DNA of 64,000 nt, from positions 32,001-96,000 of the forward strand of contig CAVYNY010000003.1 in assembly GCA_963769935.1 (NCBI GenBank), read 5' to 3'. Of this stretch, positions 1 through 64,000 are shown piece after piece. The notes under the pieces were generated by a model that made no database searches, had not been told where the DNA came from, and saw nothing but the letters and a program-made list of their open reading frames with translations. Numbering within the stretch: position 1 is the stretch's first letter; each line of letters starts with the position of its first letter. Both the position numbers and the translations under genes were made by a program. The DNA comes from an uncultured delta proteobacterium. Its GTDB lineage: Bacteria; Desulfobacterota; Desulfobacteria; Desulfobacterales; JAFDCJ01.

Positions 1-207
1 TCGTACCGGCAATATTGTCATAAATTTCCAGCAGAAGGAGTGAAGGTGGTGCTGGAGGTAAAAGAGGCAACCAACCGAAAAATGCGGGGAGATTTCACGT
101 TCCTTGACTCGGACGATGTGATTGTGGCGAGTATAAGCGGTTACGAGGCCGTCATGGATGCATCCCTGATAAAAGCATTTAAACCTGCTTACCGAGCTTC
201 GGCTTAG
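1..207 (+). CDS. 3' end of a PfaA-like polyketide/PUFA synthase (C-terminal PKS dehydratase-like region), partial
   Basis: Frame 1 is open from the window edge: SYRQYCHKFPAEGVKVVLEV...MRGDFTFLDSDDVIVASISGYEAVMDASLIKAFKPAYRASA*, TAG at 205-207. It resembles a hot-dog PS-DH C-terminus and lies upstream of a PfaBC-like gene. Confidence 0.65.
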   Translation, partial: SYRQYCHKFPAEGVKVVLEVKEATNRKMRGDFTFLDSDDVIVASISGYEAVMDASLIKAFKPAYRASA

Positions 208-210
208 GGT

Positions 211-395
211 TCACGAAAAAATAAGTTCACAATTTTAGGCGTTGCGCCGCCCGGCTGGCAAGGCACGAAAACGTAGGAATATATAGATATTTCGAGCTTT
301 CGCAACGCAGCCGGACGGGATGCATCTACCTTTAAAATTTGAGGTGATGCATCGGCATACAAAATGTGAGGCCATTCCGGCATGTCCGGATTACA
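211..395. repeat. Palindrome-rich intergenic element (MITE/REP-like)
   Basis: Non-coding, with an internal hairpin gatgcatctacctttaaa/tttgaggtgatgcatc (319-353) and further imperfect inverted segments. Only one copy in the window. Confidence 0.4.
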
Positions 396-659
396 TTAAA
401 CGACTTTTTCTATCCCCCTGTGAATATCTGCCGGTATGCCGCAAAAATCAAGGGTTTCTATAGTTGAAACGAAGCTTTTGCATGGCGGGCAGTATTTTTT
501 AGGCTTTCCCCGGCCACTCCAAAGCAGCTTCATTCTGTGCCCGATGCCGCATTTCGGGCAGATACATTCAATTGTCATACCATTAGGATAATTGTTTTCG
601 GCGTCATCCAAACATTCGAGTTCTTCCCTCAAATTATTGCTATTGCTGGCTGCAACCAT
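396..659 (-). CDS. Small Cys-rich putative zinc-binding protein
   Basis: CPKC...CPPC motifs. ATG at 659 with an AGGAAAG-like RBS upstream; the track's longer start overlaps the RHH gene. Confidence 0.65.
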   Translation of the reverse strand: MVAASNSNNLREELECLDDAENNYPNGMTIECICPKCGIGHRMKLLWSGRGKPKKYCPPCKSFVSTIETLDFCGIPADIHRGIEKVV

Positions 660-717
660 AACAATATCTTTCCTTAGGATTAATGGCAAGGCCGGTGTTA
701 TGTGTCCGGCGTCTCTC

Positions 718-873
718 TCATCTCCTTTTCTTATTTTCGAATTTCTTAATGAGGTCATCGATGGCCTCTTCCAGCAGCGTTCCGATAGATTTATCCTCAT
801 CAACGGCGAGATGCTTTAAGGCCTTCAAGCGATCGGCATCGATTCTGGTAGAAAAGGTTTTTTTTGTGCTCAT
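718..873 (-). CDS. Ribbon-helix-helix DNA-binding protein
   Basis: MSTKKTFSTRIDADRLKALKHLAVDEDKSIGTLLEEAIDDLIKK fits the beta strand + two helices RHH pattern; 51 aa. Confidence 0.8.
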   Translation of the reverse strand: MSTKKTFSTRIDADRLKALKHLAVDEDKSIGTLLEEAIDDLIKKFENKKRR

Positions 874-1361
874 GAAATTATTCTTAATATAAATATTTAT
901 TTCTTGCAAGTATTTTTTTAAAGAATTAATAAATAAATTTTTAATTGTTTAAAAGGCTATTGCTAGAAAAAAATAATTCATAAATGTACCAAATAAAGAA
1001 CCCTGGCCCAGAGGGCCAGGCATCGACGTCACGCCGGAGGGGGGGATGTTGGCCGTCGGAGAACCCATGAAATAATGGAATACTGGAAAAATGGGAAATA
1101 CCGGATCGAAAAGAACCGGCCGGTCGGCCCGCGTGAAAAGCTTTCTTTCCCAATTCCAGTCGTTCGGACGCTGGCAGATCATCAAGCAGTGCTTTTACCA
1201 GCCGCAGGGCATCGATCTGCTCTCTCAAGTCCTTATTTCTTGACATCGAAACCCAACAGTTGATAGGCTAAATGACGTTTAACAATAACTCGCCATTGGC
1301 AGCTCACCGATATTAGATCTCAGGCATTTTGCCGCAAAATGCGTCTTATAATATCAGCGCA

Positions 1362-2537
1362 ATGAATTCAGTGACTAAGAAAAAAAATAGTTTCGATATC
1401 ATTATTATCGGAGCGGGACCCGCAGGATCCACCGCGGCTTATATATTGGCTTCCAATGGATTCCATGTTCTCATTGTGGATAAAAGTGCTTTTCCGAGGG
1501 ATAAGCTTTGCGGTGGTCTCTTAACCTTGAAAACAGTCAAATTGCTGGAAAGCATTTTTGAGTTATCCGTCGATTTCATGAAAAATCATCGTATCGTCAC
1601 CTACCAAAGTTTTAACTACAAGGTCGCCAGCAGCAGCGGGGATTTCATTAAAGGTCGCCTGAATCACCCTTTTTACTTTACACAGCGCGGCGTCTATGAT
1701 GCATTTTGGCTGGAAAAGGCGCAAAAAGCGGGGGCTGAGTTCAGAGCAGGCGAAAAAGTCGTCGCCCTGGATATCTCCAATAAAAAATTGACAACCAGCA
1801 GGGGGCATGAGTATTTCGGAAATTATATCCTGGGCGCCGATGGCGCCCTCAGTAGAACCAGACGATTGTTGTCGGCGGCAGGGTACATTAAACGGGATTG
1901 GCACTCGGATATGGCTACGACTCTAGAAGTCTTTATAGCAAATCGGCACATACCCGAGCTGCTGCAATATCCGGTAATTTATTTCGGTCACATTCCCTGG
2001 GGATATACCTGGAGTTTTCCAGGAGAGCACTTTCGAGTTCTCGGTATTGCCGGATTGAACGTTGGAAGGGGCAAATCTCTAAGAGTGGGTTTTCATAATT
2101 TTTTGGCGTCATTGAATATTTCAGTGAAGAAAATTCCCCGTTTTAAAAGCCACGCCCTGCCCTACGGAAATTATCTTACCCTTCCCGGCTACGGCAATGT
2201 ATTATTGCTGGGCGATGCCTGCGGACTGACAGATCCTCTGCTCGGTGAAGGTATTTATTATGCCCACAAAAGCGCCCGGCTGGCAGCTATGGCTATCCTG
2301 AATTCTTATGACAATGCCCAAGCGGTTTTTAAGAGCTACACGCGGGATTTAGGGCAGGATATTATCACGGAACTTAAGCTGGTTCGAATGCTGCGGAAGA
2401 TTATCTTTTCTTTGCCGGGGAGATGGCCCTACAAAATTTTATCCTTTATGCTCAAAACAATTCCCAGACAATGTGAAGAGGTCTTGCATGGACAACGCTC
2501 AATAAAATGGTTGCGTCGGCGTTCCTTTGATACCTAA
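1362..2537 (+). CDS. Geranylgeranyl reductase family FAD-dependent oxidoreductase
   Basis: GAGPAG FAD motif, FPRDKLCGG, GADG, and LGDACG...P..GEGIYYA signatures. ATG 1362 preferred over TTG 1329. Confidence 0.9.
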   Translation: MNSVTKKKNSFDIIIIGAGPAGSTAAYILASNGFHVLIVDKSAFPRDKLCGGLLTLKTVKLLESIFELSVDFMKNHRIVTYQSFNYKVASSSGDFIKGRLNHPFYFTQRGVYDAFWLEKAQKAGAEFRAGEKVVALDISNKKLTTSRGHEYFGNYILGADGALSRTRRLLSAAGYIKRDWHSDMATTLEVFIANRHIPELLQYPVIYFGHIPWGYTWSFPGEHFRVLGIAGLNVGRGKSLRVGFHNFLASLNISVKKIPRFKSHALPYGNYLTLPGYGNVLLLGDACGLTDPLLGEGIYYAHKSARLAAMAILNSYDNAQAVFKSYTRDLGQDIITELKLVRMLRKIIFSLPGRWPYKILSFMLKTIPRQCEEVLHGQRSIKWLRRRSFDT

Positions 2538-2661
2538 CGAAGTCAATCGCCGTTCGGATTATTTGACGCTGAACCGTGAATAAAAAATCAACCATCAAAA
2601 GCCGAATGCCGAATTAATTATGATGCTGTGTTTAGACAATCAATCGGCAAAAATATCTTGC

Positions 2662-2706
2662 AAGAAAAGCGGAATGACGCTGTCAACGAACCACTCCGCT
2701 TTTTCT
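2662..2706. terminator. Probable bidirectional intrinsic terminator
   Basis: Inverted repeat gaaaagcgga...tccgcttttt between two convergent genes. Confidence 0.5.
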
Positions 2707-2785
2707 CACTGCCTTATTAATGTCTACCAGCAGTAAATCAACACCTTTTGAGCTCAGGCTTCAGACGGTGGGCTTCGTCAAAGCG

Positions 2786-3232
2786 TCAGGATCCGACATA
2801 GACACCTCGGCCGGATTTCTTGATGCGGCCCTCTTTGGCTGCCCTAAAAACGATGTTGCGCACTTTTTTATCATCAAAACCAGTCTTTTTCTTCAGGGTA
2901 GGCACATCAACACCTTTTTTCGCGCGCTTGATGATTTTTAAAATCTCATCGGTCGCTGTTGCCGGCTCGGTCTTTTTCCCGGCAACTGCTTTTTGGGCAG
3001 ATGTTTTTGCTACCGCGGTCTTTTTGGCAGCAGTCTTTTTAGCAGCGGCCTTTTTGGCAGCAGTCTTTTTAGCAGGTGCTTTTGGGGCGGGTTTGGCTTT
3101 AACCGCCTTTGCTTTTGGAGCTTTTTTAGCCTGTCCCGCCGATCCGGCAGCCTTTAATAATTTCTCCATTTTTTTCTCAAGAGTTTTAAATTCCTTTTTT
3201 AATGCCGTCAGTTCTTTCATGGTGATAGCCAT
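2786..3232 (-). CDS. Histone H1-like Lys/Ala-rich DNA-binding protein with a C-terminal winged-helix-like domain
   Basis: AKKTAAKKAAAKKTAAKKTA repeats, an N-terminal coiled coil and C-terminal ILKIIKRAKKGVDVPTLKKKTGFDDKKVRNIV...GRGVY. GAGGAGGA RBS before ATG 3232. Confidence 0.8.
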   Translation of the reverse strand: MAITMKELTALKKEFKTLEKKMEKLLKAAGSAGQAKKAPKAKAVKAKPAPKAPAKKTAAKKAAAKKTAAKKTAVAKTSAQKAVAGKKTEPATATDEILKIIKRAKKGVDVPTLKKKTGFDDKKVRNIVFRAAKEGRIKKSGRGVYVGS

Positions 3233-3838
3233 TCTTATAATCCTCCTCAACTCAAATAAGTTTAGTAAAATTACTCTCGGATATTACGCTTTCACTCAGA
3301 ACAAATTTGATCGTCCCTCTAAAGAGTTATATTTAAGCTAAGTTAAATAAACTACTATATAGATAAATTACTTTATAGCAGTAAATTTGTCAAGCAATAA
3401 GCCGAAAATAATAAAAGAATCTAATTGATTAGACTGACAACCGCTTTATTGGCAAAGTCTCTTTCAGTAATAATCAATACCGTTGGAAGCAGAAATGGTC
3501 TGACAAAAAATAACTAAGGTTGAACCTGATTTCTAATCTGGATTTTTTTTTACTGTAGATAGATGACTATTTAAAGATTATGATTTTATATGGACACGGC
3601 TCCCTAATCCGGACATTTAAAAGCGTCATGACTTGTCAGGTTAGATGCAAATCTCCCGCCGGGCGCCATCTTGTTGAAAGCGGTTCTAGTGTAAATTTTT
3701 TGTTTGCCGGTTGCCTTACAACGCCTGATAAGGTATATATATGGACTGCATTCATGGCTGATAAAATTCCGGCAATTTATCAGGCGTGAACTGTTTTTAG
3801 AATAATCGAATAAATATCATTAAAGTCATCTGATAAAT

Positions 3839-4471
3839 ATGAACCCCCAAAAGCCGATAGCTGTGGTCGGAATGGCCGGCCTCTTTCCCGGAGCCGTGAA
3901 CCTCGATCTCTTCTGGCAAAACATCATCAACAAAATCGATGCCGTCTGCGAAGCGGACGTGGATCGTTGGCAGGTTGATCCGGATTCGATGGTTTCGCAG
4001 GGATTACAGATCGACAGGGCTTATTCCAAACATTGCTGCCTGATACCGGATTTTAAATTTGATCCTGCGGGCTTGGCCCTTGATAAGGATTTGGCAGCCG
4101 CCCTAGATCCGCTTCATCACATCGTGCTGCATGTCGGCCGGGAGGCTATCGCCGGAATCCGGCAACCAACCTTAAATCGTCAACGCACCGGTGTGATTCT
4201 GGCAGCCATTGCCTTGCCGACGGATGCAACCTCCGCAATTACCAGAAAGTTGCTGGGGGCAGCTTTGGAGGAAAAGCTGTTTGCCGGTGTTGCCGATTAT
4301 AGCAGAATCCCCGATACTGAATCTTTTTCCCGCAACCGCTATCTGGCCGGTCGCGTAACCAGCCTGCCGGCTGCTGTTCTGGCAAAAGCGCTTAGGTCTG
4401 GGCGGCGGCACCTACACCCTCGACGCTGCCTGTGCATCGTCCCTATATGCCGTCAAGCTGGCCTGCGATGA
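3839..4471 (+). CDS. PUFA synthase fragment: N-terminal half of KS domain 1
   Basis: PIAVVGMAGLFPGA...LDPLHHIVL; frame shifts near 4391, just before the catalytic Cys motif. Confidence 0.6.
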   Translation: MNPQKPIAVVGMAGLFPGAVNLDLFWQNIINKIDAVCEADVDRWQVDPDSMVSQGLQIDRAYSKHCCLIPDFKFDPAGLALDKDLAAALDPLHHIVLHVGREAIAGIRQPTLNRQRTGVILAAIALPTDATSAITRKLLGAALEEKLFAGVADYSRIPDTESFSRNRYLAGRVTSLPAAVLAKALRSGRRHLHPRRCLCIVPICRQAGLR

Positions 4472-4496
4472 ACTGCATGCCCAGCGTGCCGACGCC

Positions 4497-7232
4497 ATGC
4501 TGGCCGGAGGTGTTTCAAGACCTGATTGTCTATTTACCCAGGTCGGATTCAGTCAGTTAAGAGCGTTGTCTCCCTCCGGCCGCTGTGCGCCTTTTGATGA
4601 AAGTGCCGATGGTCTAGTCGTCGGAGAAGGTGCGGGCATAGTGGTGCTGAAACGTCTGGCTGATGCCGTACGGGATCAGAATCCAATCTACGGGTTGATT
4701 CATGGCGTCGGTCTTTCCAATGACATGCGGGGCAACCTGCTTGCCCCGGACAGCGAAGGCCAGCTGCGCGCCATGCGCAAAGTTTATGACTCGTGCGGCT
4801 GGACCCCATATGACATTGATCTGATCGAATGTCATGGTGCCGGAACGCCACTGGGAGACCTGACCGAGTTAAACAGCCTGAGAACATTGTGGCAGGATTC
4901 CGGATGGAAGAAAAATCAGTGTGCGATCGGTTCGATCAAATCCATGATCGGCCATTTATTGACCGCTGCCGGTGCCGCCGGCATGATTAAAACCCTCCTG
5001 GCGCTGCAAAACAAAACTCTGCCTCCATCGCTGAATTTCAACCAAGCGTCTCAGAACAGCCCGCTGTCCAATGGTCCTTTCCGTGTGCAAACTGAACCTG
5101 CACCCTGGCATCGAAAAGAGGATCACAAGCCGCGGCGGGCTGCCGTAAGTGCCTTTGGATTCGGCGGCATTAATGCTCACATGCTCTTGGAAGAGTACGA
5201 TGAAGCGGCTCAGGGCGATCGACCCAAGGCGCACGGTATAAAATTAAAAATCGATTCAGAAGGCCCTGTTACTCATGCTTCCGATCTGGTTGGCGAGCAT
5301 GGCGAGCTTATCCAGGAAACAACCGGGACAATTCCGCAATCCGCAATCCGCAATCCGCATTCCGACATTGCCATCATTGGCATGGAGGCGGTTTTCGGAT
5401 CGACCGGTTCCCTGAGAGATTTTCAGGAACTTATCTTCAATGGCAAAACCAATTTCCAAGACCGGCCGCGACTGCGCTGGAAAGGCTGCGACCTCGCGGC
5501 CAATGCGTATCTGCCCAATCGATTTTTAAGCGGCGGCTTCTGTGAAGAAATTGCGATAGCTGCCGGCCAATTCCATATCCCACCGAAGGAAATTCCGGAT
5601 ATTCTTCCCCAGCAAATACTAATGCTGAAAGTTGCTGCCGGAGCCATGCGGGATGCCGGCTTGCCTTTAAGAGAAGAGCGCCCCGGCATGGGAGCGGTTA
5701 TCGGTATTGATTTTGATTTTGAGGCTACTAATTTTCATTTGCGCTGGCACCTGAACCATATGTTTTCCGAGTGGATGGAAAAACTCGGCCGGGCTCCGCA
5801 TGAAGAAGAAGAAAACGCCTGGCTGGAAACATTGAAAGACACCTGCAGCCCGCCGTTGACTGCCACGCGCACATTAGGCGCTTTAGGCGGAATCGTTGCC
5901 AGCCGAATTGCCCGGGAGTTTCGCTTGGGCGGACCGAGTTTCGTGGTTTCATGTGAGGATGCCGGCGGCTTAAAAGCATTGGAAATCGGCGTGAGGGCTT
6001 TGCAGCAAAATGAGGCCGAGGCCTTTTTGATAGGCGCGGTGGATTTAAGCGGGGATGTCCGCAACATCATCCTGGCAGCTCAAGTGAGATCCTATTCTCC
6101 GAAAGGACAAATCCGGCCATTTGATCGGGACGCCGACGGCATGCTGCCCGGTGAAGGGGCCGCGGCATTGGTCATCAAGCGCCTTGACCGGGCAATTGCC
6201 GATGGAAACAGAATATATGCCGTCATCAAAGGTATCGGCGGCGCCAGCGGCGGCGGCATTGATCCGAGCATCCCAACCGGTGAGGCATATCTCCGTTCCC
6301 TTCGAAATTGCTGCCGGGATGCTGCTGTTTCGCCTGCGGCCATCAGCTTTGTGGAAGCCCACGGCAGCGGTAATCCTGCCGAAGACGATCTGGAATCCAC
6401 TGCCCTGCATGAATTTTTCGGCAGCCGCCAGGATCCCTGTGCCATCGGATCAGTAAAGGCCAACATCGGCCACACCGGCGCGGCATCGGCTTTGGCTGCG
6501 CTGGTCAAAACCAGCTTGGGCCTCTATCACGAAATCCTGCCGCCCCTGGTTAATTTCACCACTCCCGGGAACCCGCAGTGGCTCAAGGAAGATTTTCATT
6601 TTCCGGGCTATCCTCAATACTGGTTCAGAGATCGCAGCGACGGTGCGCGCAAAGCTCTGGTCGCGTCCATGACGCCCGACGGCAACTGCATGCACGTCAT
6701 GCTTGAAGGCTGCGAATATGAGGCCGCCGGCGAAATTGAGCAGCCGATGCTGCCTCAGGTTGTCCTTGAGAGAAAAAGACCGCTGGGATTACAACCCTTT
6801 GGGCTTTTCAGCGTTGAAGGGCACAACAAGCAGACCTTGCTCAAAGGTCTGGATAACCTCAATCAGCATATTGAAAATTATATAATACCATCCGGCGGTG
6901 TAAAGGACTCCCCAAAACCGGCCGCCATGGAGGAGGCCGCTCGAACCTGGTACATGGCAAACCGTCTCAACCCCGGCCTCAAGTATGCCGTGTCGATTAC
7001 CGCCGCTGACTTTTCAAATTTGAAAAATTGGATTGCCGTCGCCAGAGAAGCGGTTTTGTCGCGATACTACCTTAAAAATGGGCAGTGCCGGCGGAATCCG
7101 GTATTCAGCGCATCCGCTGGGCCACCGGGGGAAACTGGCGTTTGTATTTCCGGGATCGGGCAGCCACTATCTGGGTATGGGCCGGGATATCGGGGTGCAT
7201 TGGCCGTCAATTATAAACGAAATGGACGTTGA
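4497..7232 (+). CDS. PUFA synthase fragment: C-terminal half of KS plus chain-length-factor domain
   Basis: ECHGAGTPLGD, GSIKSMIGHLL, SAFGFGGINAH. The second KS-like domain has SCEDAGG in place of the canonical DAACAS active site. Confidence 0.7.
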   Translation: MLAGGVSRPDCLFTQVGFSQLRALSPSGRCAPFDESADGLVVGEGAGIVVLKRLADAVRDQNPIYGLIHGVGLSNDMRGNLLAPDSEGQLRAMRKVYDSCGWTPYDIDLIECHGAGTPLGDLTELNSLRTLWQDSGWKKNQCAIGSIKSMIGHLLTAAGAAGMIKTLLALQNKTLPPSLNFNQASQNSPLSNGPFRVQTEPAPWHRKEDHKPRRAAVSAFGFGGINAHMLLEEYDEAAQGDRPKAHGIKLKIDSEGPVTHASDLVGEHGELIQETTGTIPQSAIRNPHSDIAIIGMEAVFGSTGSLRDFQELIFNGKTNFQDRPRLRWKGCDLAANAYLPNRFLSGGFCEEIAIAAGQFHIPPKEIPDILPQQILMLKVAAGAMRDAGLPLREERPGMGAVIGIDFDFEATNFHLRWHLNHMFSEWMEKLGRAPHEEEENAWLETLKDTCSPPLTATRTLGALGGIVASRIAREFRLGGPSFVVSCEDAGGLKALEIGVRALQQNEAEAFLIGAVDLSGDVRNIILAAQVRSYSPKGQIRPFDRDADGMLPGEGAAALVIKRLDRAIADGNRIYAVIKGIGGASGGGIDPSIPTGEAYLRSLRNCCRDAAVSPAAISFVEAHGSGNPAEDDLESTALHEFFGSRQDPCAIGSVKANIGHTGAASALAALVKTSLGLYHEILPPLVNFTTPGNPQWLKEDFHFPGYPQYWFRDRSDGARKALVASMTPDGNCMHVMLEGCEYEAAGEIEQPMLPQVVLERKRPLGLQPFGLFSVEGHNKQTLLKGLDNLNQHIENYIIPSGGVKDSPKPAAMEEAARTWYMANRLNPGLKYAVSITAADFSNLKNWIAVAREAVLSRYYLKNGQCRRNPVFSASAGPPGETGVCISGIGQPLSGYGPGYRGALAVNYKRNGR

Positions 7233-8370
7233 AACATCGCGCTTAAAGACCCAGGTGCTGCCGGATTGTTATATCCCCTGGCGGGTTTCATGGGCGCCGG
7301 GCTGGCAGCAGGAGGCGTATCAGAAGATCATCGCCGATCCATTGCACATGATTTTCGGTCAGGTGGTGCACGGTTGTATGATGGCCAACCTGATAAAGCA
7401 TTTTGAAATTAGACCGTCAGCGGTTATCGGTTACAGCTTGGGCGAATCAGCAGGCTATTTTGCCATGAATGTCTGGCCGGAACGCGGTGAAATGCTGAAA
7501 CGAATGCAGACCACCAACTTATTCACAACTGAGTTGGCCGGACCATGCAACGCCGCCCGCCGGGTATGGAACATTGCATCCACCGAAGACGTCAACTGGC
7601 GGGTGGCGGTCGTCAACCGCTCGGCCGCTGCGCTGGACCGCATCCGCGATCGCTATCCAACCATCCGCCTGCTGATTATCAATACACCCGAGGAATGCGT
7701 CATCGGCGGCCGCCTGCCGGACGTCAAGGCTGCCATTCAGGATTTAAATTGCGAAGCCATTTTCCTGGATGGTGTCGTAACCGTGCATTGCGACGCGTTG
7801 AAGCCGGTTGCCGATGCGTACCGCGATTTGCATGTATTTCCCACGCAAGCGCCGGAAGGCATTCGCTTTTACAGCTGTGCCCTTGGACGTACCTATGAAC
7901 TAACCGGCGATAAAGCGGCAAATTCCATTCTCAACCAGGCGCTGCATGGGTTTGACTTTACGGCCACCGTAAACCAGGCCTACCAGGATGGTGTCCGCAT
8001 ATTTCTGGAGCTGGGCCCCCATTCGTCGTGTACCCGCATGATCAACCGCATGCTGCAGGATAAGCCCCATCTGGCTCTTTCGGCCTGTGTCCAGGCCGAA
8101 CAGGACTACATCACAATCGTCAAGGTGCTGGGAGCTTTGATTGCCGAACGCGTGCCGGTGAATCTGGAAAAACTTTACGGTCGTGATGCCTACCCACCGG
8201 CGATGATTGAGCCGGTCGGCCGAACTCCCCCAAGAACAGATCAGCGTAGTCATCGGCGGCAAGCGCCCTCGCCTTCCCTGCCGGATTTTAAGTCAATAAC
8301 GGACAGAGGCCGAAGACAGCCGGTGGCGGACCAGGACCGAATACGACGCCGACAAAGGATCAGAAGATAG
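7033..8370 (+). CDS. PUFA synthase fragment: acyltransferase domain
   Basis: AFVFPGSGSHYLGMG, IGYSLGE, FLELGP motifs. Confidence 0.65.
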   Translation: MPSPEKRFCRDTTLKMGSAGGIRYSAHPLGHRGKLAFVFPGSGSHYLGMGRDIGVHWPSIINEMDVETSRLKTQVLPDCYIPWRVSWAPGWQQEAYQKIIADPLHMIFGQVVHGCMMANLIKHFEIRPSAVIGYSLGESAGYFAMNVWPERGEMLKRMQTTNLFTTELAGPCNAARRVWNIASTEDVNWRVAVVNRSAAALDRIRDRYPTIRLLIINTPEECVIGGRLPDVKAAIQDLNCEAIFLDGVVTVHCDALKPVADAYRDLHVFPTQAPEGIRFYSCALGRTYELTGDKAANSILNQALHGFDFTATVNQAYQDGVRIFLELGPHSSCTRMINRMLQDKPHLALSACVQAEQDYITIVKVLGALIAERVPVNLEKLYGRDAYPPAMIEPVGRTPPRTDQRSHRRQAPSPSLPDFKSITDRGRRQPVADQDRIRRRQRIRR

Positions 8371-8655
8371 CGAGCAGAAAACCGCAACCGATCGAAGGCG
8401 GTCATGAACACGCGAATCCTTCGGCAATTTCGGAATTGATTGAAACCGCCGACCGCATTGCGGCAAGCACCGCCGATGCCCATCAGAAATTTCTAGAGCT
8501 TTCCGGGGAAATCACCCGGTCCTTTGCTGAGACATTTAACCTCCAAACCAGGCTCCTGGAACGGGCTCTGGAGACTGACGAGAATGTTATTTCAGGTCCC
8601 GAAATAGAAAGTACTTTTTCTTATCAGGGATAATTCCGATCTCTCAACCAACCAA

Positions 8656-9177
8656 TTGCAACTTTCGGATTCTGATATTCCGCCTTCCGTTCCCGTCTTC
8701 GATCGCACCGCGTGCCTTGAATTTGCGATTGGATCTGTCGCCAAGGTCCTGGGAACCGAGTTTGCCGTCGTGGACACCTATGCCGCCAGGGTGCGACTGC
8801 CGGATGATCCCCTGATGCTGGTGGATCGGATTCTTTCCGTCGAGGGAGAAAAAGGATCACTGGGCTCCGGCCGCATCGTCACCGAACACGATGTGCTGGC
8901 GGGCGCATGGTACCTGGACGGCGGCCACGCTCCGGTCTGTATCTCGGTTGAGGCCGGTCAGGCGGATCTTTTTTTAAGTGCCTATCTGGGGATCGATCTC
9001 AAGGTGCAGGGCCGGCGGACCTACCGGCTGCTGGATGCAACCGTTAATTTTCACCGGGAATTGCCGCTCCCGGGAGAAACCATCCGCTATGAAATCGAAA
9101 TTGAAAAGTTCCTCCGTCAGGGAGAGACCTATCTCTTCTTATTTCATTTCAAAGGATTTATCGGCAAACGCCCCTGA
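8656..9177 (+). CDS. PUFA synthase fragment: FabA-like (pseudo)dehydratase domain
   Basis: RLPDDPLMLVDRI, EHDV..AWYLDGG, EAGQADL motifs. Confidence 0.6.
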   Translation: MQLSDSDIPPSVPVFDRTACLEFAIGSVAKVLGTEFAVVDTYAARVRLPDDPLMLVDRILSVEGEKGSLGSGRIVTEHDVLAGAWYLDGGHAPVCISVEAGQADLFLSAYLGIDLKVQGRRTYRLLDATVNFHRELPLPGETIRYEIEIEKFLRQGETYLFLFHFKGFIGKRP

Positions 9178-9565
9178 TTACCATGACCAACGGGTCCGCC
9201 GGCTTTTTCACCGAGCAGGAAGTCAAAAATTCAGGCGGCATTATCTTAAGCGGGGAAGACCGCCAGGCGGTTGCTGGAAAAAAACCTGCCAGCTGGCCAG
9301 AATTGGTCCCCCTGCGTCCGAGAAGGCTATGATGACACGTCGCTTCAGGCCCTGCGATCCGGCAACCTGCGAGAATGTTTCGGCGAGGCATTCAAGGGTA
9401 TTACCCTGCCCAATGAATTAGGCTGCCCGGCGGCCGGATGAAGTTGATCGACCGGGTCGTCAACCTGGACCCTTCCGGCGGGCGGTTCGGTATTGGGAAT
9501 GATTCAGTGCTGAAGCTGATATTCACCCGGACGACTGGTTTTTAACCTGTCATTTCGTCGATGAC

Positions 9566-9877
9566 ATGGTGATGCCGGGCACTTTGATGTATGAATGCTG
9601 CGCGCACACCCTGCGCGTATTTCTGCAGCGTATTGGGTGGGTGACCGAAAAATCGGGCGTGTTTTATGAACCGGTCAGGGGAATCGCAGCCACGCTAAAA
9701 TGCCGGGGTCCGGTAACACCGGAAACCGGAAAGGTTACCTATGAAGTTGAAATCAAAGAAATCGGTTATCGGCCCGAACCTTATGTGATTGCTGATGCGT
9801 ACATGTATGCCGACGGACACCGCATCGTGTATTTTCGGGACATGTCGCATGCAGATGAGCAACATCACCCGCGATGA
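9566..9877 (+). CDS. PUFA synthase fragment: FabA-like dehydratase domain
   Basis: Preceded in frame by DIHPDDWFLTCHFVDD; MVMPGTLMYE, CRGPVTP, ADGHRI. Confidence 0.55.
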   Translation: MVMPGTLMYECCAHTLRVFLQRIGWVTEKSGVFYEPVRGIAATLKCRGPVTPETGKVTYEVEIKEIGYRPEPYVIADAYMYADGHRIVYFRDMSHADEQHHPR

Positions 9878-10667
9878 AATCGAATCGGCGTGGCAGCTCC
9901 GGCGTGCCCGGCCGACGGGGGCCTCAACCCGCCCCCCGAAACCGGTGGTGTTCGATCGCAGCCGGATGCTTGAATTCGCCGCCGGACTGCCGTCGAAAGC
10001 CTTCGGCACGCCATACGAATCATTTGACCGCCGGCGGTTTATTGCACGGCTGCCGCAACCGCCCTATCTGCTCATCGACCGGGTCGTCAAAGCCGAACCC
10101 GAAGCCTGGGTGCTGAAACCGGACGGTTGGATTGAAGCCGAAGCCGATGTTGTTCCGGATGCCTGGTATTTTAGAGCCGAAAGGACGCCGGCTGCGCCCA
10201 TCAGCATCCTGCTTGAAATGGCACTGCAGCCCTGTGGCTGGCTGGCTGCCTACATGGGATCGGCCTTGCGAAGTCAAAAGGATCTCAGATTTCGCAATCT
10301 GGGCGGCAGCGCCGTCCTGCACGACGAAGTGCGGCCGGATGCAGGAACCCTGACCATTAGGGCCCGTCTGACCAAGGCATCGGAAGCAGCCGATATGATC
10401 ATCGAGCACTTCGATTTCGAAGTTCAGCGGCAGGGTCAAAAAATATATACCGGCAATACCTACTTCGGATTTTTTACCCGGGAAGCCCTGGCACAACAGG
10501 AAGGCATCCGCAACGCTGCCGGGCAGGCCTACATGGCGGAATCTGATGACACCCGCAGCAGTGACAGGCAGGCTTTCATCGATTACGCCCCCCTTCTGCC
10601 GCAGGATCAGGCATCGGATGCCGCACCCGCGCTGGCAATGCCGGCCAAAGCCATTACGGATGATTGA
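9789..10667 (+). CDS. PUFA synthase fragment: FabA-like (pseudo)dehydratase domain
   Basis: ARLPQPPYLLIDRV, DAWYF, LEMALQPCGWLAAY, FRNLGG. Confidence 0.6.
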   Translation: MLMRTCMPTDTASCIFGTCRMQMSNITRDEIESAWQLRRARPTGASTRPPKPVVFDRSRMLEFAAGLPSKAFGTPYESFDRRRFIARLPQPPYLLIDRVVKAEPEAWVLKPDGWIEAEADVVPDAWYFRAERTPAAPISILLEMALQPCGWLAAYMGSALRSQKDLRFRNLGGSAVLHDEVRPDAGTLTIRARLTKASEAADMIIEHFDFEVQRQGQKIYTGNTYFGFFTREALAQQEGIRNAAGQAYMAESDDTRSSDRQAFIDYAPLLPQDQASDAAPALAMPAKAITDD

Positions 10668-11079
10668 CTGCATTGAGACATACCTGCCGGCCGGCGGACC
10701 CAAGGGACTGGGTCTAATCCGCGGGACCAAGGCGGTCGATCCACAGGAATGGTTTTTTAAGGCTCACTTTTATCAGGATCCGGTATGTCCCGGCTCGCTG
10801 GGCATCGAGTCTTTCATTCAGCTGCTGAAGTTCATCGCCCGCGAGCGCTGGCCGCAATTAATAGATACTCACCGTTTTGGACTGGTTGCAGGTGTCGAGC
10901 ATTCCTGGATATACCGCGGTCAGATTTTGCCGGCCAATCGGCTGATAACCGTCGAAGCCGAAATTACGCATATCCTGGATCCCCCTCATCCGTGCATGTT
11001 GGCGGACGGCTTCCTGAAGGTTGACGAATTGTATATCTATCAGATGAAAAATTTTGGTATTAAACTGCTTGAGATTTGA
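10546..11079 (+). CDS. PUFA synthase fragment: C-terminal FabA-like dehydratase domain
   Basis: VDPQEWFFKAHFYQDPVCPGSLGIE, YRGQI, ADGFLKVD. Confidence 0.6.
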   Translation: MTPAAVTGRLSSITPPFCRRIRHRMPHPRWQCRPKPLRMIDCIETYLPAGGPKGLGLIRGTKAVDPQEWFFKAHFYQDPVCPGSLGIESFIQLLKFIARERWPQLIDTHRFGLVAGVEHSWIYRGQILPANRLITVEAEITHILDPPHPCMLADGFLKVDELYIYQMKNFGIKLLEI

Positions 11080-11144
11080 GATTTTATAGCTAACTTGAAC
11101 CTTCTGATGCAATTATCAAGCAACTAAAAGAGAACTAATAAATA

Positions 11145-12185
11145 ATGATATATTCAAAAGTCTACCTCGATACCTTCGGATATGAGCTTCCGCCCCATGT
11201 GGTAACATCAGACGACCTGGAATTGCGTCTGCAGGCACTCTATGAGGCGCTCCACTTCCAGCGGGGCCAATTGGAGGCGATTACCGGCATTCGGGAACGC
11301 CGGTTCTGGGACCCGGATTACAAGATGCATGTCGGGGCGATCAAAGCCGGCCAAAAAGCCCTGGATGCATCCGGCATCACCACGGCGGATATCGGGATGC
11401 TGATTTATGGTGGCGTTTGCCGGGACAATCTGGAACCGGCCACGGCATGCGCAGTGGCCAACGGGTTGGGATTGGGAGCCGATGTCCAGATTTATGATGT
11501 CTCCAATGCCTGTCTGGGCGTCTTAAATGGAATGGTTCAGGTGGCCAATGCCATAGAATTGGGCCAGGTGCGGGCCGGCATGATCGTTTCATGTGAGTCG
11601 GCTCGCCAAATCATAGATATCACCATTGACCGGCTGACCGAAACCAAGGATATGGAAGTTTTCAAAAAAACCGTTGCGACATTGACCGGCGGTTCCGGTG
11701 CCGTGGCCGTAATTTTAACGAACCAATCACTGTCGGATTCCGGTCATCGCCTTCTGGGGGGCACTGCCAGGAGTGCAGCCGAACACCATCAACTCTGTGT
11801 ATGGGGGCCGGATACCGGTATTCCGGCCAGCGGTTTACACAAAATGGAAACCGACTCCGTCCGGGTTCTCCAAAATGGCGTGGTTCTGGGCATTGATACC
11901 TTCAAAGCCCTGCGCCGGGAACTCTCCTGGTCCAATGACAAACCGGATAAAATTATCTGTCATCAGGTGGGCGCCACCCACCAGCGCAACATTTTGGATG
12001 CAATCGGCATTAATCAATCCCAAGACTTCACTACCTTTAAGTTCCTGGGCAATATCGGCACGGTTTCGCTGCCGCTCACAGCCGCCATAGCCTCGGAGAG
12101 AGAATTTCTACGACCGGGAGATCTCGTCGGCTTTCTGGGGATCGGAAGTGGATTGAATTGCCTGATGATAGGTCTGGAGTGGTAA
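11145..12185 (+). CDS. oleA: OleA acyl-CoA condensing enzyme (FabH/thiolase fold)
   Basis: VCRDNLEPATA (catalytic Glu), DVSNACLG (Cys), HQVG (His), GNIG; first gene of the four-gene ole order. Confidence 0.9.
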   Translation: MIYSKVYLDTFGYELPPHVVTSDDLELRLQALYEALHFQRGQLEAITGIRERRFWDPDYKMHVGAIKAGQKALDASGITTADIGMLIYGGVCRDNLEPATACAVANGLGLGADVQIYDVSNACLGVLNGMVQVANAIELGQVRAGMIVSCESARQIIDITIDRLTETKDMEVFKKTVATLTGGSGAVAVILTNQSLSDSGHRLLGGTARSAAEHHQLCVWGPDTGIPASGLHKMETDSVRVLQNGVVLGIDTFKALRRELSWSNDKPDKIICHQVGATHQRNILDAIGINQSQDFTTFKFLGNIGTVSLPLTAAIASEREFLRPGDLVGFLGIGSGLNCLMIGLEW

Positions 12186-12320
12186 GGGATGACAGATGAC
12201 AGAGAGCAGAAGGCGAAGTGACAAAAGGAAATCTCGATTACAAATAACTGGACACATCAGCAGGCAGCTACACCCGAAACCTGAAACCTTTTAAACGAAC
12301 TTAACGATTCAAACGAAGAA

Positions 12321-13229
12321 ATGAGAAATACACCCGTCGATATCTCAGGCGTGAGACACCTTTACCCGTTTGATGCCCATTACCTGGATATCAACGGCCT
12401 CAAGTATCATTATGTTGATGAAGGCCGCGGTGATCCGATCGTGATGGTCCATGGCAATCCGACCTGGTCTTTTTACTTTCGGGAGCTGATAAAAGCCCTG
12501 AGCAGCCACGGCCGCACCATTGTGCCGGATCACATCGGCTGCGGCCTGTCGGCCAAGCCCGACACCAGTTCCTATGGTTTTGGACTTAAAAACCGGGTCG
12601 ATGACCTGGACCGTCTTTTAGATCAGCTGGGTGTAAGAAAGGACATCACCCTCATCCTGCATGACTGGGGAGGCATGATCGGAATGGCCTATGCCGTCAA
12701 GCATCCCGAACGGGTTCGCCGACTGGTCGTCATGAATACCTATGCCTTTCTGCCGCCCGTTGAGTATCGTATTCCATGGGCGACCTATTTTATCCGACAT
12801 GCCGGCCCGCTGGCCTCTCTGGCAGTTTTGGGCTTGAATCTTTTCACCGTCGCGGCGCTGCACCTGAACTCCAGGCAAGGGTTGGCCCGCGATGTCAAAA
12901 ACGGCCTGACCGCCCCTTATAATTGCTGGAACCATCGCATCGCCGTACTGCGATTCGTGCAGGACATCCCGCTGAACCGCAAAGATCCGAGTTATCAATT
13001 AGCTAAAAGTGTTGACGACAATCTGAAGCTATTTTCGGATACGCCGATTCTTGTCTGCTGGGGCGAGCACGATTTTGTCTTTAATCATCAATTTTTAAAG
13101 GAATGGCAAAACCGTTTTCCCCAAGCCCGGGTTTATCGCTTTTCGGATGCGGGTCACTATGTACTGGAGGATGTGCCGGAAAAAATTGTACCTCTAGTCC
13201 GGGATTTCTTGCAAAAACATCCGCTGTAA
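12321..13229 (+). CDS. oleB: OleB beta-lactone decarboxylase (haloalkane dehalogenase-like alpha/beta hydrolase)
   Basis: HGNPTWS, LHDWGG nucleophile elbow, AGHYVLED; lies between oleA and oleC. Confidence 0.88.
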   Translation: MRNTPVDISGVRHLYPFDAHYLDINGLKYHYVDEGRGDPIVMVHGNPTWSFYFRELIKALSSHGRTIVPDHIGCGLSAKPDTSSYGFGLKNRVDDLDRLLDQLGVRKDITLILHDWGGMIGMAYAVKHPERVRRLVVMNTYAFLPPVEYRIPWATYFIRHAGPLASLAVLGLNLFTVAALHLNSRQGLARDVKNGLTAPYNCWNHRIAVLRFVQDIPLNRKDPSYQLAKSVDDNLKLFSDTPILVCWGEHDFVFNHQFLKEWQNRFPQARVYRFSDAGHYVLEDVPEKIVPLVRDFLQKHPL

Positions 13230-13249
13230 ATTAAGGTCCAAGAATTAAT

Positions 13250-14923
13250 ATGAATGATGTAAAAGCTCATGCCAGCGATGTCGTCAATATTTCAGCGTAT
13301 CTGACCAGGATGGCCCAAACTGAACCGTATAAGCGCGCCGTCGTCTGTCCGGCAGGCCGCGATCGGAATCAGCGGGTTGCTTATTCGCATCTGACGTTTG
13401 TGCAGCTGGAACATGAAGTGGATCGATTGGCCTACGGATTGCAGGCTGCCGGCATCAGGCGCAACACTCGAACCGTCTTAATGGTCAAACCCGGCCTCGA
13501 ATTTTTTGCGCTGATTTTTGCGGTATTTAAAACCGGAGCCGTGCCCGTGGTTGTGGATCCCGGAATGGGGATTCGACGAATGTTGAGTTGCTACCGGTCC
13601 ACCCGCCCGCAGGCATTTATCGGCATTCCTTTGGCCCATATGGTGCGAACCCTTTATCCTAAATTTTTTCATACCGTAAAGGTCTGGATAACCGTCGGCC
13701 GGCGCTGGTTCTGGGGCGGTCTGACGCTGAATCAAATTCGCCGCAACGCCTGGCAGCCCTTTCCCCCTGCCGAAACCCGCCGCGACGACATGGCGGCGAT
13801 TCTTTTTACCACCGGCAGTACCGGACCGGCCAAAGGTGCGGTTTACAATCACGGTACCTTTGATGCCCAGCTGCAGCAAATCAAAACCCATTTAAACATG
13901 GCTCCCCATGAAATTGATCTGTCGACCTTCCCTCTTTTTGCCCTGTTTTACCCGGCCTTAGGCGTCACGGCGGTAATTCCGGACATGGATCCCACGCGGC
14001 CGGCCCTGGTAAATCCGGAGCGCATCATCGAGGCCGTCAACAATCAAGGCGTCACCAACATGTTTGCCTCACCGGCCCTTTTGAATCGCGTCGGCGCTTA
14101 CGGAAAGCAAAACGGCGTCAAACTGCCGTCTTTAAAAAGAGTCATTTCTGCCGGGGCGCCCGTATCGGCCGACAATATAGAGCAATTCCGCGCATTGCTG
14201 GGCAAAGCGGCCGAAATTCATACACCGTACGGGGCGACCGAAGCCGTGCCCATCATATCCATCACAAGCAGCGAAATTCTTTCGGAAACCCGGGATCTCA
14301 GCCAAAAGGGATACGGAATCTGTATCGGTCGCCCCATCAACGACATCGATATTAGAATCATAAAAATCAGTGATGATCCCATTGAAACCTGGTCGGACGA
14401 TCTCAGGCTGCCGCAAGGGGAAGTCGGCGAGATCACCGTCAAAGGTGCCCTGGTCAGCCGAGAGTATTTTGAAGATCCCCGGTCGACGGCCCTGGCCAAG
14501 ATAAAAGAAAACGGTGAAATCATCCATCGCATGGGAGACCTTGGCTGGCTGGATGACAAGGGCCGTATCTGGTTTTGCGGGCGCAAGAGCCACCGGGTTG
14601 TCACAGAAAGTGAAACGCTTTACACCATTCCCTGCGAAGCCATATTCAATAATCACCCCCGGGTATTTCGCAGTGCTCTGGTGGGAGTCGGCCCCCGGTT
14701 TCTACAGCGACCGGTTATCTGTATTGAGCTGCACAAGGCAGATGCCGGCCGAAACAAAAAATATTTGAAAGTAGAACTGCTGGAATTGGCGGCAGCTCAT
14801 CAATTGATCAAAAGCATTCGGACCGTGTTGTTTCACCGGTCATTTCCGGTAGACATTCGCCACAACTCAAAAATTTTCAGAGAAAAATTAGCTGTCTGGG
14901 CACAGCAAAAACTGAAAAAATGA
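13250..14923 (+). CDS. oleC: OleC beta-lactone synthetase (AMP-dependent ligase family)
   Basis: FTTGSTGPAKG, PYGATEA, HRMGD, and the Ole-type C-terminal FPVDIRHNSKI motif. Confidence 0.9.
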   Translation: MNDVKAHASDVVNISAYLTRMAQTEPYKRAVVCPAGRDRNQRVAYSHLTFVQLEHEVDRLAYGLQAAGIRRNTRTVLMVKPGLEFFALIFAVFKTGAVPVVVDPGMGIRRMLSCYRSTRPQAFIGIPLAHMVRTLYPKFFHTVKVWITVGRRWFWGGLTLNQIRRNAWQPFPPAETRRDDMAAILFTTGSTGPAKGAVYNHGTFDAQLQQIKTHLNMAPHEIDLSTFPLFALFYPALGVTAVIPDMDPTRPALVNPERIIEAVNNQGVTNMFASPALLNRVGAYGKQNGVKLPSLKRVISAGAPVSADNIEQFRALLGKAAEIHTPYGATEAVPIISITSSEILSETRDLSQKGYGICIGRPINDIDIRIIKISDDPIETWSDDLRLPQGEVGEITVKGALVSREYFEDPRSTALAKIKENGEIIHRMGDLGWLDDKGRIWFCGRKSHRVVTESETLYTIPCEAIFNNHPRVFRSALVGVGPRFLQRPVICIELHKADAGRNKKYLKVELLELAAAHQLIKSIRTVLFHRSFPVDIRHNSKIFREKLAVWAQQKLKK

Positions 14924-15957
14924 ATGCAACACCATTAAATAACCACCAATCGGAAAGCGTCCTGGTTACCGGCGGCGGCGGGTTTTTGGGCGGTGCCATT
15001 GTCAGGCGTCTGGTAGACCGAGGCGATCAGGTCAGGAGTCTGGCGCGAAATCTGCATCCTGCGCTTGAGGCCATGGCGGTTGAACAGATTCAGGGCAATA
15101 TTGCCGATCCGGCAACGGTTGACAACGCCTGCCGGGGCGCCGAGGTCGTTTTTCATGTTGCGGCCAAGCCTCCTCCCTGGGGAGCATACAACGATTATTA
15201 TCAAACCAATGTTGTCGGCACCCGCAATGTTATCGATGCCTGTCTTCACCGGTCGGTTTCAAGGCTGATCTACACCAGTACTCCCAGTGTGATATTCAAC
15301 GGCGGCCATCTGGAAGGCGTTGACGAATCATTTCCCTATCCTGCCAGATACAAGGCCTATTACCCTGCGACCAAAGCCATGGCAGAACGTCTCGTTGTCA
15401 AAGCCGCCGATCAGGGGCTCAACACCATCGTCCTGAGACCCCATGAAATTTGGGGACCGGGCGACCCCCATTTCGTGCCGCGTCTGCTGGCCCGAGCCGA
15501 CAGGTTGAAACAAATCGGAGACGGCAAAAATCTTGTTGATACAACCTACATCGACAACGCAGCGGATGCGCATATCCTGGCTGCTGATAAATTAAAAGAC
15601 AACCCCCGGTTATCAGGCAAGATTTATTTCATCAGCCAAGACGAGCCGATGCCCGCCTGGGACATGATCAACGCGGTCTTAAAGTCAGCCGGATACGGAC
15701 CGGTCAAAGGCAAAGTGTCGTTCCGGGCGGCCTGGCTCATCGGTGCGGTTCTGGAATTCTTCTATAAAACATTTCGCATTTCCGGTGAACCCCAAATGAC
15801 CCGTTTTCTGGCTGAAGCTGTTGCAACTTCCCACTGGTTTAACATCAATGCCGCCAAAAAAGATCTCGGATATCAGCCGCAGGTGTCTACCCGGCAGGGA
15901 TTGGAAAGACTTGCCGAATGGTTGAAAAAAAATACTTCAAAAGGAGTTTCTGGATGA
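14920..15957 (+). CDS. oleD: OleD 2-alkyl-3-oxoalkanoate reductase (3-beta-HSD-like SDR)
   Basis: TGGGGFLG, YPATKA, LRPHEIWGPGD; ATGA overlap with oleC. Confidence 0.88.
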   Translation: MNATPLNNHQSESVLVTGGGGFLGGAIVRRLVDRGDQVRSLARNLHPALEAMAVEQIQGNIADPATVDNACRGAEVVFHVAAKPPPWGAYNDYYQTNVVGTRNVIDACLHRSVSRLIYTSTPSVIFNGGHLEGVDESFPYPARYKAYYPATKAMAERLVVKAADQGLNTIVLRPHEIWGPGDPHFVPRLLARADRLKQIGDGKNLVDTTYIDNAADAHILAADKLKDNPRLSGKIYFISQDEPMPAWDMINAVLKSAGYGPVKGKVSFRAAWLIGAVLEFFYKTFRISGEPQMTRFLAEAVATSHWFNINAAKKDLGYQPQVSTRQGLERLAEWLKKNTSKGVSG

Positions 15958-16457
15958 AATTAGAAGATGTTGCTCCGCTGGAAAAATGGATCGATCTTGA
16001 AGTGAACATCCACCGGCAGACCGGCTTGGACGTCAATGTATTTAATGTTGAGGGGTATCGAATAACCGAATTTAAAAATTGGGCCAATAATCTGTGCCCG
16101 GAAATCAAGGCCACCGACAAAGGGCAGAGTTTTATCTGTGCGCCGGCCCACATGAATATTGCCGCCGCGGCCATGCGCTCCAAAAAACCGGTCATCGAGG
16201 AATGTGATGCCGGACTCATTAAGATGGTGGTGCCCATTTTCGTCAAAGATGTATTCATCGGCGCGGTGGGCGCCTGCGGGTTTTTGCTGGATAAAGGCGA
16301 GGTCGACAGCTTCCTGGTTTACAAAATGACGGATATCGATGAAGCAAAAGTCGAAAATTTATCTAAAGGAATTCCGGCCATTACTTCCGCCAGAGCGGAA
16401 TCACTGGGCAAATATATTACGGCGCAGATTGATGAAATCATCGGGCAGGTTAAATAG
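15954..16457 (+). CDS. Stand-alone PocR ligand-binding domain protein
   Basis: Three spaced Cys (NNLCPEIK, FICAPAH, EECDAGL) followed by VVPIFV, typical of PocR. AAGGAG RBS and ATGA overlap with oleD. Confidence 0.8.
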   Translation: MKLEDVAPLEKWIDLEVNIHRQTGLDVNVFNVEGYRITEFKNWANNLCPEIKATDKGQSFICAPAHMNIAAAAMRSKKPVIEECDAGLIKMVVPIFVKDVFIGAVGACGFLLDKGEVDSFLVYKMTDIDEAKVENLSKGIPAITSARAESLGKYITAQIDEIIGQVK

Positions 16458-16486
16458 GCTCATACCTGAACTCTGAAATTCGTATC

Positions 16487-16681
16487 CTACTGCGCAACCG
16501 AATTTTCGGCATATTTGGTGTCGCGCAGATACCGTTTCAGAATAATATTGCCGAGCAGGGTTCCCTTCTTGTAGCCCTTGACAAACTCAGTGACCACCGC
16601 CTTGAGTTTTGGGCTGTCCTTGCGAAAAGCCCAGGCGATCTCACCGCCGGTTCTCACGGCGATGTTCGGATGAACTAAGAT
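16487..16681 (-). pseudogene. Internal remnant of an MltF-like (substrate-binding + lytic transglycosylase) gene
   Basis: Manual translation ILVHPNIAVRTGGEIAWAFRKDSPKLKAVVTEFVKGYKKGTLLGNIILKRYLRDTKYAENSVAQ*. No start codon; resembles the SBP-to-SLT junction of MltF-type proteins. Confidence 0.6.
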
Positions 16682-16768
16682 TTGAGAATGTCCACTTAAA
16701 ATCCAATCAGGTCAGGTAAAGCAGACTTTAACCCTACCCTGCCGATCCCCTCTCCCTGGCATTTCTAT

Positions 16769-16797
16769 GTAGACCAATTTTATGACTGGCGCGTCTA
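16769..16797 (+). promoter_or_regulatory. Putative ECF sigma promoter, class A (GTAGAC-N17-CGTCTA)
   Basis: Same spacing and boxes as the copies at 26338 and 32573; upstream of the ECF sigma gene. Confidence 0.55.
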
Positions 16798-16955
16798 TAA
16801 GGTAAAAATCCGAAATTCATGCAAGCGGTCGATTTGGTAAGATTTTTTAGTTTGAAGGCGGATGGAAATCTGATGGTGGTTAAGTAAACATGGACAATTC
16901 AGATGCGGACCGGATATCATGAGTTTCAAATTGATGCAAAAAGTGTTGCCGCACA

Positions 16956-17606
16956 ATGTACAAACGTGATTTCCAAGCTCCTGAAATGGCTCCATCAGAT
17001 AAAACCACCACGACCTCTGAAACCTCCGACCAGCTGTTCTTGCTTGTTGAACAGGCTAAGGCAGGGAACCGCTCGGCCTTCGCCCAGCTGGCCGACCGAT
17101 TTCATGAAGATATTTATCGCATGGTTTACTACCGCATCAGATCCCGTCCCGATGCTGAGGATATTACCCAGGATGTGTTTTTAAAGATATTTCAAAAAAT
17201 ATCCGGCATCAAAGAGACGGCCAAGTTTCGCGGTTGGCTTTTTAGCATCACGCTGAACCGAATTCGGGATTTTCAGCGCAAAAAACGATTCCGGTCATTA
17301 TTCAAGGCCGAGGATGAAAGTATAGAGTCGCACGCGCCCGAACAAAGCGACCAAGATCAGCCTGATGCGCTGGACCATGTTTTAAAAAAGGATTTTTGGC
17401 GACAAATCGGTTTGATCCTGAACAAACTGTCAAAAATGGAAAAAGAAGTCTTTTTGCTGAGGTTTTTTGATCATCTCAGTTTAACTGAAATCGCGGGCGT
17501 CTTAAAAAAAAACGAAAGCACGGTCAAAACCCATCTGTATCGCGCGCTCGCCAAATTTAAAAGTGAACCCGCAATGCGACGCCTTCTCAATGAGGTTAAC
17601 AAGTGA
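16956..17606 (+). CDS. ECF RNA polymerase sigma factor
   Basis: Region 2 DAEDITQDVFLK...FRGWLFSITLN and region 4 LSLTEIAGVLKKNESTVKTHLYRA. Confidence 0.93.
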   Translation: MYKRDFQAPEMAPSDKTTTTSETSDQLFLLVEQAKAGNRSAFAQLADRFHEDIYRMVYYRIRSRPDAEDITQDVFLKIFQKISGIKETAKFRGWLFSITLNRIRDFQRKKRFRSLFKAEDESIESHAPEQSDQDQPDALDHVLKKDFWRQIGLILNKLSKMEKEVFLLRFFDHLSLTEIAGVLKKNESTVKTHLYRALAKFKSEPAMRRLLNEVNK

Positions 17607-18157
17607 ACTCAAATGACAACCACCATTTGGACGAGAATCAATTTATTAAAGCGGTAGTGGATGCATCCGACCTGCCGGAGGCCGTGCAGGCGCATTTGTT
17701 CACCTGCACTCAATGCCGGAACAGAAGGCAAAACTTTGAGCGGGAATTGACCAGTTTAGGCCAAATTGCCGGGCTGTCGGTACCGAAACCGCAAAGACGG
17801 ATCATTTTGCCGGCGCAAAAGTCCACAATCAGATTCTCAAGTTTCTTGGATTGGCGCAGCGTTATTGTGGCAGCGGCGACGGTTGCCGCTGTATTTATGG
17901 TTGTGTGGGGCACCAACATGGCACGCAATTTTTCCGAGCACCGAACCGAAAACCTGACAGCGGAAATACGGGATGCCAATCGACCCATGAGCGAAGTCAA
18001 CTCGCTTGTTGAAAATGCGCTGCCCCCATTTTATTTAGAAATCGCAGATGAACCAAAACCAGATTACGATGAAGAGTTTTATCAATTTTTGATTCCGCCT
18101 GTTGAAGATAAAACCGTAACCTCTGAGCAAGGGAATCGAGGAACTTCATTATGCTAA
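17603..18157 (+). CDS. Zinc-binding anti-sigma factor (ZAS-like) with one TM helix
   Basis: HLFTCTQC (HxxxCxxC), TM VIVAAATVAAVFMVVW; GTGA overlap with the sigma gene. Confidence 0.8.
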   Translation: MNSNDNHHLDENQFIKAVVDASDLPEAVQAHLFTCTQCRNRRQNFERELTSLGQIAGLSVPKPQRRIILPAQKSTIRFSSFLDWRSVIVAAATVAAVFMVVWGTNMARNFSEHRTENLTAEIRDANRPMSEVNSLVENALPPFYLEIADEPKPDYDEEFYQFLIPPVEDKTVTSEQGNRGTSLC

Positions 18158-18558
18158 GAAAGATATTCAGTGTCATCTTGCCGGTCATTTTTCTGGTTGC
18201 TCCATTGATTGCCGCGGCTCAGCACGGTCCAAGAGGCAAATGGTGGCATAACCCCCAGATTCAAAAGAATTTGAATTTGAACGAAAATGAAATCGGCAAA
18301 TTGGACCAGCTTTTTGCCAACATCCGCCCCAACCTGATCAAGCTTAAAACGGATGTCGAGCGCGAGCAATTTGAACTGGATCAACTCCTGAGCAAAAAAA
18401 AGGTCGACGATGCTGATGTTAAAAAGCAGTTCCAAAAACTGGAGCAAGCCCGTAAAAATCTTTCCAACGCACGCCTTGACTTTGTGATCGGCGTTCGCAA
18501 CATACTCGGTGCCGATCGCTTCCAGCAGCTCAAGTCCAACTTTCAGAAGTGGCAGTAG
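18151..18558 (+). CDS. Spy/CpxP/ZraP-like periplasmic protein
   Basis: Signal peptide, GKWW...LNLNENEI and terminal NILGADRFQQL (LTxxQ-like motifs); helical. Confidence 0.8.
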   Translation: MLRKIFSVILPVIFLVAPLIAAAQHGPRGKWWHNPQIQKNLNLNENEIGKLDQLFANIRPNLIKLKTDVEREQFELDQLLSKKKVDDADVKKQFQKLEQARKNLSNARLDFVIGVRNILGADRFQQLKSNFQKWQ

Positions 18559-18616
18559 AAAAAATTTTTCGCAACTCGGCCGGTAAGGACTTTTTTCTCC
18601 GTGGCACGGCAAAATT

Positions 18617-19366
18617 ATGGATCCGGCAGCAATTCTCGCTTCACGCGACATCCTGCAAAAAATAGAAACCGTTTGCAGTCGACAGTTCTCTGCTGAAAAC
18701 GACCGGGATGAGTGTTACATCTTCGTGCTTGACAGCCTCAAGGCCGACGATTTTAAGCGGCTGCGGGCCTTTAAAGGCAAAAGCAAATTATCCACCTATC
18801 TGTATTCTCTGATCAACTCCCTGGTTATTGATTTCAGACGCAAAAAATACGGCCGCCGGCGTGTCCCGGCCGCCGTGTTAAAACTCGGCAAGTGGGCTGA
18901 GGCAGTCTACCGGCTGGTGTGCTGGCAAAAGTTTTCCTTTGATGACGCCTATGATTTTCTGCGGGTTGACGGCCTGTATGACGGCAACTATGATCAGTTC
19001 ATACAGGAGATCGAGGCGATCCGGAATGCACCCTGCCGGGAAAATCCGACTTTTAAATCGATCGATGAACCAGACAGAAATTCGGTCCAGCATATGGAAG
19101 CTTCAGGCGCCGATCCGCTGGAGGACCTGATACAAGCGCTTGACAGGGAAAAAAGAATCACAGCCCTCAGGGTTATTCGCGCAACAACGGAGGCACTGCC
19201 GGAGCCCGATCAGATTCTGGTCAGGCTGGTGTTCGGCTCGGGGCAGCCGCTAAGTGCGGCTGCCAAAATCATCAACCTTTCTGCATCCGCAGCCCGCAAA
19301 CGGCTGCAGACTCTTTTATTAAAATACAGAGAAAGTTTGCTGGCCATTGGTATCCGCGAGCCGTAA
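18617..19366 (+). CDS. Atypical ECF-like sigma-70 family factor
   Basis: FKGKSKLSTYLYSLINSLVIDFRR (region 2) and LSAAAKIINLSASAARKRL (region 4 HTH), with a long insert between them. Confidence 0.75.
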   Translation: MDPAAILASRDILQKIETVCSRQFSAENDRDECYIFVLDSLKADDFKRLRAFKGKSKLSTYLYSLINSLVIDFRRKKYGRRRVPAAVLKLGKWAEAVYRLVCWQKFSFDDAYDFLRVDGLYDGNYDQFIQEIEAIRNAPCRENPTFKSIDEPDRNSVQHMEASGADPLEDLIQALDREKRITALRVIRATTEALPEPDQILVRLVFGSGQPLSAAAKIINLSASAARKRLQTLLLKYRESLLAIGIREP

Positions 19367-19379
19367 AATGTCCGTCTAA
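19350..19379 (+). promoter_or_regulatory. Putative ECF promoter, class B (GTATCC-N17-CGTCTAA)
   Basis: Shares atccgc...tgtccgtctaa with 20225-20253; overlaps the 3' end of the second sigma gene. Confidence 0.5.
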
Positions 19380-19435
19380 TTACTCTGCCTGATTATATTT
19401 TACTAGGTATGTTTAACAATTGAATAGAGGCAAAA

Positions 19436-20023
19436 ATGGGAAAATGGATCAATAAAAGCATGGCGCCAGCCGTTTCAGAGCAATCCGCTAATCATCCGGC
19501 CATCGAAGATATCGCGCGGCTGGCGGAAGGCAGGGTCGAGCAAGCTGAACGGGAACAATTCCTGCGCCATCTCAACCGATGCCAAAGATGCTACGAAATC
19601 CTGCAGGAAACCCTGATAGACATTGCCTCCGCCAGGCCTTTGCCAAAGGTTTCCGGTCCCTGGTGGAAATCCAAAATCTTTTATGCCTTGGCTGCCTCAA
19701 TTTTACTGGTCATTATCATCGGCGGGCGCCTGGTATTTGAACACCGCAATCAACATCCCCGGATCATAACCGCCACACTTGATATGGATCAGGAGTTAAA
19801 GGACATCCTGCTGGAAGGCGACACCCTGCGGTGGGAGAAGGGACCGCGGCTAAGCCGGCTGGTGGCTGCTCTGCACAAAAAAGGTCTGCAATTTAATGAT
19901 CTGAAAGCTGCTATCCTTGCGCAACCCTACTATCAGAAAAAAAGCCTGTTCGGTCCCGGGGAAGTCCTTCATATTCGCATCGAGAATGGCGTGGCCTATC
20001 TGAAGGTTAAAGAAAAAAACTAG
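19436..20023 (+). CDS. zf-HC2-type anti-sigma factor with a TM helix
   Basis: HP..EDIARLAEG...HLNRCQRCYE, then TM ALAASILLVIIIG. Confidence 0.8.
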   Translation: MGKWINKSMAPAVSEQSANHPAIEDIARLAEGRVEQAEREQFLRHLNRCQRCYEILQETLIDIASARPLPKVSGPWWKSKIFYALAASILLVIIIGGRLVFEHRNQHPRIITATLDMDQELKDILLEGDTLRWEKGPRLSRLVAALHKKGLQFNDLKAAILAQPYYQKKSLFGPGEVLHIRIENGVAYLKVKEKN

Positions 20024-20224
20024 CTTTATGCCCTGCAAATATATTTAAGTAGTCGACGGGAATACTCAATTAGAGTTGCAGCTTTGAACATAAAAAATTC
20101 CAAGCCCCAAATAACTGCTTTTTGGAATTTGAAATTTGCGATTTAGACCTACCTTGTCCCCTTCCCTCTATTCTCAATCCCTTTCGAAAAAAGACATCCC
20201 ACTCAAAAAAAAATAATGAATTAT

Positions 20225-20253
20225 TGATCCGCCATTACCATCTGTCCGTCTAA
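20225..20253 (+). promoter_or_regulatory. Putative ECF promoter, class B (TGATCC-N16-CGTCTAA)
   Basis: Near-duplicate of the 19350 motif; about 55 nt upstream of the 20309 start. Confidence 0.55.
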
Positions 20254-20308
20254 CAAGTTAAAAAGAAATCCTTCACTTTACCAACACAATGTCAAGAGGA
20301 GACCTGTC

Positions 20309-21157
20309 ATGTTAAAAGTGACGTTCAGCAGCTCGGCCCCGAATCCTCCAATTCGAACATGGCGTTGGGTGTTTCTTGGATTGGCCGTTTTTATTTTTAC
20401 TGTCCCGGGATTTCCGGCAGCTGCGAAACAACCCCCTACCATTCAGCTGTTTCCAACCACGGTGGTGGAAAATATCAAGCACACCGGAGAGGCGGCCAAA
20501 GCCATGGAACAGGACCTTCAGAGTGTGATTGACCGCCTGAATCAGCAGGAGGAGCTTTACCTGGCGAGCAAGTGCGAAGGGGCCGCAGCCGAACAGGGCT
20601 GCAATGAAATCGCCGGACAGCTGAGTCAAACCTATCTGGAGATGCTGACCTTGATGGAAACCCGCCTGCCGGGGATGGAGGATTCGGTCCGGGCCACGAA
20701 TACCAGCCTGGAAAGACGGATTCGCACGGAGTTGGGCCGCAAAACAACTCCCCGTGGTCTGCAAAAACTTGTAGATGGAACGCCGCAGCAATCAACTGAG
20801 TCTCCCCGCTACAAGCGAAGGGCGGGAAGACTGAGCGAAAAGTTCAGACAGTATTACAAACTGGTAGCCATGGCCCCCGGATCGGGCGCGGGTGGATCAC
20901 TGGCGGCAGTCGCCGCTGAAATTTACCTTGATACCCAGGAAGTGCAGGAACTTATTGCCCTCACCCGCGATGAAATCAGCCGCGCCAAACTCATGATTGA
21001 TCTCGATCAGGCATACGGCATCATCACGCCGGAAATGTTTGAGATGGTCGGCCGGGTGAAAACGATTATATTTGGCGAGACCGGAGAAGCGGAAGGCATA
21101 CCCAGTCCGCCGGCCGGCAGCGCTAAAGCAGAATATCGCAGCCCCCTTGAGATGTAA
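20309..21157 (+). CDS. Exported helical hypothetical protein
   Basis: Signal peptide ending PAAA-K, coiled-coil segments, a Cys pair; GAGGA RBS. Confidence 0.8.
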   Translation: MLKVTFSSSAPNPPIRTWRWVFLGLAVFIFTVPGFPAAAKQPPTIQLFPTTVVENIKHTGEAAKAMEQDLQSVIDRLNQQEELYLASKCEGAAAEQGCNEIAGQLSQTYLEMLTLMETRLPGMEDSVRATNTSLERRIRTELGRKTTPRGLQKLVDGTPQQSTESPRYKRRAGRLSEKFRQYYKLVAMAPGSGAGGSLAAVAAEIYLDTQEVQELIALTRDEISRAKLMIDLDQAYGIITPEMFEMVGRVKTIIFGETGEAEGIPSPPAGSAKAEYRSPLEM

Positions 21158-21194
21158 CTATGGAGGCGTTCGCCTATAACCGGAGGGTGTTATT

Positions 21195-21767
21195 ATGATT
21201 AAGCTACAAAGTAAAATGAATGCCTGGCGTTTCGACCAAATTTTTCTGATGTTGATAGTCCTCGCACTTTTTCCGGCGGCCTGCGGGAACCGGCAATATG
21301 TTAAACCCGGCTGCACGCTGCCTTCCGGCGTAAATCTTGAAGAAGCGTTGGCGCACTCAAGAGAAGATCTTGGGCACCTGGAGTGCGAAACCATGTTTGA
21401 CGGTTACTATATTAGACTCATTGAAGTCGCCAAACGCGACCCCGCAATACAAAACAAGCGCAAGTTCAGCGATTTTTTGGAATGGGCCAATGGGGAAGGC
21501 ATTATCGATAAGATCCAGGCTCGCGACTACTATAATCGCTACTTCAATACCACCTTCATGTCTCTGCCGGACGATTTTAATGTTTGCTCATCCTGCGCCG
21601 AGAAAACCCAAAAAGATCTCGAATCCCAGCTGGAAGAAGAACTCGGCCAGAAAGAAGAAGGGCTGTTGAGAGCGTGCCAGGATAAAAACGCCTATTACCT
21701 TGCGGCTGATCAATATAACTCCATCATGCTGCTGCTGGACGCCACCTGCACTGCCTGTCGGAACTGA
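21195..21767 (+). CDS. Cys-rich hypothetical lipoprotein
   Basis: Lipobox PAAC, plus CSSC, CTAC and additional Cys; GGAGG RBS. Confidence 0.8.
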   Translation: MIKLQSKMNAWRFDQIFLMLIVLALFPAACGNRQYVKPGCTLPSGVNLEEALAHSREDLGHLECETMFDGYYIRLIEVAKRDPAIQNKRKFSDFLEWANGEGIIDKIQARDYYNRYFNTTFMSLPDDFNVCSSCAEKTQKDLESQLEEELGQKEEGLLRACQDKNAYYLAADQYNSIMLLLDATCTACRN

Positions 21768-21791
21768 TATGACAAGCGAATGTCAGATAAT

Positions 21792-21909
21792 GCTGAGCAT
21801 CAGGACTGAATAACACGGACTGAGCAACGAGGACTGAGGACAGAGATGGAAAAAATTCGAGCGATGCAAACAGCGATACGTTCAGTCCTCAGCCCTCAGC
21901 CCTCATCAC
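21792..21909. repeat. Inverted pair of heptamer arrays (ggactga / tcagccc-type)
   Basis: Left arm gaggactgagga; right arm ttcagtcctcagccctcagccctca is its reverse complement. Confidence 0.65.
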
Positions 21910-21947
21910 TTTTTCGAGCAGAAACTAAATTTTAGGGAATTCATACG

Positions 21948-22661
21948 ATGGAAAACAGATCTCATTCCGTCACGGTCTTTTCAGCCGGCTTTATCACCGG
22001 CGCCCTGGGAGTGCTGGTTATCGGCGCTGCGATGCTTTACATGTTGAACATGTCTGAATTTGTTGCCATATCCGTGTTGAAAATTCCCAGGGTTCAAAGG
22101 GTGCTGACGTGGACCTATGAGAATCTCAGACTCTCGATCATCCCCTTTTTCTTTACTTCGCTGCTGTATACCGGCTCTCTTCTCCGCTTAAAGCGTTATC
22201 TGAAAGATCAGCGCACTCCGGTGGAAAAGATTGCCCAGAGCGAGCAGCTGGTTGATATCTGGATCAATCTATTCTTCGGGATCGGGGTAATTTGGACGGC
22301 CATCGGCATGCGCGGCGCCTTGCTGGACGGAGTCGGTGACTTGAATGCCCAATCGGCAGCACAGCTGGGCGCCTTTTCGATCCTGCAACGATTGGTGGAC
22401 GGCGGAATTTTGCTGGCATTATCCACCACCATCTTCGGTGCCGTCGGCGGCTATCTGCTGCGCCTGATTAAATCCATGGCGGTGGGTACCCAGGTGAAAG
22501 CTTATTACAATCGACTGGCAGAGCAGCAGGCCGACTCAGTTCATAAAGCCCTGCAATCCATCGACGGGCGGGTCCAGGAATTGGTGGGGATACAGAAAAA
22601 TTTAAATAACTTGGCGAACACAACCGATGAAGGTAAAGCTATCCGTCCGCCGGTTATTTAA
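21948..22661 (+). CDS. MotA/TolQ/ExbB-like membrane protein
   Basis: Four hydrophobic segments; LFFGIGVIWTAIGM and GGILLALSTTIFG resemble the two channel helices of the family. Confidence 0.6.
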   Translation: MENRSHSVTVFSAGFITGALGVLVIGAAMLYMLNMSEFVAISVLKIPRVQRVLTWTYENLRLSIIPFFFTSLLYTGSLLRLKRYLKDQRTPVEKIAQSEQLVDIWINLFFGIGVIWTAIGMRGALLDGVGDLNAQSAAQLGAFSILQRLVDGGILLALSTTIFGAVGGYLLRLIKSMAVGTQVKAYYNRLAEQQADSVHKALQSIDGRVQELVGIQKNLNNLANTTDEGKAIRPPVI

Positions 22662-22790
22662 AGAAATGCAGGCATCAGGTGTTGAGAAAAAGCAAAAATA
22701 TCAGAAAGGTTTCAATCCCTGCACACCGCAACGGACAATGGACAAACGACAGCGGACTTTGAATAATTGGCGCTCAATTTGGAGCAATCG

Positions 22791-23627
22791 ATGCACCCTT
22801 TATATCCATCGCCAATATCTCTTATCCGGCCCGAGGCTTCCTTTTCAAATGAGGTGGAAGTGCTGCAGACGGATGTCATGCGATTTTTTGCGATATTATG
22901 TCTGTGCCTGATGGCGATATTTGCTCTGGTCAAAACCCTGCCCATGGCCCCTTCGACCGGTCCTCCCACGATGGTCGAACCCACGGACCTTAAAGCAGAT
23001 GTCGAAGCTCTGCAAAAACACATTGCCATGCTCAAAGAGAGGCTTGGGCAGTTAAGGACCCAAGTTCAGGCCGCCGCCGTCGACGCCGAAAAATCAACGA
23101 CCGTGGCTGCCGTTGCGGAAAAAAAAATTAAAGATGAAACGCAACACCTGGCAGAGATACAGGCAAAACTGAAGCGGGAAAGAGTAAAATTGAATCAACC
23201 TCGGTCGGAGAAAAAACCGGCTGAAATATTACCGGCTGAGCAAAAAAATCCGCCGCCTCAGACCGTCAGGCAAGGATTCAGCTTGCGTTTTGCCTCGGAT
23301 GCGGCGCTGCAAAAGCTGATCGACAGCGGGAAAGTAAATTTTTATGCATTAGCCGGGAAAAAAGCCTGGCAATTGCACCTGAGAGACGGACAGCCGGTCT
23401 ATTCGTCGACCCGATTTCCCAGTCAAATTCATGAAATGCAGACTCCCACCGTTCCCACTGAGTATACCGGGGCTTTTCACCGGCAGGTAGCGGCGTTCGG
23501 CCGCACCACGGTGACCTGGGGGGTGACGCTGCCTTCCCCAACTATGTCATCCATTAACCAGCTCATCAAAAGCCGACCCGGGGGTGATCTGATCATCACC
23601 GCGGCCGGCGAGGTCGTTATAAAATGA
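22791..23627 (+). CDS. MotB/ExbD-like single-pass membrane protein with a coiled coil and an uncharacterised periplasmic domain
   Basis: QTDVMRFFAILCLCLMAIFALV, with Asp at the start of the TM helix. ATG 22791 follows a GGAG RBS. No OmpA motif. Confidence 0.55.
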   Translation: MHPLYPSPISLIRPEASFSNEVEVLQTDVMRFFAILCLCLMAIFALVKTLPMAPSTGPPTMVEPTDLKADVEALQKHIAMLKERLGQLRTQVQAAAVDAEKSTTVAAVAEKKIKDETQHLAEIQAKLKRERVKLNQPRSEKKPAEILPAEQKNPPPQTVRQGFSLRFASDAALQKLIDSGKVNFYALAGKKAWQLHLRDGQPVYSSTRFPSQIHEMQTPTVPTEYTGAFHRQVAAFGRTTVTWGVTLPSPTMSSINQLIKSRPGGDLIITAAGEVVIK

Positions 23628-25222
23628 CAACCACCAACAACATCGGGACCGGGATCCGGCCGTACATTTTACTCTTGATTTTTATAGGGTTGTCGGCCTG
23701 CAGCGGCCATCAGGTGTACCATGAAGTTGGACTGCCGGCCGGCGGATCGTCGCTTGATACCTGGCTGGAAGATACCCTTATTCCATACCTGCTCCAGCAA
23801 CTCAGCCAGCACCCGCGCTTTAAAGGCCAACCCATTTTGTTGGTCGGCCTGCGCGGCGATGAGGTCCGCTCCCGCGCAGATGACTTGACGGGAGAGATCC
23901 GATCAAAAATCGGCGACGCGCTGCTGAAACAACCCGGTCTCGATCTTGCCTGGCAACCGACCGGCCCGCCACGAGAACACCATCAACGTCTCGCGGATGT
24001 CTCCTGTGGCACTTACCGCAAAATCCAATATTACATCGGTCTGGACTGCGGTTTGACCCGATTGGAGGGCAAGCTTTATGTAAAAGTGCGGGCCTTGAAC
24101 CTTGCCGAACAAAAATGGGTGACCGGCTTCGGCAAATCATGGGAAGGGCGGCCGACCGCAGCCCAGCTGGCGGCTCTGGCGCGCGAACATCCGGATGAAT
24201 ATTTGCGGGGTCGGCGCCAGCTGCCGTTTTCCGAGGAGCAGCCGGATTTGTTGGCTGCCTATTTGGCCCGCAATCTAAGCTGTGTTTTGCGGCAGGCCGA
24301 ATCCGATAATCTGGTGGTGCATGTTGCCAAACCATCCGCAAATTCCCCGGCAGTCTTTAAAACGGCCCTGGAACTTGTGGGAAACTACCTGGCGCGTTTT
24401 CGGGAGGTGGAAGTAACCGATGATCCGAACCAGGCCAATATCACCCTGGTATGCGAAATCCATGCCATCCATCAAGGCTTGCACCAGATCTGGGTCTCTG
24501 CCAGACACCGCCGTGATGAAAAATATCTGCCCGGCGCAGAGACTGAAGCGTATGTGTTGATTGATGCCCATGAACAGATGCAGGTCGCCGGCGCGCAGAA
24601 TGCAAGACCTTATGCGCCCCTGCCCTCCGCCGCGCGCCTATCGAATTCATCTGAACTAATAGCATCATTTGATCTACTGACGCCGATGAATCAGAATTCA
24701 TGTTCAACCGGCGCTCCCTGGCAGTCTGGTGTACGGCGGATTGACTCCCAGGAACGTATTCCGGGCGGCGGCTGTCTGGCCGTAGAAATGACGCTTTCGG
24801 CGGCGGCTTATGTTTTTTTGGTGGGTCAGGATGCCGGTGGTGAATTAACGCAAATGTTTCCATCTGTCTGCACCGGCCGGCAGGAAAATGATGCCCTGCT
24901 CCATCCCGGTCAGCTATTTCAATTTCCATCACTTTCAGATCCCAACGCCGGGGTACTGGAACTTACCGGTTCGCCCGGCAGGGAACGGGTTTTTGCAATT
25001 GCCATAACAAGCCCGGATCTGGCCGATCGATTTGCCGACCGGCTGGTGGAAGTCCAGGACCTGTGCCGACCCGGCAAAATATTTGCCGATAACCTAATAG
25101 CCGGTAATAGCCGAACCTCTGCCGAAGGTATTTATCAATGGCAAGACTACTTGATCCGGCTTTCGGCTGATAATCCCGGTTTGGTCCAGTGGCAGGCAAT
25201 CAGCTTCTGGCACGAGCCGTAG
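23624..25222 (+). CDS. Lipoprotein with a C-terminal DUF4384-like domain
   Basis: Lipobox LSAC; AYVFLVGQDAGGELTQMFP...PGRERVFAIA fits the DUF4384 pattern; ATGA overlap. Confidence 0.75.
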   Translation: MTTTNNIGTGIRPYILLLIFIGLSACSGHQVYHEVGLPAGGSSLDTWLEDTLIPYLLQQLSQHPRFKGQPILLVGLRGDEVRSRADDLTGEIRSKIGDALLKQPGLDLAWQPTGPPREHHQRLADVSCGTYRKIQYYIGLDCGLTRLEGKLYVKVRALNLAEQKWVTGFGKSWEGRPTAAQLAALAREHPDEYLRGRRQLPFSEEQPDLLAAYLARNLSCVLRQAESDNLVVHVAKPSANSPAVFKTALELVGNYLARFREVEVTDDPNQANITLVCEIHAIHQGLHQIWVSARHRRDEKYLPGAETEAYVLIDAHEQMQVAGAQNARPYAPLPSAARLSNSSELIASFDLLTPMNQNSCSTGAPWQSGVRRIDSQERIPGGGCLAVEMTLSAAAYVFLVGQDAGGELTQMFPSVCTGRQENDALLHPGQLFQFPSLSDPNAGVLELTGSPGRERVFAIAITSPDLADRFADRLVEVQDLCRPGKIFADNLIAGNSRTSAEGIYQWQDYLIRLSADNPGLVQWQAISFWHEP

Positions 25223-25400
25223 AGAAAGGACACTAATTGTATTTGAATTGAAAATACTCTGCTGCCGATGTCGGAAGGATCCATTTTGACCAAATGGCGC
25301 AAGGCAGACGGCGCAGGGTATTTGTGCTCGTCTTAATATGATGCCATTAGCTCGGGTAACAGGTAGTCCATGAGGTGCAGTTCACAACCGGTAACCCGAG

Positions 25401-25465
25401 ACACGCACCTCGTAAGCCGAAACACGTAACTCGCAACCCGTAACTCGCAACCCGTAACTCGCAAC
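25401..25465. repeat. Heptamer-period tandem array (cgtaact/cgcaacc)
   Basis: cgtaactcgcaacc repeated about three times immediately before the ATG at 25466. Confidence 0.75.
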
Positions 25466-26289
25466 ATGACTCAACTGCACATTATCACTAAACTAATTAT
25501 CTGCCTGGCCTTGCTTGGATATGGTCAACAGGCGGCAGGCGCCCTTAAAGAAGCCGGATCGGATATTGAGGCGCTGTGGCGCCTTTTTCTGGCCAACGAT
25601 GCGCTGAAATCCCCTGTGATCAGTTTCCCTTATGATCACTGTTTTAATACGGCCGCCCAAAAATATGATCTACCTTTATCACTTCTTCTGGCCGTGGCGC
25701 GCGGTGAATCCGACTTTAATCCCAGAGCCCGGTCGGATCGCAACTGCCACGGATTGATGCAAATCCAGTGGCCCGGAACAGCCAAACATCTGGGAATCTA
25801 TCGACTTGCGGCGCTGTATGAGCCGTGCACCAATATTAGCGCCGGAGCCCGATATCTGAGGGAGCTTATGGACCGCTATGATCAAAATCTGCATCTGGCC
25901 CTGGCGGCATACAACTACGGGCCGAATCGCATCCAGCCCAAAGCCGGACCGGGCCGTATTCCTCAGGGCGCCCAATGGTACAGCGGCTATATTTACCATC
26001 ACCTGGAATTTGTCACCCAGGGGGGGACGCCGCATCCGGCGGCGCAGCGGGCAAAGGGTCGGCCTACGGCCGTGAAAAGCGGCTGGCAATCATAACGTTT
26101 AACCGGCCATATCGAGCGAGCGCATTTTACCGGCACCTTCAAGAACAGGCACCTGCGCTGAAACTCGATTGGTATCGTATCGGTTTGGGAAGGTTTCAGG
26201 TGGTGATGCGGTTCACGGATAAAAAAGCACTGGAAGCCGGCCGCAAAAAATTAAGAACTCTGGGAGTGATCGTCAAAGCCAGGAAATGA
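25466..26289 (+). CDS. Lytic transglycosylase (SLT domain) with a C-terminal SPOR-like tail, frameshifted at a G7 run
   Basis: ARGESDFNP, GLMQI, ALAAYNYGP. The frame continues in ORF 25975..26289 if one G is added at 26020-26026. Confidence 0.85.
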
Positions 26290-26337
26290 GATGGAATGCC
26301 GGACCAATGATGTTGAAAAAATCAGCTAAATTATTTT

Positions 26338-26364
26338 GTAAACCTTTTTTTAACCTTATACGTC
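26338..26364 (+). promoter_or_regulatory. Putative ECF promoter, class A (GTAAAC-N17-CGTC)
   Basis: Same boxes and spacing as 16769 and 32573; upstream of the caspase genes. Confidence 0.5.
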
Positions 26365-26440
26365 ACACTCAATAGAAATTTTTTGTTATATAGTTTCATA
26401 TGAGCGCCGCGGCTCTGAGAGCGTCATCTGATAGTGGAAG

Positions 26441-26615
26441 AAATTCGATGTAGTTTTATAAGTGCCCTCACCGCTGAGAGTCACAGAGAGCGCAGAGATT
26501 ACATTAAAATTTTCTTTCGTCGGCGTTCTCGGCAGGCTCTGCGGTGAACTATCAGTTTCTTTTTCGATCAGATCGGCCGTTGTTTTGACAATGCGGCTTT
26601 GGCGCTGAAACCTGA
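26441..26615 (+). repeat. Dispersed MITE-like intergenic element, copy 1
   Basis: Aligns by eye to the reverse complement of 38455-38663 (aaattcgatg...ctcaccgctgagag...ggtgaactat...gatcag.cggccgttgttttg...gctgaaacctga). Confidence 0.8.
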
Positions 26616-26733
26616 CATCTGTTAACCTAATTTTTGCAATTTTAAATTATCAACGTTCTCAACTTCTCCCGAATAGAGTCTTGGAAAATGCAAGGGGCAA
26701 AATACCTAAAAAGCAAAAATTAGCGGAGTTCTT

Positions 26734-28158
26734 ATGGCTGACAAAAATAAAAAGCTCGGCGGTTTTTGGTCCTATCTTCTCTGGCTGCTGCTGATGTCAT
26801 TGGTCCTCGTTTCAACCTCCAGGGGTGAAGATCGGGCCCTGCTGATCGGTGTCGGACGGTATGCGCATTTCGAAGAAAAGCTCAACGGCGTCAGTCTGGA
26901 TCTCGGCATGATGAAAGAATTATCACAACTGATGGGATTTAAGGAACATGCAATTAAGGTGCTGGAAAATGAGCAGGCATCTACCGCCGGGGTTAATGAG
27001 GCGATTGAAGACTGGTTGATTCGGGGCACCGGACCGCAGGACCGGGTCCTGTTTTATTTCAGCGGGCACGGCTCCCAGGTTCCGGATGAAAACAACGATG
27101 AAAAGGATCATTTTGATGAAGTGCTGCTGCTCTATGATGTGACCCTCACGGAAAGGCAAGGCCGGCAGACATTGAACGGTGTTTTGCTCGATGATCAATT
27201 CGGCAGCATGCTGGCAAAAATCAAAAGCCGCAACATTCTGGTCATTCTCGATGCCTGCCACAGCGGCAGCGCAACCAGGAGCATCCGGCTGACCACCCGG
27301 TCTATTCCGATACACAACGCTCAGGTGAAATACTTCTATTATTCGCCGATGCTGGAGGCAGCCGGCGGCAGCGGCCGGTTCGATGTGATGGAGCCGGATG
27401 CTTCACCGGCGGCTGCAGGCCGCTATGTGGCAATTTCGGCCTGCCGCGACGATGAGATGACGCTTGCCACCGCCCAGGGAAGCATATTCACACTCGGGCT
27501 GCGCGAGACCTTGCGTGCGGCGGCCAGGGCCGGAAAAAGCATTTCGCCCGCAGAATTACAGCGCCGGACGACCCGATTCATTCAGGAACAAATAGGATCC
27601 GAAGGGGCTGCATTTCATCCCCAGATTGCCGGCCAAAAATCCCTTCTTGAGCGTCCTTTGGAACTGGTCTCACTTGCCGGAGGAAGCGGCCCGGTGCGTC
27701 AAAATCTGGAAGCATTGATGCATAAAAGCCATGAAACCGTCTGGATCAATTTAAACAAAATCTGTTTTGAACCTGGCGACGTACTTGAAATATCCGTCAG
27801 ATTATCCGAACCGGGGTATTTGAATGTCGTCAGTGTTCGTCCGGATGATCAGGCCACGGTGCTGTTTCCAAACCAATATCACCGACAGAATGCCGTTGAC
27901 CGGGGCGCGTTGACCCTACCCACCCGTCAGATGAACTTTGAATTGGTGGCCGACGGCCCCCCGGGCACCATTCTGATAACGGCCTTTCTGACCCCTTCAC
28001 CGGTGGACGGCTACAAAAACGGCTTCAAGACCCCGGAGGATGTGATGGCGGGTCTCTCACCCGGTACAACGCGCTCCTTGATGCTGCGCCAAAACCAGGA
28101 CTGGCTGGCCGCCGGCAGGGTAGCCGTTGAAATGCGGGAAAAAGGAGGATGCAGGTGA
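26734..28158 (+). CDS. Exported caspase-family (peptidase C14) protease with C-terminal DUF4384
   Basis: Signal peptide; RALLIG, FYFSGHGS (His), ILDACHSG (Cys); PGDVLEISV...GYLNVVSV...VLFPN...GPPG fits DUF4384. Confidence 0.9.
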   Translation: MADKNKKLGGFWSYLLWLLLMSLVLVSTSRGEDRALLIGVGRYAHFEEKLNGVSLDLGMMKELSQLMGFKEHAIKVLENEQASTAGVNEAIEDWLIRGTGPQDRVLFYFSGHGSQVPDENNDEKDHFDEVLLLYDVTLTERQGRQTLNGVLLDDQFGSMLAKIKSRNILVILDACHSGSATRSIRLTTRSIPIHNAQVKYFYYSPMLEAAGGSGRFDVMEPDASPAAAGRYVAISACRDDEMTLATAQGSIFTLGLRETLRAAARAGKSISPAELQRRTTRFIQEQIGSEGAAFHPQIAGQKSLLERPLELVSLAGGSGPVRQNLEALMHKSHETVWINLNKICFEPGDVLEISVRLSEPGYLNVVSVRPDDQATVLFPNQYHRQNAVDRGALTLPTRQMNFELVADGPPGTILITAFLTPSPVDGYKNGFKTPEDVMAGLSPGTTRSLMLRQNQDWLAAGRVAVEMREKGGCR

Positions 28159-29036
28159 AATATTTTTTCAAGTTTATCGCTGTCTTGTCGCTAATAATTT
28201 TTACCTGTATTCCCGTGGCGACCCGTATTTCAGCTGCTATGGACTGCCGTCTGGGTGCTGATTACTACTACCAGGCCAAATCCGAAGCCGATCCGCAGCA
28301 GGCTATCCTCTGGTTGAAGCGGTCGGCGCAAGTATGCCCCAATTTCAATGCCTGGTATATGCTCGGGATGATATACACCCGCCAAGGAGAAATTGATCCC
28401 GCCATGGCCGCTTTTATGCGGGCCAGGACCCAGGCTGTTTCCTCCAAAACCGAAGCCCTGGCCCTGGCCCGCCAGGGCGAACTGCTGGCCCGCTCCGGTC
28501 AGCTGCCCCGGGCCCAGCAGGCCCTGGAACTGGCTGGACGGTTTTATCCTGCACCTGCGCCGGCTTGGCTGGAGGCATCTCTTAAGAATACCAGAATTAA
28601 ACTGCAGCAGTCGCTGATAACAGCAGCCGATATCAAGTATGTACTTGAATCCGGCACGCAATTAAGCAAAGACGGCCGATTTGCGGTTCGCCCGGCAGTG
28701 AACCTGCCGGTGCACTTTGACTTCGACCGGGCGGATCTGAATTCAGCCGGCAGCCGTCAGGTGATGGAACTGGGTGGTGCCCTTTCCCACGCAACATTGA
28801 AGCAGTGGTCTTTTCTGCTGGTCGGCCATACCGACAAGCGCGGATCCATGGCCTACAATCAGACGCTCTCCGAAAGTCGCGCCTCTTCGGTAAGGATAGA
28901 ATTGGAACACAGCTTTCCTTCGCTCATCGGCAGGCTGCAAGCCATGGGACGCGGCGAGACCGAATTACTGTACGACGGCGACAGCGAAGAAGATCATATG
29001 CTCAATCGCCGCGTGCAGGTGACGCTTTATCATTGA
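28149..29036 (+). CDS. TPR + OmpA-family peptidoglycan-binding protein
   Basis: Signal peptide; TPR-like AWYMLGMIY...; VHFDFDRADL, VGHTD, NQTLSESRA, NRRV. Confidence 0.9.
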   Translation: MQVKYFFKFIAVLSLIIFTCIPVATRISAAMDCRLGADYYYQAKSEADPQQAILWLKRSAQVCPNFNAWYMLGMIYTRQGEIDPAMAAFMRARTQAVSSKTEALALARQGELLARSGQLPRAQQALELAGRFYPAPAPAWLEASLKNTRIKLQQSLITAADIKYVLESGTQLSKDGRFAVRPAVNLPVHFDFDRADLNSAGSRQVMELGGALSHATLKQWSFLLVGHTDKRGSMAYNQTLSESRASSVRIELEHSFPSLIGRLQAMGRGETELLYDGDSEEDHMLNRRVQVTLYH

Positions 29037-29217
29037 AAATTGAAGATTGAAGATTGAAGATTGAAGATTTATGGAGTCGCCTCGCTCCAACTTTCAATTT
29101 AAATATTTTCAAAACCAAATCCGTTTGCAGCAAGATGTTTAATTGATAATGCGATATTTAAAATTTTGGCTAAAATCGATAGGATTCCGCCAATTTTCAA
29201 TCTTCAATTTTCAATAA
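29032..29217. repeat. Element bounded by inverted heptamer arrays (ttgaaga)n / (tcttcaa)n
   Basis: Left arm attgaaaattgaagattgaagattgaagattgaagatt, right arm caattttcaatcttcaattttcaat; internal ggagtcgcctcgctcc. Confidence 0.75.
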
Positions 29218-29254
29218 ATTACATTTCACCCTGATTAGGAATCTGTTTGTACCA

Positions 29255-32200
29255 ATGATTAGAGGACATAAAAAAATAGCGCTGTTGACGATATTGCTCT
29301 GGCTGGCCGGCGGCATTTCCCTGCCTGCCCTTGCTGAAAATCATGCCCTGCTGATCGGTATCGGCAAATACCGGCAGCGCACACTGGAGGGGCCGCCCTA
29401 TGATGTTGCGGCGCTTTCTCGAGTGCTTGCGGCGCAGTATGATTTTCAAAAGGAAAATATCCGTACGCTCGTAAATGAAGAAGCCGTCAAGTCCAGAATC
29501 CTTTCTGAGATCGAGCGTCTGACGCATCACACCCATCCCGGAGACCGGGTATTCATTTATTTCAGCGGTCACGGAACCAGCCGCCGGGATGAAGTGCTGG
29601 CGCTTCCGCTGCCGTACAGCACCGGTGCGCTGGTGCCGGCTGATTTTGAGGCTGATCCCGCTCAACCGGTTGAAAAACTGCTGTCGCAGCTGATCATCGG
29701 CAGACGCGACCTGCGGCCGGCGCTGGAGCGACTTGATCGGGACCGACAGGTCCTGATGGTTTTTGATACCTGTTTTTCAGGCAATACCATCCGAGCCATT
29801 GGAAATCATAAAACCGCAAATTTAAGCCGCTACCTCCCGCTGCCGTCAAGAAGTGTCTTCAAAGCGGAGCGGGAAATTGGAAGCTTTGAGGAAAATTTGA
29901 ATCTGGATGACCCATATCCCTATCAAAATATTTTTTATATTTCGGCGGCTTCGGAAAATGAAGTCGCCAAGGATATCCAAAAAGATACCTTGGACTTATA
30001 TCCGACCATTGACGGCAATCCCCATGGGGTTCTGACGGACGCCCTTTTAAGGGTGCTGGCGGGACAAATGCGCGTCGACACCGACAACGACGGCCGGTGG
30101 AGCCAGATTGAGCTGTATGCGGCTGTCAAAAAAGAGGTTCAACGGCGCTTCCAACAATCGCCGCAGGCCTTGCCCAAGGTAGGGACCCGCACCGATCGGC
30201 TGTATTCGAGAACCTTTTTTGTGCGTTCGGCAAAAGCGGTTGCCACAGCAGGCGGGCACCCGGCCGAACCGGCGCCCGGCCGCCAGGGCGCGAATTATCA
30301 ATCGGGTTATTCTTCTTCCCATGCGCTGGTGGTTGGCATAAACGAATATCGACACTGGCCGCGGCTCGAATATGCCGCCAATGATGCCAGGGCAATGGCC
30401 GCCAGGTTGAAAGCACAGGGCTTTCAGACTTACCTGCTCACCGATGAGCAGGCCACGCTGAAAAATATTCTGGCCGGACTGGAAACGATTCGCCGCAGCA
30501 TTGATGAGAATTCACGGATGATGTTCTATTTTGCCGGGCACGGTCAGACCGAGGACCTGCCTGGAGGACGGGAAAGAGGGTATATCGTGCCGGTGGATGC
30601 GGATGCCTACAACTGGCAGCGTACGATGCTGCCCATGGATCGGTTGAATCAAACTATCAGGCAGTTCAAAGCCAAACATATCCTTATGGCCTTTGACTCC
30701 TGTTACTCCGGACTGGGGTTGACTCGCTCGATAAAAGGTCGTCCCGATCCGGATTCCGCCTACATTCAGAAAATGATGCACTCCCGAAGTATTCAGATAC
30801 TGACAGCGGGCAGCCGTTCCGAGCAGGCCATTGAAGCTGCCGGCCACGGACTGTTCACGGACCAACTGCTGGCCGCCCTCGCGGGGGCGGCGGATATTAA
30901 TTCCGACGGATACATTACGGCGACCGAAATTTATGCCACCCTGCGTCCGGCCATAACCCAGAAGTCCTATAGCCGCCAGACCCCGCAGTTCGGCTATATC
31001 GAGGGCAACGGCGATATTATTTTTCTTAATACTTCCCGCGAACCAGAACCTGCCGCCGTTGTTGTTGATACTGCAATTAGCGGCATCGACGTATGGGCCG
31101 GCACCTCTGAAATCGGTCACCGCCTGCCGGCCGGACGGCATCAGTTACCGGCTCTTGCGGGGCAAACAGCTCTGATCGTTAAAAAGGGCGGACGCACCCT
31201 TTATCGAAAGAATGTGCTGCTGTCCGCCAACAGGGTGTTTTCAATCCAGATCGGCGCAACCATTGCGACATCACACCCGCCGGAAGCATTTTCCACGATT
31301 ACTATTGCCAATCATAGCGTCGACAATTATTCAAATTCGATTGCCTATGATCTGGACGGTGACGGCCGGGAGGAGATGGTGACCGCCTCGGATAACCGGC
31401 TTTTTGCTTTCAGGTCCGACGGCACCATCATCTGGGAAAAAAAATTCCATTTCCCGATCACCTTGGATCTGATTGATGACTGGAATTCGCAGCCGGCCAT
31501 TGGGCTGTCCGCCGTGAATGAGGATACAGTTCACCTGGTGCTGCTTGACCAGCGGGGAGAGCAAATTTGGCAGCATGTCCGAAAACTTACCCGCTATTAC
31601 AACGGCAAAACCGACGGCGGGGGAAAGATTGCCGGGCTGGCGGACGTCGACCGGGACGGCCGCCAGGACGTCGTGGCCTTTGCCACGGCAGAATACACCT
31701 TAAAGCCCCGCGGCATCATCGTGTACGACGGTCGTGCCCGTGAACTGTGGCGCTACACAATCGGACCCGCTCCACAAAGCATCGTTGTCTGGCAAAAAGA
31801 TTCAGGACGACCCGACATCATCATCGGAACGTACAGCCCGGGCGACGGAAATCGCGACTTAACCAACAACACCAGCGATATGCAAACCTACATCATCAGT
31901 GTCGACGGTTTTGGCAAAGCAAACTGGCAGATCCCGGTCGGCGGGTTTTACAGCGGGGTTGTCGTGCTGCCGGCCGGTCTGAAGGACCCTGCCCGTCGCT
32001 TTCTTTACGCCCATACCTATACGTCATCTCTTTATCGGGAAGATGTCGGCGCCATATATAAGATCTCACGATCCGGTCAAGTTCTTAATCGCTTTGAGAC
32101 CCAAAATTCAATTTTAAGTGTGGCGGTTGCTGAAGCTGACCAAAATGGACGGGAATATCTGTATGCGGCCGATAACAAGGGCAACCTGTTAAGACTGGAT

Positions 32201-32563
32201 GAGCGCTTGAATCTGCTCCAGAGAAAGCCCTTGACTGCTGGACCGGCTGCTTCCCAGGTCAGACTGGTGGGGGTTCATGATTATGACGGCGATGGTTATA
32301 AAGACCTATTGCTTTACTCCTTTAATCGCCTGCTGTCCGCCAAGAATCCTCTGGCAGAAACGGGTCCGAATGACGCCGGGTTCTTCTCCCAGTTAAAGTT
32401 TCAGGTCATTTCAAAGGACTTTTCCAGGGTTTTGAAGAGTGTAACCATTGCCGCAGAATGGGAAAAATGGCGGGGATTTGCCGTCAAGGACCTGGACCGA
32501 CCGGATACGACGTATTATCCGTTTATGGCACTGAGCGATAAATTAACGATATTTAACTACTAA
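29255..32563 (+). CDS. Exported tandem double-caspase (two C14 domains) protein with a C-terminal FG-GAP/VCBS-like beta-propeller
   Basis: Signal peptide; dyads FSGHG/FDTCFSG and FAGHG/FDSCYSG; repeats DLDGDGREE, DVDRDGRQD, DYDGDGYKD. Confidence 0.9.
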   Translation: MIRGHKKIALLTILLWLAGGISLPALAENHALLIGIGKYRQRTLEGPPYDVAALSRVLAAQYDFQKENIRTLVNEEAVKSRILSEIERLTHHTHPGDRVFIYFSGHGTSRRDEVLALPLPYSTGALVPADFEADPAQPVEKLLSQLIIGRRDLRPALERLDRDRQVLMVFDTCFSGNTIRAIGNHKTANLSRYLPLPSRSVFKAEREIGSFEENLNLDDPYPYQNIFYISAASENEVAKDIQKDTLDLYPTIDGNPHGVLTDALLRVLAGQMRVDTDNDGRWSQIELYAAVKKEVQRRFQQSPQALPKVGTRTDRLYSRTFFVRSAKAVATAGGHPAEPAPGRQGANYQSGYSSSHALVVGINEYRHWPRLEYAANDARAMAARLKAQGFQTYLLTDEQATLKNILAGLETIRRSIDENSRMMFYFAGHGQTEDLPGGRERGYIVPVDADAYNWQRTMLPMDRLNQTIRQFKAKHILMAFDSCYSGLGLTRSIKGRPDPDSAYIQKMMHSRSIQILTAGSRSEQAIEAAGHGLFTDQLLAALAGAADINSDGYITATEIYATLRPAITQKSYSRQTPQFGYIEGNGDIIFLNTSREPEPAAVVVDTAISGIDVWAGTSEIGHRLPAGRHQLPALAGQTALIVKKGGRTLYRKNVLLSANRVFSIQIGATIATSHPPEAFSTITIANHSVDNYSNSIAYDLDGDGREEMVTASDNRLFAFRSDGTIIWEKKFHFPITLDLIDDWNSQPAIGLSAVNEDTVHLVLLDQRGEQIWQHVRKLTRYYNGKTDGGGKIAGLADVDRDGRQDVVAFATAEYTLKPRGIIVYDGRARELWRYTIGPAPQSIVVWQKDSGRPDIIIGTYSPGDGNRDLTNNTSDMQTYIISVDGFGKANWQIPVGGFYSGVVVLPAGLKDPARRFLYAHTYTSSLYREDVGAIYKISRSGQVLNRFETQNSILSVAVAEADQNGREYLYAADNKGNLLRLDERLNLLQRKPLTAGPAASQVRLVGVHDYDGDGYKDLLLYSFNRLLSAKNPLAETGPNDAGFFSQLKFQVISKDFSRVLKSVTIAAEWEKWRGFAVKDLDRPDTTYYPFMALSDKLTIFNY

Positions 32564-32572
32564 CAGACGACG

Positions 32573-32601
32573 GTAAACAAAATCGACGCGTCGTGCGTCT
32601 A
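32573..32601 (+). promoter_or_regulatory. Putative ECF promoter, class A (GTAAAC-N17-CGTCTA)
   Basis: Matches the 16769 motif; about 95 nt upstream of the glycine-zipper gene. Confidence 0.55.
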
Positions 32602-32697
32602 TCAGGCTAAAATTCGACAAACCAAAACCTATGGGAACCGGCACACTGCGGGTGTCCGGCAATCAACCAGCCGCTGCACAGAAAGGAGGACGTCCAG

Positions 32698-33135
32698 GTG
32701 AAAACAATATCAAAAGGCATTTTTATTTTAATTGGATTGGTTATTGTTGCATCATGCGCCGGCCGACAATACGATCGTTACAATACCCAGCGCGGTGCGG
32801 CAATCGGCGCCGGCTTTGGCGCACTGACGGGACAGCTTATCGGCCGCGATACCAGAAGCACGCTTATCGGTGCCGGTGTCGGGACCCTGGTGGGCGCTAT
32901 CTTCGGAAACGCAGTTGATCAGGAGCGCCAGATTGCCAGAGAAGCGGCCGTAACGAATAGAAGAATTGTTTACTACGATCAGCAGGAAGGCCACGCTCTC
33001 GAAGCGATCCCCGGCCCCGAGGACCGGCACACAAAATGCCGCAAAGTAACCAAACGCGAGTGGGACAAGGGGTATCTTGTCAGCGAGCGAGTTGAAGAAA
33101 TTTGTGAGGGGGAAAAGGTATCACAAATGTATTAA
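32698..33135 (+). CDS. Glycine-zipper lipoprotein
   Basis: Lipobox VASC; GAAIGAGFGALTGQLIG...LIGAGVGTLVGAIFG; AGGAGG RBS. Confidence 0.88.
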   Translation: MKTISKGIFILIGLVIVASCAGRQYDRYNTQRGAAIGAGFGALTGQLIGRDTRSTLIGAGVGTLVGAIFGNAVDQERQIAREAAVTNRRIVYYDQQEGHALEAIPGPEDRHTKCRKVTKREWDKGYLVSERVEEICEGEKVSQMY

Positions 33136-33246
33136 AAAGAAGGGATCTTTTATATTCACCGAGCAGCGACTTTCAGCTTGCACCTAATCTCTTTCAGGGA
33201 GGATTAGATTAATTTACTTATCGATCCGTCAACCAATCAGCTTAAT

Positions 33247-34545
33247 CTAATCCGGCAGCAGATCATAAAAGTAGAGCATGGCATCCGACCGGGTGATAAT
33301 TCCGATAATCCGGCCCTTTTCCACAACCGGCAGCCGGCCGATGTCATGCTTCACCATCAGACGGGCAGCCTGCATGGGGCTTTTGCCGGGTTCGATAGCC
33401 AGAGCGTCGGGCGTCATAAACGCTTTGACCGGTGCCTTTAGCTGGGACTCTTTTTTAACCTTGCGAAAATCACGCCTGGAAATCATACCCACCAGTCTTT
33501 TATTGTTGACCACCGGCAGTCCGGTACAACCTTTTTCTTTTAAAATCCGAGCCACTTTTTCCATTGATGTGTCGCCGGTTACGGTAAATACTGGAAACGA
33601 CATTAAATCGCTGATCTGGACGGAGGCCTGCTGATTGCCCCTGATCAGCTCTTTTATCCACTTTTCAACTGCAGCGGGATTGACCGATTTCAGCAGCGCG
33701 GCCCCGGCATTGGGATGTCCGCCGCCGCCCATGCTGCGCGTAATGGCGCCCACATCGAAGCCTTCAACTGAACTGCGCCCGATTACCATGCAGCGCTCGC
33801 GGACCGCCTCGGAGAATATGCCGAAAGCTGCATCGACATTGACGATATCCATGTACATGTTGACGACGACCGCCAGGCTGTCCACGTAACCTTCGACGTC
33901 GATTTTATTGATGCTGACCGAGTGACCGTTGATTTTGATACGCTTGGCGGTCTGCAGCATTTTGAACAAAATATCTTTTTGTTTCTCACCGTAGGCAGGT
34001 CGCAAAAAGGTGCTTATGATATTCAAGTCAGCCTTGCGATCCAGTAAATATCCGGCTGCGTAAGCATCTTCGGCTCCGGTGGAGGGAAACGTCAGGTTGC
34101 CGGTATCTTCATAAATACCTGCCAGCAGCAGCGTAGCCTGAATGGGCGTCACTACTTTGCCTTCTTTTCTCAGCTGCCGCACCAGAAGGGTAACGGTGGC
34201 GCCGGCAGGCTCCTGGCATAGAAAGTCTGCGGAGATATTCCCCTCGTTGGTGTGATGATCCCATAAAAAGATTTCAAGATCGGTCCGGTCTCTGAGGGTT
34301 GCCATGCGATCGAGGCGTTCCCATTTATTGACGTCAACCACGATCAGCCGGCTAATTTTGGACGGATTGATGTCATCCAACGTACTAACCTGCAAAAGAT
34401 CTTTATGAATGGACAAAAAGGCTTTCACGTTGGGGTTTAAATTCTTCGGCAGGACCGGGATGGCGGCGGGATAGAGAATGGTTGCGGCGATAACGCTGGC
34501 CAGGGCATCAAAGTCGGTGTTTTTGTGAGTGGTTACAATCTGCAT
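33247..34545 (-). CDS. DHH/DHHA1 phosphoesterase with a C-terminal CBS pair
   Basis: THKNTDFDA, WDHH, EDTG, GGGGH and two CBS domains. Confidence 0.9.
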   Translation of the reverse strand: MQIVTTHKNTDFDALASVIAATILYPAAIPVLPKNLNPNVKAFLSIHKDLLQVSTLDDINPSKISRLIVVDVNKWERLDRMATLRDRTDLEIFLWDHHTNEGNISADFLCQEPAGATVTLLVRQLRKEGKVVTPIQATLLLAGIYEDTGNLTFPSTGAEDAYAAGYLLDRKADLNIISTFLRPAYGEKQKDILFKMLQTAKRIKINGHSVSINKIDVEGYVDSLAVVVNMYMDIVNVDAAFGIFSEAVRERCMVIGRSSVEGFDVGAITRSMGGGGHPNAGAALLKSVNPAAVEKWIKELIRGNQQASVQISDLMSFPVFTVTGDTSMEKVARILKEKGCTGLPVVNNKRLVGMISRRDFRKVKKESQLKAPVKAFMTPDALAIEPGKSPMQAARLMVKHDIGRLPVVEKGRIIGIITRSDAMLYFYDLLPD

Positions 34546-34744
34546 TTAATGAAATTATACCCGACTGGAGGCAAAATGCAAAGAAAAAGGTAGATTGACT
34601 CCGGCAATGGTATTATTGATAGACAATGCTTCCGGCAAACTAAAACCGATCCTCTGTTGACAGATCCTATAGGTTTGATATTAAAGCCGGAAGAGATAAT
34701 TTACCATCACCTGCCTGCAAATTAAAACCATTGTTTGCAATATT

Positions 34745-35308
34745 GTGAATCCCATGAATAAAGTCATTTTATCGGTTTTGGGGCATGATCGTCCCGGAAT
34801 TGTGGCGGCAGTCGCCAATGTTCTATTCGAGCAAAACTGCAATATTGAAAATGTCAGCCAGACGATCCTGCAAACCGAGTTCGCGGGATCATTCATCGTG
34901 ACCCTGCCACCGGGTTTGCCTTTGGACAGACTGCGCGACATTCTGATTGCAGAACTGGCGCAAATGGAAATGCATGTGCATATCAAGCCGCTGGCCGACC
35001 CAGCGGCAGCACCGGCATCAAAAGCGTGCGAACCGTTTGTCATCACAACCAGAGGTCCGGACCGCAAGGGCCTTGTGGCCGGCATCAGCGCCACTATCGC
35101 CCGCTACGGTGTAAATATCACCAACTTACTGGCAGTCTTCAAAGGTGGCGATGAACCCGGCAATAATATTATGATCTACGAGGTGGAAATCCCCACCGAT
35201 ATCGACCAGAATGCCTTTTACCACGACCTCAGAGAAAAGGCCGCCGCCCTGGGGCTGGATATCAGTATCCAGCACCGCAATATTTTTGAAAGTATCAATA
35301 GAATCTGA
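34745..35308 (+). CDS. Tandem ACT-domain protein (GcvR-like)
   Basis: LGHDRPGIVA and GPDRKGLVA ACT motifs; IQHRNIF C-terminus typical of DUF711 partners. Confidence 0.85.
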   Translation: MNPMNKVILSVLGHDRPGIVAAVANVLFEQNCNIENVSQTILQTEFAGSFIVTLPPGLPLDRLRDILIAELAQMEMHVHIKPLADPAAAPASKACEPFVITTRGPDRKGLVAGISATIARYGVNITNLLAVFKGGDEPGNNIMIYEVEIPTDIDQNAFYHDLREKAAALGLDISIQHRNIFESINRI

Positions 35309-35324
35309 AATAGAAAGGCTTCTC

Positions 35325-36698
35325 ATGCTAACCGACAGAGAAATCATCTCCACCCTGGAAATGCTAGAAAATGAAAATTTAGATGTCCGCACGGTAACTC
35401 TGGGGATCAACCTGTTGGATTGTGCCAGCCAGACTTTGGAAACTTTAAAAAATAATATAAATATTAGACTTAACCAGCTGGCTAAAAATCTGGTGGTTGT
35501 CTGCGATCGCATCGGTCAAAAATATGGCATCCCCGTGGTGAATAAACGCATTGCTGTCAGCCCGATAGCGGTCGTGGGAGCCGCTCTTTCCTCATCTCAG
35601 CTGGTTGAGATTGCCCAAACCCTCAATGCCGCGGCGCAGCGGGTAAATGTTGATTTCATCGGTGGTTTCTCGGCGCTGGTTCAAAAAGGTATGGCCCGCG
35701 GCGACCGTGCCCTTATTGAAGCCATCCCCCACGCCCTGGCGGCCACTGAGCGGGTGTGTGCGTCCGTTAATGTGGCTTCCACCCGGGCGGGCATCAACAT
35801 GGATGCGGTCCTGCTCATGGGGAAAACCATCAAGCAGGCAGCCGAGCTGACCGCCGACCAAGACGGTCTGGCCTGTGCCAAGCTGTGTGTATTTGCCAAC
35901 ATCCCACAGGATATTCCATTTATGGCCGGTGCCTATCTGGGTATAGGGGAAGGCGATGCGGTCATCAACGTCGGCGTGAGCGGTCCGGGGGTCGTGAAAA
36001 AGGCGATTGACCGTGCGCTCGAGGCCGATCCTGATCTAGACCTGGGAGAAATATCGGAACTGATAAAGAAAACCGCTTATAAAGTGACGCGCGTGGGCGA
36101 ATTAATCGGCCGGGAAGTTGCGAACAGCCTGAAGATACCCTTCGGTGTGGTGGATTTATCACTGGCCCCAACGCCCAATGTCGGCGACAGCGTCGGTGAA
36201 ATTTTTCAGAGTCTGGGCCTATTGAGCATCGGTGTTCCGGGAACTACCGCCGCCCTTGCGCTCTTGAACGACGCCGTTAAAAAAGGAGGGGCATTTGCCA
36301 GTTCGCGGGTAGGCGGCCTGAGCGGCGCGTTTATCCCGGTCAGCGAGGATCTCAATATATCCGAAGCGGTCCGCAACGGCCACCTCGGCCTTGACAAGCT
36401 GGAGGCCATCACCAGTGTTTGTTCGGTGGGGCTGGATATGGTAGCCATCCCCGGAGACACATCCGCCGAAAACATCGCCGCCGTCATTGCCGATGAAATG
36501 GCCATCGGGGTTATCAATAATAAAACCACCGCGGCCCGGTTAATACCAGTCCCCGGAAAGGCTGCCGGTGACAATGCTTATTTTGGCGGCCTGCTCGGAC
36601 AATCCACCATAATGCCCGTCAACAATGGACAAGGGGTCAATCGTTTTATCCGTCACGGCGGTTTAATACCCGCGCCGTTGCAGAGCCTGACGAACTGA
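35325..36698 (+). CDS. PFL family protein (UPF0210/DUF711)
   Basis: LDVRTVTLGINLLDC, GIPVVNKRI, PFMAGA, VGGLSGAFIPVSED. Confidence 0.92.
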   Translation: MLTDREIISTLEMLENENLDVRTVTLGINLLDCASQTLETLKNNINIRLNQLAKNLVVVCDRIGQKYGIPVVNKRIAVSPIAVVGAALSSSQLVEIAQTLNAAAQRVNVDFIGGFSALVQKGMARGDRALIEAIPHALAATERVCASVNVASTRAGINMDAVLLMGKTIKQAAELTADQDGLACAKLCVFANIPQDIPFMAGAYLGIGEGDAVINVGVSGPGVVKKAIDRALEADPDLDLGEISELIKKTAYKVTRVGELIGREVANSLKIPFGVVDLSLAPTPNVGDSVGEIFQSLGLLSIGVPGTTAALALLNDAVKKGGAFASSRVGGLSGAFIPVSEDLNISEAVRNGHLGLDKLEAITSVCSVGLDMVAIPGDTSAENIAAVIADEMAIGVINNKTTAARLIPVPGKAAGDNAYFGGLLGQSTIMPVNNGQGVNRFIRHGGLIPAPLQSLTN

Positions 36699-36754
36699 TG
36701 CGGCTGTCGAAAATCTCAGATATCCGGTCTGAATCTTAAAAGCGGTGTTTAAAG

Positions 36755-37555
36755 ATGCGCTTCAATATCAGAGCAAACAGGATCTGGTCTCCGGCCATGG
36801 ATGTCCTCAAATATTTGCTGCTGGTGACGGCTGTTACCTGGCTGATGGTCAACAGCACCAGACAACTGGGATATCACTGGCAATGGTACCGGGTGCCGCA
36901 GTACCTTTACACCCTAAAAGACGGACATTTTGTCAGCGGGCCTCTTATCGCGGGTTTGATGGTAACCCTGCGCATTACGGGCGTCAGTCTCATACTGGCA
37001 TTTAGCTTCGGTCTGGTGACGGCGCTTTTGCGACTTTCCAACTCACTGGTAGGCAAAGTGATTTCGCGCGGGTATATAGAAGTCATCCGCAACACGCCGT
37101 TGCTGGTCCAGCTGTTTTTTATATATTTTGTATTGTCGCCGGTTTTTAATATTAATGCGTTTACCTCCGCCGTGCTGGCCTTGAGTCTTTTCGAAGGCGC
37201 CTATGCCTCGGAAATATTTCGCGCGGGAATTGTCTCCATCCATCAGGGGCAATGGGAAGCCGCCTCCAGCATCGGATTGAACACCCGCCAGACCTATCGG
37301 TTTATCATTTTACCCCAGGCGATTCGGCGAATCATTCCGCCGCTGACCAGCCAGGCAGTTTCACTGATAAAGGATTCAGCGCTGGTCAGCACCATTGCCA
37401 TTTACGATCTAACCATGCGCGGTCAAGCCATCATCGCTGAAACGTTTCTGGTTTTTGAAATCTGGTTCACGGTGGCCGCGATGTATCTGATCATTACGTT
37501 GATCTTGTCCTTGACCGTCTTTTATATGGAAAAGAGATTTAAAGTGGAACATTAA
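36755..37555 (+). CDS. Polar amino acid ABC transporter permease
   Basis: IRNTPLLVQ, SEIFRAG...GQWEAA, IILPQA, KDSAL. Confidence 0.93.
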   Translation: MRFNIRANRIWSPAMDVLKYLLLVTAVTWLMVNSTRQLGYHWQWYRVPQYLYTLKDGHFVSGPLIAGLMVTLRITGVSLILAFSFGLVTALLRLSNSLVGKVISRGYIEVIRNTPLLVQLFFIYFVLSPVFNINAFTSAVLALSLFEGAYASEIFRAGIVSIHQGQWEAASSIGLNTRQTYRFIILPQAIRRIIPPLTSQAVSLIKDSALVSTIAIYDLTMRGQAIIAETFLVFEIWFTVAAMYLIITLILSLTVFYMEKRFKVEH

Positions 37556-37598
37556 GAAAACTTGACAAACTATATCAACAAGAACAAAGGAGGTTGGT

Positions 37599-38432
37599 AT
37601 GAAAAGCTTCAAAACTGGAATGGCGGCGATTGTCGCGTGGGCGTTGGTTTTTGGTCCGGCGGGATTTGCAAAGGCTGAAAATGTTCAACAGGAATTAATC
37701 GACCAGAGCACGGTGGAACAGGTTATCAAACGGGGAATCCTCACAGTCGGCATGTCGACATTCGTTCCCTGGGCCATGAAAGATAAAACCGGCAAACTGA
37801 TCGGTTTTGAGATCGATGTTGCCAACCAGCTGGCCCAAGACATGGGGGTGAAGATCGAATTTGTGCCCACCAAATGGGCCGGCATTATCCCGGCGCTTTT
37901 GACCGGAAAATTTGATGTGATCATCGGCGGCATGAGTGTTCGACCGGATCGCAACCTGAAGGTCAACTTCAGCATTCCTTATGACTTCGCCGGTCAATCA
38001 CTGGTGGCCAATAAGAAGCTGGCGGCGGGCTTTACCAGTCTCAAAGATTTCGATCGGCCCGATGTGGTGATAGCGGCCAGGCTCGGCGCAACCTCCGCCG
38101 ATGCGGCCAATAAATTTTTGCCCAAAGCTCAAAAGCGTTTTTTTGACGACGAAGCCCAGGTCATCCAGGAAGTCCTTAACGGGAGAGCCCATGCAGCAGT
38201 GGCTTCCGCGCCCTTACCGGCTTTTCAGGCGCTTAAATATCCGGATAAACTCTTTTTGCCCTTTCAAGGAACCTTCACCAAGGAACCCATTGGTTTTGCG
38301 GTCAGAAAAGGAGATTTTGATACGCTCAATTATTTTAACAACTGGATTCGGGTAACCGAAGCCAAAGGTTGGTTGGCGGAGCGCAAGCACTACTGGTTTG
38401 AAACCAATGATTGGGAGGGGATGCTGAAGTAA
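37599..38432 (+). CDS. Polar amino acid ABC transporter substrate-binding protein
   Basis: Signal peptide, GFEIDVA, GKFDVIIGGM, GFAVRKGD. Confidence 0.93.
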   Translation: MKSFKTGMAAIVAWALVFGPAGFAKAENVQQELIDQSTVEQVIKRGILTVGMSTFVPWAMKDKTGKLIGFEIDVANQLAQDMGVKIEFVPTKWAGIIPALLTGKFDVIIGGMSVRPDRNLKVNFSIPYDFAGQSLVANKKLAAGFTSLKDFDRPDVVIAARLGATSADAANKFLPKAQKRFFDDEAQVIQEVLNGRAHAAVASAPLPAFQALKYPDKLFLPFQGTFTKEPIGFAVRKGDFDTLNYFNNWIRVTEAKGWLAERKHYWFETNDWEGMLK

Positions 38433-38440
38433 CAGCAGAA

Positions 38441-38770
38441 AGGTGTCGGCAAAAAATGGTTTCAGGTTTCAGCCCAGCCGCCGGCCAAAACAACGGCCGG
38501 TCTGATCAAAAAAGAAACAGAATAGTTCACCACAGAGCCCGCAGCCTCCGGCCCATAGGGCCTACGCCCCGGTGGGAGAACGCCGAGGAAGAAAACGTTA
38601 ATTAATCTCCGCGCTCTCTGCGCTCTCAGCGGTGAGACACTTCATAAAAATCGCATCGAATTTAAGGATATTTATGTCTTGATTTCACTTATCATACGTA
38701 AAACCTGACTCCTGAAACCTGAAACCTCTAACCTAATATAAATCCGACACCAGAAATCTGAAACTTGAAA
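38441..38770 (-). repeat. Dispersed MITE-like element, copy 2, flanked by inverted (ctgaaac)n arrays and carrying an insert of about 32 bp
   Basis: Reverse complement matches 26441-26615; extra gcctccggcccatagggcctacgccccggtg at about 38543-38574. Confidence 0.8.
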
Positions 38771-38771
38771 G

Positions 38772-39668
38772 TTGGAAAATAGCTTGTTAAGAAGCAAAAC
38801 AAAACTGACCACCCTGGATTTCATCCTTTCGCTGCTGCTGCTGCTGGCTATAATTTATATTGTCTATAAAATCAAAATCGGTCTGAGCTACAAATGGGAC
38901 TGGAGCGCCATCCCCCAGTATTTTTATCGTTACGACCCTGCGGAAAAAAAGTGGGTGTCGAACATCCTCATGCAGGGATTTCTAACCACCATCCGTCTGA
39001 GCTTCTGGGCGACAATCCTGGCGACTTTTGTCGGAACCCTGATGGGACTTTTTCGGGTGAGTCGAAGCTTGTTCCGCAGGCTGATAGGCGGCACTTATGT
39101 CGAATTGATTCGCAACCTGCCGCCTCTGGTGATCATCTTCATTTTTTACTTCTTCGTGGGTGACCAGATTCTTCCGGTTTTCGGTATGGAGGAACTCATT
39201 CGCAACAGCAGTGAAAGCACCCAGCAGATCGTCACCGTGCTTTTTGCCAAGCCGTCTCTTTTGACGGCCTTCCTGTCGGCCCTGGTAACCCTTTCCATTT
39301 TTGAAGGAGCTTATATTACCGAGATCGTCCGGGCCGGAATTCAGTCAATTGAAAAGGGCCAGTGGGAGGCCTGCGCCGCGCTGGGTTTCACGAGATGGCA
39401 GCAAATGCGCCATGTCATCCTGCCCCAGGCGGTCCAACGTATTTTGCCGCCCCTAGCCGGCCAGTTTATCTCGACAATCAAAGATTCCGCCATCGTCTCC
39501 GTCATTTCGATTCAGGAATTGACCTTTCAGGGAATGGAGCTGATGTCGACCACCTACTTAACATTTGAAATCTGGATCACAATTACCGTCATGTATCTGA
39601 TCCTGACCTTATCCTGCTCGCTGGCAGTCGAACGCCTTGAAATCTATATGCGTAAAAATTCGGTGTAA
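38772..39668 (+). CDS. Polar amino acid ABC transporter permease
   Basis: IRNLPPLV, TEIVRAG...GQWEA, VILPQA, KDSAI. Confidence 0.93.
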   Translation: MENSLLRSKTKLTTLDFILSLLLLLAIIYIVYKIKIGLSYKWDWSAIPQYFYRYDPAEKKWVSNILMQGFLTTIRLSFWATILATFVGTLMGLFRVSRSLFRRLIGGTYVELIRNLPPLVIIFIFYFFVGDQILPVFGMEELIRNSSESTQQIVTVLFAKPSLLTAFLSALVTLSIFEGAYITEIVRAGIQSIEKGQWEACAALGFTRWQQMRHVILPQAVQRILPPLAGQFISTIKDSAIVSVISIQELTFQGMELMSTTYLTFEIWITITVMYLILTLSCSLAVERLEIYMRKNSV

Positions 39669-39676
39669 TGTGGTAT

Positions 39677-40069
39677 CTACTTCACCGATACCACCGGGCA
39701 TCCGGCCTGCAGAATAACATACTGCGCGGTTGAACCCATCAAGAGTTTGCCTACTTTTGACCTGCGTTTGACACCGACGATGATTTCATCCGCGTCGTTT
39801 TCTTTGGCAAACTCGACGAGGTCTTCTCCCGGAGCCATCCCTCTGATCAACAGATGGATATTACATTCAATATTGTTTTCATCAAACAGGGATTTAGCCC
39901 ATTCCAGACCGCGCTCGGCCTGTTCAATGTCCTCGCGTTGATCTTCGGTGCCCTTTTCCATGGAGGTGACCACATCCACGGTAGCCCCAAATGTTTCAGC
40001 ATGGATCTTTGCCAGGTTTAACGCTTCTTTTGCCGCACCCGTTCCGTCATAGCCGATTAAAATTTTCAT
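39677..40069 (-). CDS. Universal stress protein
   Basis: KILIGYDG, IIVG...GSTAQYVILQAGCPVVSV. Confidence 0.93.
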   Translation of the reverse strand: MKILIGYDGTGAAKEALNLAKIHAETFGATVDVVTSMEKGTEDQREDIEQAERGLEWAKSLFDENNIECNIHLLIRGMAPGEDLVEFAKENDADEIIVGVKRRSKVGKLLMGSTAQYVILQAGCPVVSVK

Positions 40070-40391
40070 GGTGATCTCCCCATTCGTGTTCTTTAAAATT
40101 AGAAATGAATTTCAGATAATTCTGTCATTTTCTTGTTACGGATTCTTATACCACACAGGACGCCAAAGTGCTACTAAATTAGAATGAAATCTTCTTTTCC
40201 AATCAAACCGGCCGCTACGGCAGCCAGCCTAAAAATAGGATGATAAATTTAAGGGGATACCCGAAAAAACCCATTTATTGTGCTGAAATCATATCCATTA
40301 CACAACAGAGTGTGTTTTCACGTGAAACCTAATTGAGCCGTTGAATATGAAATAGCCTGCAGAGCACCATCGCCGGCGAAACTGAAATTCT

Positions 40392-41081
40392 TCAAGTAAA
40401 ACCTGAAATGACGATGATTGACCGCTGCAAATTAAGAAACGGCAGATGGTAGTTCTCCAAAAAAATCCCGGGACCATGACCGGCGGCTGCAGTCCTTTCG
40501 CCGCAAAGATAACTCTGCAAATCATTCAGTTCATTTTTAGGCACCGCCCCCTTTAACGCGATAATGATACCGCCGGGTGCGAGCAAGGGTTTTGCCAGGC
40601 AAGTAAAGGTCGGTAAAGCGGATAAGGCGCGGCTGATGATAACATCAAATCGGTTGCGGTAATGGGTATCGACGGTGAGGTTTTCCGCCCGCATCTGGAG
40701 TGCTTCAATATGCTCCAGTTTGAGGGTCCGAATGACATGCTTTAAAAAGTTGATCTTCTTGCGGGAAGTATCGATCAGGGTGACGGTTAACCCAGACATG
40801 AGAATTTTAAGGGGTATACCAGGAAAACCGCCGCCGGAGCCGATATCCAGCACGGTTGCATGCGGGGGTATATGATGCGCCGCGGGCAGGGAATCCAAAA
40901 AATGCTTGACAGCGACTTCCCCGGGGTCGGTGATAGCCGTAATATTGAACGTCTTGTTCCAGTGCATCAGTTCCCGGGCGTGTACGGCAAACTGCCGGGT
41001 TTGATCGGAATTAAGCTCGATATCTAAGGTACGCGCACCGTCAACAATCAGGTCCGACCACTCTTTTGAGCCGAATTGCAT
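40392..41081 (-). CDS. rsmG: 16S rRNA m7G527 methyltransferase
   Basis: WNKTFNITAI, HFLDSL, LDIGSGGGFPGIPL, ISRA, LKG. Confidence 0.93.
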   Translation of the reverse strand: MQFGSKEWSDLIVDGARTLDIELNSDQTRQFAVHARELMHWNKTFNITAITDPGEVAVKHFLDSLPAAHHIPPHATVLDIGSGGGFPGIPLKILMSGLTVTLIDTSRKKINFLKHVIRTLKLEHIEALQMRAENLTVDTHYRNRFDVIISRALSALPTFTCLAKPLLAPGGIIIALKGAVPKNELNDLQSYLCGERTAAAGHGPGIFLENYHLPFLNLQRSIIVISGFT

Positions 41082-41090
41082 AACAACAAC

Positions 41091-41215
41091 ATTGAATATT
41101 TTCGAATGAATATTGAATATTTAAGGTCCGCCACCGGCGAATCAATTTAAAAAAAACTTTTAAAAAAATGACGGAGCGCAGCGACTTCCAGAAATATTCA
41201 ATTTTCAATATTCAT
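41091..41215. repeat. Element bounded by inverted heptamer arrays (attgaat)n / (attcaat)n
   Basis: Internal ggagcgcagcgacttcc (41173-41189) is close to the reverse complement of the core at 29073-29088. Confidence 0.7.
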
Positions 41216-41230
41216 TAGCCAATTTATGTA

Positions 41231-43597
41231 CTAGTTAATACACACCCGCCGCACTTCCTCCAGATCGGTATGTCCCTGTAGAACTTTTAGAATTCCGTCT
41301 TGTTTCAGCGTCAACATGCCTTCCTTCATGGCCTGTTCAAAGAGCTGTTCGGTATTGGCCTGTTTTTTTATCATCAATTTAATCGGGGGGGTTCCTTCCA
41401 TTAATTCATGTATACCCATGCGCCCGCGGTATCCGGTACCGGAACAATTCTCGCAGCCCTCGTGCTCAAATACCGTCATCTCTTGGTTATATTCGATACC
41501 GGTGTGGGCAAAATGCCGTTTTCCGTACTCCGCCACAATCTTTTCAAATTCCTCTTCGGTCAGCGGGTGTTCGGCGCGGCAGTTGCTGCACAGCCTTCGC
41601 GTCAGCCGCTGGGCCAATACACCCAGGAAGGCATCTGAAAAATTGAGCGGATTCAGGCCCATGTCAAGCAGACGGGTAATGGTTTCGGGGGCGCTGTTGG
41701 TATGCAAAGTCGAGAATACCAGATGGCCGGTGAGCGATGCCTCGATACCAATGGAGGCGGTTTCTTCATCGCGCATTTCACCGATCATGATAATATCCGG
41801 GTCGGCCCGCAGGAAGGCCCGCATCATCCTGGCAAAATCAAGTCCGATTTTAGGCCGCACCTCGGTCTGTCTCAGACCGGGCTGGGTGATTTCAATGGGA
41901 TCTTCGGCCGTCCAGATCTTGACACCGGGCTTGTTGATATGGCCTAAGATGGCATGCAGGGAAGTTGTTTTACCGGAACCGGTGGGCCCGACCGCCAGTA
42001 TCAGTCCGTAGGGTATTTTAATAATTTTTTTCATCACCGTCAGGTTCCGTTGGATCAGTCCCATTTCATCGATCGCCATGGCGCCGGCCGAGGCCAGAAT
42101 TCGCATGACCACGTCTTCGAAACCGCCGGCGGTCGGCAAGGTGGCGACACGCAGTTCGAAGGTCGGCACGCCTTTGCGCCGGAATTTGATCTTGCCGTCC
42201 TGGGGCAGGCGCCTTTCGGCGATATCAAGATTGGACATAATTTTTATTCTGGAAACAATGCCCCGGACCATGGCATTGGGAACCTTCATGTATTCCTGAC
42301 AAACACCGTCCATCCGGAAACGGATGGTTGTGGCTTTGCTGACGGATGAGGGTTCAATATGGATATCGGAAGCATTTTTGCGGTAGGCGGCAATGATACA
42401 CTGATCCACCAGTTTGACGACCTGGCTGGAGGTCTCATCGGCTTCATCGACCCTTATTTCTTCATCTTCCTCTTCAAATTCCACATCCGGCAGCATGTCA
42501 AAATCATCCAGCGCATCATCCACCGATTGCACATTGGCCGCGGCCTGTTGGTTCTGATCGAAGAAAAACCGGATGAATTCCTGGATGTCTTCCCGGATGG
42601 CGACTGAAAAATTGATTTTGCCCGTCTTCATCAGGGTTTTGATATTGTCGGTCTTGTTTAAATCTCTGGGATCATCGACCAGAACCTCCACGCCCTCTTT
42701 ACTCCAGCTCAGGGGTATCCACATTTCATTGAGCAAAAAGGCTTTTTTGAGATTGCGTAAAAGTTCGACCGGAACGATGGTTGCAGGATCGAAGGCTCTG
42801 AAAGGACAGCCGTAAAAAAGGGCAAAGGATTTTCCCAGAGCATCTTTTTTGACATGGAAATGCTCGAGCAGCACGAACTCCACGCTTTTGTTCATCTTCT
42901 TTGACAGCGCAAAAGCCTGTTGCAGCTTGTCGGTTGTAACCATATTTTCGCGCAGGAGATAGTCGTACTTTGAACCGGAAGCGAAAGTGGCGGCAATCGA
43001 ATCCAGCCGTTTTTGGATCTCTTTATCTTTTGGATCCAGCTGAGCGGCATTCCGATAAAGATCATGGGCCTGATCTCGATAATCTCTTCTTTCCAATTCC
43101 TCGCCGAGCAAGAATTTGATGCGGGCCAGGTTCTGAGATTTTATTTTTTTGCCTTCGATAACCTTTTCAAATTCCTCAACCGCCTTGGCCGGAGAATGTA
43201 CTTTTAAAAGGCTTTCCGTCATCTTAGGGACTATTTTTTCAATAGGGTAATCCTCACTGAATAATTTTACATACTCGGCCACGGCCTCTCCGTGAAGGCC
43301 CATTTCCTGGAAGGCGGAGGCACTGTCAAGAATTTCGGTGACATCTCCCTGACTGGAGAACGTTTTTTTGAACATCGAAATATCTTTGGCCGATACCTCT
43401 TTCGTTTTCTTCGTTTCCGTATCGGAGATCTCTTTTTTGAGCAAATTAATCCGCTTTTGGATTTTATCCTGGGTCTGAGAATCCTGCGGGGAAACAATCG
43501 ACAGAATGCTCTCATAAATACTCAGCGAATCGCCGTATAATCCCATGGATCGGCAAACTTCAGCTTCATTTATTCTGGATTCGATATCGGTTCTCAT
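41231..43597 (-). CDS. GspE/PilB-family secretion/pilus assembly ATPase with an N-terminal TPR region
   Basis: ASDIHIEP, ERRLPQDG, GPTGSGKTT, AEDPIE, GEMRD, STLHTN, Zn Cys pairs; N-terminal TPR-like helices. Confidence 0.92.
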   Translation of the reverse strand: MRTDIESRINEAEVCRSMGLYGDSLSIYESILSIVSPQDSQTQDKIQKRINLLKKEISDTETKKTKEVSAKDISMFKKTFSSQGDVTEILDSASAFQEMGLHGEAVAEYVKLFSEDYPIEKIVPKMTESLLKVHSPAKAVEEFEKVIEGKKIKSQNLARIKFLLGEELERRDYRDQAHDLYRNAAQLDPKDKEIQKRLDSIAATFASGSKYDYLLRENMVTTDKLQQAFALSKKMNKSVEFVLLEHFHVKKDALGKSFALFYGCPFRAFDPATIVPVELLRNLKKAFLLNEMWIPLSWSKEGVEVLVDDPRDLNKTDNIKTLMKTGKINFSVAIREDIQEFIRFFFDQNQQAAANVQSVDDALDDFDMLPDVEFEEEDEEIRVDEADETSSQVVKLVDQCIIAAYRKNASDIHIEPSSVSKATTIRFRMDGVCQEYMKVPNAMVRGIVSRIKIMSNLDIAERRLPQDGKIKFRRKGVPTFELRVATLPTAGGFEDVVMRILASAGAMAIDEMGLIQRNLTVMKKIIKIPYGLILAVGPTGSGKTTSLHAILGHINKPGVKIWTAEDPIEITQPGLRQTEVRPKIGLDFARMMRAFLRADPDIIMIGEMRDEETASIGIEASLTGHLVFSTLHTNSAPETITRLLDMGLNPLNFSDAFLGVLAQRLTRRLCSNCRAEHPLTEEEFEKIVAEYGKRHFAHTGIEYNQEMTVFEHEGCENCSGTGYRGRMGIHELMEGTPPIKLMIKKQANTEQLFEQAMKEGMLTLKQDGILKVLQGHTDLEEVRRVCIN

Positions 43598-43659
43598 ATC
43601 CTTGCTAAACCTCTTATTCCATCTATCGGCCGCTTAACAGATGTCTTTAAATCATTTTA

Positions 43660-44007
43660 TTATTTCTTGAAAAATCTTCGGATCCCCTTCGGTTTTTTGG
43701 CAGGCGTCAACGACGGCAACACGATATCGCATTGCAGCCGAATCATGGCAATTGGAACAAACGGTCCAATTAATAACACCAAATAGCCTATATCATTGCG
43801 GCGAATATAAAGACGCCCTTTTTCGAAAATCAGATCCGCTTCGCGCATGCCGGTCAGCGATTCGATAAACAGACTCCAGTCCCTATTCACGATATCCTCG
43901 AGCCCGGCCTGCAGAGAGTTCTTGAATACAAGATCACCGGCATAAGAGAACAACATCAGACCCCTTACACCTTCCATACTCAAAATATCATCGAACACTT
44001 CTTGCAT
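43660..44007 (-). CDS. Roadblock/LC7-like small protein
   Basis: DILSMEGVRGLMLFSYAGDLV start and an alpha/beta roadblock-like pattern. Confidence 0.6.
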   Translation of the reverse strand: MQEVFDDILSMEGVRGLMLFSYAGDLVFKNSLQAGLEDIVNRDWSLFIESLTGMREADLIFEKGRLYIRRNDIGYLVLLIGPFVPIAMIRLQCDIVLPSLTPAKKPKGIRRFFKK

Positions 44008-44051
44008 ACCTGTTTTCCAGAAGAAGACTTAAACCGGTATTATGTCTTATT

Positions 44052-45062
44052 TCAGATGCTCAATATCTGTAGGAGTTTATCCCGCGGACATTTGGGATTA
44101 ACCGCGATCACGGTTGTTTTCTCTCCGGGCATTACGATGTAATCCGTGGCATCGCCTTTATCAATGTAGCCCAGCACCAATTTTCCGATATTTAAATATT
44201 CTCCGGTACCGGATAATTGAAAAACACGCCTGTCCCAGGCGTCGTCTTGATAGATATCCTCCAAACCGCAGGCCGGCCCGACATCTCTCTCGATAATTTC
44301 CTTGAGGCTTTTGATAAATGTTCCCGGCTCCGGTTTAAAGGACGCTGCCTCCTCCCTGACCGATGACGGAGCGGGTTCGCGGACTTCTTCGTCCTTGCGC
44401 CTCGCTGCTTCAAGAATCAAGTGCGGCATCTCGCTGTGAATTCGTTTCTCTTTCAGCGCGCAGCCGTTTTGAATGGATAGATTGACCTGGTCCCAGGAAA
44501 ATATTTCATAAGCTGCATTTTCACCCTGCAACTCGTTTACCCTCGCATCCAGCAGTTCGCCTTCATGGAAAAAGAGAATACCCTTTTTACCCGTAAATTT
44601 GTCATCCAGTCGGATGGTACATGTTTTTTGCTCCATTCCCACCAGTTGCAGAAACATCCCCGAGGACACATTATGCAATGTTCCACCTTCGGATTCTTTC
44701 CGCAAGGTGGTCATGATTTGCCGGGCCAGATTTTCTATCAGGAACGGTTTGGCGATGTAGCCGACTGCCCCGCCTTCACGCGCCAGATGCTCCATTTCAG
44801 GGGTACTGTATCCGGTGATGATAATGACCGGAATATCCGGGTAATACTCCATGATATGGGCCAGAAGCTCGAAACCATCCATTCCGGGCATTTTCAAATC
44901 CGTGACAACCAGTGAGATGACGCTTTTTTTTAAACTCTCCACAGCCTTGAGCCCATCGGAAGCCAGTTGTACCGCAAAGGAATCGCGGTATTTCACAAAG
45001 CCTTCTTTCAGAGCAAGCAGCATCTCGTGGTCGTCGTCCACCAGCAGAACATTTTTAATCAT
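44052..45062 (-). CDS. Response regulator with a DUF4388 (PATAN-like) domain
   Basis: LLVDDD, TDLKMPGMDG, AKPF; FLQLVGMEQKTCTI...GILFFHEGELLDA. Confidence 0.9.
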   Translation of the reverse strand: MIKNVLLVDDDHEMLLALKEGFVKYRDSFAVQLASDGLKAVESLKKSVISLVVTDLKMPGMDGFELLAHIMEYYPDIPVIIITGYSTPEMEHLAREGGAVGYIAKPFLIENLARQIMTTLRKESEGGTLHNVSSGMFLQLVGMEQKTCTIRLDDKFTGKKGILFFHEGELLDARVNELQGENAAYEIFSWDQVNLSIQNGCALKEKRIHSEMPHLILEAARRKDEEVREPAPSSVREEAASFKPEPGTFIKSLKEIIERDVGPACGLEDIYQDDAWDRRVFQLSGTGEYLNIGKLVLGYIDKGDATDYIVMPGEKTTVIAVNPKCPRDKLLQILSI

Positions 45063-46120
45063 GAGGGGCCCTCTTTTTTCCTGGCCCAGGAGGCCTTTTC
45101 AATATCAACGATCCGTACCCCGGCCACATAATCCATGACGGCATATTTCTTTATGTTGCTAATCTTCTTAGCTATATCATTCATTTTGTTAATCTGGTCA
45201 TGGATCTTTGCAAGCTTGGGAAATAAGGAATCATCCGAATTCTGCTGATCCATAACCTCCCGCAACAGATTGTTAACAATGGTTAGCGGCTGATTCAAAC
45301 TATGGGCAACACCACCGGCCATTTCAAGGACACCTTGAAACTTTTTATCGATATTGTGTTTTTTTTGCTGGGTGACGATTTCGCTGACATCGCGGGCGAT
45401 GCACTTGATATGGTGGGGACGGCCGTCATCCCTGACCAGGTAAGCACGCCAATCCAGGTGAAGTTGCTTTGAATTGCTGTCAATGACAGCCAGGATCGTT
45501 TCATTGCGGCCGATTTTCAGTATATCTGAAAGGAAAATAAAAAAAAACTCTCTGTCTTCCGCCAAAAAGAAATCGGATACGGGCTGGCCCAGTATTTTTT
45601 CCCTGCTAAAACCCAGCAATTGCGTGCCGGCTCGGTTGATATCTATTAATTCACCCTTCAAATCAATAATAATAACAATATCTTGCATATCATCAGCAAT
45701 TCCATCCAATTGCGGGATAGGCTTCTCGCTTGCGGTCCGGCCGGTGATATCCCTCAGGAATCCATCCAAATGAACCACCAACCCATCGTCATCCAGGACA
45801 ACTTTGGCCGTCACCGCGCATAATATGGGTGTTCCGTCTTTCATTTTACAGGTAATCGGCAGATCAAAAAGACTTCCACGCTGCAAAATGGAATGAATGA
45901 AAATGCCCCTGTCTTTCTTGTTGCGATACAATTCTATAACCGGATAATTAATCAGCTCCTCGGCGGAATCAAAGCCGAATGTCCGGGCAAAGGCCTTATT
46001 GCAGTAAACCAGTTTGCCTTCAAGCGTGGTGCGATAAATAGCGGCGGGGATGCCGTCAAAAAATTCAGCAAATCCCCTGCCCGAGATACCGTAGTCACTG
46101 ATTGATGGAATATTGGTCAT
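45059..46120 (-). CDS. PAS-PAS protein with a HisKA-like H-box but no ATPase domain
   Basis: Two PAS domains; EMAGGVAHSLNQPLT near the C-terminus. Confidence 0.85.
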   Translation of the reverse strand: MTNIPSISDYGISGRGFAEFFDGIPAAIYRTTLEGKLVYCNKAFARTFGFDSAEELINYPVIELYRNKKDRGIFIHSILQRGSLFDLPITCKMKDGTPILCAVTAKVVLDDDGLVVHLDGFLRDITGRTASEKPIPQLDGIADDMQDIVIIIDLKGELIDINRAGTQLLGFSREKILGQPVSDFFLAEDREFFFIFLSDILKIGRNETILAVIDSNSKQLHLDWRAYLVRDDGRPHHIKCIARDVSEIVTQQKKHNIDKKFQGVLEMAGGVAHSLNQPLTIVNNLLREVMDQQNSDDSLFPKLAKIHDQINKMNDIAKKISNIKKYAVMDYVAGVRIVDIEKASWARKKEGPS

Positions 46121-47106
46121 GCTTCCAATTTAATACTGAAATTCTCCAGTTGCTTTGCATATTTTTCAGACCATTTGCGGGAATTTTCCATGAGCTGCGG
46201 GATCAGTCCGAGTTCCTGCGACAACTGAGTCACAGAGGTCAGGACACCGTCGATCAGTTCTTTGTCACCGGCGGCGCCTGTAAAGATGAGCCGACCATCA
46301 CTGTATTCAAATTCCCCGGCAAAAGGATCCAGAAATGCATATTGGTCTGCATTTTCCACAAACTTCTTCTTTAGTATTTTATTAAAATCGATCTTCAGTT
46401 TCTTTTTCTCAGAGACGGTTTTTTCAAATATTTTCAAAAAATCCTCCAGCATGGTCAATATATTTTGGGAGGGCCTGGCAAAAGAAGCGCTCCCTTCTTC
46501 TTCCATTTTCATTTTTGAGAGAGGTATGCGACAGACATTGAAAGTGCCGCCTTGTTCCTTGGTTTTCCTGATCAGCGTATCCTGGCTCTTTCTGGTAGGA
46601 CCGGGTTCACCGTTTTCCCAGGTGAAGGGACCTCCCATGATTTTGCCGTTAATAATGAATATCAACCCGCCTTCCCGGCCATTGCCAATGGCGACATCGA
46701 TATAGCCCGTCAATTTTTCCGAACTCATCTTACGGATGAGACCCTCCAGATCGGTAAATTCGGTACTGAGATCTTTGTATATTTTTTCAGCGGCCGGTAT
46801 GCTTGACCAGAAATAAACTTCATCCAAGGCGATTTTATAGACATTGACGATGAAATTATAATTTCTTCCGTCACTTATGATCCGATCAATGGCATCGGCG
46901 CCGAACAGTTCAAGATCCTTTTCTTGGTAAAAGGCATTCAACAAATCATCCTTGTCGAAAAAAATCACCCCTTCGGCGGCATGGCACTTGAAATAGACGC
47001 CGCCCGAGCCTATTTCTCCCTGATAATGCTCCAGCAATTTTTTTACATCGACATAGTAGATGTTCAGGTTTTCAATTACAGGTTTTTCTCTGGGAATGAT
47101 CACCAT
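46117..47106 (-). CDS. Hypothetical protein (tandem DUF4388-like repeats)
   Basis: Long ORF within the operon; repeated NL...VD..KLL / DLSTEFTDLEGLI...LTGYI pattern. Confidence 0.75.
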   Translation of the reverse strand: MVIIPREKPVIENLNIYYVDVKKLLEHYQGEIGSGGVYFKCHAAEGVIFFDKDDLLNAFYQEKDLELFGADAIDRIISDGRNYNFIVNVYKIALDEVYFWSSIPAAEKIYKDLSTEFTDLEGLIRKMSSEKLTGYIDVAIGNGREGGLIFIINGKIMGGPFTWENGEPGPTRKSQDTLIRKTKEQGGTFNVCRIPLSKMKMEEEGSASFARPSQNILTMLEDFLKIFEKTVSEKKKLKIDFNKILKKKFVENADQYAFLDPFAGEFEYSDGRLIFTGAAGDKELIDGVLTSVTQLSQELGLIPQLMENSRKWSEKYAKQLENFSIKLEA

Positions 47107-47264
47107 TTTTTATTGCCAAACTCCTGAATGCGATTGAGTCGACCGGATGCCGGTGCGGTTGGGCAAACAATTGCAGCAAACGCAAAGAAAGCGGATAGGA
47201 ACGAATTTGCCGCATCAGTTTGATCTTGGTCTTAAAATCTCGGGAAAAATGATGCTTGGGAATT

Positions 47265-48434
47265 TTATCGACGTCGGCGCAGCCGTTCGATGGAAAGTCG
47301 AATACTTTCCTGCATTCTGGCGATAGCGTCGGCCAGTTCTCCAATTTCATCCTTTGATTTTGTTTCAATTTCCATGCCGAGTTCACCCACACTGATACGA
47401 TCCGCAACCTCGGTCAATGATTTTATTTTACTGGTCAACCGATGACCATAGGTGAAAACAATCAGTCCGATAAGAAGAAGGGTCGCACCCAAAATGGCAA
47501 CGGTAATCATCTTCGCTCTATCGGTGAACGCCTTCGCAGCGGTCTCCATCATTCTTACCGGTCCGGTGAATTCGTCCATATAGGTGGTGGCGGCGATGAC
47601 AAAGCGCGTTCCGGTAATGGGTGTGCATACCATGAACTTGTCGCGAAAGGTGCCGTCTTTATTCTTCCAAGTGTAATAACCCTGGGATTTTTTACCCCCC
47701 TTAACCCCTGAGAAAACCCGCCAGAAACCTGGAAAATTTGCACCAAGGGAGGCCTTCAGCGAACTCATATCGATGGCGATTATTTTTGGATCGACATGGG
47801 CCCAGGTTCGCCAGACATCGTCGGAACCCGGCAGTTGATAAAGGGCGGTATATCCGGTCAGTCCCACCTTTTGCACGGCAATGGATTTAAATCCAATGTC
47901 CTGGTTGAAATCTTCTTTTTTCAGCTCCGGGTGGCTCAACAGGTATAGCTTGCATTCCATGGCCACCGCCGCGGATATGTCGGCAATTTTATCTTCCGCC
48001 ATACGATTAACAAATTTGGTGCTTTCGCCGGTCAGCAAATCCGTTGTGGTTTGAAGCTCACGCAGATAGAGCAAACTCGCACCTGCCATCAGCCCCATGG
48101 GGATTAATAGAAACAACAGCAGCATCTTGGTCCGCAGACCAATTCCCCCTGCTCTGCGCGGGCGCTGGATTGCGCTATCCTCGGCTGCCGGCATTACCGC
48201 GGCATCCGACACGGCCGTCGTTGCGCCGTCTTCAATTGAAGATGTAATCGACTCCAAAGTAGGTCGGGATTCAGGTGCAGGTTGCGGCGCAGCGGGCTCC
48301 GAAGCCGAAGGCTCCGGTTTCGACACCATAATGAGATGGGTACAAGTCCGGCACTTAAAACTGGCGGCCCTGCCTTTTATTTTCGTTGGATCAATGCGAT
48401 ATTTTTTCCCGCACTCTTCGCAGATAACAATCAT
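47265..48434 (-). CDS. Zinc-ribbon (MJ0042-like) + TM + Cache-like + HAMP membrane protein
   Basis: MIVICEECGKKY...CRTC, two TM helices, VGLTGY, and HAMP KDEIGELADAI at the C-terminus. Confidence 0.85.
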   Translation of the reverse strand: MIVICEECGKKYRIDPTKIKGRAASFKCRTCTHLIMVSKPEPSASEPAAPQPAPESRPTLESITSSIEDGATTAVSDAAVMPAAEDSAIQRPRRAGGIGLRTKMLLLFLLIPMGLMAGASLLYLRELQTTTDLLTGESTKFVNRMAEDKIADISAAVAMECKLYLLSHPELKKEDFNQDIGFKSIAVQKVGLTGYTALYQLPGSDDVWRTWAHVDPKIIAIDMSSLKASLGANFPGFWRVFSGVKGGKKSQGYYTWKNKDGTFRDKFMVCTPITGTRFVIAATTYMDEFTGPVRMMETAAKAFTDRAKMITVAILGATLLLIGLIVFTYGHRLTSKIKSLTEVADRISVGELGMEIETKSKDEIGELADAIARMQESIRLSIERLRRRR

Positions 48435-48552
48435 TCCGCTTACTCCTTAATCCTCGATGACGCTGTCAATATGCAGCTGGCTTAACAATACCTTGAATCG
48501 TCGGACGCTGGGTACGCGGCAAACCGGGGATTATCATTGCCGCCCGCATTTG

Positions 48553-49032
48553 CTAGCGAATCGGGTAGCCTTTTTGCAAAATTTTATTGGCCATATTCTC
48601 AATAAAGATCGCCTTTTTATCATCGCGTCTGATCTGGGCGGCAAGTCTGTCAATCAGTTCCGTTACGCGATATCCGGGAAATCGATCCACCTCATACCCC
48701 AGGTCATGAATTTCATCTTCAATCAAAACGCCGGCAATCGGGCCGGTGGCCAACGAGAGTTGAGCGACCAGGTAGCGAAAAAAATCTCCGTCCAGCATAA
48801 CAATATCTTTTTGCACCCTTTCGATGAGGCCGATCCCCAGTAGATTGGAAATCAGCTCTCGCAGGGTGCCCAGGTTGATTCCCGATTTTTCGGCTACCTG
48901 CCCCAGAGTCGCTTCGCCATTCAATTCCATGTAAACATTCAGCGTCTGGCGATTCAAAGAAAAATCCCCTAGCCCATTTGCAGCCGTCCGTCTGAATACC
49001 ATGGAAGATATATCGCCTGAAGATAAATCCAT
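48553..49032 (-). CDS. Hypothetical protein with an N-terminal winged-helix-like region
   Basis: ELNGEATLGQVAEKSG...LLGIGLIE; ATGPIA motif. Confidence 0.75.
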   Translation of the reverse strand: MDLSSGDISSMVFRRTAANGLGDFSLNRQTLNVYMELNGEATLGQVAEKSGINLGTLRELISNLLGIGLIERVQKDIVMLDGDFFRYLVAQLSLATGPIAGVLIEDEIHDLGYEVDRFPGYRVTELIDRLAAQIRRDDKKAIFIENMANKILQKGYPIR

Positions 49033-49082
49033 AAGATCACCCGAATTGGATCATTTTCAGCAAAAAATGACAATGCCTGACA

Positions 49083-49865
49083 TCATTTATGCATCCGTAA
49101 ATTTTGCATCTCCTCCTTTAAGGCATTAATCTCAGCATGAATGTAACGTTTGATTTCCTCAACCGCTTGGGCCAGTGTCTCCACAGCGACAGCCACATTC
49201 GATTGTTCATCGGTGAGAATCAACTCTTCTTCGGCGGCAACCGCCGTTTGGACGGACGGCTCGGCTTCGACAATGACCGGTTCCGCTTGCTCTTCTTTTA
49301 CCTCGGTCGCTTCGACAATGACCGGCTCCGCTTGCTCTTCTTTTACCTCGGTCGCTTCGACAATCGGGGGTTTGGCTGTCTTTTTGGGCTGTCCGGCAGC
49401 GGTCTTGCCTTTGGCAATTTGAGTCCGCAATTCCTGGTATCGATTCATTTCGGCCCGCAGGATCTTCTTTTTAACATTCTCAGACATGTCCCCGGAAAGC
49501 ACCACTTTATCAAGACTGGAAAAAACCGAATTAAGGATCTTAAATGTTTTGGGGTGCGCTTTGGCGCGATTGGTTTTGATGTAGTTGCCCAAAGAGTTCA
49601 GGATTTGGAGGAATGTCGATACAATCTTATCGTGTTTGTAGGTTAGCCGGAGGTCTTTAAGCTGCTGCAGTAATTTATCCAGTAGCTCGTCGGTTATTTC
49701 CCAGTCAATGGACAATATTAAATTTTTCAGCTCGGCCAGGGGATAATGCTCTTTGAGATCCTTATCCTGCGGATCGTTCAGGGGGGCGTCGTTTTCACCA
49801 AAAAGATCATCCAGTCGGTTTTCAAGTTCGGAACTCAAGGTATCAAAATTTTTGGGATCGACCAA
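49083..49865 (-). CDS. Hypothetical protein (acidic linker, C-terminal coiled coil)
   Basis: LKNLILSIDWEITD motif; TTG start after an AGGAG RBS. Confidence 0.75.
   Translation of the reverse strand: MVDPKNFDTLSSELENRLDDLFGENDAPLNDPQDKDLKEHYPLAELKNLILSIDWEITDELLDKLLQQLKDLRLTYKHDKIVSTFLQILNSLGNYIKTNRAKAHPKTFKILNSVFSSLDKVVLSGDMSENVKKKILRAEMNRYQELRTQIAKGKTAAGQPKKTAKPPIVEATEVKEEQAEPVIVEATEVKEEQAEPVIVEAEPSVQTAVAAEEELILTDEQSNVAVAVETLAQAVEEIKRYIHAEINALKEEMQNLRMHK
49264..49364. repeat. In-frame 45-bp tandem repeat (2.25 copies)
   Basis: Encodes IVEATEVKEEQAEPV twice; one mismatch between copies. Confidence 0.9.
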
Positions 49866-49875
49866 TTGTCTTCTC

Positions 49876-50481
49876 CTATATCAAATCTTTTTTAATCGAC
49901 GCCACGGTCAGGGAAATAATTCTTTTCAACGTCGCGACCACATTGCTCCCCAACACCGCACTGGCCGGAAAAGATGGCGTCTTCAATTGACTGTTCAGGT
50001 CTCTTTCAAGGGTTTCCAAGGGCAAAAGCGGGATGCCCTGCTCCTTTAGATCCATTTTATTGTACTGCATCACAAAGGGAATTTTAAATATGCTTTTTTT
50101 ATAGGCGGCGAGATTCTCTTGAAGGTTCTTCAGTGAAAGAATGTTTTTTTCTCTCCGCACCGCCATGGCATCGGCCACAAAAACAATGCCGTCCACTCCC
50201 CGTAAAACCAATCTGCGGGTGGCATTATATTTGACCTGGCCGGGAACGGTATACAGTTGGATTTTTACGTCATATCCATTGATAATGCCAATATCAAACG
50301 GAAGGAAATCGAAAAAGAGCGTTCGATCGCCATGGGTTTTGACTGTGACCATTTCGGTGTTTATGCGCTTGGCAAATTTTTTATATATGTATTCCAGATT
50401 GCTGGTCTTCCCCCCCCTGCCGGGGCCATAATAGACGATCTTGACCTGGATTTCTTTATTCTTCAGATTTACGAATGCCAT
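49876..50481 (-). CDS. mglA: MglA small Ras-like GTPase
   Basis: KIVYYGPGRGGKTSN, DRTLFFDFLP, YTVPGQV, QYNKMD. Confidence 0.93.
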   Translation of the reverse strand: MAFVNLKNKEIQVKIVYYGPGRGGKTSNLEYIYKKFAKRINTEMVTVKTHGDRTLFFDFLPFDIGIINGYDVKIQLYTVPGQVKYNATRRLVLRGVDGIVFVADAMAVRREKNILSLKNLQENLAAYKKSIFKIPFVMQYNKMDLKEQGIPLLPLETLERDLNSQLKTPSFPASAVLGSNVVATLKRIISLTVASIKKDLI

Positions 50482-50547
50482 TAGAATGAACCTGATTAAC
50501 TCATATAACCGGATATCAGTTCCGAACCTGATAAAAGGCTATTAAAT

Positions 50548-50952
50548 TTACAGTGACAGAAGCGGTTCTAAAATGACCTTCAACTGTTCGACAGATTCAG
50601 ATACTTTCAGTCGCAGGAAGCCCAACGATATATCATTACCGAAAATGGTAATCAGCAAAAATTCAGTGGTGATTTTATTAAAATGGATGTTCTCCTTTTT
50701 CCCTTTGTGGAAAAGCAGCGAGAATTCATTTTCACCAATGATTTTGGCCATGGCACTCACAGCACCAAAATTGCCGGCTGCCAGAGCCGCCAGCGAGTAG
50801 ATATCATGCTGCTTTTCGCCGTTGTCCAAATTGGCGATGATATTACCGGCCATATCGATCAGGAAAACACATCGCACCCCATTGTCAATGAGATCCTGCT
50901 GTAAAATATCTTCAATACTATCGAGCTGTTTTTGACCAAGCGTATATGACAA
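50548..50952 (-). CDS. mglB: MglB roadblock/LC7 GTPase-activating protein
   Basis: SLAALAAGNFGA...IGENEFSLLFHKG...LGFLRLK; directly upstream of mglA. Confidence 0.9.
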   Translation of the reverse strand: MSYTLGQKQLDSIEDILQQDLIDNGVRCVFLIDMAGNIIANLDNGEKQHDIYSLAALAAGNFGAVSAMAKIIGENEFSLLFHKGKKENIHFNKITTEFLLITIFGNDISLGFLRLKVSESVEQLKVILEPLLSL

Positions 50953-51232
50953 TTGCCAGCCTCCCTTAAAAATTTAAAGTTGATAAAAATCCCATATCTT
51001 TACTGATTTCGGTTACTTTTAGCATAACTTTAATAATTTTTCATAATTCGCAGCGGTCAACCGGAGTTGGAGATGTTGGAAAACAGATCACCTGCACGCC
51101 TCAGGCCGATCAGACTTGCAGGCAACACCGAATTAAAAAAGTTTCAACAAAAGGATTTCAAACTGAAAAGGGAAATCACGGCTTATAGTTCTTAAATTAC
51201 AAAATATATTGTATTTTATCAAGTTAAATCTT

Positions 51233-53122
51233 TTATTTCCGATCTTCTGGGGCCGGCGGAACCGCCCCGTCAAAATCCATTAGAATCCGCAAATCCGATC
51301 CGCTGCTGACCGAAATATTTGCATTCGGAAAACGCTTTTTAAAAACACGAATCATGGCGGCATTTTCCCTCAGCACCGTTGCACAAAAGCTGCGGTAATG
51401 ATTTTCTTTGGCAATATTTTCAAGCAATTCAAGAAGATATGATGCAATCCCCAAGCCCTGAAAATCCTCGCGAACGACAAAAGCCACTTCGGCCCGGGCG
51501 TCGTCCTCCTGGGCATAGGTACCGATAGCCATAATTTCCTTGTGACCGCCCTTTTGCACGAGCCCGATGATGGACATATTCCTGTGATAATCCACACTTG
51601 ACCATTGTTTCTGCACAATTTCATGAGAGAAGGTTCTCATTTTATAAAAAAACCGCATGTAAATGGTCTTTTCCTGCAGGGAATAGAAAAAATTGCGATA
51701 GGCGAATTCATCTGAAGGCAGCAGGGGGCGAAATTCCAATGCTTTTCCGTTTTTCAGCTTCAGCGTGGTCTTATAGCCCTCCAAAAAAAGGAGGTCTTCT
51801 TTTGACGGCGGCAACTGGTCCGAAAATATATAATGCCGCTTTTTGGCCACCTCAATGAGCTCTTCGCGAAATTTCGGATGGGCGATCTGCGCCAGTTCCA
51901 TCACTCTCTGATATATTCCTTTGCCTTTCAATTCCGCTATGCCGTATTCAGTAATGACGAAATTGACGTCTCCCCGGGTGGTTGCCACACCGGCGCCTTC
52001 ACTCAGGTGCGGAACGATTCGGGATACAGTTCCTTTTTGAGCGGTCGACGGCAGGGCGATAATTGAAAATCCGCCCTTGGACATTGTGCTGCCGCGCAGA
52101 AAATCGACCTGATCTCCGATTCCGCTGTAAAAGAGATACCCCATGGAATCCGAACAGACCTGACCGGTCAGATCGACTTCCAAAGCGGAACTGATGGAAA
52201 TTAGATTATCATTGCGAGCGATGACTGTCGGATCATTGACAAATTCGGATGACCTGAAATAAAAAGCCGGGTTATTGTCCACGTAACGGTATATTTTTTC
52301 AGATCCCATACACAGGGAGCTTACCACCCTTCCCGGCAGCAGAGTTTTCTTTTTGTTGGTGATTACATTTTTCTCAAACAGGGGCAGCATCCCGTCCGTA
52401 ATCAATTGGGTGTGGAGTCCCAAGTCCTTTTTGCCGTCCAGGTGCTTGATGATGGCATAAGGAAGTTGGCCGAATCCGATCTGAAGCGTGGACCCGTCAT
52501 CTACCAATTGCGATACATAATGCCCGATCCGGCGTGATACTTCATTGTCCCGAACCTCAGGCAGGGCTTCCACGAGAGGCTCCTCATAAGGGACCAGCCA
52601 ATCGATTTCATCCACATGCACGAAACTGTCACCCCATGTTCTGGGCATCTTTGGATTGACCTGGGCGATAACCATGGCCGCGTGCTCAACTGCCGGTCGG
52701 GTAATGTCGACTGAAACTCCCAGACTGCAATAACCGAATTTATCCGGCGGACTGACTTGAACCAGGGCGGCATCGAGCCCGATACGGTGGGTGGCAAACA
52801 GCCGGGGAATCTGGGAAAGATAAGCGGGAATGTAATCGATTTTACCCTCAAATGCCGCTTTGCGCATGGAGCGACTAATGAAGAACAGCTTGAGTGAAAA
52901 TCGGCGTGTGAATGATTCATCCGCTACAAATTGAGACAGCGTGAAGGATAGCATCTGGTAGATCAAAATATCCTGCAGATTTTGGTCCTTGACCATGGCC
53001 CGGATAAGATGCTGGGGTTCACCACAGCCCGTGCCGATAAAGACACGACTGCCCCTCATGATCTTGGAGATTGCTTGATGCTCATCGACGACTTTAGACG
53101 AGTAGAGTCGTTGCCAGTCCAT
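51233..53122 (-). CDS. Acetyl-CoA hydrolase/transferase fused to a C-terminal GNAT domain
   Basis: GCGEP, GYCSLGVS, LQIGFG, GIGDQVDF, TEYGIA; C-terminal AEVAFVVREDFQGLGIA. GAGGAGG RBS. Confidence 0.92.
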   Translation of the reverse strand: MDWQRLYSSKVVDEHQAISKIMRGSRVFIGTGCGEPQHLIRAMVKDQNLQDILIYQMLSFTLSQFVADESFTRRFSLKLFFISRSMRKAAFEGKIDYIPAYLSQIPRLFATHRIGLDAALVQVSPPDKFGYCSLGVSVDITRPAVEHAAMVIAQVNPKMPRTWGDSFVHVDEIDWLVPYEEPLVEALPEVRDNEVSRRIGHYVSQLVDDGSTLQIGFGQLPYAIIKHLDGKKDLGLHTQLITDGMLPLFEKNVITNKKKTLLPGRVVSSLCMGSEKIYRYVDNNPAFYFRSSEFVNDPTVIARNDNLISISSALEVDLTGQVCSDSMGYLFYSGIGDQVDFLRGSTMSKGGFSIIALPSTAQKGTVSRIVPHLSEGAGVATTRGDVNFVITEYGIAELKGKGIYQRVMELAQIAHPKFREELIEVAKKRHYIFSDQLPPSKEDLLFLEGYKTTLKLKNGKALEFRPLLPSDEFAYRNFFYSLQEKTIYMRFFYKMRTFSHEIVQKQWSSVDYHRNMSIIGLVQKGGHKEIMAIGTYAQEDDARAEVAFVVREDFQGLGIASYLLELLENIAKENHYRSFCATVLRENAAMIRVFKKRFPNANISVSSGSDLRILMDFDGAVPPAPEDRK

Positions 53123-53409
53123 TTCTTTCCTCCTCTTGAGAATAAACGTCACGGAATTTCTAAAACTTCTTTCATTGGGGTTATATCAAATATTTGATTT
53201 TAAATCGAGTTTTTAGTCACCGGCAGGCATCAATCTGTCGCCCTGCATTACCGCGCGGCGACCGTTAATTACGGTTGACCATTGATGTCGATATTGTTAA
53301 CCTATTAGGGCAGGGATTACCTTCTTCTGGGTTATAGATCCGACAAAAAAGGTTTTGGAAAACCCGTTTAAGCCCTAAGTATCCCGGGGTGAAAATCTCA
53401 GGTGAGACC

Positions 53410-54174
53410 ATGAAACCGTCCAATTCATCGGGAATCTTCAAACCCTTTAAGAATTTGAAAGCACTGCTGGAGAGCAAGGCCTTCGAACTGCATCCGGCGC
53501 CAGGCAGCGTACGGGGCAGGTCATATGCCGACCGGAGCGATCGTCGGCCGGAGCATGTGATATTTAACGAGGCTATGGCCGATGTTAAAAAGATCTCGCG
53601 CGCCAATTGTGCGGTTGCGGCCCCCTTACCCAAAGCAACTCAAGCCGCTGTTGAGGGACCACCCGATGAGACCGTTGCTAAGCTCAAGAGGCTGATAAAA
53701 TACGGCACCGGTTTCGATGTATCCCTGACGCCGGAGTACCTTGAGGGGATAGCCAATGGGGTAAACCCTGAAGTCGCCCGCCGGCTCCACCGCGGGGATT
53801 TTTCGATACAATCCCACATCGATCTTCACGGTCTGCGTGTTCAAGAGGCGCATGAGGCCTTTGATGAGTTTCTAAACAAAAGCATTCTGACGGGCAAACG
53901 GGCAGTTCTTATCATTCACGGTCGGGGCCTGTCGTCTCCGGTGAAGCCGATCCTGAAATCAAAAGTATATCTGTGGCTTACCACCAGTCCCTGGCACAAG
54001 TGGGTCATCGCATTTACGAGTGCCAGAGTTTGCGACGGCGGGGCTGGCGCCACTTATGTTCTGCTCAGGCAAAAACCGCTTGCCAAACGGTTAAGAAAAA
54101 AAGATCGGAAAGGCAATGAGACAGAAAATCCACCTTTTAAAGAGAAACAGTTTCCCCGCCCATTCATTCTTTGA
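53410..54174 (+). CDS. Smr/MutS2-domain protein
   Basis: FNEAMADVK, IDLHGL, IIHGRG, GGAGATYVLL. Confidence 0.92.
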   Translation: MKPSNSSGIFKPFKNLKALLESKAFELHPAPGSVRGRSYADRSDRRPEHVIFNEAMADVKKISRANCAVAAPLPKATQAAVEGPPDETVAKLKRLIKYGTGFDVSLTPEYLEGIANGVNPEVARRLHRGDFSIQSHIDLHGLRVQEAHEAFDEFLNKSILTGKRAVLIIHGRGLSSPVKPILKSKVYLWLTTSPWHKWVIAFTSARVCDGGAGATYVLLRQKPLAKRLRKKDRKGNETENPPFKEKQFPRPFIL

Positions 54175-55459
54175 TCATCTTCTCAGAGGCACAGAGTACT
54201 TTCAAGTTCGCGAATTTGAGCGGGCCGCAGAAGAATGGGGGGCGGCCGGGTGGCTGAATTACATAACACCGGTCAATTTAAAGCGCCATAGTGGGCGGAT
54301 ATTCTGCGGCGGTTACATACATGAAGTTCCTTTCCTATTTTTTCTCTTTGCGGTTTATACCAATAAAGCCGATGGGATCGGAGCTATCAAGACCGACGGG
54401 ATTTGCAAAAACCTGGTTTTCAATCAGGGCCGACTGATACGTGCTGCCACCACGCTGCAGGCTGAAAGAATCGGTCATCTAATTGTGAAAAAGCATCCAT
54501 TATCTTCAGCAACCCTGGATAGGATGATTAACGACGCCAAAAAACAGGGCAAGCGAATCGGGCAGTTCCTGGTGGAGAAAGGATTACTCTCAGAAGATGC
54601 TCTGCGGGAATTCTTGATACAGCAGGCCGACCAAATTCTGGTTGATATTTTCCATTGGCAGAAGGGATATTTCTATTTTTTCGAAAGACCTATTATTGAA
54701 GATTTAATTGTAAGCTATGGCCCCCTGAATCTCACCCGCATTGCGACTTACAGCGGAATCAGCTTTACTGAATTTCGCCAAAAAATTCCAAATATGAAGA
54801 CTATTTTTCGCCTTTCCCCCTATGCCGAGATGAACAGGGAGGAAATCATGCGGAAATTGACTGATAAATTCAAGTTTATTTTTTCATTAATCGACGGAAT
54901 CCGAAGCATTGAGCAGCTCGCAAGATTCAGCGGCCTCGACCCAGCCACAACCTTGGATATACTTTACCGGTTACATACGGATGGAATTATCAGACAGTCC
55001 AGAGAAATTATTGAATACGAAGATAAACAATTCAGTGAAATATCAAATGTATTGGACACCCTGCTTGAAATCTATGCCTTTATCTCACACATGCTTTTTT
55101 TTGAACTCGGTGCAAAAGCAGTAGATGTCATCCAAGAGTCACAGCTGCTCTTAACCAGAATGCATAATGGCACATTCGTTGGAGTTCCATTAGAAAAACC
55201 GGAGGAAGTAACAAAAGAAATGATTTTAAGAAACATGGCTCATTATTATCCCGGGCCCGACACGCGCATTCCGTTTATCGAGGCCTTTTGTGCCTTATTT
55301 GAGCACATGCAGACGGCAATCGAGAAATATTTAGGAAGACAATTGGCCGAACAAGCCACTGGGAAAATCAAAACGGAAATAAAAAACATTGAACGCTATG
55401 CCAAAGAGACCTCATTGAGAAGCCATCTGCTCGAAACCTTTGATAAGATGGTTCAATAA
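54116..55459 (+). CDS. DUF4388-domain protein
   Basis: KNLVFNQGRLIRA, RIGQFLVEKG, IFHWQKGYFYF, LIDGIRSIEQL. Confidence 0.8.
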   Translation: MRQKIHLLKRNSFPAHSFFDHLLRGTEYFQVREFERAAEEWGAAGWLNYITPVNLKRHSGRIFCGGYIHEVPFLFFLFAVYTNKADGIGAIKTDGICKNLVFNQGRLIRAATTLQAERIGHLIVKKHPLSSATLDRMINDAKKQGKRIGQFLVEKGLLSEDALREFLIQQADQILVDIFHWQKGYFYFFERPIIEDLIVSYGPLNLTRIATYSGISFTEFRQKIPNMKTIFRLSPYAEMNREEIMRKLTDKFKFIFSLIDGIRSIEQLARFSGLDPATTLDILYRLHTDGIIRQSREIIEYEDKQFSEISNVLDTLLEIYAFISHMLFFELGAKAVDVIQESQLLLTRMHNGTFVGVPLEKPEEVTKEMILRNMAHYYPGPDTRIPFIEAFCALFEHMQTAIEKYLGRQLAEQATGKIKTEIKNIERYAKETSLRSHLLETFDKMVQ

Positions 55460-55508
55460 ACCGATCGCATGCCTTTCTATTTATTGATGGGTGTTGCCTG
55501 GAGGACCT

Positions 55509-55805
55509 ATGCCGAGTATTTCTCTTGATTTGACGTCCATTTCCCTTTTTGCCCTGTTAAACTTGGCAGTATATGCCGTCATTATGTTTGTATTCATCAA
55601 GGCCAGACGAAAATACAAAGGTGGTGTCGTCGGCAAGTCTATCCAATTTCTTATTGCCACAATCGGATTTTTTCTTTTGGCCGATATCGCCTTGTTTCTG
55701 ATTCCGGTGTCAGGGCTGCAGGTCGGTTATACGATACATGTCGTCTTAAAAATTTGTGCCTTGACGTGTTTAGCGATCGGCGGATTGAATCTTTTTGCAA
55801 GATGA
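55509..55805 (+). CDS. Small three-TM membrane protein
   Basis: Hydrophobic ORF with a GGAGG RBS. Confidence 0.7.
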   Translation: MPSISLDLTSISLFALLNLAVYAVIMFVFIKARRKYKGGVVGKSIQFLIATIGFFLLADIALFLIPVSGLQVGYTIHVVLKICALTCLAIGGLNLFAR

Positions 55806-55911
55806 GCTGACCCGAACAAACCGGCCGCAGCCCAGTGCGGATGCCGCTTGCGGGTTTGGAATAAATCGAGTATTCTATGAAGTTAGTTGAAAGGCTGCTC
55901 CCCGAAATGCT

Positions 55912-56526
55912 TTATGCGGCGCTGCCCTCCTCGAATGCGTTATATTGCACACCTGCCCGTTGAGCCCGATTAATAAACGAATCCGAAAACTTAACCTGCG
56001 CCGGAGTTTCTTCCTTCAAGTCCACCAGAAGCTCTTCAGTCATAATCGCCTTTGTTCTGCCGTTTTCAAGAAATATAATGCCGCGTTTATCATCAACCGG
56101 GAACCAAACTTCCAGGCATCCCGAAAAGCCTTCATATTGCAGTTTAATAATAAAATCACCCAGAGGGGAATATTTTGAAGAAAGGTTTTTATGAAGCAAT
56201 CTTACCGATAGGCCATAAGCTTCCGACAAAAATTTGATATTTTGCAGCGGCAACTGGGTAACTTTGATCGTGCCCTTTTTATCCTGTCGGGATCTAGCCA
56301 GAATGCTTCTGACGGCTTTTGAGCCGGTATTTCTCTCTTCTTCAAGTGCGACGACGCCGTTTATGACATCCCCCTGTTGAATAAAAACAGCGCACTGGCT
56401 ATCAGAAAACTCCAATTGCAGATAGCCGCTGAATTGCTGATACTTTAGAAACATCAAAAGTTCATCAATATCTACAAATGAGGTCTTCAAATTAACCCAC
56501 AGATCATTGCCTTCCAACAACAGCAT
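55912..56526 (-). CDS. Hypothetical protein (tandem DUF4388-like repeats; paralogue of 46117..47106)
   Basis: NLKTSFVDIDELL..LKYQQFSGYL and NLSSKYSPL...FSGCL repeats. Confidence 0.75.
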   Translation of the reverse strand: MLLLEGNDLWVNLKTSFVDIDELLMFLKYQQFSGYLQLEFSDSQCAVFIQQGDVINGVVALEEERNTGSKAVRSILARSRQDKKGTIKVTQLPLQNIKFLSEAYGLSVRLLHKNLSSKYSPLGDFIIKLQYEGFSGCLEVWFPVDDKRGIIFLENGRTKAIMTEELLVDLKEETPAQVKFSDSFINRAQRAGVQYNAFEEGSAA

Positions 56527-56630
56527 CGGTCTTCTCCCTCTTGAACAGACTTCCAAAGTTACTATCACGGGGCAAAGTTTAGTGTCAATATAGGGCTGTT
56601 GTAATTTATGAAAAAAAAATTAATAACTTA

Positions 56631-56659
56631 TTGACAAACATTCAATACAATCTTAGTAT
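56631..56659 (+). promoter_or_regulatory. Sigma70-type promoter upstream of fusA
   Basis: TTGACA-N17-TAGTAT. Confidence 0.55.
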
Positions 56660-56812
56660 AACGTCTTTGTAAAATCCGAGTAGAGTGTATAATCCCCCGT
56701 TCGGTAGGCCACCCTCGAATGCGGGATTTTTTAATGGGAATTTGTACTCTGAAACCTAAGCTATCATGGTGACAAGGCATTAGGCTGAATAAAGTTTAAA
56801 GGTAAAATTTCG

Positions 56813-58900
56813 ATGAAAAAAGAAATAGAAAAAGTCAGAAATATTGGCATCAGCGCCCACATCGATTCCGGCAAAACAACCCTGACCGAAAGAATTCTTT
56901 ATTTCACTAAGAGGATCCACGCCATTCATGATGTCAAAGGAAAAGACGGCGTCGGCGCAACCATGGATTCCATGGAATTGGAAAAGGAACGCGGCATCAC
57001 GATCGCATCGGCCGCCACCTACTGTGAATGGCTCGGGCATGAAATCAACATTATTGACACTCCCGGTCATGTGGATTTTACCATAGAGGTTGAACGCTCG
57101 CTGCGGGTACTGGACGGTGCCGTCTTAGTCTTGTGTGCCGTCGCCGGCGTGCAATCGCAATCCATCACGGTCGACCATCAAATGAAGCGCTATAAAGTGC
57201 CTTGCGTCGCATTTATCAATAAATGCGACCGCAGCGGCGCCAATCCGGACAGGGTCATTGCGCAACTGAAGGAAAAATTGGGCCATAACGCCGTCGCTAT
57301 GCAGATACCGATTGGCCTTGAGGCTGATTTTAGCGGGGTCATCGATCTGATTTCAATGAAAGCCTTGTACTTCGACGGCGAAAACGGTGAAGATGTTCGC
57401 CTCGAGCCGATACCGGATCATCTCATGACCCAGGCTCTCCAAAAACGGGAAGAACTGCTGGACGCCGCCTCCATTTTCTCCGACTCCCTGACGGAAGCTA
57501 TTCTGGAAGAAACGGAACTGACCGAAAACATGATCCGCGACGCGGTGCGGGCCGGCGTGCTTGCCAGGCAGTTGACGCCGGTGTTTATGGGATCTGCTTA
57601 CAAGAATAAAGGGGTTCAGCCGCTTTTAACCGGCGTCACCGAACTGCTGCCCTGCCCTGCGGATGTTGAAAATTTTGCCCTAAATATGGAAAAAAATGAG
57701 ACCCCGGTCCGGCTTTACACCGACAGTCAAAAACCGCTCGTTGCGCTGGCCTTTAAATTAGAGGATGGACCCTATGGCCAACTCACCTATATTCGCGTTT
57801 ATCAGGGTGCCCTTGCCAAGGGATCAACGATTGTCAACATTCGCACCGGCAAAAAAGTCAAGGTCGGCCGATTGGTTCGCATGCATGCCGACCAGATGGA
57901 AGACATTGCCGCAATTCAAGCCGGTTATATTGGCGCTCTGTTCGGCATAGATTGCGCTTCCGGCGATACCTTCGCCGCCCCGGGCCTTGATCTGACCATG
58001 ACTTCCATGTATGTGCCGGAACCGGTCATTTCGCTGGCCATCACGCCGGACGATCACAAATCCGAGATCAATATGTCCAAGGCCTTGAACCGATTTTCCA
58101 AGGAAGATCCGACTTTTAAAGTCTATGTCGACCAGGAAACCGGAGAGACTATCATCTCGGGCATGGGGGAACTTCATCTTGAAGTCTATATCGAGCGCAT
58201 GTTTCGCGAATACAAAGCCCGCGTGATTCCCGGCATGCCGCGGGTAGCCTATCGGGAAACAATTACGCGCCGGGCAGAGTTTGATTACATTCATAAAAAG
58301 CAGACCGGGGGTTCCGGCCAGTTTGGCCGAGTTGCCGGTTACATGGAACCGGTCAGCGACCATGATTTCGTCTTTGAAAATAAGGTTGTAGGCGGTTCGA
58401 TTCCGACCCAGTATATTGCCGCCTGCGAAAAAGGGTTTAAAGAGAGTATCGTCAAAGGCCCCAAGATGGAATTCCCGGTTACCGGAATTAAAATAACCAT
58501 TAATGACGGTGCTTCCCATGCCGTGGATTCCTCTGATATGGCATTTCAGGCAGCGGCCCGGGGTGCTTTTCAGCAGGCCTATCATAAGGCCGGTCCGGTA
58601 ATTCACGAACCGATCATGAAAGTGGTCGTGGAATCACCTTCGGAATTCCAGGGGTCAGTAATGGGCTCTTTGAACCAGCGGCGAGGCATTATCGTGGGAT
58701 CCCAGGATGAGGGGGTATTATGTGTGATCGAGGCTCAGATTCCGTTGGCTGAAATGTTCGGCTATTCAACGGTCATAAGATCTCTGACCCAGGGCAAGGC
58801 GCAGTTCACCATGGAATTTGCACACTATAAACAAGTGCCGCAAAGCGTGGCCGAAGAACTTGTCAAAAAGGCTGCTGAAGAAAAGAAAAATGTGGCCTAA
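56813..58900 (+). CDS. fusA: Elongation factor G (stand-alone)
   Basis: [51 protein letters not shown]. Confidence 0.97.
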
Positions 58901-59246
58901 CCGAGTTGCAGGGGTCGGGATGTGGGTTTCTGATAAAACTCTAAGAATTTACTTTAAAGTTACCGTACAAGTTACTAATTTATATTAATTTATGGCAAAA
59001 TCAACGGGTTTTAAAAATTTGGACTCACAAAATTCAGGAGAAGCATTTGCCCGACCGGATCGAATAGTCTCAAGCACCGCCGTAATAATCAAATCTGAAA
59101 CCCAAGATAAGCTTCCGACGGCTCGCAGCCGGATCGATTTGCCGGCCGCCTTGTTAAAAAGCAGCCCTGCCGATGGACAGACTGCGAGTTCGGATCCAGC
59201 TAAAAAGCAGGTTGAAGTTATCCATATCAAAGAGAGGTATTTTACC

Positions 59247-59948
59247 ATGCTGAAAAAAGATCTTATATTGAGAAACCCACTGCGGGTGATGGGCCATAAA
59301 AGTGATGACATTTTAAGCGCCGGGGAGTTTGGTGCTGTGCTGGCCCGCGCGGGCGTTGGGAAAACAGCATTTTTGGTTCAACTCTCATTGAACGCTTTGC
59401 TCAGAGGTAAAAATGTGCTTCATATCAGTCTGGCAGATCCGGTCAACAAAGTCAGCCTGTGGTATAAAGAAGTCTTCAACCTCATTGCGGACCAGTACAA
59501 GGTGGATCAGATCAACCAGCTCTGGGAATCCGTTTTGCCCCATCGTTTCATAATGACCTTCCGGGTGGAAGGATTCAGTGTTCCCAAACTGCAGGAGCGA
59601 TTGGCCGATCTTACCGAACAAAACATCTTCTCGCCCCAGATAATTATCGTCGATGGATTCCCGTTTGACGACTCCGTGCACCAATCGTTAAGCGAATTCA
59701 AGGATCTGGTCAATAATCAGGGAATGCATGCCTGGTTTACCGTCCGCACCCATCGTCATGAAGAACCCGAAGCGGATGGAACTCCGCCATCGTTCGCTCA
59801 CGTGTCCGATTTGTTTGAGATCGCGATTCAGCTTTTACCGGTTGGAAAGGAAATTCATGTAAAAGCTCTCAAGGGAGGAGATACTTTTTCAAAGCATCTT
59901 GACTTGCGATTGGATCCTGCCACCATGCTCCTGACCAATCAAGGTTGA
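59247..59948 (+). CDS. RecA/KaiC-like P-loop ATPase domain protein
   Basis: ARAGVGKT Walker A, VLHISL, IIIVDG; ATG 59247 after a GAGG RBS. Confidence 0.75.
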   Translation: MLKKDLILRNPLRVMGHKSDDILSAGEFGAVLARAGVGKTAFLVQLSLNALLRGKNVLHISLADPVNKVSLWYKEVFNLIADQYKVDQINQLWESVLPHRFIMTFRVEGFSVPKLQERLADLTEQNIFSPQIIIVDGFPFDDSVHQSLSEFKDLVNNQGMHAWFTVRTHRHEEPEADGTPPSFAHVSDLFEIAIQLLPVGKEIHVKALKGGDTFSKHLDLRLDPATMLLTNQG

Positions 59949-59980
59949 ATTACAATTCCTGCAAGCTTTTAGATTTGATC

Positions 59981-60055
<75 letters not shown>

Positions 60056-60064
60056 ATAAAAAAA

Positions 60065-60139
60065 TGGAGCGGGAAACGGGATTTGAACCCGCGACTTCGA
60101 CCTTGGCAAGGTCGCACTCTACCACTGAGTTATTCCCGC
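60065..60139 (-). tRNA. tRNA-Gly(GCC)
   Basis: GCGGGAATAACTCAGTGGTAGAGTGCGACCTTGCCAAGGTCG...GGTTCAAATCCCGTTTCCCGCTCCA. Confidence 0.97.
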
Positions 60140-60292
60140 TCAGCTGAAATTTGTCACTTAGCTATTTTAAAATATTTTGTCAATAAAAAATAAACTCCAG
60201 TGAAAAATAATTTCGGCTGCGATCCAGGTTGCGCTTTGCGAATGTTCGCGGGAGTGTTGCTTGGCGGCCGCTCCGACTTCACGCGCCGATTT

Positions 60293-60841
60293 TCATGTCT
60301 GAAGCAGCTTTCTGAACTTAAAAAAATAATCGGCACCCGACCAGATGGTAAATGCCAATGCGCCCCATAAAAAGAAGTTGCCGATCGCTTGGGAATTGAG
60401 TCCAAAAAATGGATAATGGATTAAAAGCGGAATGACGGCGGCGATCTGAAAGCCGGTTTTGTATTTGCCAAGATTGGAGGCCGATACATCTTCCCCTTTT
60501 CCGGCAATAATATTGCGCAATCCGGTAACGGCAATTTCACGTCCGATGATGATGCAAACCATCCAGGCCGGCACCCAACTGAGAGCGGCCAACATAATGA
60601 AGGCGCTTGATACCAACAGCTTGTCGGCTACCGGATCCATCACTTTACCAAGATTTGACACCAGCCCACGGGTTCTGGCAAAATAGCCGTCAAAATAATC
60701 GGTAATCGCCGCGACACTGAAAAAAATCGCGGCCAATGCGGTGCATAACCGATTTGGAAACATCATTAGAATCACAATGATCGGAACGGTAATAACTCTG
60801 AAAAGCGTAAGAGTGTTGGGATGACTTAAAATTTTTTCCAC
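60293..60841 (-). CDS. pgsA: CDP-diacylglycerol--glycerol-3-phosphate 3-phosphatidyltransferase
   Basis: PNTLTLFR, TDYFDGYFAR...LGKVMDPVADK; upstream of tRNA-Gly and tRNA-Cys. Confidence 0.95.
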   Translation of the reverse strand: MEKILSHPNTLTLFRVITVPIIVILMMFPNRLCTALAAIFFSVAAITDYFDGYFARTRGLVSNLGKVMDPVADKLLVSSAFIMLAALSWVPAWMVCIIIGREIAVTGLRNIIAGKGEDVSASNLGKYKTGFQIAAVIPLLIHYPFFGLNSQAIGNFFLWGALAFTIWSGADYFFKFRKLLQT

Positions 60842-60845
60842 CGGA

Positions 60846-61115
60846 CTAATCTTTTTTTTCTGATAAAGCAGCTACATATTTATCTTTGCACTCGACACTG
60901 CAAAAGCACAGGTCTTTTCCGCTGACATTCAAATGTACGGCATTTCTTTTGGGGAAATACGCTTCGCAAAATGGATCTTTTATCATAACATCATCTATCT
61001 CTCCGACGGTTTTGCCGGCCACCGGTTTCGACGTTGGTGCGGCAGGAAACATCCATGCTTTCAACGCGCGGTAAAACACATAGCCGACTACAAATAACAG
61101 GATGATTCTGATCAT
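60846..61115 (-). CDS. Membrane-anchored YHS/TRASH-domain protein
   Basis: N-terminal TM; MIKDPFCEAY...FCSVEC. Confidence 0.85.
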   Translation of the reverse strand: MIRIILLFVVGYVFYRALKAWMFPAAPTSKPVAGKTVGEIDDVMIKDPFCEAYFPKRNAVHLNVSGKDLCFCSVECKDKYVAALSEKKD

Positions 61116-61609
61116 CTGTATTCAATTATCCTCTGGCCCTTTTCATCCAAATCCTCCAAGAGGGATTCCATCGTCCGATGAAGAACGGGATGCTTGATGT
61201 CAGGATCTATATCACAAATGGGCTTTAACACAAAGCGTCTTTTGTGCATCCTGGAATGCGGAACCGTCAGCGTCGGCGAATTCATCACGAGATCATCAAA
61301 TAGGATGATATCCAGATCCAGGATCCTTGGACCGAACCGAATGGTATCTTTGGTCCGACCGGCGGCCCGTTCAATCGATTTAAGTATATTCAATAAGCTC
61401 AGCGGGTCAAGACCGGTCTCAATTTTTACCACATAGTTCACAAACCATTCCTGATCCAGGTAATCAACCGGTTCGGTTCGGTAGATGGGCGATTGATCGA
61501 CCAGTCGGGTATTGCCGCTGCGAATCAGGGCCGCAATGCCCCTGCGGCAGTTTTCAACTTTTTGGCCCAGGTTTGACCCGACGGAGATATAGGCAATGTG
61601 AGGAACCAT
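61112..61609 (-). CDS. folK: 2-amino-4-hydroxy-6-hydroxymethyldihydropteridine diphosphokinase
   Basis: AYISVGSNLG, RFGPRILDLDI, PHSRMHKRRFVLKP. Confidence 0.95.
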   Translation of the reverse strand: MVPHIAYISVGSNLGQKVENCRRGIAALIRSGNTRLVDQSPIYRTEPVDYLDQEWFVNYVVKIETGLDPLSLLNILKSIERAAGRTKDTIRFGPRILDLDIILFDDLVMNSPTLTVPHSRMHKRRFVLKPICDIDPDIKHPVLHRTMESLLEDLDEKGQRIIEYR

Positions 61610-61713
61610 AATTTTAGGCAGTTTAGGCATTTTGAAATTTTAGGCATTCCTTTGAGTGGCTTCTCCTCTCAAGAATCGTGCATGATCGCCAATTCACATT
61701 GCTTACTGGCAAA

Positions 61714-62541
61714 TCAGAACCTCCAGGCATCTTCCCCGAGTTGGGCGATATATATGATGCGTGCATCACCTTCCAGGTACACATTATTGAAGACGTTGTC
61801 GTTTTTATTAAAATGGATCCTCAATAATTCTCCGCTGCGCGTCACCAGGTCGATGGGTGAGTTCCATTTGAATTTGCTTGAAGTGACCAGGGCGCTGGCA
61901 ATCGAACCGGTTCCGCAGGCAAGGGTTTCATCTTCAACTCCCCGTTCGTATGTTCGGATGGCCAGCTGCCCCGGCGCTTGTCGGCAGATAAAATTAACGT
62001 TGGTGCCGGCCGGCGCGAAGGCCTTATGATTTCGTATTTCGCGACCCAAGTTAAAAACATCGATTTCCGCAACGTCATCTTCCATGATGACCACGTGTGG
62101 AACACCGGTATTGATACTGCTCACTGTCAAAGAGCCGTTTTCAAGGTCGATGCCATAGTCCAAGCGCAAATTCATCGGGTCCGGCATCTTAACCTTGGCC
62201 CGGTCCCCCTTGACCTCTCCCGTTATGATCCCGGCATCGGTTTCGAAAGACAGGCTTTCTTTGGCAATTCCGTTGACAAACGCAAACCGTGCAGTACACC
62301 GGGCACCGTTGCCGCACATTTCAGCACGGCTGCCGTCTGAATTGTAAAATTGCCAGCGGAAATCGGCTTTATCAGAAGACTCGATCAGGATCAATCCATC
62401 CGCTCCCACCGACATTTTACGACGGCAAACGTTGCGGATAAACTTCGGCAAATCAATATCGTCAATAATTCGGCTCCGATTGTCGATTATGATAAAATCA
62501 TTGCCGCTGCCACTCATCTTATAAAAGGTAATTGGTTTCAT
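61714..62541 (-). CDS. dapF: Diaminopimelate epimerase
   Basis: KMSGSGNDF, GADG, NSDGSRAEMCGNG, ERGVEDETLACGTG. Confidence 0.95.
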   Translation of the reverse strand: MKPITFYKMSGSGNDFIIIDNRSRIIDDIDLPKFIRNVCRRKMSVGADGLILIESSDKADFRWQFYNSDGSRAEMCGNGARCTARFAFVNGIAKESLSFETDAGIITGEVKGDRAKVKMPDPMNLRLDYGIDLENGSLTVSSINTGVPHVVIMEDDVAEIDVFNLGREIRNHKAFAPAGTNVNFICRQAPGQLAIRTYERGVEDETLACGTGSIASALVTSSKFKWNSPIDLVTRSGELLRIHFNKNDNVFNNVYLEGDARIIYIAQLGEDAWRF

Positions 62542-62587
62542 CTTGATATTTCCGTTATTGTTCGTCAATGTTCGCTTCAAACTCATT

Positions 62588-62646
62588 GGTTTCAGGTGTC
62601 GGTCCATCCGCCGGCCAAAACAACGGCCGATCTGATCAAAAAAGAA
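62588..62646 (-). repeat. Partial copy of the dispersed MITE-like element
   Basis: ttcagg...gccggccaaaacaacggccgatctgatcaaaaaagaaa is near-identical to 38461-38517. Confidence 0.8.
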
Positions 62647-63115
62647 ATTCTACAAAATTGGAATCTCTGCCGGCGATTCCCTCATTGTTGTAAGCCTTGA
62701 CCTTGTAAATGTAGCGATAACCGGGTTCTATGGTTTGAACAAAGATGATAGGCTGCCCGCCGGTTTGACCGCGACCGCCGCCCCGCACCGGAACGTCACC
62801 GATCTTTTTAAAAATTACGGGACAATTGGGACATTCCCTTTCATTGGCGGGTTGCTTGTATTGATAAATTAAAAAGCCGGTCACCGGAGTTTTGGCTTTT
62901 CCAGTTGTTTGGGGAATTGTCCAGCTAAGCTTAATCGTGTTTTCCGAAATGCCGTAGCTCAAATCACTAACCTTCGGCGGTTTATTTCCGCTGGGAGGTT
63001 CCGGAGGTCCCTTCTTGCCGCATCCCAAAACCAGGCCGGCCGCTGTCAACCAGACAACGACCGCGATAGCACCCGCAGTGGCGAAGTTTAGCTTCGTGAA
63101 CGGTATATTGATCAA
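62636..63115 (-). CDS. Lipoprotein (GCGKKGPP, LptM/YifL-like N-terminus) with an FN3-like domain
   Basis: Lipobox VLGC-GKKGPP, LSW, CPNC, YIYKVKAY. Confidence 0.8.
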   Translation of the reverse strand: MINIPFTKLNFATAGAIAVVVWLTAAGLVLGCGKKGPPEPPSGNKPPKVSDLSYGISENTIKLSWTIPQTTGKAKTPVTGFLIYQYKQPANERECPNCPVIFKKIGDVPVRGGGRGQTGGQPIIFVQTIEPGYRYIYKVKAYNNEGIAGRDSNFVEFLF

Positions 63116-63142
63116 GTTCCGGGCTCCTCTGGTCTTGCTGTC

Positions 63143-64000
63143 CTAAAAATGCGGCAAAACTTTTTTGCTTTCAGCCAAAATTTTTTCGGCCTCGGCAATA
63201 GCCCGGCAAACATTCTTGCCGGCTGTACCGCCGTAAGAAGTTCGCCGCTCGATCATCCGGCGGATTTCCAAGTAGGAAAAAACGTCTTCTTGAATTAAAC
63301 CGGAGAAAGTTTGCAATTCCTGCAGGGTCAACTCATGCAGCTCCTTTTTCTTTGAAAGTGCAAAACCGACCGCTTCTCCAACCCGACGATGAGCTTCCCG
63401 AAAAGCAACTCCCCGGTTCACCAGATAGTCGGCCAGATCGGTCGCGTCCAGAAACCCGGTGGAAGCGGCCATTTGCATATTTTCTTTATTGAATTTTATC
63501 TGCGGCAGCATCTCGGTGTAAATCTCAACACAGGCGGTCAAGGTGTCCACCGTTTCAAATAGAGGTGCTTTGTCTTCCTGCATGTCACGGTTATAGGCCA
63601 GCGGCAATGACTTCATTATGATCAACAAGGCTGTCAGGTTGCCGATGACGGCCCCGGTTTTGCCCCTTACCAGCTCAGGGACATCCGGATTTTTCTTTTG
63701 GGGCATGATGCTGCTGCCCGTGGCAAATGAATCCGGCAGTTCAATAAAATTAAATTCCGATGTCGACCACAAGATAAATTCTTCCGACAGGCGGCTGAGA
63801 TGGATCATGCAGATGCCGGCCGCGGCCAAAAATTCAAGAATAAAGTCCCGATCGGATACGGCATCGATGCTGTTGGCCGAAAGGGCCTCAAAGCCGAGAA
63901 GTTCAGCCGTATACTTTCGATCAATTGGATAGGCGGTTCCCGCCAAGGCCGCACAGCCCAGCGGCATCACGTTTATTCGCTGCAGGCCATCCCGGAAGCG
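63143..64000 (-). CDS. argH: Argininosuccinate lyase, C-terminal part (runs off the window)
   Basis: GSSIMPQKKNPD, LPLAYNRDMQEDK, ATDLADYLV, FREAH. Confidence 0.96.
   Translation of the reverse strand, partial: RFRDGLQRINVMPLGCAALAGTAYPIDRKYTAELLGFEALSANSIDAVSDRDFILEFLAAAGICMIHLSRLSEEFILWSTSEFNFIELPDSFATGSSIMPQKKNPDVPELVRGKTGAVIGNLTALLIIMKSLPLAYNRDMQEDKAPLFETVDTLTACVEIYTEMLPQIKFNKENMQMAASTGFLDATDLADYLVNRGVAFREAHRRVGEAVGFALSKKKELHELTLQELQTFSGLIQEDVFSYLEIRRMIERRTSYGGTAGKNVCRAIAEAEKILAESKKVLPHF

Follow-up and report, generated by a model that had tools for sequence, protein, structure and literature searches.

Two classes of predicted promoter accompany a canonical ECF sigma factor and a non-canonical second sigma factor in a caspase-like gene cluster of Desulfobacterales

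ECF sigma factors share a set of hallmarks, given in one part of PMC8103513 as AAC in the -35 box, CGT in the -10 box, a linker of <50 residues, an adjacent anti-sigma gene and autoregulation. A part of PMC7776599 puts the spacer between the two promoter boxes at 16-18 bp and the share of ECFs that autoregulate at about half, and non-canonical EcfG paralogues without autoregulation are described in the portion of PMC8103513 that concerns them. The first sigma factor of the locus studied here (sigma1) compares with those of the E. coli RpoE-RseA and B. subtilis SigW-RsiW type: it is alike in having only sigma2 and sigma4 domains, joined by a short linker, a gene for an HxxxCxxC membrane protein overlapping its 3' end, a promoter with AAC/CGT boxes and a 16/17-nt spacer upstream of its own operon, and predicted targets among exported and envelope proteins. 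It differs from them in that its module is exchangeable, either for a 30-33%-identical operon (sigma1') or for a position elsewhere in the genome, and in that its predicted regulon includes caspase-like C14 proteins. The SigW -35, given as ATTGAAACCTTT in the part of PMC8103513 that lists it, resembles the TGTAAACC of sigma1'.

The locus lies within a 64,000-nt stretch of DNA, analysed as a whole and called the window here, from an uncultured bacterium (genome G000). Five motifs of two classes, A and B, are found there, each in an intergenic stretch or at the end of a gene and aimed at a + strand gene downstream (Table 1). We consider it probable that these motifs are promoters of two specificities, class A being read by sigma1 and class B by a non-canonical second sigma factor (sigma2), with the assignment of sigma to class predicted from position and co-occurrence only.

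Table 1. Predicted promoters, genes and operons of the cluster (positions counted from the first nucleotide of the window).
Feature	Position	Strand	Elements or basis
P_sig1, class A promoter (predicted)	16768..16798	+	TGTAGAC 16768-16774, 17-nt spacer, CGTCTAT 16792-16798
sigma1, canonical ECF sigma factor, 216 aa	16956..17606	+	Pfam domains, TIGR02937
Putative anti-sigma1	17603..18157	+	HxxxCxxC (HLFTCTQC) and predicted membrane segment; 4-nt overlap with sigma1
Exported CpxP/Spy-like protein, third gene of sigma1 module	18151..18558	+	Metal_resist PF13801 E 2.7e-9
sigma2, non-canonical sigma-70-family factor, 249 aa	18617..19366	+	TIGR02937, AF2 model
P_asig2, class B element	19350..19379	+	Invariant TGTCCGTCTAA 19369-19379, 3 nt after sigma2 stop codon
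Putative anti-sigma2	19436..20023	+	HxxxCxxC, predicted membrane segment, C-terminal domain
P_g282, class B promoter (predicted)	20224..20253	+	TTGATC 20224-20229, 17 nt to CGTC, TGTCCGTCTAA 20243-20253
Predicted class B operon	20309..26095	+	g282, g190, g237 (membrane), g286 (coiled coil), g532 (DUF4384), SLT transglycosylase
P_casp, class A promoter (predicted)	26337..26366	+	TGTAAAC 26337-26343, 17-nt spacer, CGTCAC 26361-26366
Predicted class A operon	26734..32563	+	Caspase-like C14/DUF4384 (474 aa), TPR-OmpA (295 aa), double caspase-like/FG-GAP (1102 aa)
P_glyzip, class A-like site	32573..32601	+	GTAAAC, 17-nt spacer, CGTCTA
Glycine-zipper protein, 145 aa	32698..33135	+	PF13441, PF13488

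Exact matches to GTARAC-N17-CGTC in the window number three, at 16769, 26338 and 32573, all on the + strand, against an expectation of 0.06, and three or more were reached in 0/100 shuffles, which upholds the three identically spaced sites reported in an earlier note on this DNA. The Poisson probability of three matches on one strand of 15.8 kb is ~6e-6, for a pattern defined post hoc from the same data. Background was then scanned over the 7.99 Mb of G000, both strands, as the earlier note had advised; both patterns proved to be above chance in the window, but the bare class A pattern, with 33 strict occurrences against ~30 expected from equal base frequencies, is not enriched genome-wide. 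The longer form TGTARAC-N16/17-CGTCW has 11 matches in the genome, 8 of them outside any ORF of at least 150 aa, a fraction that makes up only 22% of the genome; for wrong-spacer controls of TGTARAC/CGTCW the corresponding counts were 0/4, 1/5 and 3/13 (Fisher p = 0.005), and the intergenic excess is seen at the correct 16/17-nt spacer only. G000 has additional class A sites, at least four to five, upstream of unlinked secreted-protein genes. Matches at C1:36480 and C9:228038, with no plausible gene downstream, were discarded as chance, as was a minus-strand class A-like match in the PocR gene (window 16296-16322) that has CGCC in place of CGTC. No class A motif was found upstream of two other ECF genes of G000 (contigs C13 and C28), and a literature search for the class A boxes gave, among the matches listed, primer-type ones only.

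Across loci, which come mostly from relatives of one genus and are not independent in any of the counts given here, the class A consensus is TGTA(A/G)AC-N16/17-CGTC: GTA(A/G)AC and CGTC occur in 27/27 instances of one collection and 32/32 of the metagenome collection, with a spacer of 16 or 17 nt in every collected instance and -35 exceptions in one P_casp (GTAATC) and three distant modules (GTCGAC). An unbiased 8-mer footprint returned conserved words before anti-sigma2, g282, the 474-aa caspase-like gene (casp474) and sigma1 only. Conservation in orthologous loci holds for class A before sigma1 (22/22) and before the caspase operon (10/10) and for class B at both of its sites, amid diverged flanks and spacers, and does not extend to the third class A site, P_glyzip, which is lineage-variable and kept in 3/6 of the loci that have the gene.

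sigma1 itself has sigma2 and sigma4 domains only (Pfam Sigma70_r2 at 46-111, Sigma70_r4_2 at 149-200, and Sigma70_ECF), a linker of <50 residues and a TIGR02937 score of 101.8 bits. Its putative anti-sigma gives weak family matches (NF052375 E 1.4e-4, below that family's cut-off; zf-HC2 E 0.08), and the CpxP/Spy-like gene accompanies sigma1 in linked and unlinked loci. TGTAGAC-N16/17-CGTCT stands upstream of sigma1 in 5/5 linked loci and 2/2 unlinked orthologues (7/7 genome loci overall, the unlinked set including the complete genome G041) and in 15/15 metagenome loci; the -35 is GTAGAC in 21/22 instances of this promoter, and the GTCGAC variant precedes 3/3 sigma1-like modules at 44-47% identity. 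Judged by promoter placement, sigma1 would be in position for positive autoregulation, and class A is in keeping with an autoregulated ECF sigma of the canonical kind. Metatranscriptome contigs (three runs of one study, 95-99% alike, over 16500-33500) include one that spans P_sig1, with 5' ends not visible. Their cover has gaps, for example at 22737-24437, and such gaps prove nothing.

The sigma1-anti-sigma1-CpxP-like module is not tied to the cluster. It lies ~870 kb away in G041 and was not found in G013, G010, G001, G005 or G025, and its place in other genomes is taken by a divergent sigma1' operon whose promoter is of matching type, with TGTAAACC-N16/17-CGTCTAAA in 5/5 and 17/17 loci. The two sigma factors share only 30-33% identity overall, yet the recognition-helix stretch TVKTHL(Y/F)RA is present in both. 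One or other module is directly upstream of sigma2 in 33/42 testable metagenome loci, and class A occupies the autoregulatory position in every sigma1-family module examined. With sigma1 at such a distance in G041, sigma1' substituting elsewhere and unlinked class A sites in G000, the proposal of a self-contained cascade had to be given up.

The caspase operon was defined by Pfam domains, with synteny compared in relatives, from casp474 to the 1102-aa gene (casp1102). Its promoter motif is kept in all ten loci, once as GTAATC, with information contents of 1.86 bits in the -35, 0.85 in the spacer, 1.75 in the -10 and 0.50-0.64 in the flanks. The P_casp -35 is mostly GTAAAC, even in genomes with sigma1, whose own promoter reads GTAGAC, so that one sigma would need to accept both. 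P_casp might instead be read by sigma2, alone or besides class B, with sigma1 and sigma1' limited to their own operons and small secreted proteins: sigma2 alone among the sigmas is constant across all loci, G025 and the L045 genome retain P_casp while yielding no orthologue of sigma1 or sigma1', and P_casp of G041 reads TGTCCGTCAT, in which CGTC carries a class B-like TGTC extension (TGTC-CGTC). However, these genomes without sigma1 are incomplete, and the strongly conserved P_casp -35, TTTTGTAAAC, equals that of the sigma1' autoregulatory promoter and is unlike that of P_g282; we regard control of P_casp by sigma2 as unlikely and keep to its predicted reading by sigma1 or sigma1'. A link between an ECF sigma and DUF4384, the domain of the first caspase-like protein, was not found in a literature search.

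sigma2 departs from the canonical pattern in both structure and promoter placement. It scores 45.3 bits against TIGR02937 (cut-off 42.9) and has homologues in 328 clusters. In its AF2 model (pLDDT 80.7), residues 178-246 match region 4 of E. coli sigmaE (VIA, Z 10.1, rmsd 1.5 over 69) and residues 1-78 match a SigE N-domain (VIA, Z 7.8). Between the sigma2 domain, ending at ~80, and the sigma4 domain, starting at ~167-178, lies a partly structured insert of ~90 residues, with helices confidently predicted at 85-136 and disorder at 146-164, and the protein thereby falls outside the canonical ECF definition of a linker of <50 residues and no extra domain. sigma1 and sigma2 have unlike sigma4 helices, and when aligned to the sigma2 profile by hhalign, sigma1 matches weakly (probability 19%). 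In the 700 nt upstream of sigma2, GTCCGTC, CCGTCTA and CGTCTAA were found in 0/19 loci, and GTCCGTCTA was found upstream of it in 0/80 loci; with no class B site before its gene, sigma2 is not canonical on positive autoregulation either. Its insert, together with the missing class B site before its own gene, sets sigma2 apart from the canonical ECF sigmas. In five linked genome loci it begins 23-129 nt after the sigma1 operon (58 nt in this genome), and this proximity makes sigma1-driven expression of sigma2 plausible in this genome. Class A is absent within 700 nt upstream of sigma2 in 18/20 loci and stands directly before it in two, so the link from sigma1 to sigma2 would be made by operon structure or be lineage-specific. 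In the putative anti-sigma2, H45, C49 and C52 are invariant among 13 orthologues (zf-HC2 E 0.016), and the same layout of sigma2 with an adjacent HxxxCxxC protein is seen in G040, G036 and Desulfobacter curvatus.

ATCC-N16/17-CGTCTAA, the form in which class B was first described, occurs exactly twice in the window, at 19352 and 20227 (expectation 0.02; two or more in 0/100 shuffles). Both sites are thus where the earlier note placed them and above chance, but its ATCC -35 is kept in only 2/20 loci at anti-sigma2 and 3/17 at g282; at P_asig2 this ATCC (19352-19355) falls within sigma2, in its terminal Ile-Arg codons. What is invariant is the block TGTCCGTCTA. Between sigma2 and anti-sigma2, GTCCGTCTA is present in 20/20 genome loci and 74/75 metagenome loci, with one 1-mismatch case. 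The element recurs exactly in G040, once more between a sigma gene, whose product is 27% identical, and that of an HxxxCxxC protein, and with one mismatch (TGTCCGTATA) at the class B position in D. curvatus, where the sigma is 39% identical. In the more remote sigma2-like loci of G036 (L015 and L017) the class B block is missing, and L015 shows just a CGTCA. Before g282, TGTCCGTCTA is present in 17/17 genome and 25/25 metagenome loci and stays beside g282 despite 1.5-4.7 kb inserted after anti-sigma2. Class B therefore tracks sigma2, down to 27% protein identity.

Class B has the CGT of a canonical ECF -10 but not the AAC of the -35. At P_g282 the consensus -35 is aaaaATTGACC, L025 and L053 alone reading TTGAAC or TTGAAA, and at P_asig2 the -35 region is coding sequence and out of register with that of P_g282. 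A sigma-70 reading of P_g282, TTGAC(A/C) with TCTAAT, was rejected: it needs a 19-nt spacer, has C at the key second -10 position and leaves the invariant TGTCCG unexplained. In the region as a whole, sigma-70-type sites are at chance (17 against 14.9), as are terminators (22 against 21.8), and Rfam has no relevant family.

The block might also serve a different DNA-binding regulator as its operator, or act as a signal at the RNA level, with the targets of sigma2 lying elsewhere. At 10-11 nt it is long for a -10 element, no TTGA-like -35 is present in 5/17 P_g282 sites, the comparison being confounded by coding sequence at P_asig2, and in 16/20 loci the block is fixed 23-24 nt before the anti-sigma2 start. 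Set against this, it has the same orientation at both places, is not palindromic, has no Rfam match and includes CGT, the core usual in ECF -10 boxes (in the part of PMC8103513 on these boxes); an A-tract with ATTGAC stands at a constant 17 nt from CGTC in most P_g282 sites; and the start codon lies at varying distances, 23-243 nt at P_asig2 (63-243 nt in the loci other than those 16) and 43-197 nt at P_g282, which argues for a promoter rather than a translation signal. We judge an operator or RNA signal quite improbable and treat class B as a promoter.

The operon behind P_g282 keeps its synteny from g282 to the SLT transglycosylase gene in 10 relatives, and its internal intergenic gaps hold no conserved 8-mer. 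The label of a motor module, attached to it before, draws on weak TolQ/ExbB fold matches only: g237 has no Pfam match at E up to 5 and no PDB sequence match, and Foldseek returned TolQ, ExbB, MotA and ZorA chains at only E 0.14-0.6 and TM 0.2-0.3 (model pLDDT 64).

Two described kinds of system resemble the sigma2 tier in part. As in ECF cascades, sigma2 is predicted to be under the promoter of another sigma, by operon in the five linked loci and by an upstream class A site in two. It differs from those cascades and from EcfG paralogues in its structured insert of ~90 residues, in a -35 without AAC and in the promoter between sigma2 and anti-sigma2, which would put only the anti-sigma under sigma2 control. 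The second is FliA (sigma-28), similar in length (~240 aa against 249), whose region 4 is the best PDB sequence match of the sigma2 profile (E 7.8e-5). The sigma-28 consensus combines a weak -35 with a long conserved -10 that includes CCG, as class B does. Unlike FliA, sigma2 has an ECF-like region 2 motif (LYSLINSLVIDFRRKK) and ECF-like best domain matches, and in place of FlgM its putative partner is a membrane protein with HxxxCxxC. VIA alignments with FliA, SigB, WhiG and RpoS cover ~128-146 residues, no more than those with two-domain ECFs, so a sigma3 domain is not demonstrated in sigma2. We know of no described case with the exact layout of sigma2.

That a single sigma1-type factor reads both classes, -35 differences tuning strength and sigma2 being inactive or having an unrelated role, would suit the CGTC core and CGTC(T/A)(A/T) common to both classes and a hybrid site on contig C32 of G000 (a class A -35 joined to TGTCCGTCTAA, hence TGTC-CGTC at a class A site), but it is highly improbable, as class B follows sigma2 into G040 and D. 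curvatus with no sigma1 in the stretches examined there, is almost confined to the sigma2 neighbourhood (of 6 TGTCCGTCTA in G000, where ~15 are expected, 2 lie in this cluster, 874 bp apart, and 2 inside long ORFs), the sigma4 helices of the two factors are unlike, and sigma2 is conserved and is modelled to fold as a sigma factor.

In the two-sigma reading that we prefer, an envelope signal would free sigma1 from its membrane HxxxCxxC anti-sigma, and sigma1 would act at P_sig1 on its own operon, with transcription probably continuing into sigma2 in this genome. P_casp, with the caspase-OmpA-caspase operon behind it, the glycine-zipper gene and a number of unlinked secreted-protein genes would likewise be under sigma1. 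sigma2 would then transcribe the g282-to-SLT operon and, from the promoter between the two genes, its own anti-sigma, a negative feedback loop that lacks positive autoregulation. Relatives differ in the upstream tier, which would be exchangeable, with sigma1 beside sigma2, sigma1 elsewhere in the genome, or sigma1' with the same promoter type. Of the sigma1/sigma2 cascade first proposed, the two promoter classes and their positions survive, and sigma1-driven expression of sigma2 is plausible in this genome; self-containment and the ATCC -35 do not survive, P_glyzip is lineage-variable and sigma2 is non-canonical.

The circuit is probably a stress circuit of ordinary type, unusual in parts of its wiring, and it does not overturn the current understanding of ECF signalling. 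More tentatively, and as a bolder claim that we hold at less than even confidence, sigma2 may be the founder of a distinct sigma family, with ECF-like domains round a structured insert, never positively autoregulated, its own zinc-finger anti-sigma driven from an intergenic promoter with an 11-nt extended -10 (TGTCCGTCTAA) that is conserved to 27% identity in another family beside a CHAT protease; it would form a fixed second tier under a swappable class A module (sigma1, sigma1' or unlinked sigma1) and couple envelope stress to a caspase-like protease/OmpA/TolQ-like apparatus in Desulfobacterales.

Three sigmas and five promoters make a compact set of parts that could be tested in E. coli without culturing the host, and the layout of sigma2, with negative feedback only and a long -10, could interest builders of orthogonal sigma switches. 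For a cluster that encodes C14 caspase-like proteins together with a membrane module and an OmpA/TPR protein, in uncultured Desulfobacterales from sediment, the motifs give an operon map (anti-sigma2 alone, g282 to SLT, and casp474 to casp1102, to which the glycine-zipper gene may or may not belong) and point to a predicted inducing pathway, envelope-stress-type ECF signalling. The upstream sigma module being swapped while the target promoters stay constant, the locus would offer a clean natural example of regulatory rewiring.

The class A pattern, GTA(A/G)AC-N17-CGTC, was found three times in the window (before sigma1, a canonical ECF sigma factor; before casp474, a caspase-like gene; and before the glycine-zipper gene) and the class B pattern, ATCC-N16/17-CGTCTAA, twice (between the genes for sigma2, a non-canonical sigma-70-family factor of 249 aa, and anti-sigma2, and before g282), just where the earlier note had placed them and against expectations of 0.06 and 0.02, respectively. 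Every gene from 16.9 to 33.1 kb lies on the plus strand. Of 22 genomes sampled from the same genus, 11 had a sigma2 orthologue (57–71% identity), as did a single genome from another family (15 of 41 genomes, counting the source genome and weak matches). Ten loci were fetched, and all genes between sigma2 and the glycine-zipper gene, both included, keep their order in them; seven more loci came from scanning named genome records and 80 from a metagenome scan.

Class A was conserved before sigma1, in autoregulatory position, as TGTAGAC-N16/17-CGTCT (5/5 loci with sigma1 linked to the cluster, 2/2 unlinked and 15/15 metagenome loci), and before casp474 as TTTTGTAAAC-N16/17-CGTCA in all ten loci, one of them with GTAATC. 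Information in this caspase promoter was concentrated in the boxes (1.86 and 1.75 bits per position, versus 0.85 in the spacer and 0.50–0.64 in the flanks). Before the glycine-zipper gene the site held in three of six loci but not in the other three. Sigma1's own promoter reads GTAGAC and the caspase promoter GTAAAC; metatranscriptome contigs of a 95–99% identical strain carry GTAAAC before sigma1, so this purine position varies between strains. For class B, GTCCGTCTA lay between sigma2 and anti-sigma2 in 20/20 genome and 74/75 metagenome loci, with a single mismatch in the odd one, and before g282 in 17/17 and 25/25 loci. It stays 60–90 nt before g282 despite inserts of 1.5–4.7 kb behind anti-sigma2 in three loci. 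ATCC, previously proposed as the class B -35 box, is not the conserved one: the consensus before g282 is aaaaATTGACC, 17 nt from CGTC, and the stretch at that position before anti-sigma2 encodes the end of sigma2. A motif-blind 8-mer footprint placed conserved words before anti-sigma2, g282, casp474 and sigma1 only, which suggests operon boundaries. The earlier observation is real, and the motifs are genuine conserved cis elements.

Genes of the cluster, in order, and coordinates of individual observations (window unless a contig, C, of the source genome or a fetched locus, L, is named)
Feature	Location	Strand	Description
sigma1		+	ECF sigma; Pfam r2, r4 and ECF matches
putative HxxxCxxC anti-sigma		+	4-nt overlap with sigma1
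Metal_resist protein		+	CpxP/Spy-like, exported; after putative anti-sigma1
sigma2		+	after Metal_resist gene
anti-sigma2 (putative)		+	second HxxxCxxC protein; after sigma2
g282, g190, g237, g286, g532 (DUF4384), SLT transglycosylase		+	in this order after anti-sigma2
casp474		+	474-aa caspase-like C14/DUF4384 protein; after SLT transglycosylase
TPR-OmpA protein		+	between casp474 and 1102-aa protein
1102-aa protein		+	double C14/FG-GAP; after TPR-OmpA gene
glycine-zipper protein		+	last in the 16.9–33.1 kb row
A for G in sigma1 promoter	16772		metatranscriptome contigs
conserved sigma1 leader word, between promoter and start	16880-16900		GTTAAGTAAACATGGACAA; GTTAATATAGACAAG in L018, L019, L021, L024, L055, L057, L058, L060; 8-mer TAGACAAG in 5/6 loci
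word before sigma2 start	18599-18616		cacggcaaaattATG, at Shine-Dalgarno position; gtg..cGGCAAaatt shared by L022, L024, L025, L027, L048
untranslated stretch, caspase promoter to casp474	26365-26733		about 370 nt; about 390 nt in L018, 89–181 nt in other loci
insert, anti-sigma2 to g282	L020 4138-6542		
insert, anti-sigma2 to g282	L022 3906-8618		includes opposite-strand GAF-domain gene
insert, anti-sigma2 to g282	L027 2267-3827		
CHAT-domain (caspase-fold) gene	L014 2194-3399	-	Pfam E 1e-54; directly before sigma2 homologue
sigma2-like and anti-sigma2-like genes	L054 2986-5764		Desulfobacter curvatus DSM 3379 (cultured); then convergent 442-aa gene
intergenic TGTCCGTCTAA, third	C30:21524-21534	-	66 nt before membrane-permease-like ORF, then ABC-ATPase-like ORF (both named by eye); GAACA at -35 position
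cytochrome c split over two frames	C18:282406-282931 (L073 307-832)		signal peptide in one frame, four CxxCH in another

Across the source genome (7.99 Mb in 41 contigs) the bare class A pattern occurred at chance level, with 33 matches versus about 30 expected, so that the refuting condition set in the earlier note, on background frequency, called for closer analysis. Once the flanking T and W were included, there were 11 matches, 8 of them outside long ORFs, in a fraction that makes up 22% of the genome, whereas wrong-spacer controls gave 4/22 (Fisher p = 0.005). A weight matrix returned 18 matches, 12 of them intergenic, against 1/0, 9/1 and 4/3 (matches/intergenic) in spacer controls, an enrichment that is partly circular since the matrix was trained in part on the window's own sites. 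For class B, TGTCCGTCTA occurred six times in the genome, two of them in this cluster; the third intergenic TGTCCGTCTAA, on C30, may be an additional target of sigma2 or a chance match.

The sites outside the cluster contradict the claim of a self-contained circuit: class A stands before genes for a DUF6600 secreted protein (C14), two small His/Tyr-rich secreted proteins (C20, C32), a GGGHY-repeat protein followed by a weak glycine-zipper lipoprotein (C31) and a class III cytochrome c (C18). In this cytochrome gene, the split reading frame is due to a frameshift or else to an error in the assembly.

Sigma1 shows the ECF hallmarks described in PMC8103513, with the neighbouring HxxxCxxC protein as its putative anti-sigma. 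No sigma1 orthologue was found in five genomes, and in four or five of these the operon divergent from sigma2 encodes a small His/Tyr-rich secreted protein, a divergent sigma factor (sigma1') and an HxxxCxxC protein; the sigma1' frame is just 168 aa in L023, and in L027 the operon is known from its first gene only within the fetched stretch. Its promoter, TGTAAACC-N16/17-CGTCTAAA, was present in 5/5 and 17/17 loci; the source genome has no sigma1'. In the complete genome G041, some 870 kb separate the cluster from the sigma1 module and its promoter. In 42 metagenome loci that extended far enough upstream, the upstream neighbour of sigma2 was the sigma1 module in 18, the sigma1' module in 15, class A alone in one and neither in eight. 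Class A would accordingly belong with a first-tier sigma that can be exchanged. Whichever sigma was present, the caspase promoter was kept, and it also occurred in two incomplete genomes in which a first-tier sigma was not found.

Sigma2 narrowly passes the general sigma-70/ECF model, and, among its 328 homologue clusters, those with a name are annotated as sigma-70 family. Its predicted structure (pLDDT 80.7) matched an ECF-like sigma2 domain (Z 7.8) and a sigma4 domain (Z 10.1), separated by an insert of about 90 residues that contains confidently predicted helices and could be a sigma3-like domain. The exact 9-mer GTCCGTCTA also lies between a 27%-identical sigma2 homologue and an HxxxCxxC protein in G040 (L014), from another family of the order; the adjacent CHAT gene links the sigma2 family to caspase-fold proteases in two lineages. 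Desulfobacter curvatus (sigma2 39% identity) carries TGTCCGTATA between its sigma2-like and anti-sigma2-like genes, and the C-terminal part of its 442-aa protein matches the DUF4384 region of casp474.

Two sigma factors acting on two promoter classes are, in our judgement, the best explanation of these data and a probable one, the assignment of each sigma to its class being inferred from position and co-occurrence. A class B site upstream of sigma2 was not found in genome or metagenome loci; sigma2 lies 23–129 nt behind the sigma1 operon in five linked genome loci, and two loci have a class A site 233–401 nt before it. Sigma2, close behind the sigma1 operon and lacking class B upstream, would most likely be expressed from the sigma1 promoter in this genome; the word directly before its start might be a translation-control element. 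Once made, sigma2 would induce the g282 operon, whose "motor" reading is tentative, together with its own anti-sigma.

The Desulfobacter curvatus locus offers a possible experimental handle. The system is of an ordinary kind, ECF signalling, but noteworthy in three respects: its first tier is exchangeable, its second sigma is non-canonical, and a predicted promoter lies between the sigma and anti-sigma genes.

Follow-up and report, generated by a model that had tools for sequence, protein, structure and literature searches.

Do fifteen neighbouring genes of an uncultured delta proteobacterium, exported caspases and a possible ion motor among them, build one envelope machine? The original prediction was that they do, and that the machine couples proteolysis to the motor. 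In the 64,000-nucleotide stretch of DNA that we analysed (the window), all 15 open reading frames lie on the + strand where they had been placed (Table 1). As predicted, the non-sigma proteins are equipped for the envelope: 13/13 have an N-terminal hydrophobic stretch or TM helix in our own hydropathy and lipobox scan, a heuristic other than SignalP, which located lipoboxes at Cys30, Cys26 and Cys20 of the proteins that start at 21195, 23624 and 32698. However, the genes form three layers rather than a single machine. The first is a core of u1, u2, the MotA-like and MotB-like proteins, the LpoB-like/DUF4384 lipoprotein and the lytic transglycosylase (SLT). The second is sigma2/anti-sigma2 with the caspase arm, and the third is a loosely neighbouring trio of sigma1, anti-sigma1 and the Spy-like protein. 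We see here a conserved envelope gene set of sediment bacteria to which sulfate-reducer relatives have added caspase-like proteases that are predicted to be exported.

Table 1. Genes and promoter motifs of the cluster, numbered from the first letter of the window
Feature	Position	Strand	Remarks
Motif A, likely ECF promoter 5' of sigma1	16768..16795	+	TGTA[AG]AC-N15-17-CGTC
ECF sigma1	16956..17606	+	216 aa; Sigma70_r2/r4_2 (Pfam/NCBIfam); loose neighbour of system
Likely anti-sigma1	17603..18157	+	CxxC; TM 87-103; NF052375, E 1.4e-4
Exported Spy/CpxP-like protein	18151..18558	+	PF13801 (Metal_resist), E 2.7e-9; Spy NF007769, E 8e-4
ECF sigma2	18617..19366	+	249 aa; TIGR02937, 45.3 bits (cut-off 42.9)
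Motif B	19369..19379	+	TGTCCGTCTAA; directly 3' of sigma2 stop codon, 5' of anti-sigma2
Likely anti-sigma2	19436..20023	+	zf-HC2-like HxxxCxxC, E 0.016; TM 81-97; periplasmic domain
Motif B 5' of core operon	20243..20253	+	
u1, exported all-helical core protein	20309..21157	+	Invariant Cys89/Cys98 pair
u2, Cys-rich lipoprotein, core	21195..21767	+	Cys30 invariant in 57 sequences
Divergent MotA/TolQ/ExbB-like membrane protein, core	21948..22661	+	237 aa
MotB/ExbD-like partner, core	22767..23627	+	Alternative start: ATG at 22791
LpoB-like/DUF4384 lipoprotein, core	23624..25222	+	AF2 pLDDT 77
Exported lytic transglycosylase (SLT), core	25466..26289	+	PF01464, E 7e-27; Glu81
Motif A 5' of caspase arm	26337..26364	+	Precedes caspase 1 in 12/15 loci
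Caspase 1	26734..28158	+	Signal peptide; Peptidase_C14 (His112/Cys175); DUF4384
TPR-OmpA protein	28149..29036	+	Signal peptide; TPR; OmpA-like peptidoglycan-binding domain, PF00691, E 1e-11
Caspase 2	29255..32563	+	Signal peptide; two C14 domains; FG-GAP beta-propeller
Motif A, degenerate, 5' of glycine-zipper gene	32572..32601	+	Sequence
Glycine-zipper lipoprotein	32698..33135	+	PF13441/PF13488

Synteny was followed in 80 loci around the MotA-like gene from Gammaproteobacteria and Desulfobacterota, a sample in which kin make all counts non-independent. The core holds together: u2 is present in 76/76 loci, the MotB-like partner in 75/75, u1 in 72/73, the lipoprotein in 65/70 and SLT in 54/60. 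Co-occurrence in other genomes was found for the core, in Desulfobacterota with the caspase arm near it, but not for the 15 genes as one conserved unit. No match to u2 was found in Pfam or the PDB. The lipoprotein consists of an alpha/beta N-terminal domain, an LpoB-like middle domain that it resembles and a C-terminal Ig-like DUF4384; residues 205-313 align with LpoB 4q6l (Z 8.5, rmsd 3.1, 103 aligned; Foldseek probability 1.0, E 3e-3). In SLT Glu81 is invariant, and the C-terminal domain appears SPOR-like (hhalign 44-52%). As assembled, its reading frame is truncated to 209 aa by a one-base deletion in the G-run 26019-26025. An extra G was present there in contigs of all three DNA runs (of four) that cover the site and of one RNA-library run, and relatives mostly have about 260-300 aa. 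Thus, the frameshift is an assembly error and the gene extends to 26289.

The motor assignment draws on key residues and not on family matches. The MotA-like protein conserves G113-xxx-T117-xx-G120 and G153-xxx-A157-L158-x-T160-T161-xx-G164, with T117 kept in 132/132 sequences. Both Thr motifs correspond to E. coli TolQ Thr145 and Thr178, which a portion of PMC12905483 calls essential together with the partner's Asp; the Pro ahead of the first TolQ motif is Phe110 here. The MotB-like protein has a single TM, a coiled coil, a Pro-rich linker and a further C-terminal domain without family match, and its Asp36, at the TM helix start, is invariant in 58 sequences. Neither protein matched MotA/TolQ/ExbB, MotB or ExbD in Pfam/NCBIfam, nor did these hold an OmpA/MotB peptidoglycan-binding domain for the MotB-like protein. 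No motor was among the pair's PDB profile matches, which for the MotB-like protein were coiled coils only. No transducer of the TolA/TonB type that carries SHLS was found; gene X has GxxxG in its place and is absent from the studied genome. By hhalign, motor homology was 10-22% overall and weak by score (21.6% and score 28 against 34 PF01618 domains, where shuffled sequences reached 17.6). PF01618 was matched by 4/51 distant family members, below cut-off. Atlas listings of PF01618 clusters at 0.88 and 0.81 are leads only.

Could the pair instead be a passive membrane scaffold that tethers SLT and the lipoproteins? The 63 close MotA-like members without a match to PF01618 or any other Pfam family would suit this, as would the hhalign probability of at most 22% and the HMMER result, a closed family that comprises 254 clusters (50% identity) and shows no sign of spilling over into the far larger MotA/TolQ/ExbB family. 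Yet the invariant residues are the motor-motif Thr/Gly and the partner's Asp, and the genes run from A subunit to B subunit, so that we find a scaffold improbable. A proton-driven ion motor is the likely identity of the pair, judged from these residues. Elsewhere in the host genome lie a separate, canonical tolQ-tolR-tolA-type locus and pairs of the motAB type.

ECF control, also predicted, is supported by two conserved ECF-type promoter motifs. Motif B lies between sigma2 and anti-sigma2 in 16/16 loci with a co-oriented sigma2. It lies upstream of u1 in 18/20 Desulfobacterota loci vs 1/51 in Gammaproteobacteria (background 0.6% per 400 nt), and thus it tracks sigma2. As sigma2 and the MotA-like gene are present in the identical 11/22 genus genomes, it is likely that sigma2 regulates the core in the Desulfobacterota lineage studied. 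Motif A has a background chance rate of 0.08% per 400 nt. It is also found 5' of sigma1 orthologues in five loci (L006, L008, L013, L015, L086), and L023 and L034 carry a complete copy 3' of caspase 2. Sigma1 itself adjoins the cluster in 4/16 Desulfobacterota loci, and its orthologue in G401 is far away from the cluster. Family matches of both anti-sigmas are weak (E 1e-4 to 0.02; Pfam/NCBIfam).

All three C14 domains keep their His and Cys catalytic residues, as predicted: the caspase 1 dyad is retained in 13/13 homologues, and caspase 2 has His106/Cys173 and His429/Cys483. Signal-like N-termini in the hydropathy heuristic make export likely; in L006, L009, L010 and L017 caspase 2 is two genes, each with such an N-terminus. 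The motif [TS]R[GS] occurs 3.6-4.8 times per 1000 aa in the caspases vs 0.79 in the background and is a candidate site of self-cleavage. Metagenome loci anchored on the TPR-OmpA gene have the core SLT or lipoprotein gene upstream in 16/16, and the glycine-zipper gene lies downstream in 12/14 with enough flank. Caspases adjoin the core in 13/14 loci from Desulfobacterota, mostly one genus-level clade, vs 0/38 from Gammaproteobacteria with enough flank. Thus, the core functions without caspases. Gammaproteobacteria cores are instead often flanked by a response regulator (9/32 long loci), a histidine kinase or a PepSY gene.

These 38 caspase-free loci argue against one machine coupling proteolysis to the motor, as do the separate promoter motif of the caspase arm and the lack of [TS]R[GS] enrichment in core proteins and anti-sigma2. 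The last two points, the single-clade origin of most adjacencies and the widespread caspase/OmpA/sigma operons that parts of PMC3501461 describe would even fit a hitch-hiking exported-caspase cassette, functionally untied to the core. We consider this unlikely. In distant Desulfobacterota (G032, G063, L024, L026) the core is bordered by caspases of other architectures, whose identity between types is mostly 15-32%. Divergent cores have unrelated caspases beside them in G032, G063 and L026, even though G032 has just three C14 genes, two of which flank the core, and G063 likewise three, of which one does. Additionally, among genus genomes caspase 1 is limited to those with the core (10/11 vs 0/11), and DUF4384 is common to both modules.

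The core-adjacent protease varies by lineage: C14 with DUF4384, propeller, Sel1, FGE, PEGA-OpuAC or WD40, and trypsin in L065. The distribution is patchy, with the system in 11/22 genus genomes, and five of the genomes without it are 92-97% complete; patchiness is compatible also with a role in defence or competition. Both observations would suit an energised export or contact-delivery machine in which SLT makes a gap in the wall, u1 provides a helical channel or pore and caspases are cargo for neighbouring cells or the matrix. The u1 model (AF2 pLDDT 72) matches only generic helical bundles, with a best Z of 10; ClyA-family YaxB (Z 9.3, rmsd 4.7, 146 aligned) and PaxB (Z 8.8) are among its best natural matches, although these scores fall short of ~13, the level under which the tool cautions about helical bundles, and designed bundles outscore natural ones. 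A hydropathy scan of u1 found no hydrophobic segment past the signal peptide, and the conserved neighbours include no recurrent gene for a beta-barrel, an ATPase or an immunity-like protein. With no caspase near the Gammaproteobacteria cores, we consider delivery unlikely.

A MotA-like protein, an OmpA domain and caspases together resemble Zorya and caspase defence systems. An anti-phage or anti-predator role, in which the motor would sense an envelope breach and caspases would execute, could also draw on the neighbours of L026 (alpha-2-macroglobulin, PBP1c) and L065 (sigma, putative anti-sigma, Lon_C-like protein). However, PADLOC matches were generic (caspase; OmpA-domain, ZorB), with none on the MotA-like/MotB-like pair, and no PADLOC system matched the cluster, as expected. 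The neighbours show no recurrent gene of ZorC/D/E type or for a nuclease, and phage and plasmid collections held no match to the system. We rate this role as very unlikely; the suggested phage defence and contact killing found no positive support in our analysis.

We favour, tentatively and at slightly less than an even chance, a module for cell-wall remodelling that is induced by stress and powered by ions, with periplasmic caspases that are co-regulated with it and process themselves. This reading starts from observed gene content, synteny, conserved residues and motifs. In outline, the conserved operon is likely ECF-switched, with a six-gene core that is likely a proton-driven remodelling module and to which Desulfobacterota add caspases predicted to act in the periplasm. 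We infer trigger, force and substrates as follows. Envelope stress would release sigma2 from the membrane anti-sigma2, and sigma2 would read motif B, so that more anti-sigma2 and the core are transcribed. A MotA-like pentamer may surround a dimer of the Asp-bearing MotB-like partner, protons would pass, and the coiled-coil arm would transmit force to the periplasm. There, the SPOR-like domain would position SLT, which would cleave glycan strands, and an outer scaffold may consist of u1, u2 and the LpoB-fold lipoprotein. Expression from motif A, a second promoter that sigma1 or a similar ECF likely reads, would supply the caspases, the glycine-zipper lipoprotein and the TPR-OmpA wall anchor. 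Self-activation of the caspases by cleavage after Arg is likely, and they would then clear or process periplasmic proteins in the same stress response, probably as co-regulated partners of the motor rather than needed components.

The literature searched held no description of a motor/SLT core with an exported-caspase gene set. The expected lack of a described counterpart applies to the link with the core but not to the caspases: exported bacterial caspases adjoining OmpA and sigma-70 genes have been in print since 2012 (PMC3501461, in part). Those prokaryotic Peptidase_C14 ortho/metacaspases share the His/Cys dyad, the N-terminal signal-like helix, OmpA/sigma neighbours and multi-caspase operons in Deltaproteobacteria; the same portions give no link to a motor-SLT core, and the tests in them involve no exported member. 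Type III-E CRISPR Craspase (Csx29/Csx30/Csx31/RpoE) likewise joins a caspase-clan protease to an ECF sigma in Desulfobacterales, and its paper mentions DUF4384 (bioRxiv 2022.08.17.504292). However, Csx29 is an RNA-triggered TPR-CHAT protease, whereas cas genes are absent here and the anti-sigmas are membrane-bound and lack the Arg motif of the caspases. Zorya (ZorA/ZorB) shares a MotAB-type pair and an OmpA domain in the neighbourhood, but the MotA-like protein, at 237 aa, lacks a long cytoplasmic tail, the OmpA domain belongs to another protein, a soluble one with TPR, and PADLOC gave no ZorA/C/D/E match. The Myxococcus Agl-Glt machinery includes TPR/OmpA-type envelope proteins, as does the cluster here. 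It also offers a precedent, in that excerpts of PMC13104615 describe the AglRQS motor as coupled to the lytic transglycosylase AgmT; the partners differ, with no Glt homologue named by Pfam/NCBIfam in the cluster. Tol-Pal (TolQ-TolR-TolA-TolB-Pal-CpoB) and Ton (ExbB-ExbD-TonB) share the TolQ/ExbB Thr motifs and a single-TM Asp partner. In the lineage studied, the likeness to Tol-Pal extends to an OmpA/Pal-like domain, a TPR with a weak CpoB/YbgF match (E 1.5e-5, NCBIfam), a beta-propeller and an LpoB-fold lipoprotein. Unlike both, the cluster has no PF01618 or ExbD match and no SHLS transducer; its MotB-like protein combines a long coiled coil with an extra domain, and its operon includes SLT, u1 and u2.

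All 15 co-oriented open reading frames of the original prediction are present in one orientation, and the genome (8.0 Mb) holds a single copy of each cluster gene. Domain scans bore out most of the gene labels, namely two ECF sigma factors, a Spy-like protein, DUF4384, SLT, three Peptidase_C14 domains, TPR-OmpA, FG-GAP repeats and a glycine zipper; the two membrane anti-sigma factors scored weakly, and u1, u2, the MotA-like protein and its MotB-like partner matched no family. An export or membrane signal, claimed for every non-sigma protein, appears to be present in 13 of 13 by hydropathy and a lipobox heuristic. The SLT open reading frame is broken by a missing G, and contigs of three covering DNA runs carry the extra base. 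Thus, the true SLT gene extends further, with an extra small terminal domain. In two RNA libraries from a single study, contigs that are mostly 90-99% alike span 30/30 and 29/30 cluster bins, which by itself is no proof of transcription. A scan for sigma-70 promoters and terminators gave chance levels.

Features of the cluster, its surroundings and its relatives (positions in the window unless a relative's locus, L, or a contig of the genome carrying the window, C, is named)
Feature	Position	Remarks
Thiolase-type, alpha/beta hydrolase, AMP ligase and NAD-dependent dehydrogenase genes, co-oriented	11145-15957	Presumably an oleABCD olefin-synthesis cluster; OleD-like gene likewise upstream in L015
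Stand-alone PocR sensory-domain protein	15918-16457	PF10114, E 7.5e-18; just upstream of sigma1
sigma1/anti-sigma1/Spy-like trio	16956-18558	
sigma2/anti-sigma2	18617-20023	
u1	20309	
u2	21195	Lipoprotein
Short tandem units	about 21790-21910; about 25390-25465	Intergenic
MotA-like	21948	
MotB-like partner	22767	
Core lipoprotein	23624	LpoB-like and DUF4384 domains
SLT	25466	True end at 26289
Missing G in SLT	26019-26025	
Intergenic repeats	about 26470-26590; 29037-29216	Contigs pile up here to very high depth, with loose ends, which suggests multi-copy elements in these bacteria
Caspase 1	26734	
TPR-OmpA	28149	
Caspase 1/TPR-OmpA junction	about 28154-28240	About 85 bases replaced by 207 others in close relatives (two RNA-library runs)
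Caspase 2	29255	Two C14 domains and FG-GAP propeller
Glycine-zipper lipoprotein	32698	
Further exact TGTCCGTCTAA sites	C18:186065 (-); C30:21534 (-); C32:255008 (+); C22:404834 (-)	Outside the cluster; candidate further sigma2 regulon members
Locus with caspases, L026	L026:1-8106	PBP1c, bacterial alpha-2-macroglobulin and DUF4384 protein directly upstream of core, three caspases downstream; TGTCCGTC precedes the DUF4384 gene; protease trap and proteases in a single locus
Desulfobacter locus, L065	L065:5565-7688	Sigma-70 region 2 protein, putative zinc anti-sigma and Lon_C-like protein before core, a set that resembles protease-released sigma modules; exported trypsin after core
Most divergent cores (G032, G245)	L156:7117-10077; L157:854-5907	SLT followed by at least two further large proteins, exported or lipoproteins, one of them with DUF6844; beyond these, TPR, LPP20-like or OmpA proteins
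MotB-like partner in G063	L158:1008-2117	Fibronectin type III domain inserted ahead of coiled coil

At 90% clustering the MotA-like protein has 2805 relatives; at 50% its family comprises 254 clusters and is closed. Scanning the species-genome collection turned up 306 stretches with relatives of its gene, among them Woeseiaceae, symbionts of tubeworms and gutless worms, and sediment Desulfobacterales. We surveyed the best 80 of these 306 stretches (by record title, 23 Desulfobacterota and 57 Gammaproteobacteria) and limited each count to loci with enough flank. Co-occurrence in other genomes, which had been set as a check on the cluster, was found for the core, which is syntenic: among these best 80, u2 is present in 76/76 loci, the MotB-like partner adjoins the MotA-like gene in 75/75, and u1 is present in 72/73, the exception (L066) having one open reading frame with matches to u1 as well as u2. 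The core lipoprotein is present in 65 of 70 loci and SLT in 54 of 60. Gene X, an extra gene that encodes a TM helix, a linker and a small domain, occurs in 39 of 44 Gammaproteobacteria loci versus 3 of 16 Desulfobacterota loci of the same set, and was not found in the genome carrying the window. The conserved unit is this core of six or seven genes (u1, u2, MotA-like, partner, lipoprotein and SLT, with or without gene X).

We believe that the MotA-like/MotB-like pair is probably an ion motor, judging from its sequence. None of 63 close MotA-like members matches PF01618 (MotA/TolQ/ExbB), and 4 of 51 distant members score 16-18 bits, below the 22.9 cut-off. When the MotA-like profile was compared with 34 true PF01618 domains (hhalign), the probability was 21.6% and the score 28, whereas 100 column shuffles reached no more than 17.6. 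The alignment consists of the two pore helices. T117 is kept in 132/132 sequences and T161 in 127/132, in the register of the TolQ motif; the most conserved residues (G113, T117, G120, G153, A157, L158, T161 and G164) are in register with E. coli TolQ Gly141, Thr145, Gly148 and Gly170-Thr178-Gly181. The available part of one paper names TolQ Thr145 and Thr178, together with the partner's Asp, as essential (PMC12905483). In the MotB-like partner Asp36 is invariant (58 sequences) and directly precedes a hydrophobic stretch (40-56). The partner continues with a coiled coil and a Pro-rich linker, then a further C-terminal domain, an architecture unlike that of MotB and ExbD. Only coiled coils were among the best 60 rows when its profile was searched against the PDB, its C-terminal domain had no usable Atlas match, and a SPOR-like assignment of this domain was rejected after hhalign comparison. 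Nothing meaningful came out of profile searches of the PDB with the alignments of the MotA-like protein, the partner, u2 and the lipoprotein. A complex prediction with four MotA-like and two partner TM chains, which is not the native 5:2, scored 0.01 and counts neither for nor against a motor. The low family and profile scores would suit a pair that is a passive scaffold, a reading that we consider unlikely in view of the threonines and the aspartate that are kept. As a probable ion motor, the pair is an extra system, because canonical tolQ-tolR-tolA-type and motAB-type loci are present elsewhere in the genome.

The other core proteins likewise point to the periplasm and the cell wall. In the model of the core lipoprotein (pLDDT 77) the middle domain is closest to LpoB (Z 8.5, rmsd 3.1, 103 aligned; Foldseek probability 1.0), with the related folds of PelC (Z 6.5) and TraT (Z 6.2) lower. 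As modelled, this domain has the LpoB fold, which alone shows no function; LpoB is an activator of PBP1B, and no PBP recurred among the core neighbours. The lipoprotein also bears an Ig-like DUF4384 domain, which scores in 16 of 51 members. SLT matches PF01464 in 39/39 members, with catalytic Glu81 invariant. The C-terminal domains of SLT and gene X are homologous (93%), and both may be weakly SPOR-like: comparison with SPOR (PF05036) by hhalign gave 44% and 52%, more than reversed or shuffled controls did, with no Pfam match. Modelled as a helical bundle, u1 has fold matches of a generic kind only; its resemblance to ClyA-family alpha-pore-forming toxins was judged to be of this kind too, with Z 7-9 at the level of generic helical bundles and no internal hydrophobic segment. 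For u2, the PDB profile search gave no match.

ECF control, as originally predicted, is supported by the ECF sigma factors, the adjacent membrane anti-sigma factors and conserved putative promoter motifs before the targets. Counted in the same related loci in which both motifs were spotted by eye, and hence a measure of conservation and not an independent test, motif B (TGTCCGTCTA) is found after sigma2 and ahead of anti-sigma2 in 16/16 loci with a co-oriented sigma2, and upstream of u1 in 18 of 20 Desulfobacterota versus 1 of 51 Gammaproteobacteria loci, and motif A (TGTA[AG]AC-N15-17-CGTC) precedes sigma1 orthologues as well as caspase 1 (12 of 15 loci) and follows caspase 2 in L023 and L034. 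We take the CGTC of motif A to be an ECF-type -10 element. Both Desulfobacterota loci that lack motif B before u1 have no sigma2 in the locus, and the genome backgrounds per 400 nt are 0.6% for motif B and 0.08% for motif A. Which sigma factor reads A and which reads B, we infer. Sigma1 adjoins the cluster in no more than 4 of 16 loci; in one genome (G401) the two are about 0.86 Mb apart, and in four others sigma1 was not found. As motif A is kept in three locus types without an adjacent sigma1, another ECF factor may read it there. In loci L021-L023 and L034 the place of the sigma1 trio upstream of sigma2 is taken by another ECF sigma (31-36% to sigma1) that is transcribed divergently; in L023 it is accompanied by a zf-HC2 anti-sigma and a DUF3106 protein. 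Sigma2 has no close solved relative by PDB profile search. Gammaproteobacteria cores are often flanked by a response regulator (9 of 32 long loci), a histidine kinase and a PepSY gene. Together, the glycan-cutting enzyme, the SPOR-like and LpoB-like domains, the likely ion motor and the envelope-type regulators in both lineages lead us to propose, tentatively and with slightly less than even confidence, that the core is an inducible, energised wall-remodelling module.

The claim of one 15-gene system stood for the syntenic core and was not borne out for the caspases, which are restricted by lineage: in the loci that extend 2.5 kb or more past SLT, a C14 gene is present in 13 of 14 from Desulfobacterota versus 0 of 38 from Gammaproteobacteria. 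For the reverse test we took 52 metagenome loci with TPR-OmpA orthologues, leaving out 28 OmpA-domain-only matches; upstream were caspase 1 and core genes (16/16), and downstream were caspase 2 (28/28) and the glycine zipper (12/14). Of 22 genus genomes, the 11 with the MotA-like gene are also the 11 with sigma2; sigma1 is in 6 of these 11, and caspase 1 is in 10 of them and in none of the other 11; the metagenome and genus genomes are kin, so these caspase counts are not independent. More telling are distant Desulfobacterota with MotA-like proteins 29-47% identical, where unrelated caspases flank the core: C14-Sel1 and C14-FGE in G032 (two of its three C14 genes), a C14 gene directly after the lipoprotein in G063 (one of its three), and C14-PEGA-OpuAC, WD40-C14 and C14-DUF4384 in L026. 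There are counter-cases, as L065 has a trypsin in place of a caspase, no C14 gene was found in G339, and both C14 genes of G245 are on another contig. Caspase 1 was not found in five caspase-free core genomes, four of which hold other C14 genes, and a 401-genome phylum sample gave a relative of caspase 1 in one other genome only (27%). That the caspases, with a promoter motif of their own, merely hitch-hike beside the core is a rival reading; the unrelated caspases beside distant cores speak against this, and we think it improbable. Our quick tree of the MotA-like protein, with several long branches, is too coarse to count independent caspase gains.

The caspases match Peptidase C14 (PF00656) over the cut-off (E 2e-18 and 5e-35), and the His/Cys dyads of all three domains are, as claimed, intact and conserved among relatives. 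Their predicted export also appears sound: both have signal-like N-termini by heuristic, and in L006, L009, L010 and L017 the double caspase is split into two genes, both with a signal-like N-terminus of their own, so that export has support that does not depend on the fusion in the window. Motifs of the form [TS]R[GS] number 3.6-4.8 per 1000 residues in the caspases versus 0.79 in the background, some just after the catalytic Cys, and this enrichment fits self-activation. Core proteins of the caspase lineage have 0-1.3 per 1000 aa and anti-sigma2 has 0, gene X being an exception (two sequences only). Thus, there is no sign of the caspases cutting the machine, and cleavage of the core or anti-sigma2 at [TS]R[GS] is unsupported. 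Delivery of the caspases by the core as cargo would be in keeping with the variety of proteases beside it from lineage to lineage; the Gammaproteobacteria cores have no caspase nearby, and we give this reading little credence. According to the available parts of PMC3501461, bacterial caspases with likely signal peptides have been on record since 2012, OmpA occurs in 14 caspase operons, sigma-70 genes are among the neighbours, and Deltaproteobacteria have multi-caspase operons. Exported caspases are therefore not new in themselves, and the operons listed in its Dataset S1/Table S2 could include similar arms; the operon itself was not found in the literature searched.

A bolder reading, which we regard as doubtful, is that the operon represents a class of its own among ion-driven 5:2 machines of the envelope. 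Its motor family would lie outside Pfam, it would have no TolA/TonB transducer, and it would drive a lytic transglycosylase through a coiled-coil B subunit; in Desulfobacterota, periplasmic caspases would have been coupled to it repeatedly. If this is true, bacterial caspases would gain a defined extracytoplasmic role, either in repairing or in attacking the wall in an energised way.

Motors of 5:2 stoichiometry drive flagella, Ton, Tol, gliding, type IX secretion and Zorya. The available part of a 2025 survey holds that more such systems remain undiscovered (PMC12204202). Zorya combines a ZorA with a long tail, a ZorB with an OmpA domain and ZorC/D/E effectors, a combination that PADLOC did not find here; it gave no match on the MotA-like or MotB-like protein, and its ZorB models match only the OmpA domain of TPR-OmpA. 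In agreement with the original prediction of no match to a known system, PADLOC returned only generic caspase and OmpA matches. The combination of a MotA-like protein, an OmpA domain and caspases resembles Zorya and caspase defence systems; the MotA-like protein had no match among 50,697 phage or 72,556 plasmid records, and we judge a role in defence very unlikely. No named system of this composition was found in the literature searched, with subscription journals largely outside its scope, and the available parts of bioRxiv 2022.08.17.504292, PMC7475262, PMC12204202, PMC13104615 and PMC12905483 do not describe the operon. Tol-Pal and Ton have a TolA/TonB transducer with an SHLS motif and an ExbD/TolR periplasmic domain on the partner. 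The cluster contains no such transducer, the gene X TM helix has invariant G6/G10 and no SHLS, unlike TolA/TonB transducers, and the MotB-like partner has no ExbD match in Pfam or NCBIfam. As a candidate 5:2 motor system, the operon provides a complete, compact parts list, targets for point mutants (Asp36, Thr117, Thr161 and Glu81) and predicted promoters, and it gives exported bacterial caspases a genomic context for a substrate search. In comparison with the known systems, we regard the operon as real and as probably a variant of the trans-envelope systems with 5:2 motors, one that is undescribed in the literature searched and whose caspase arm is restricted by lineage.
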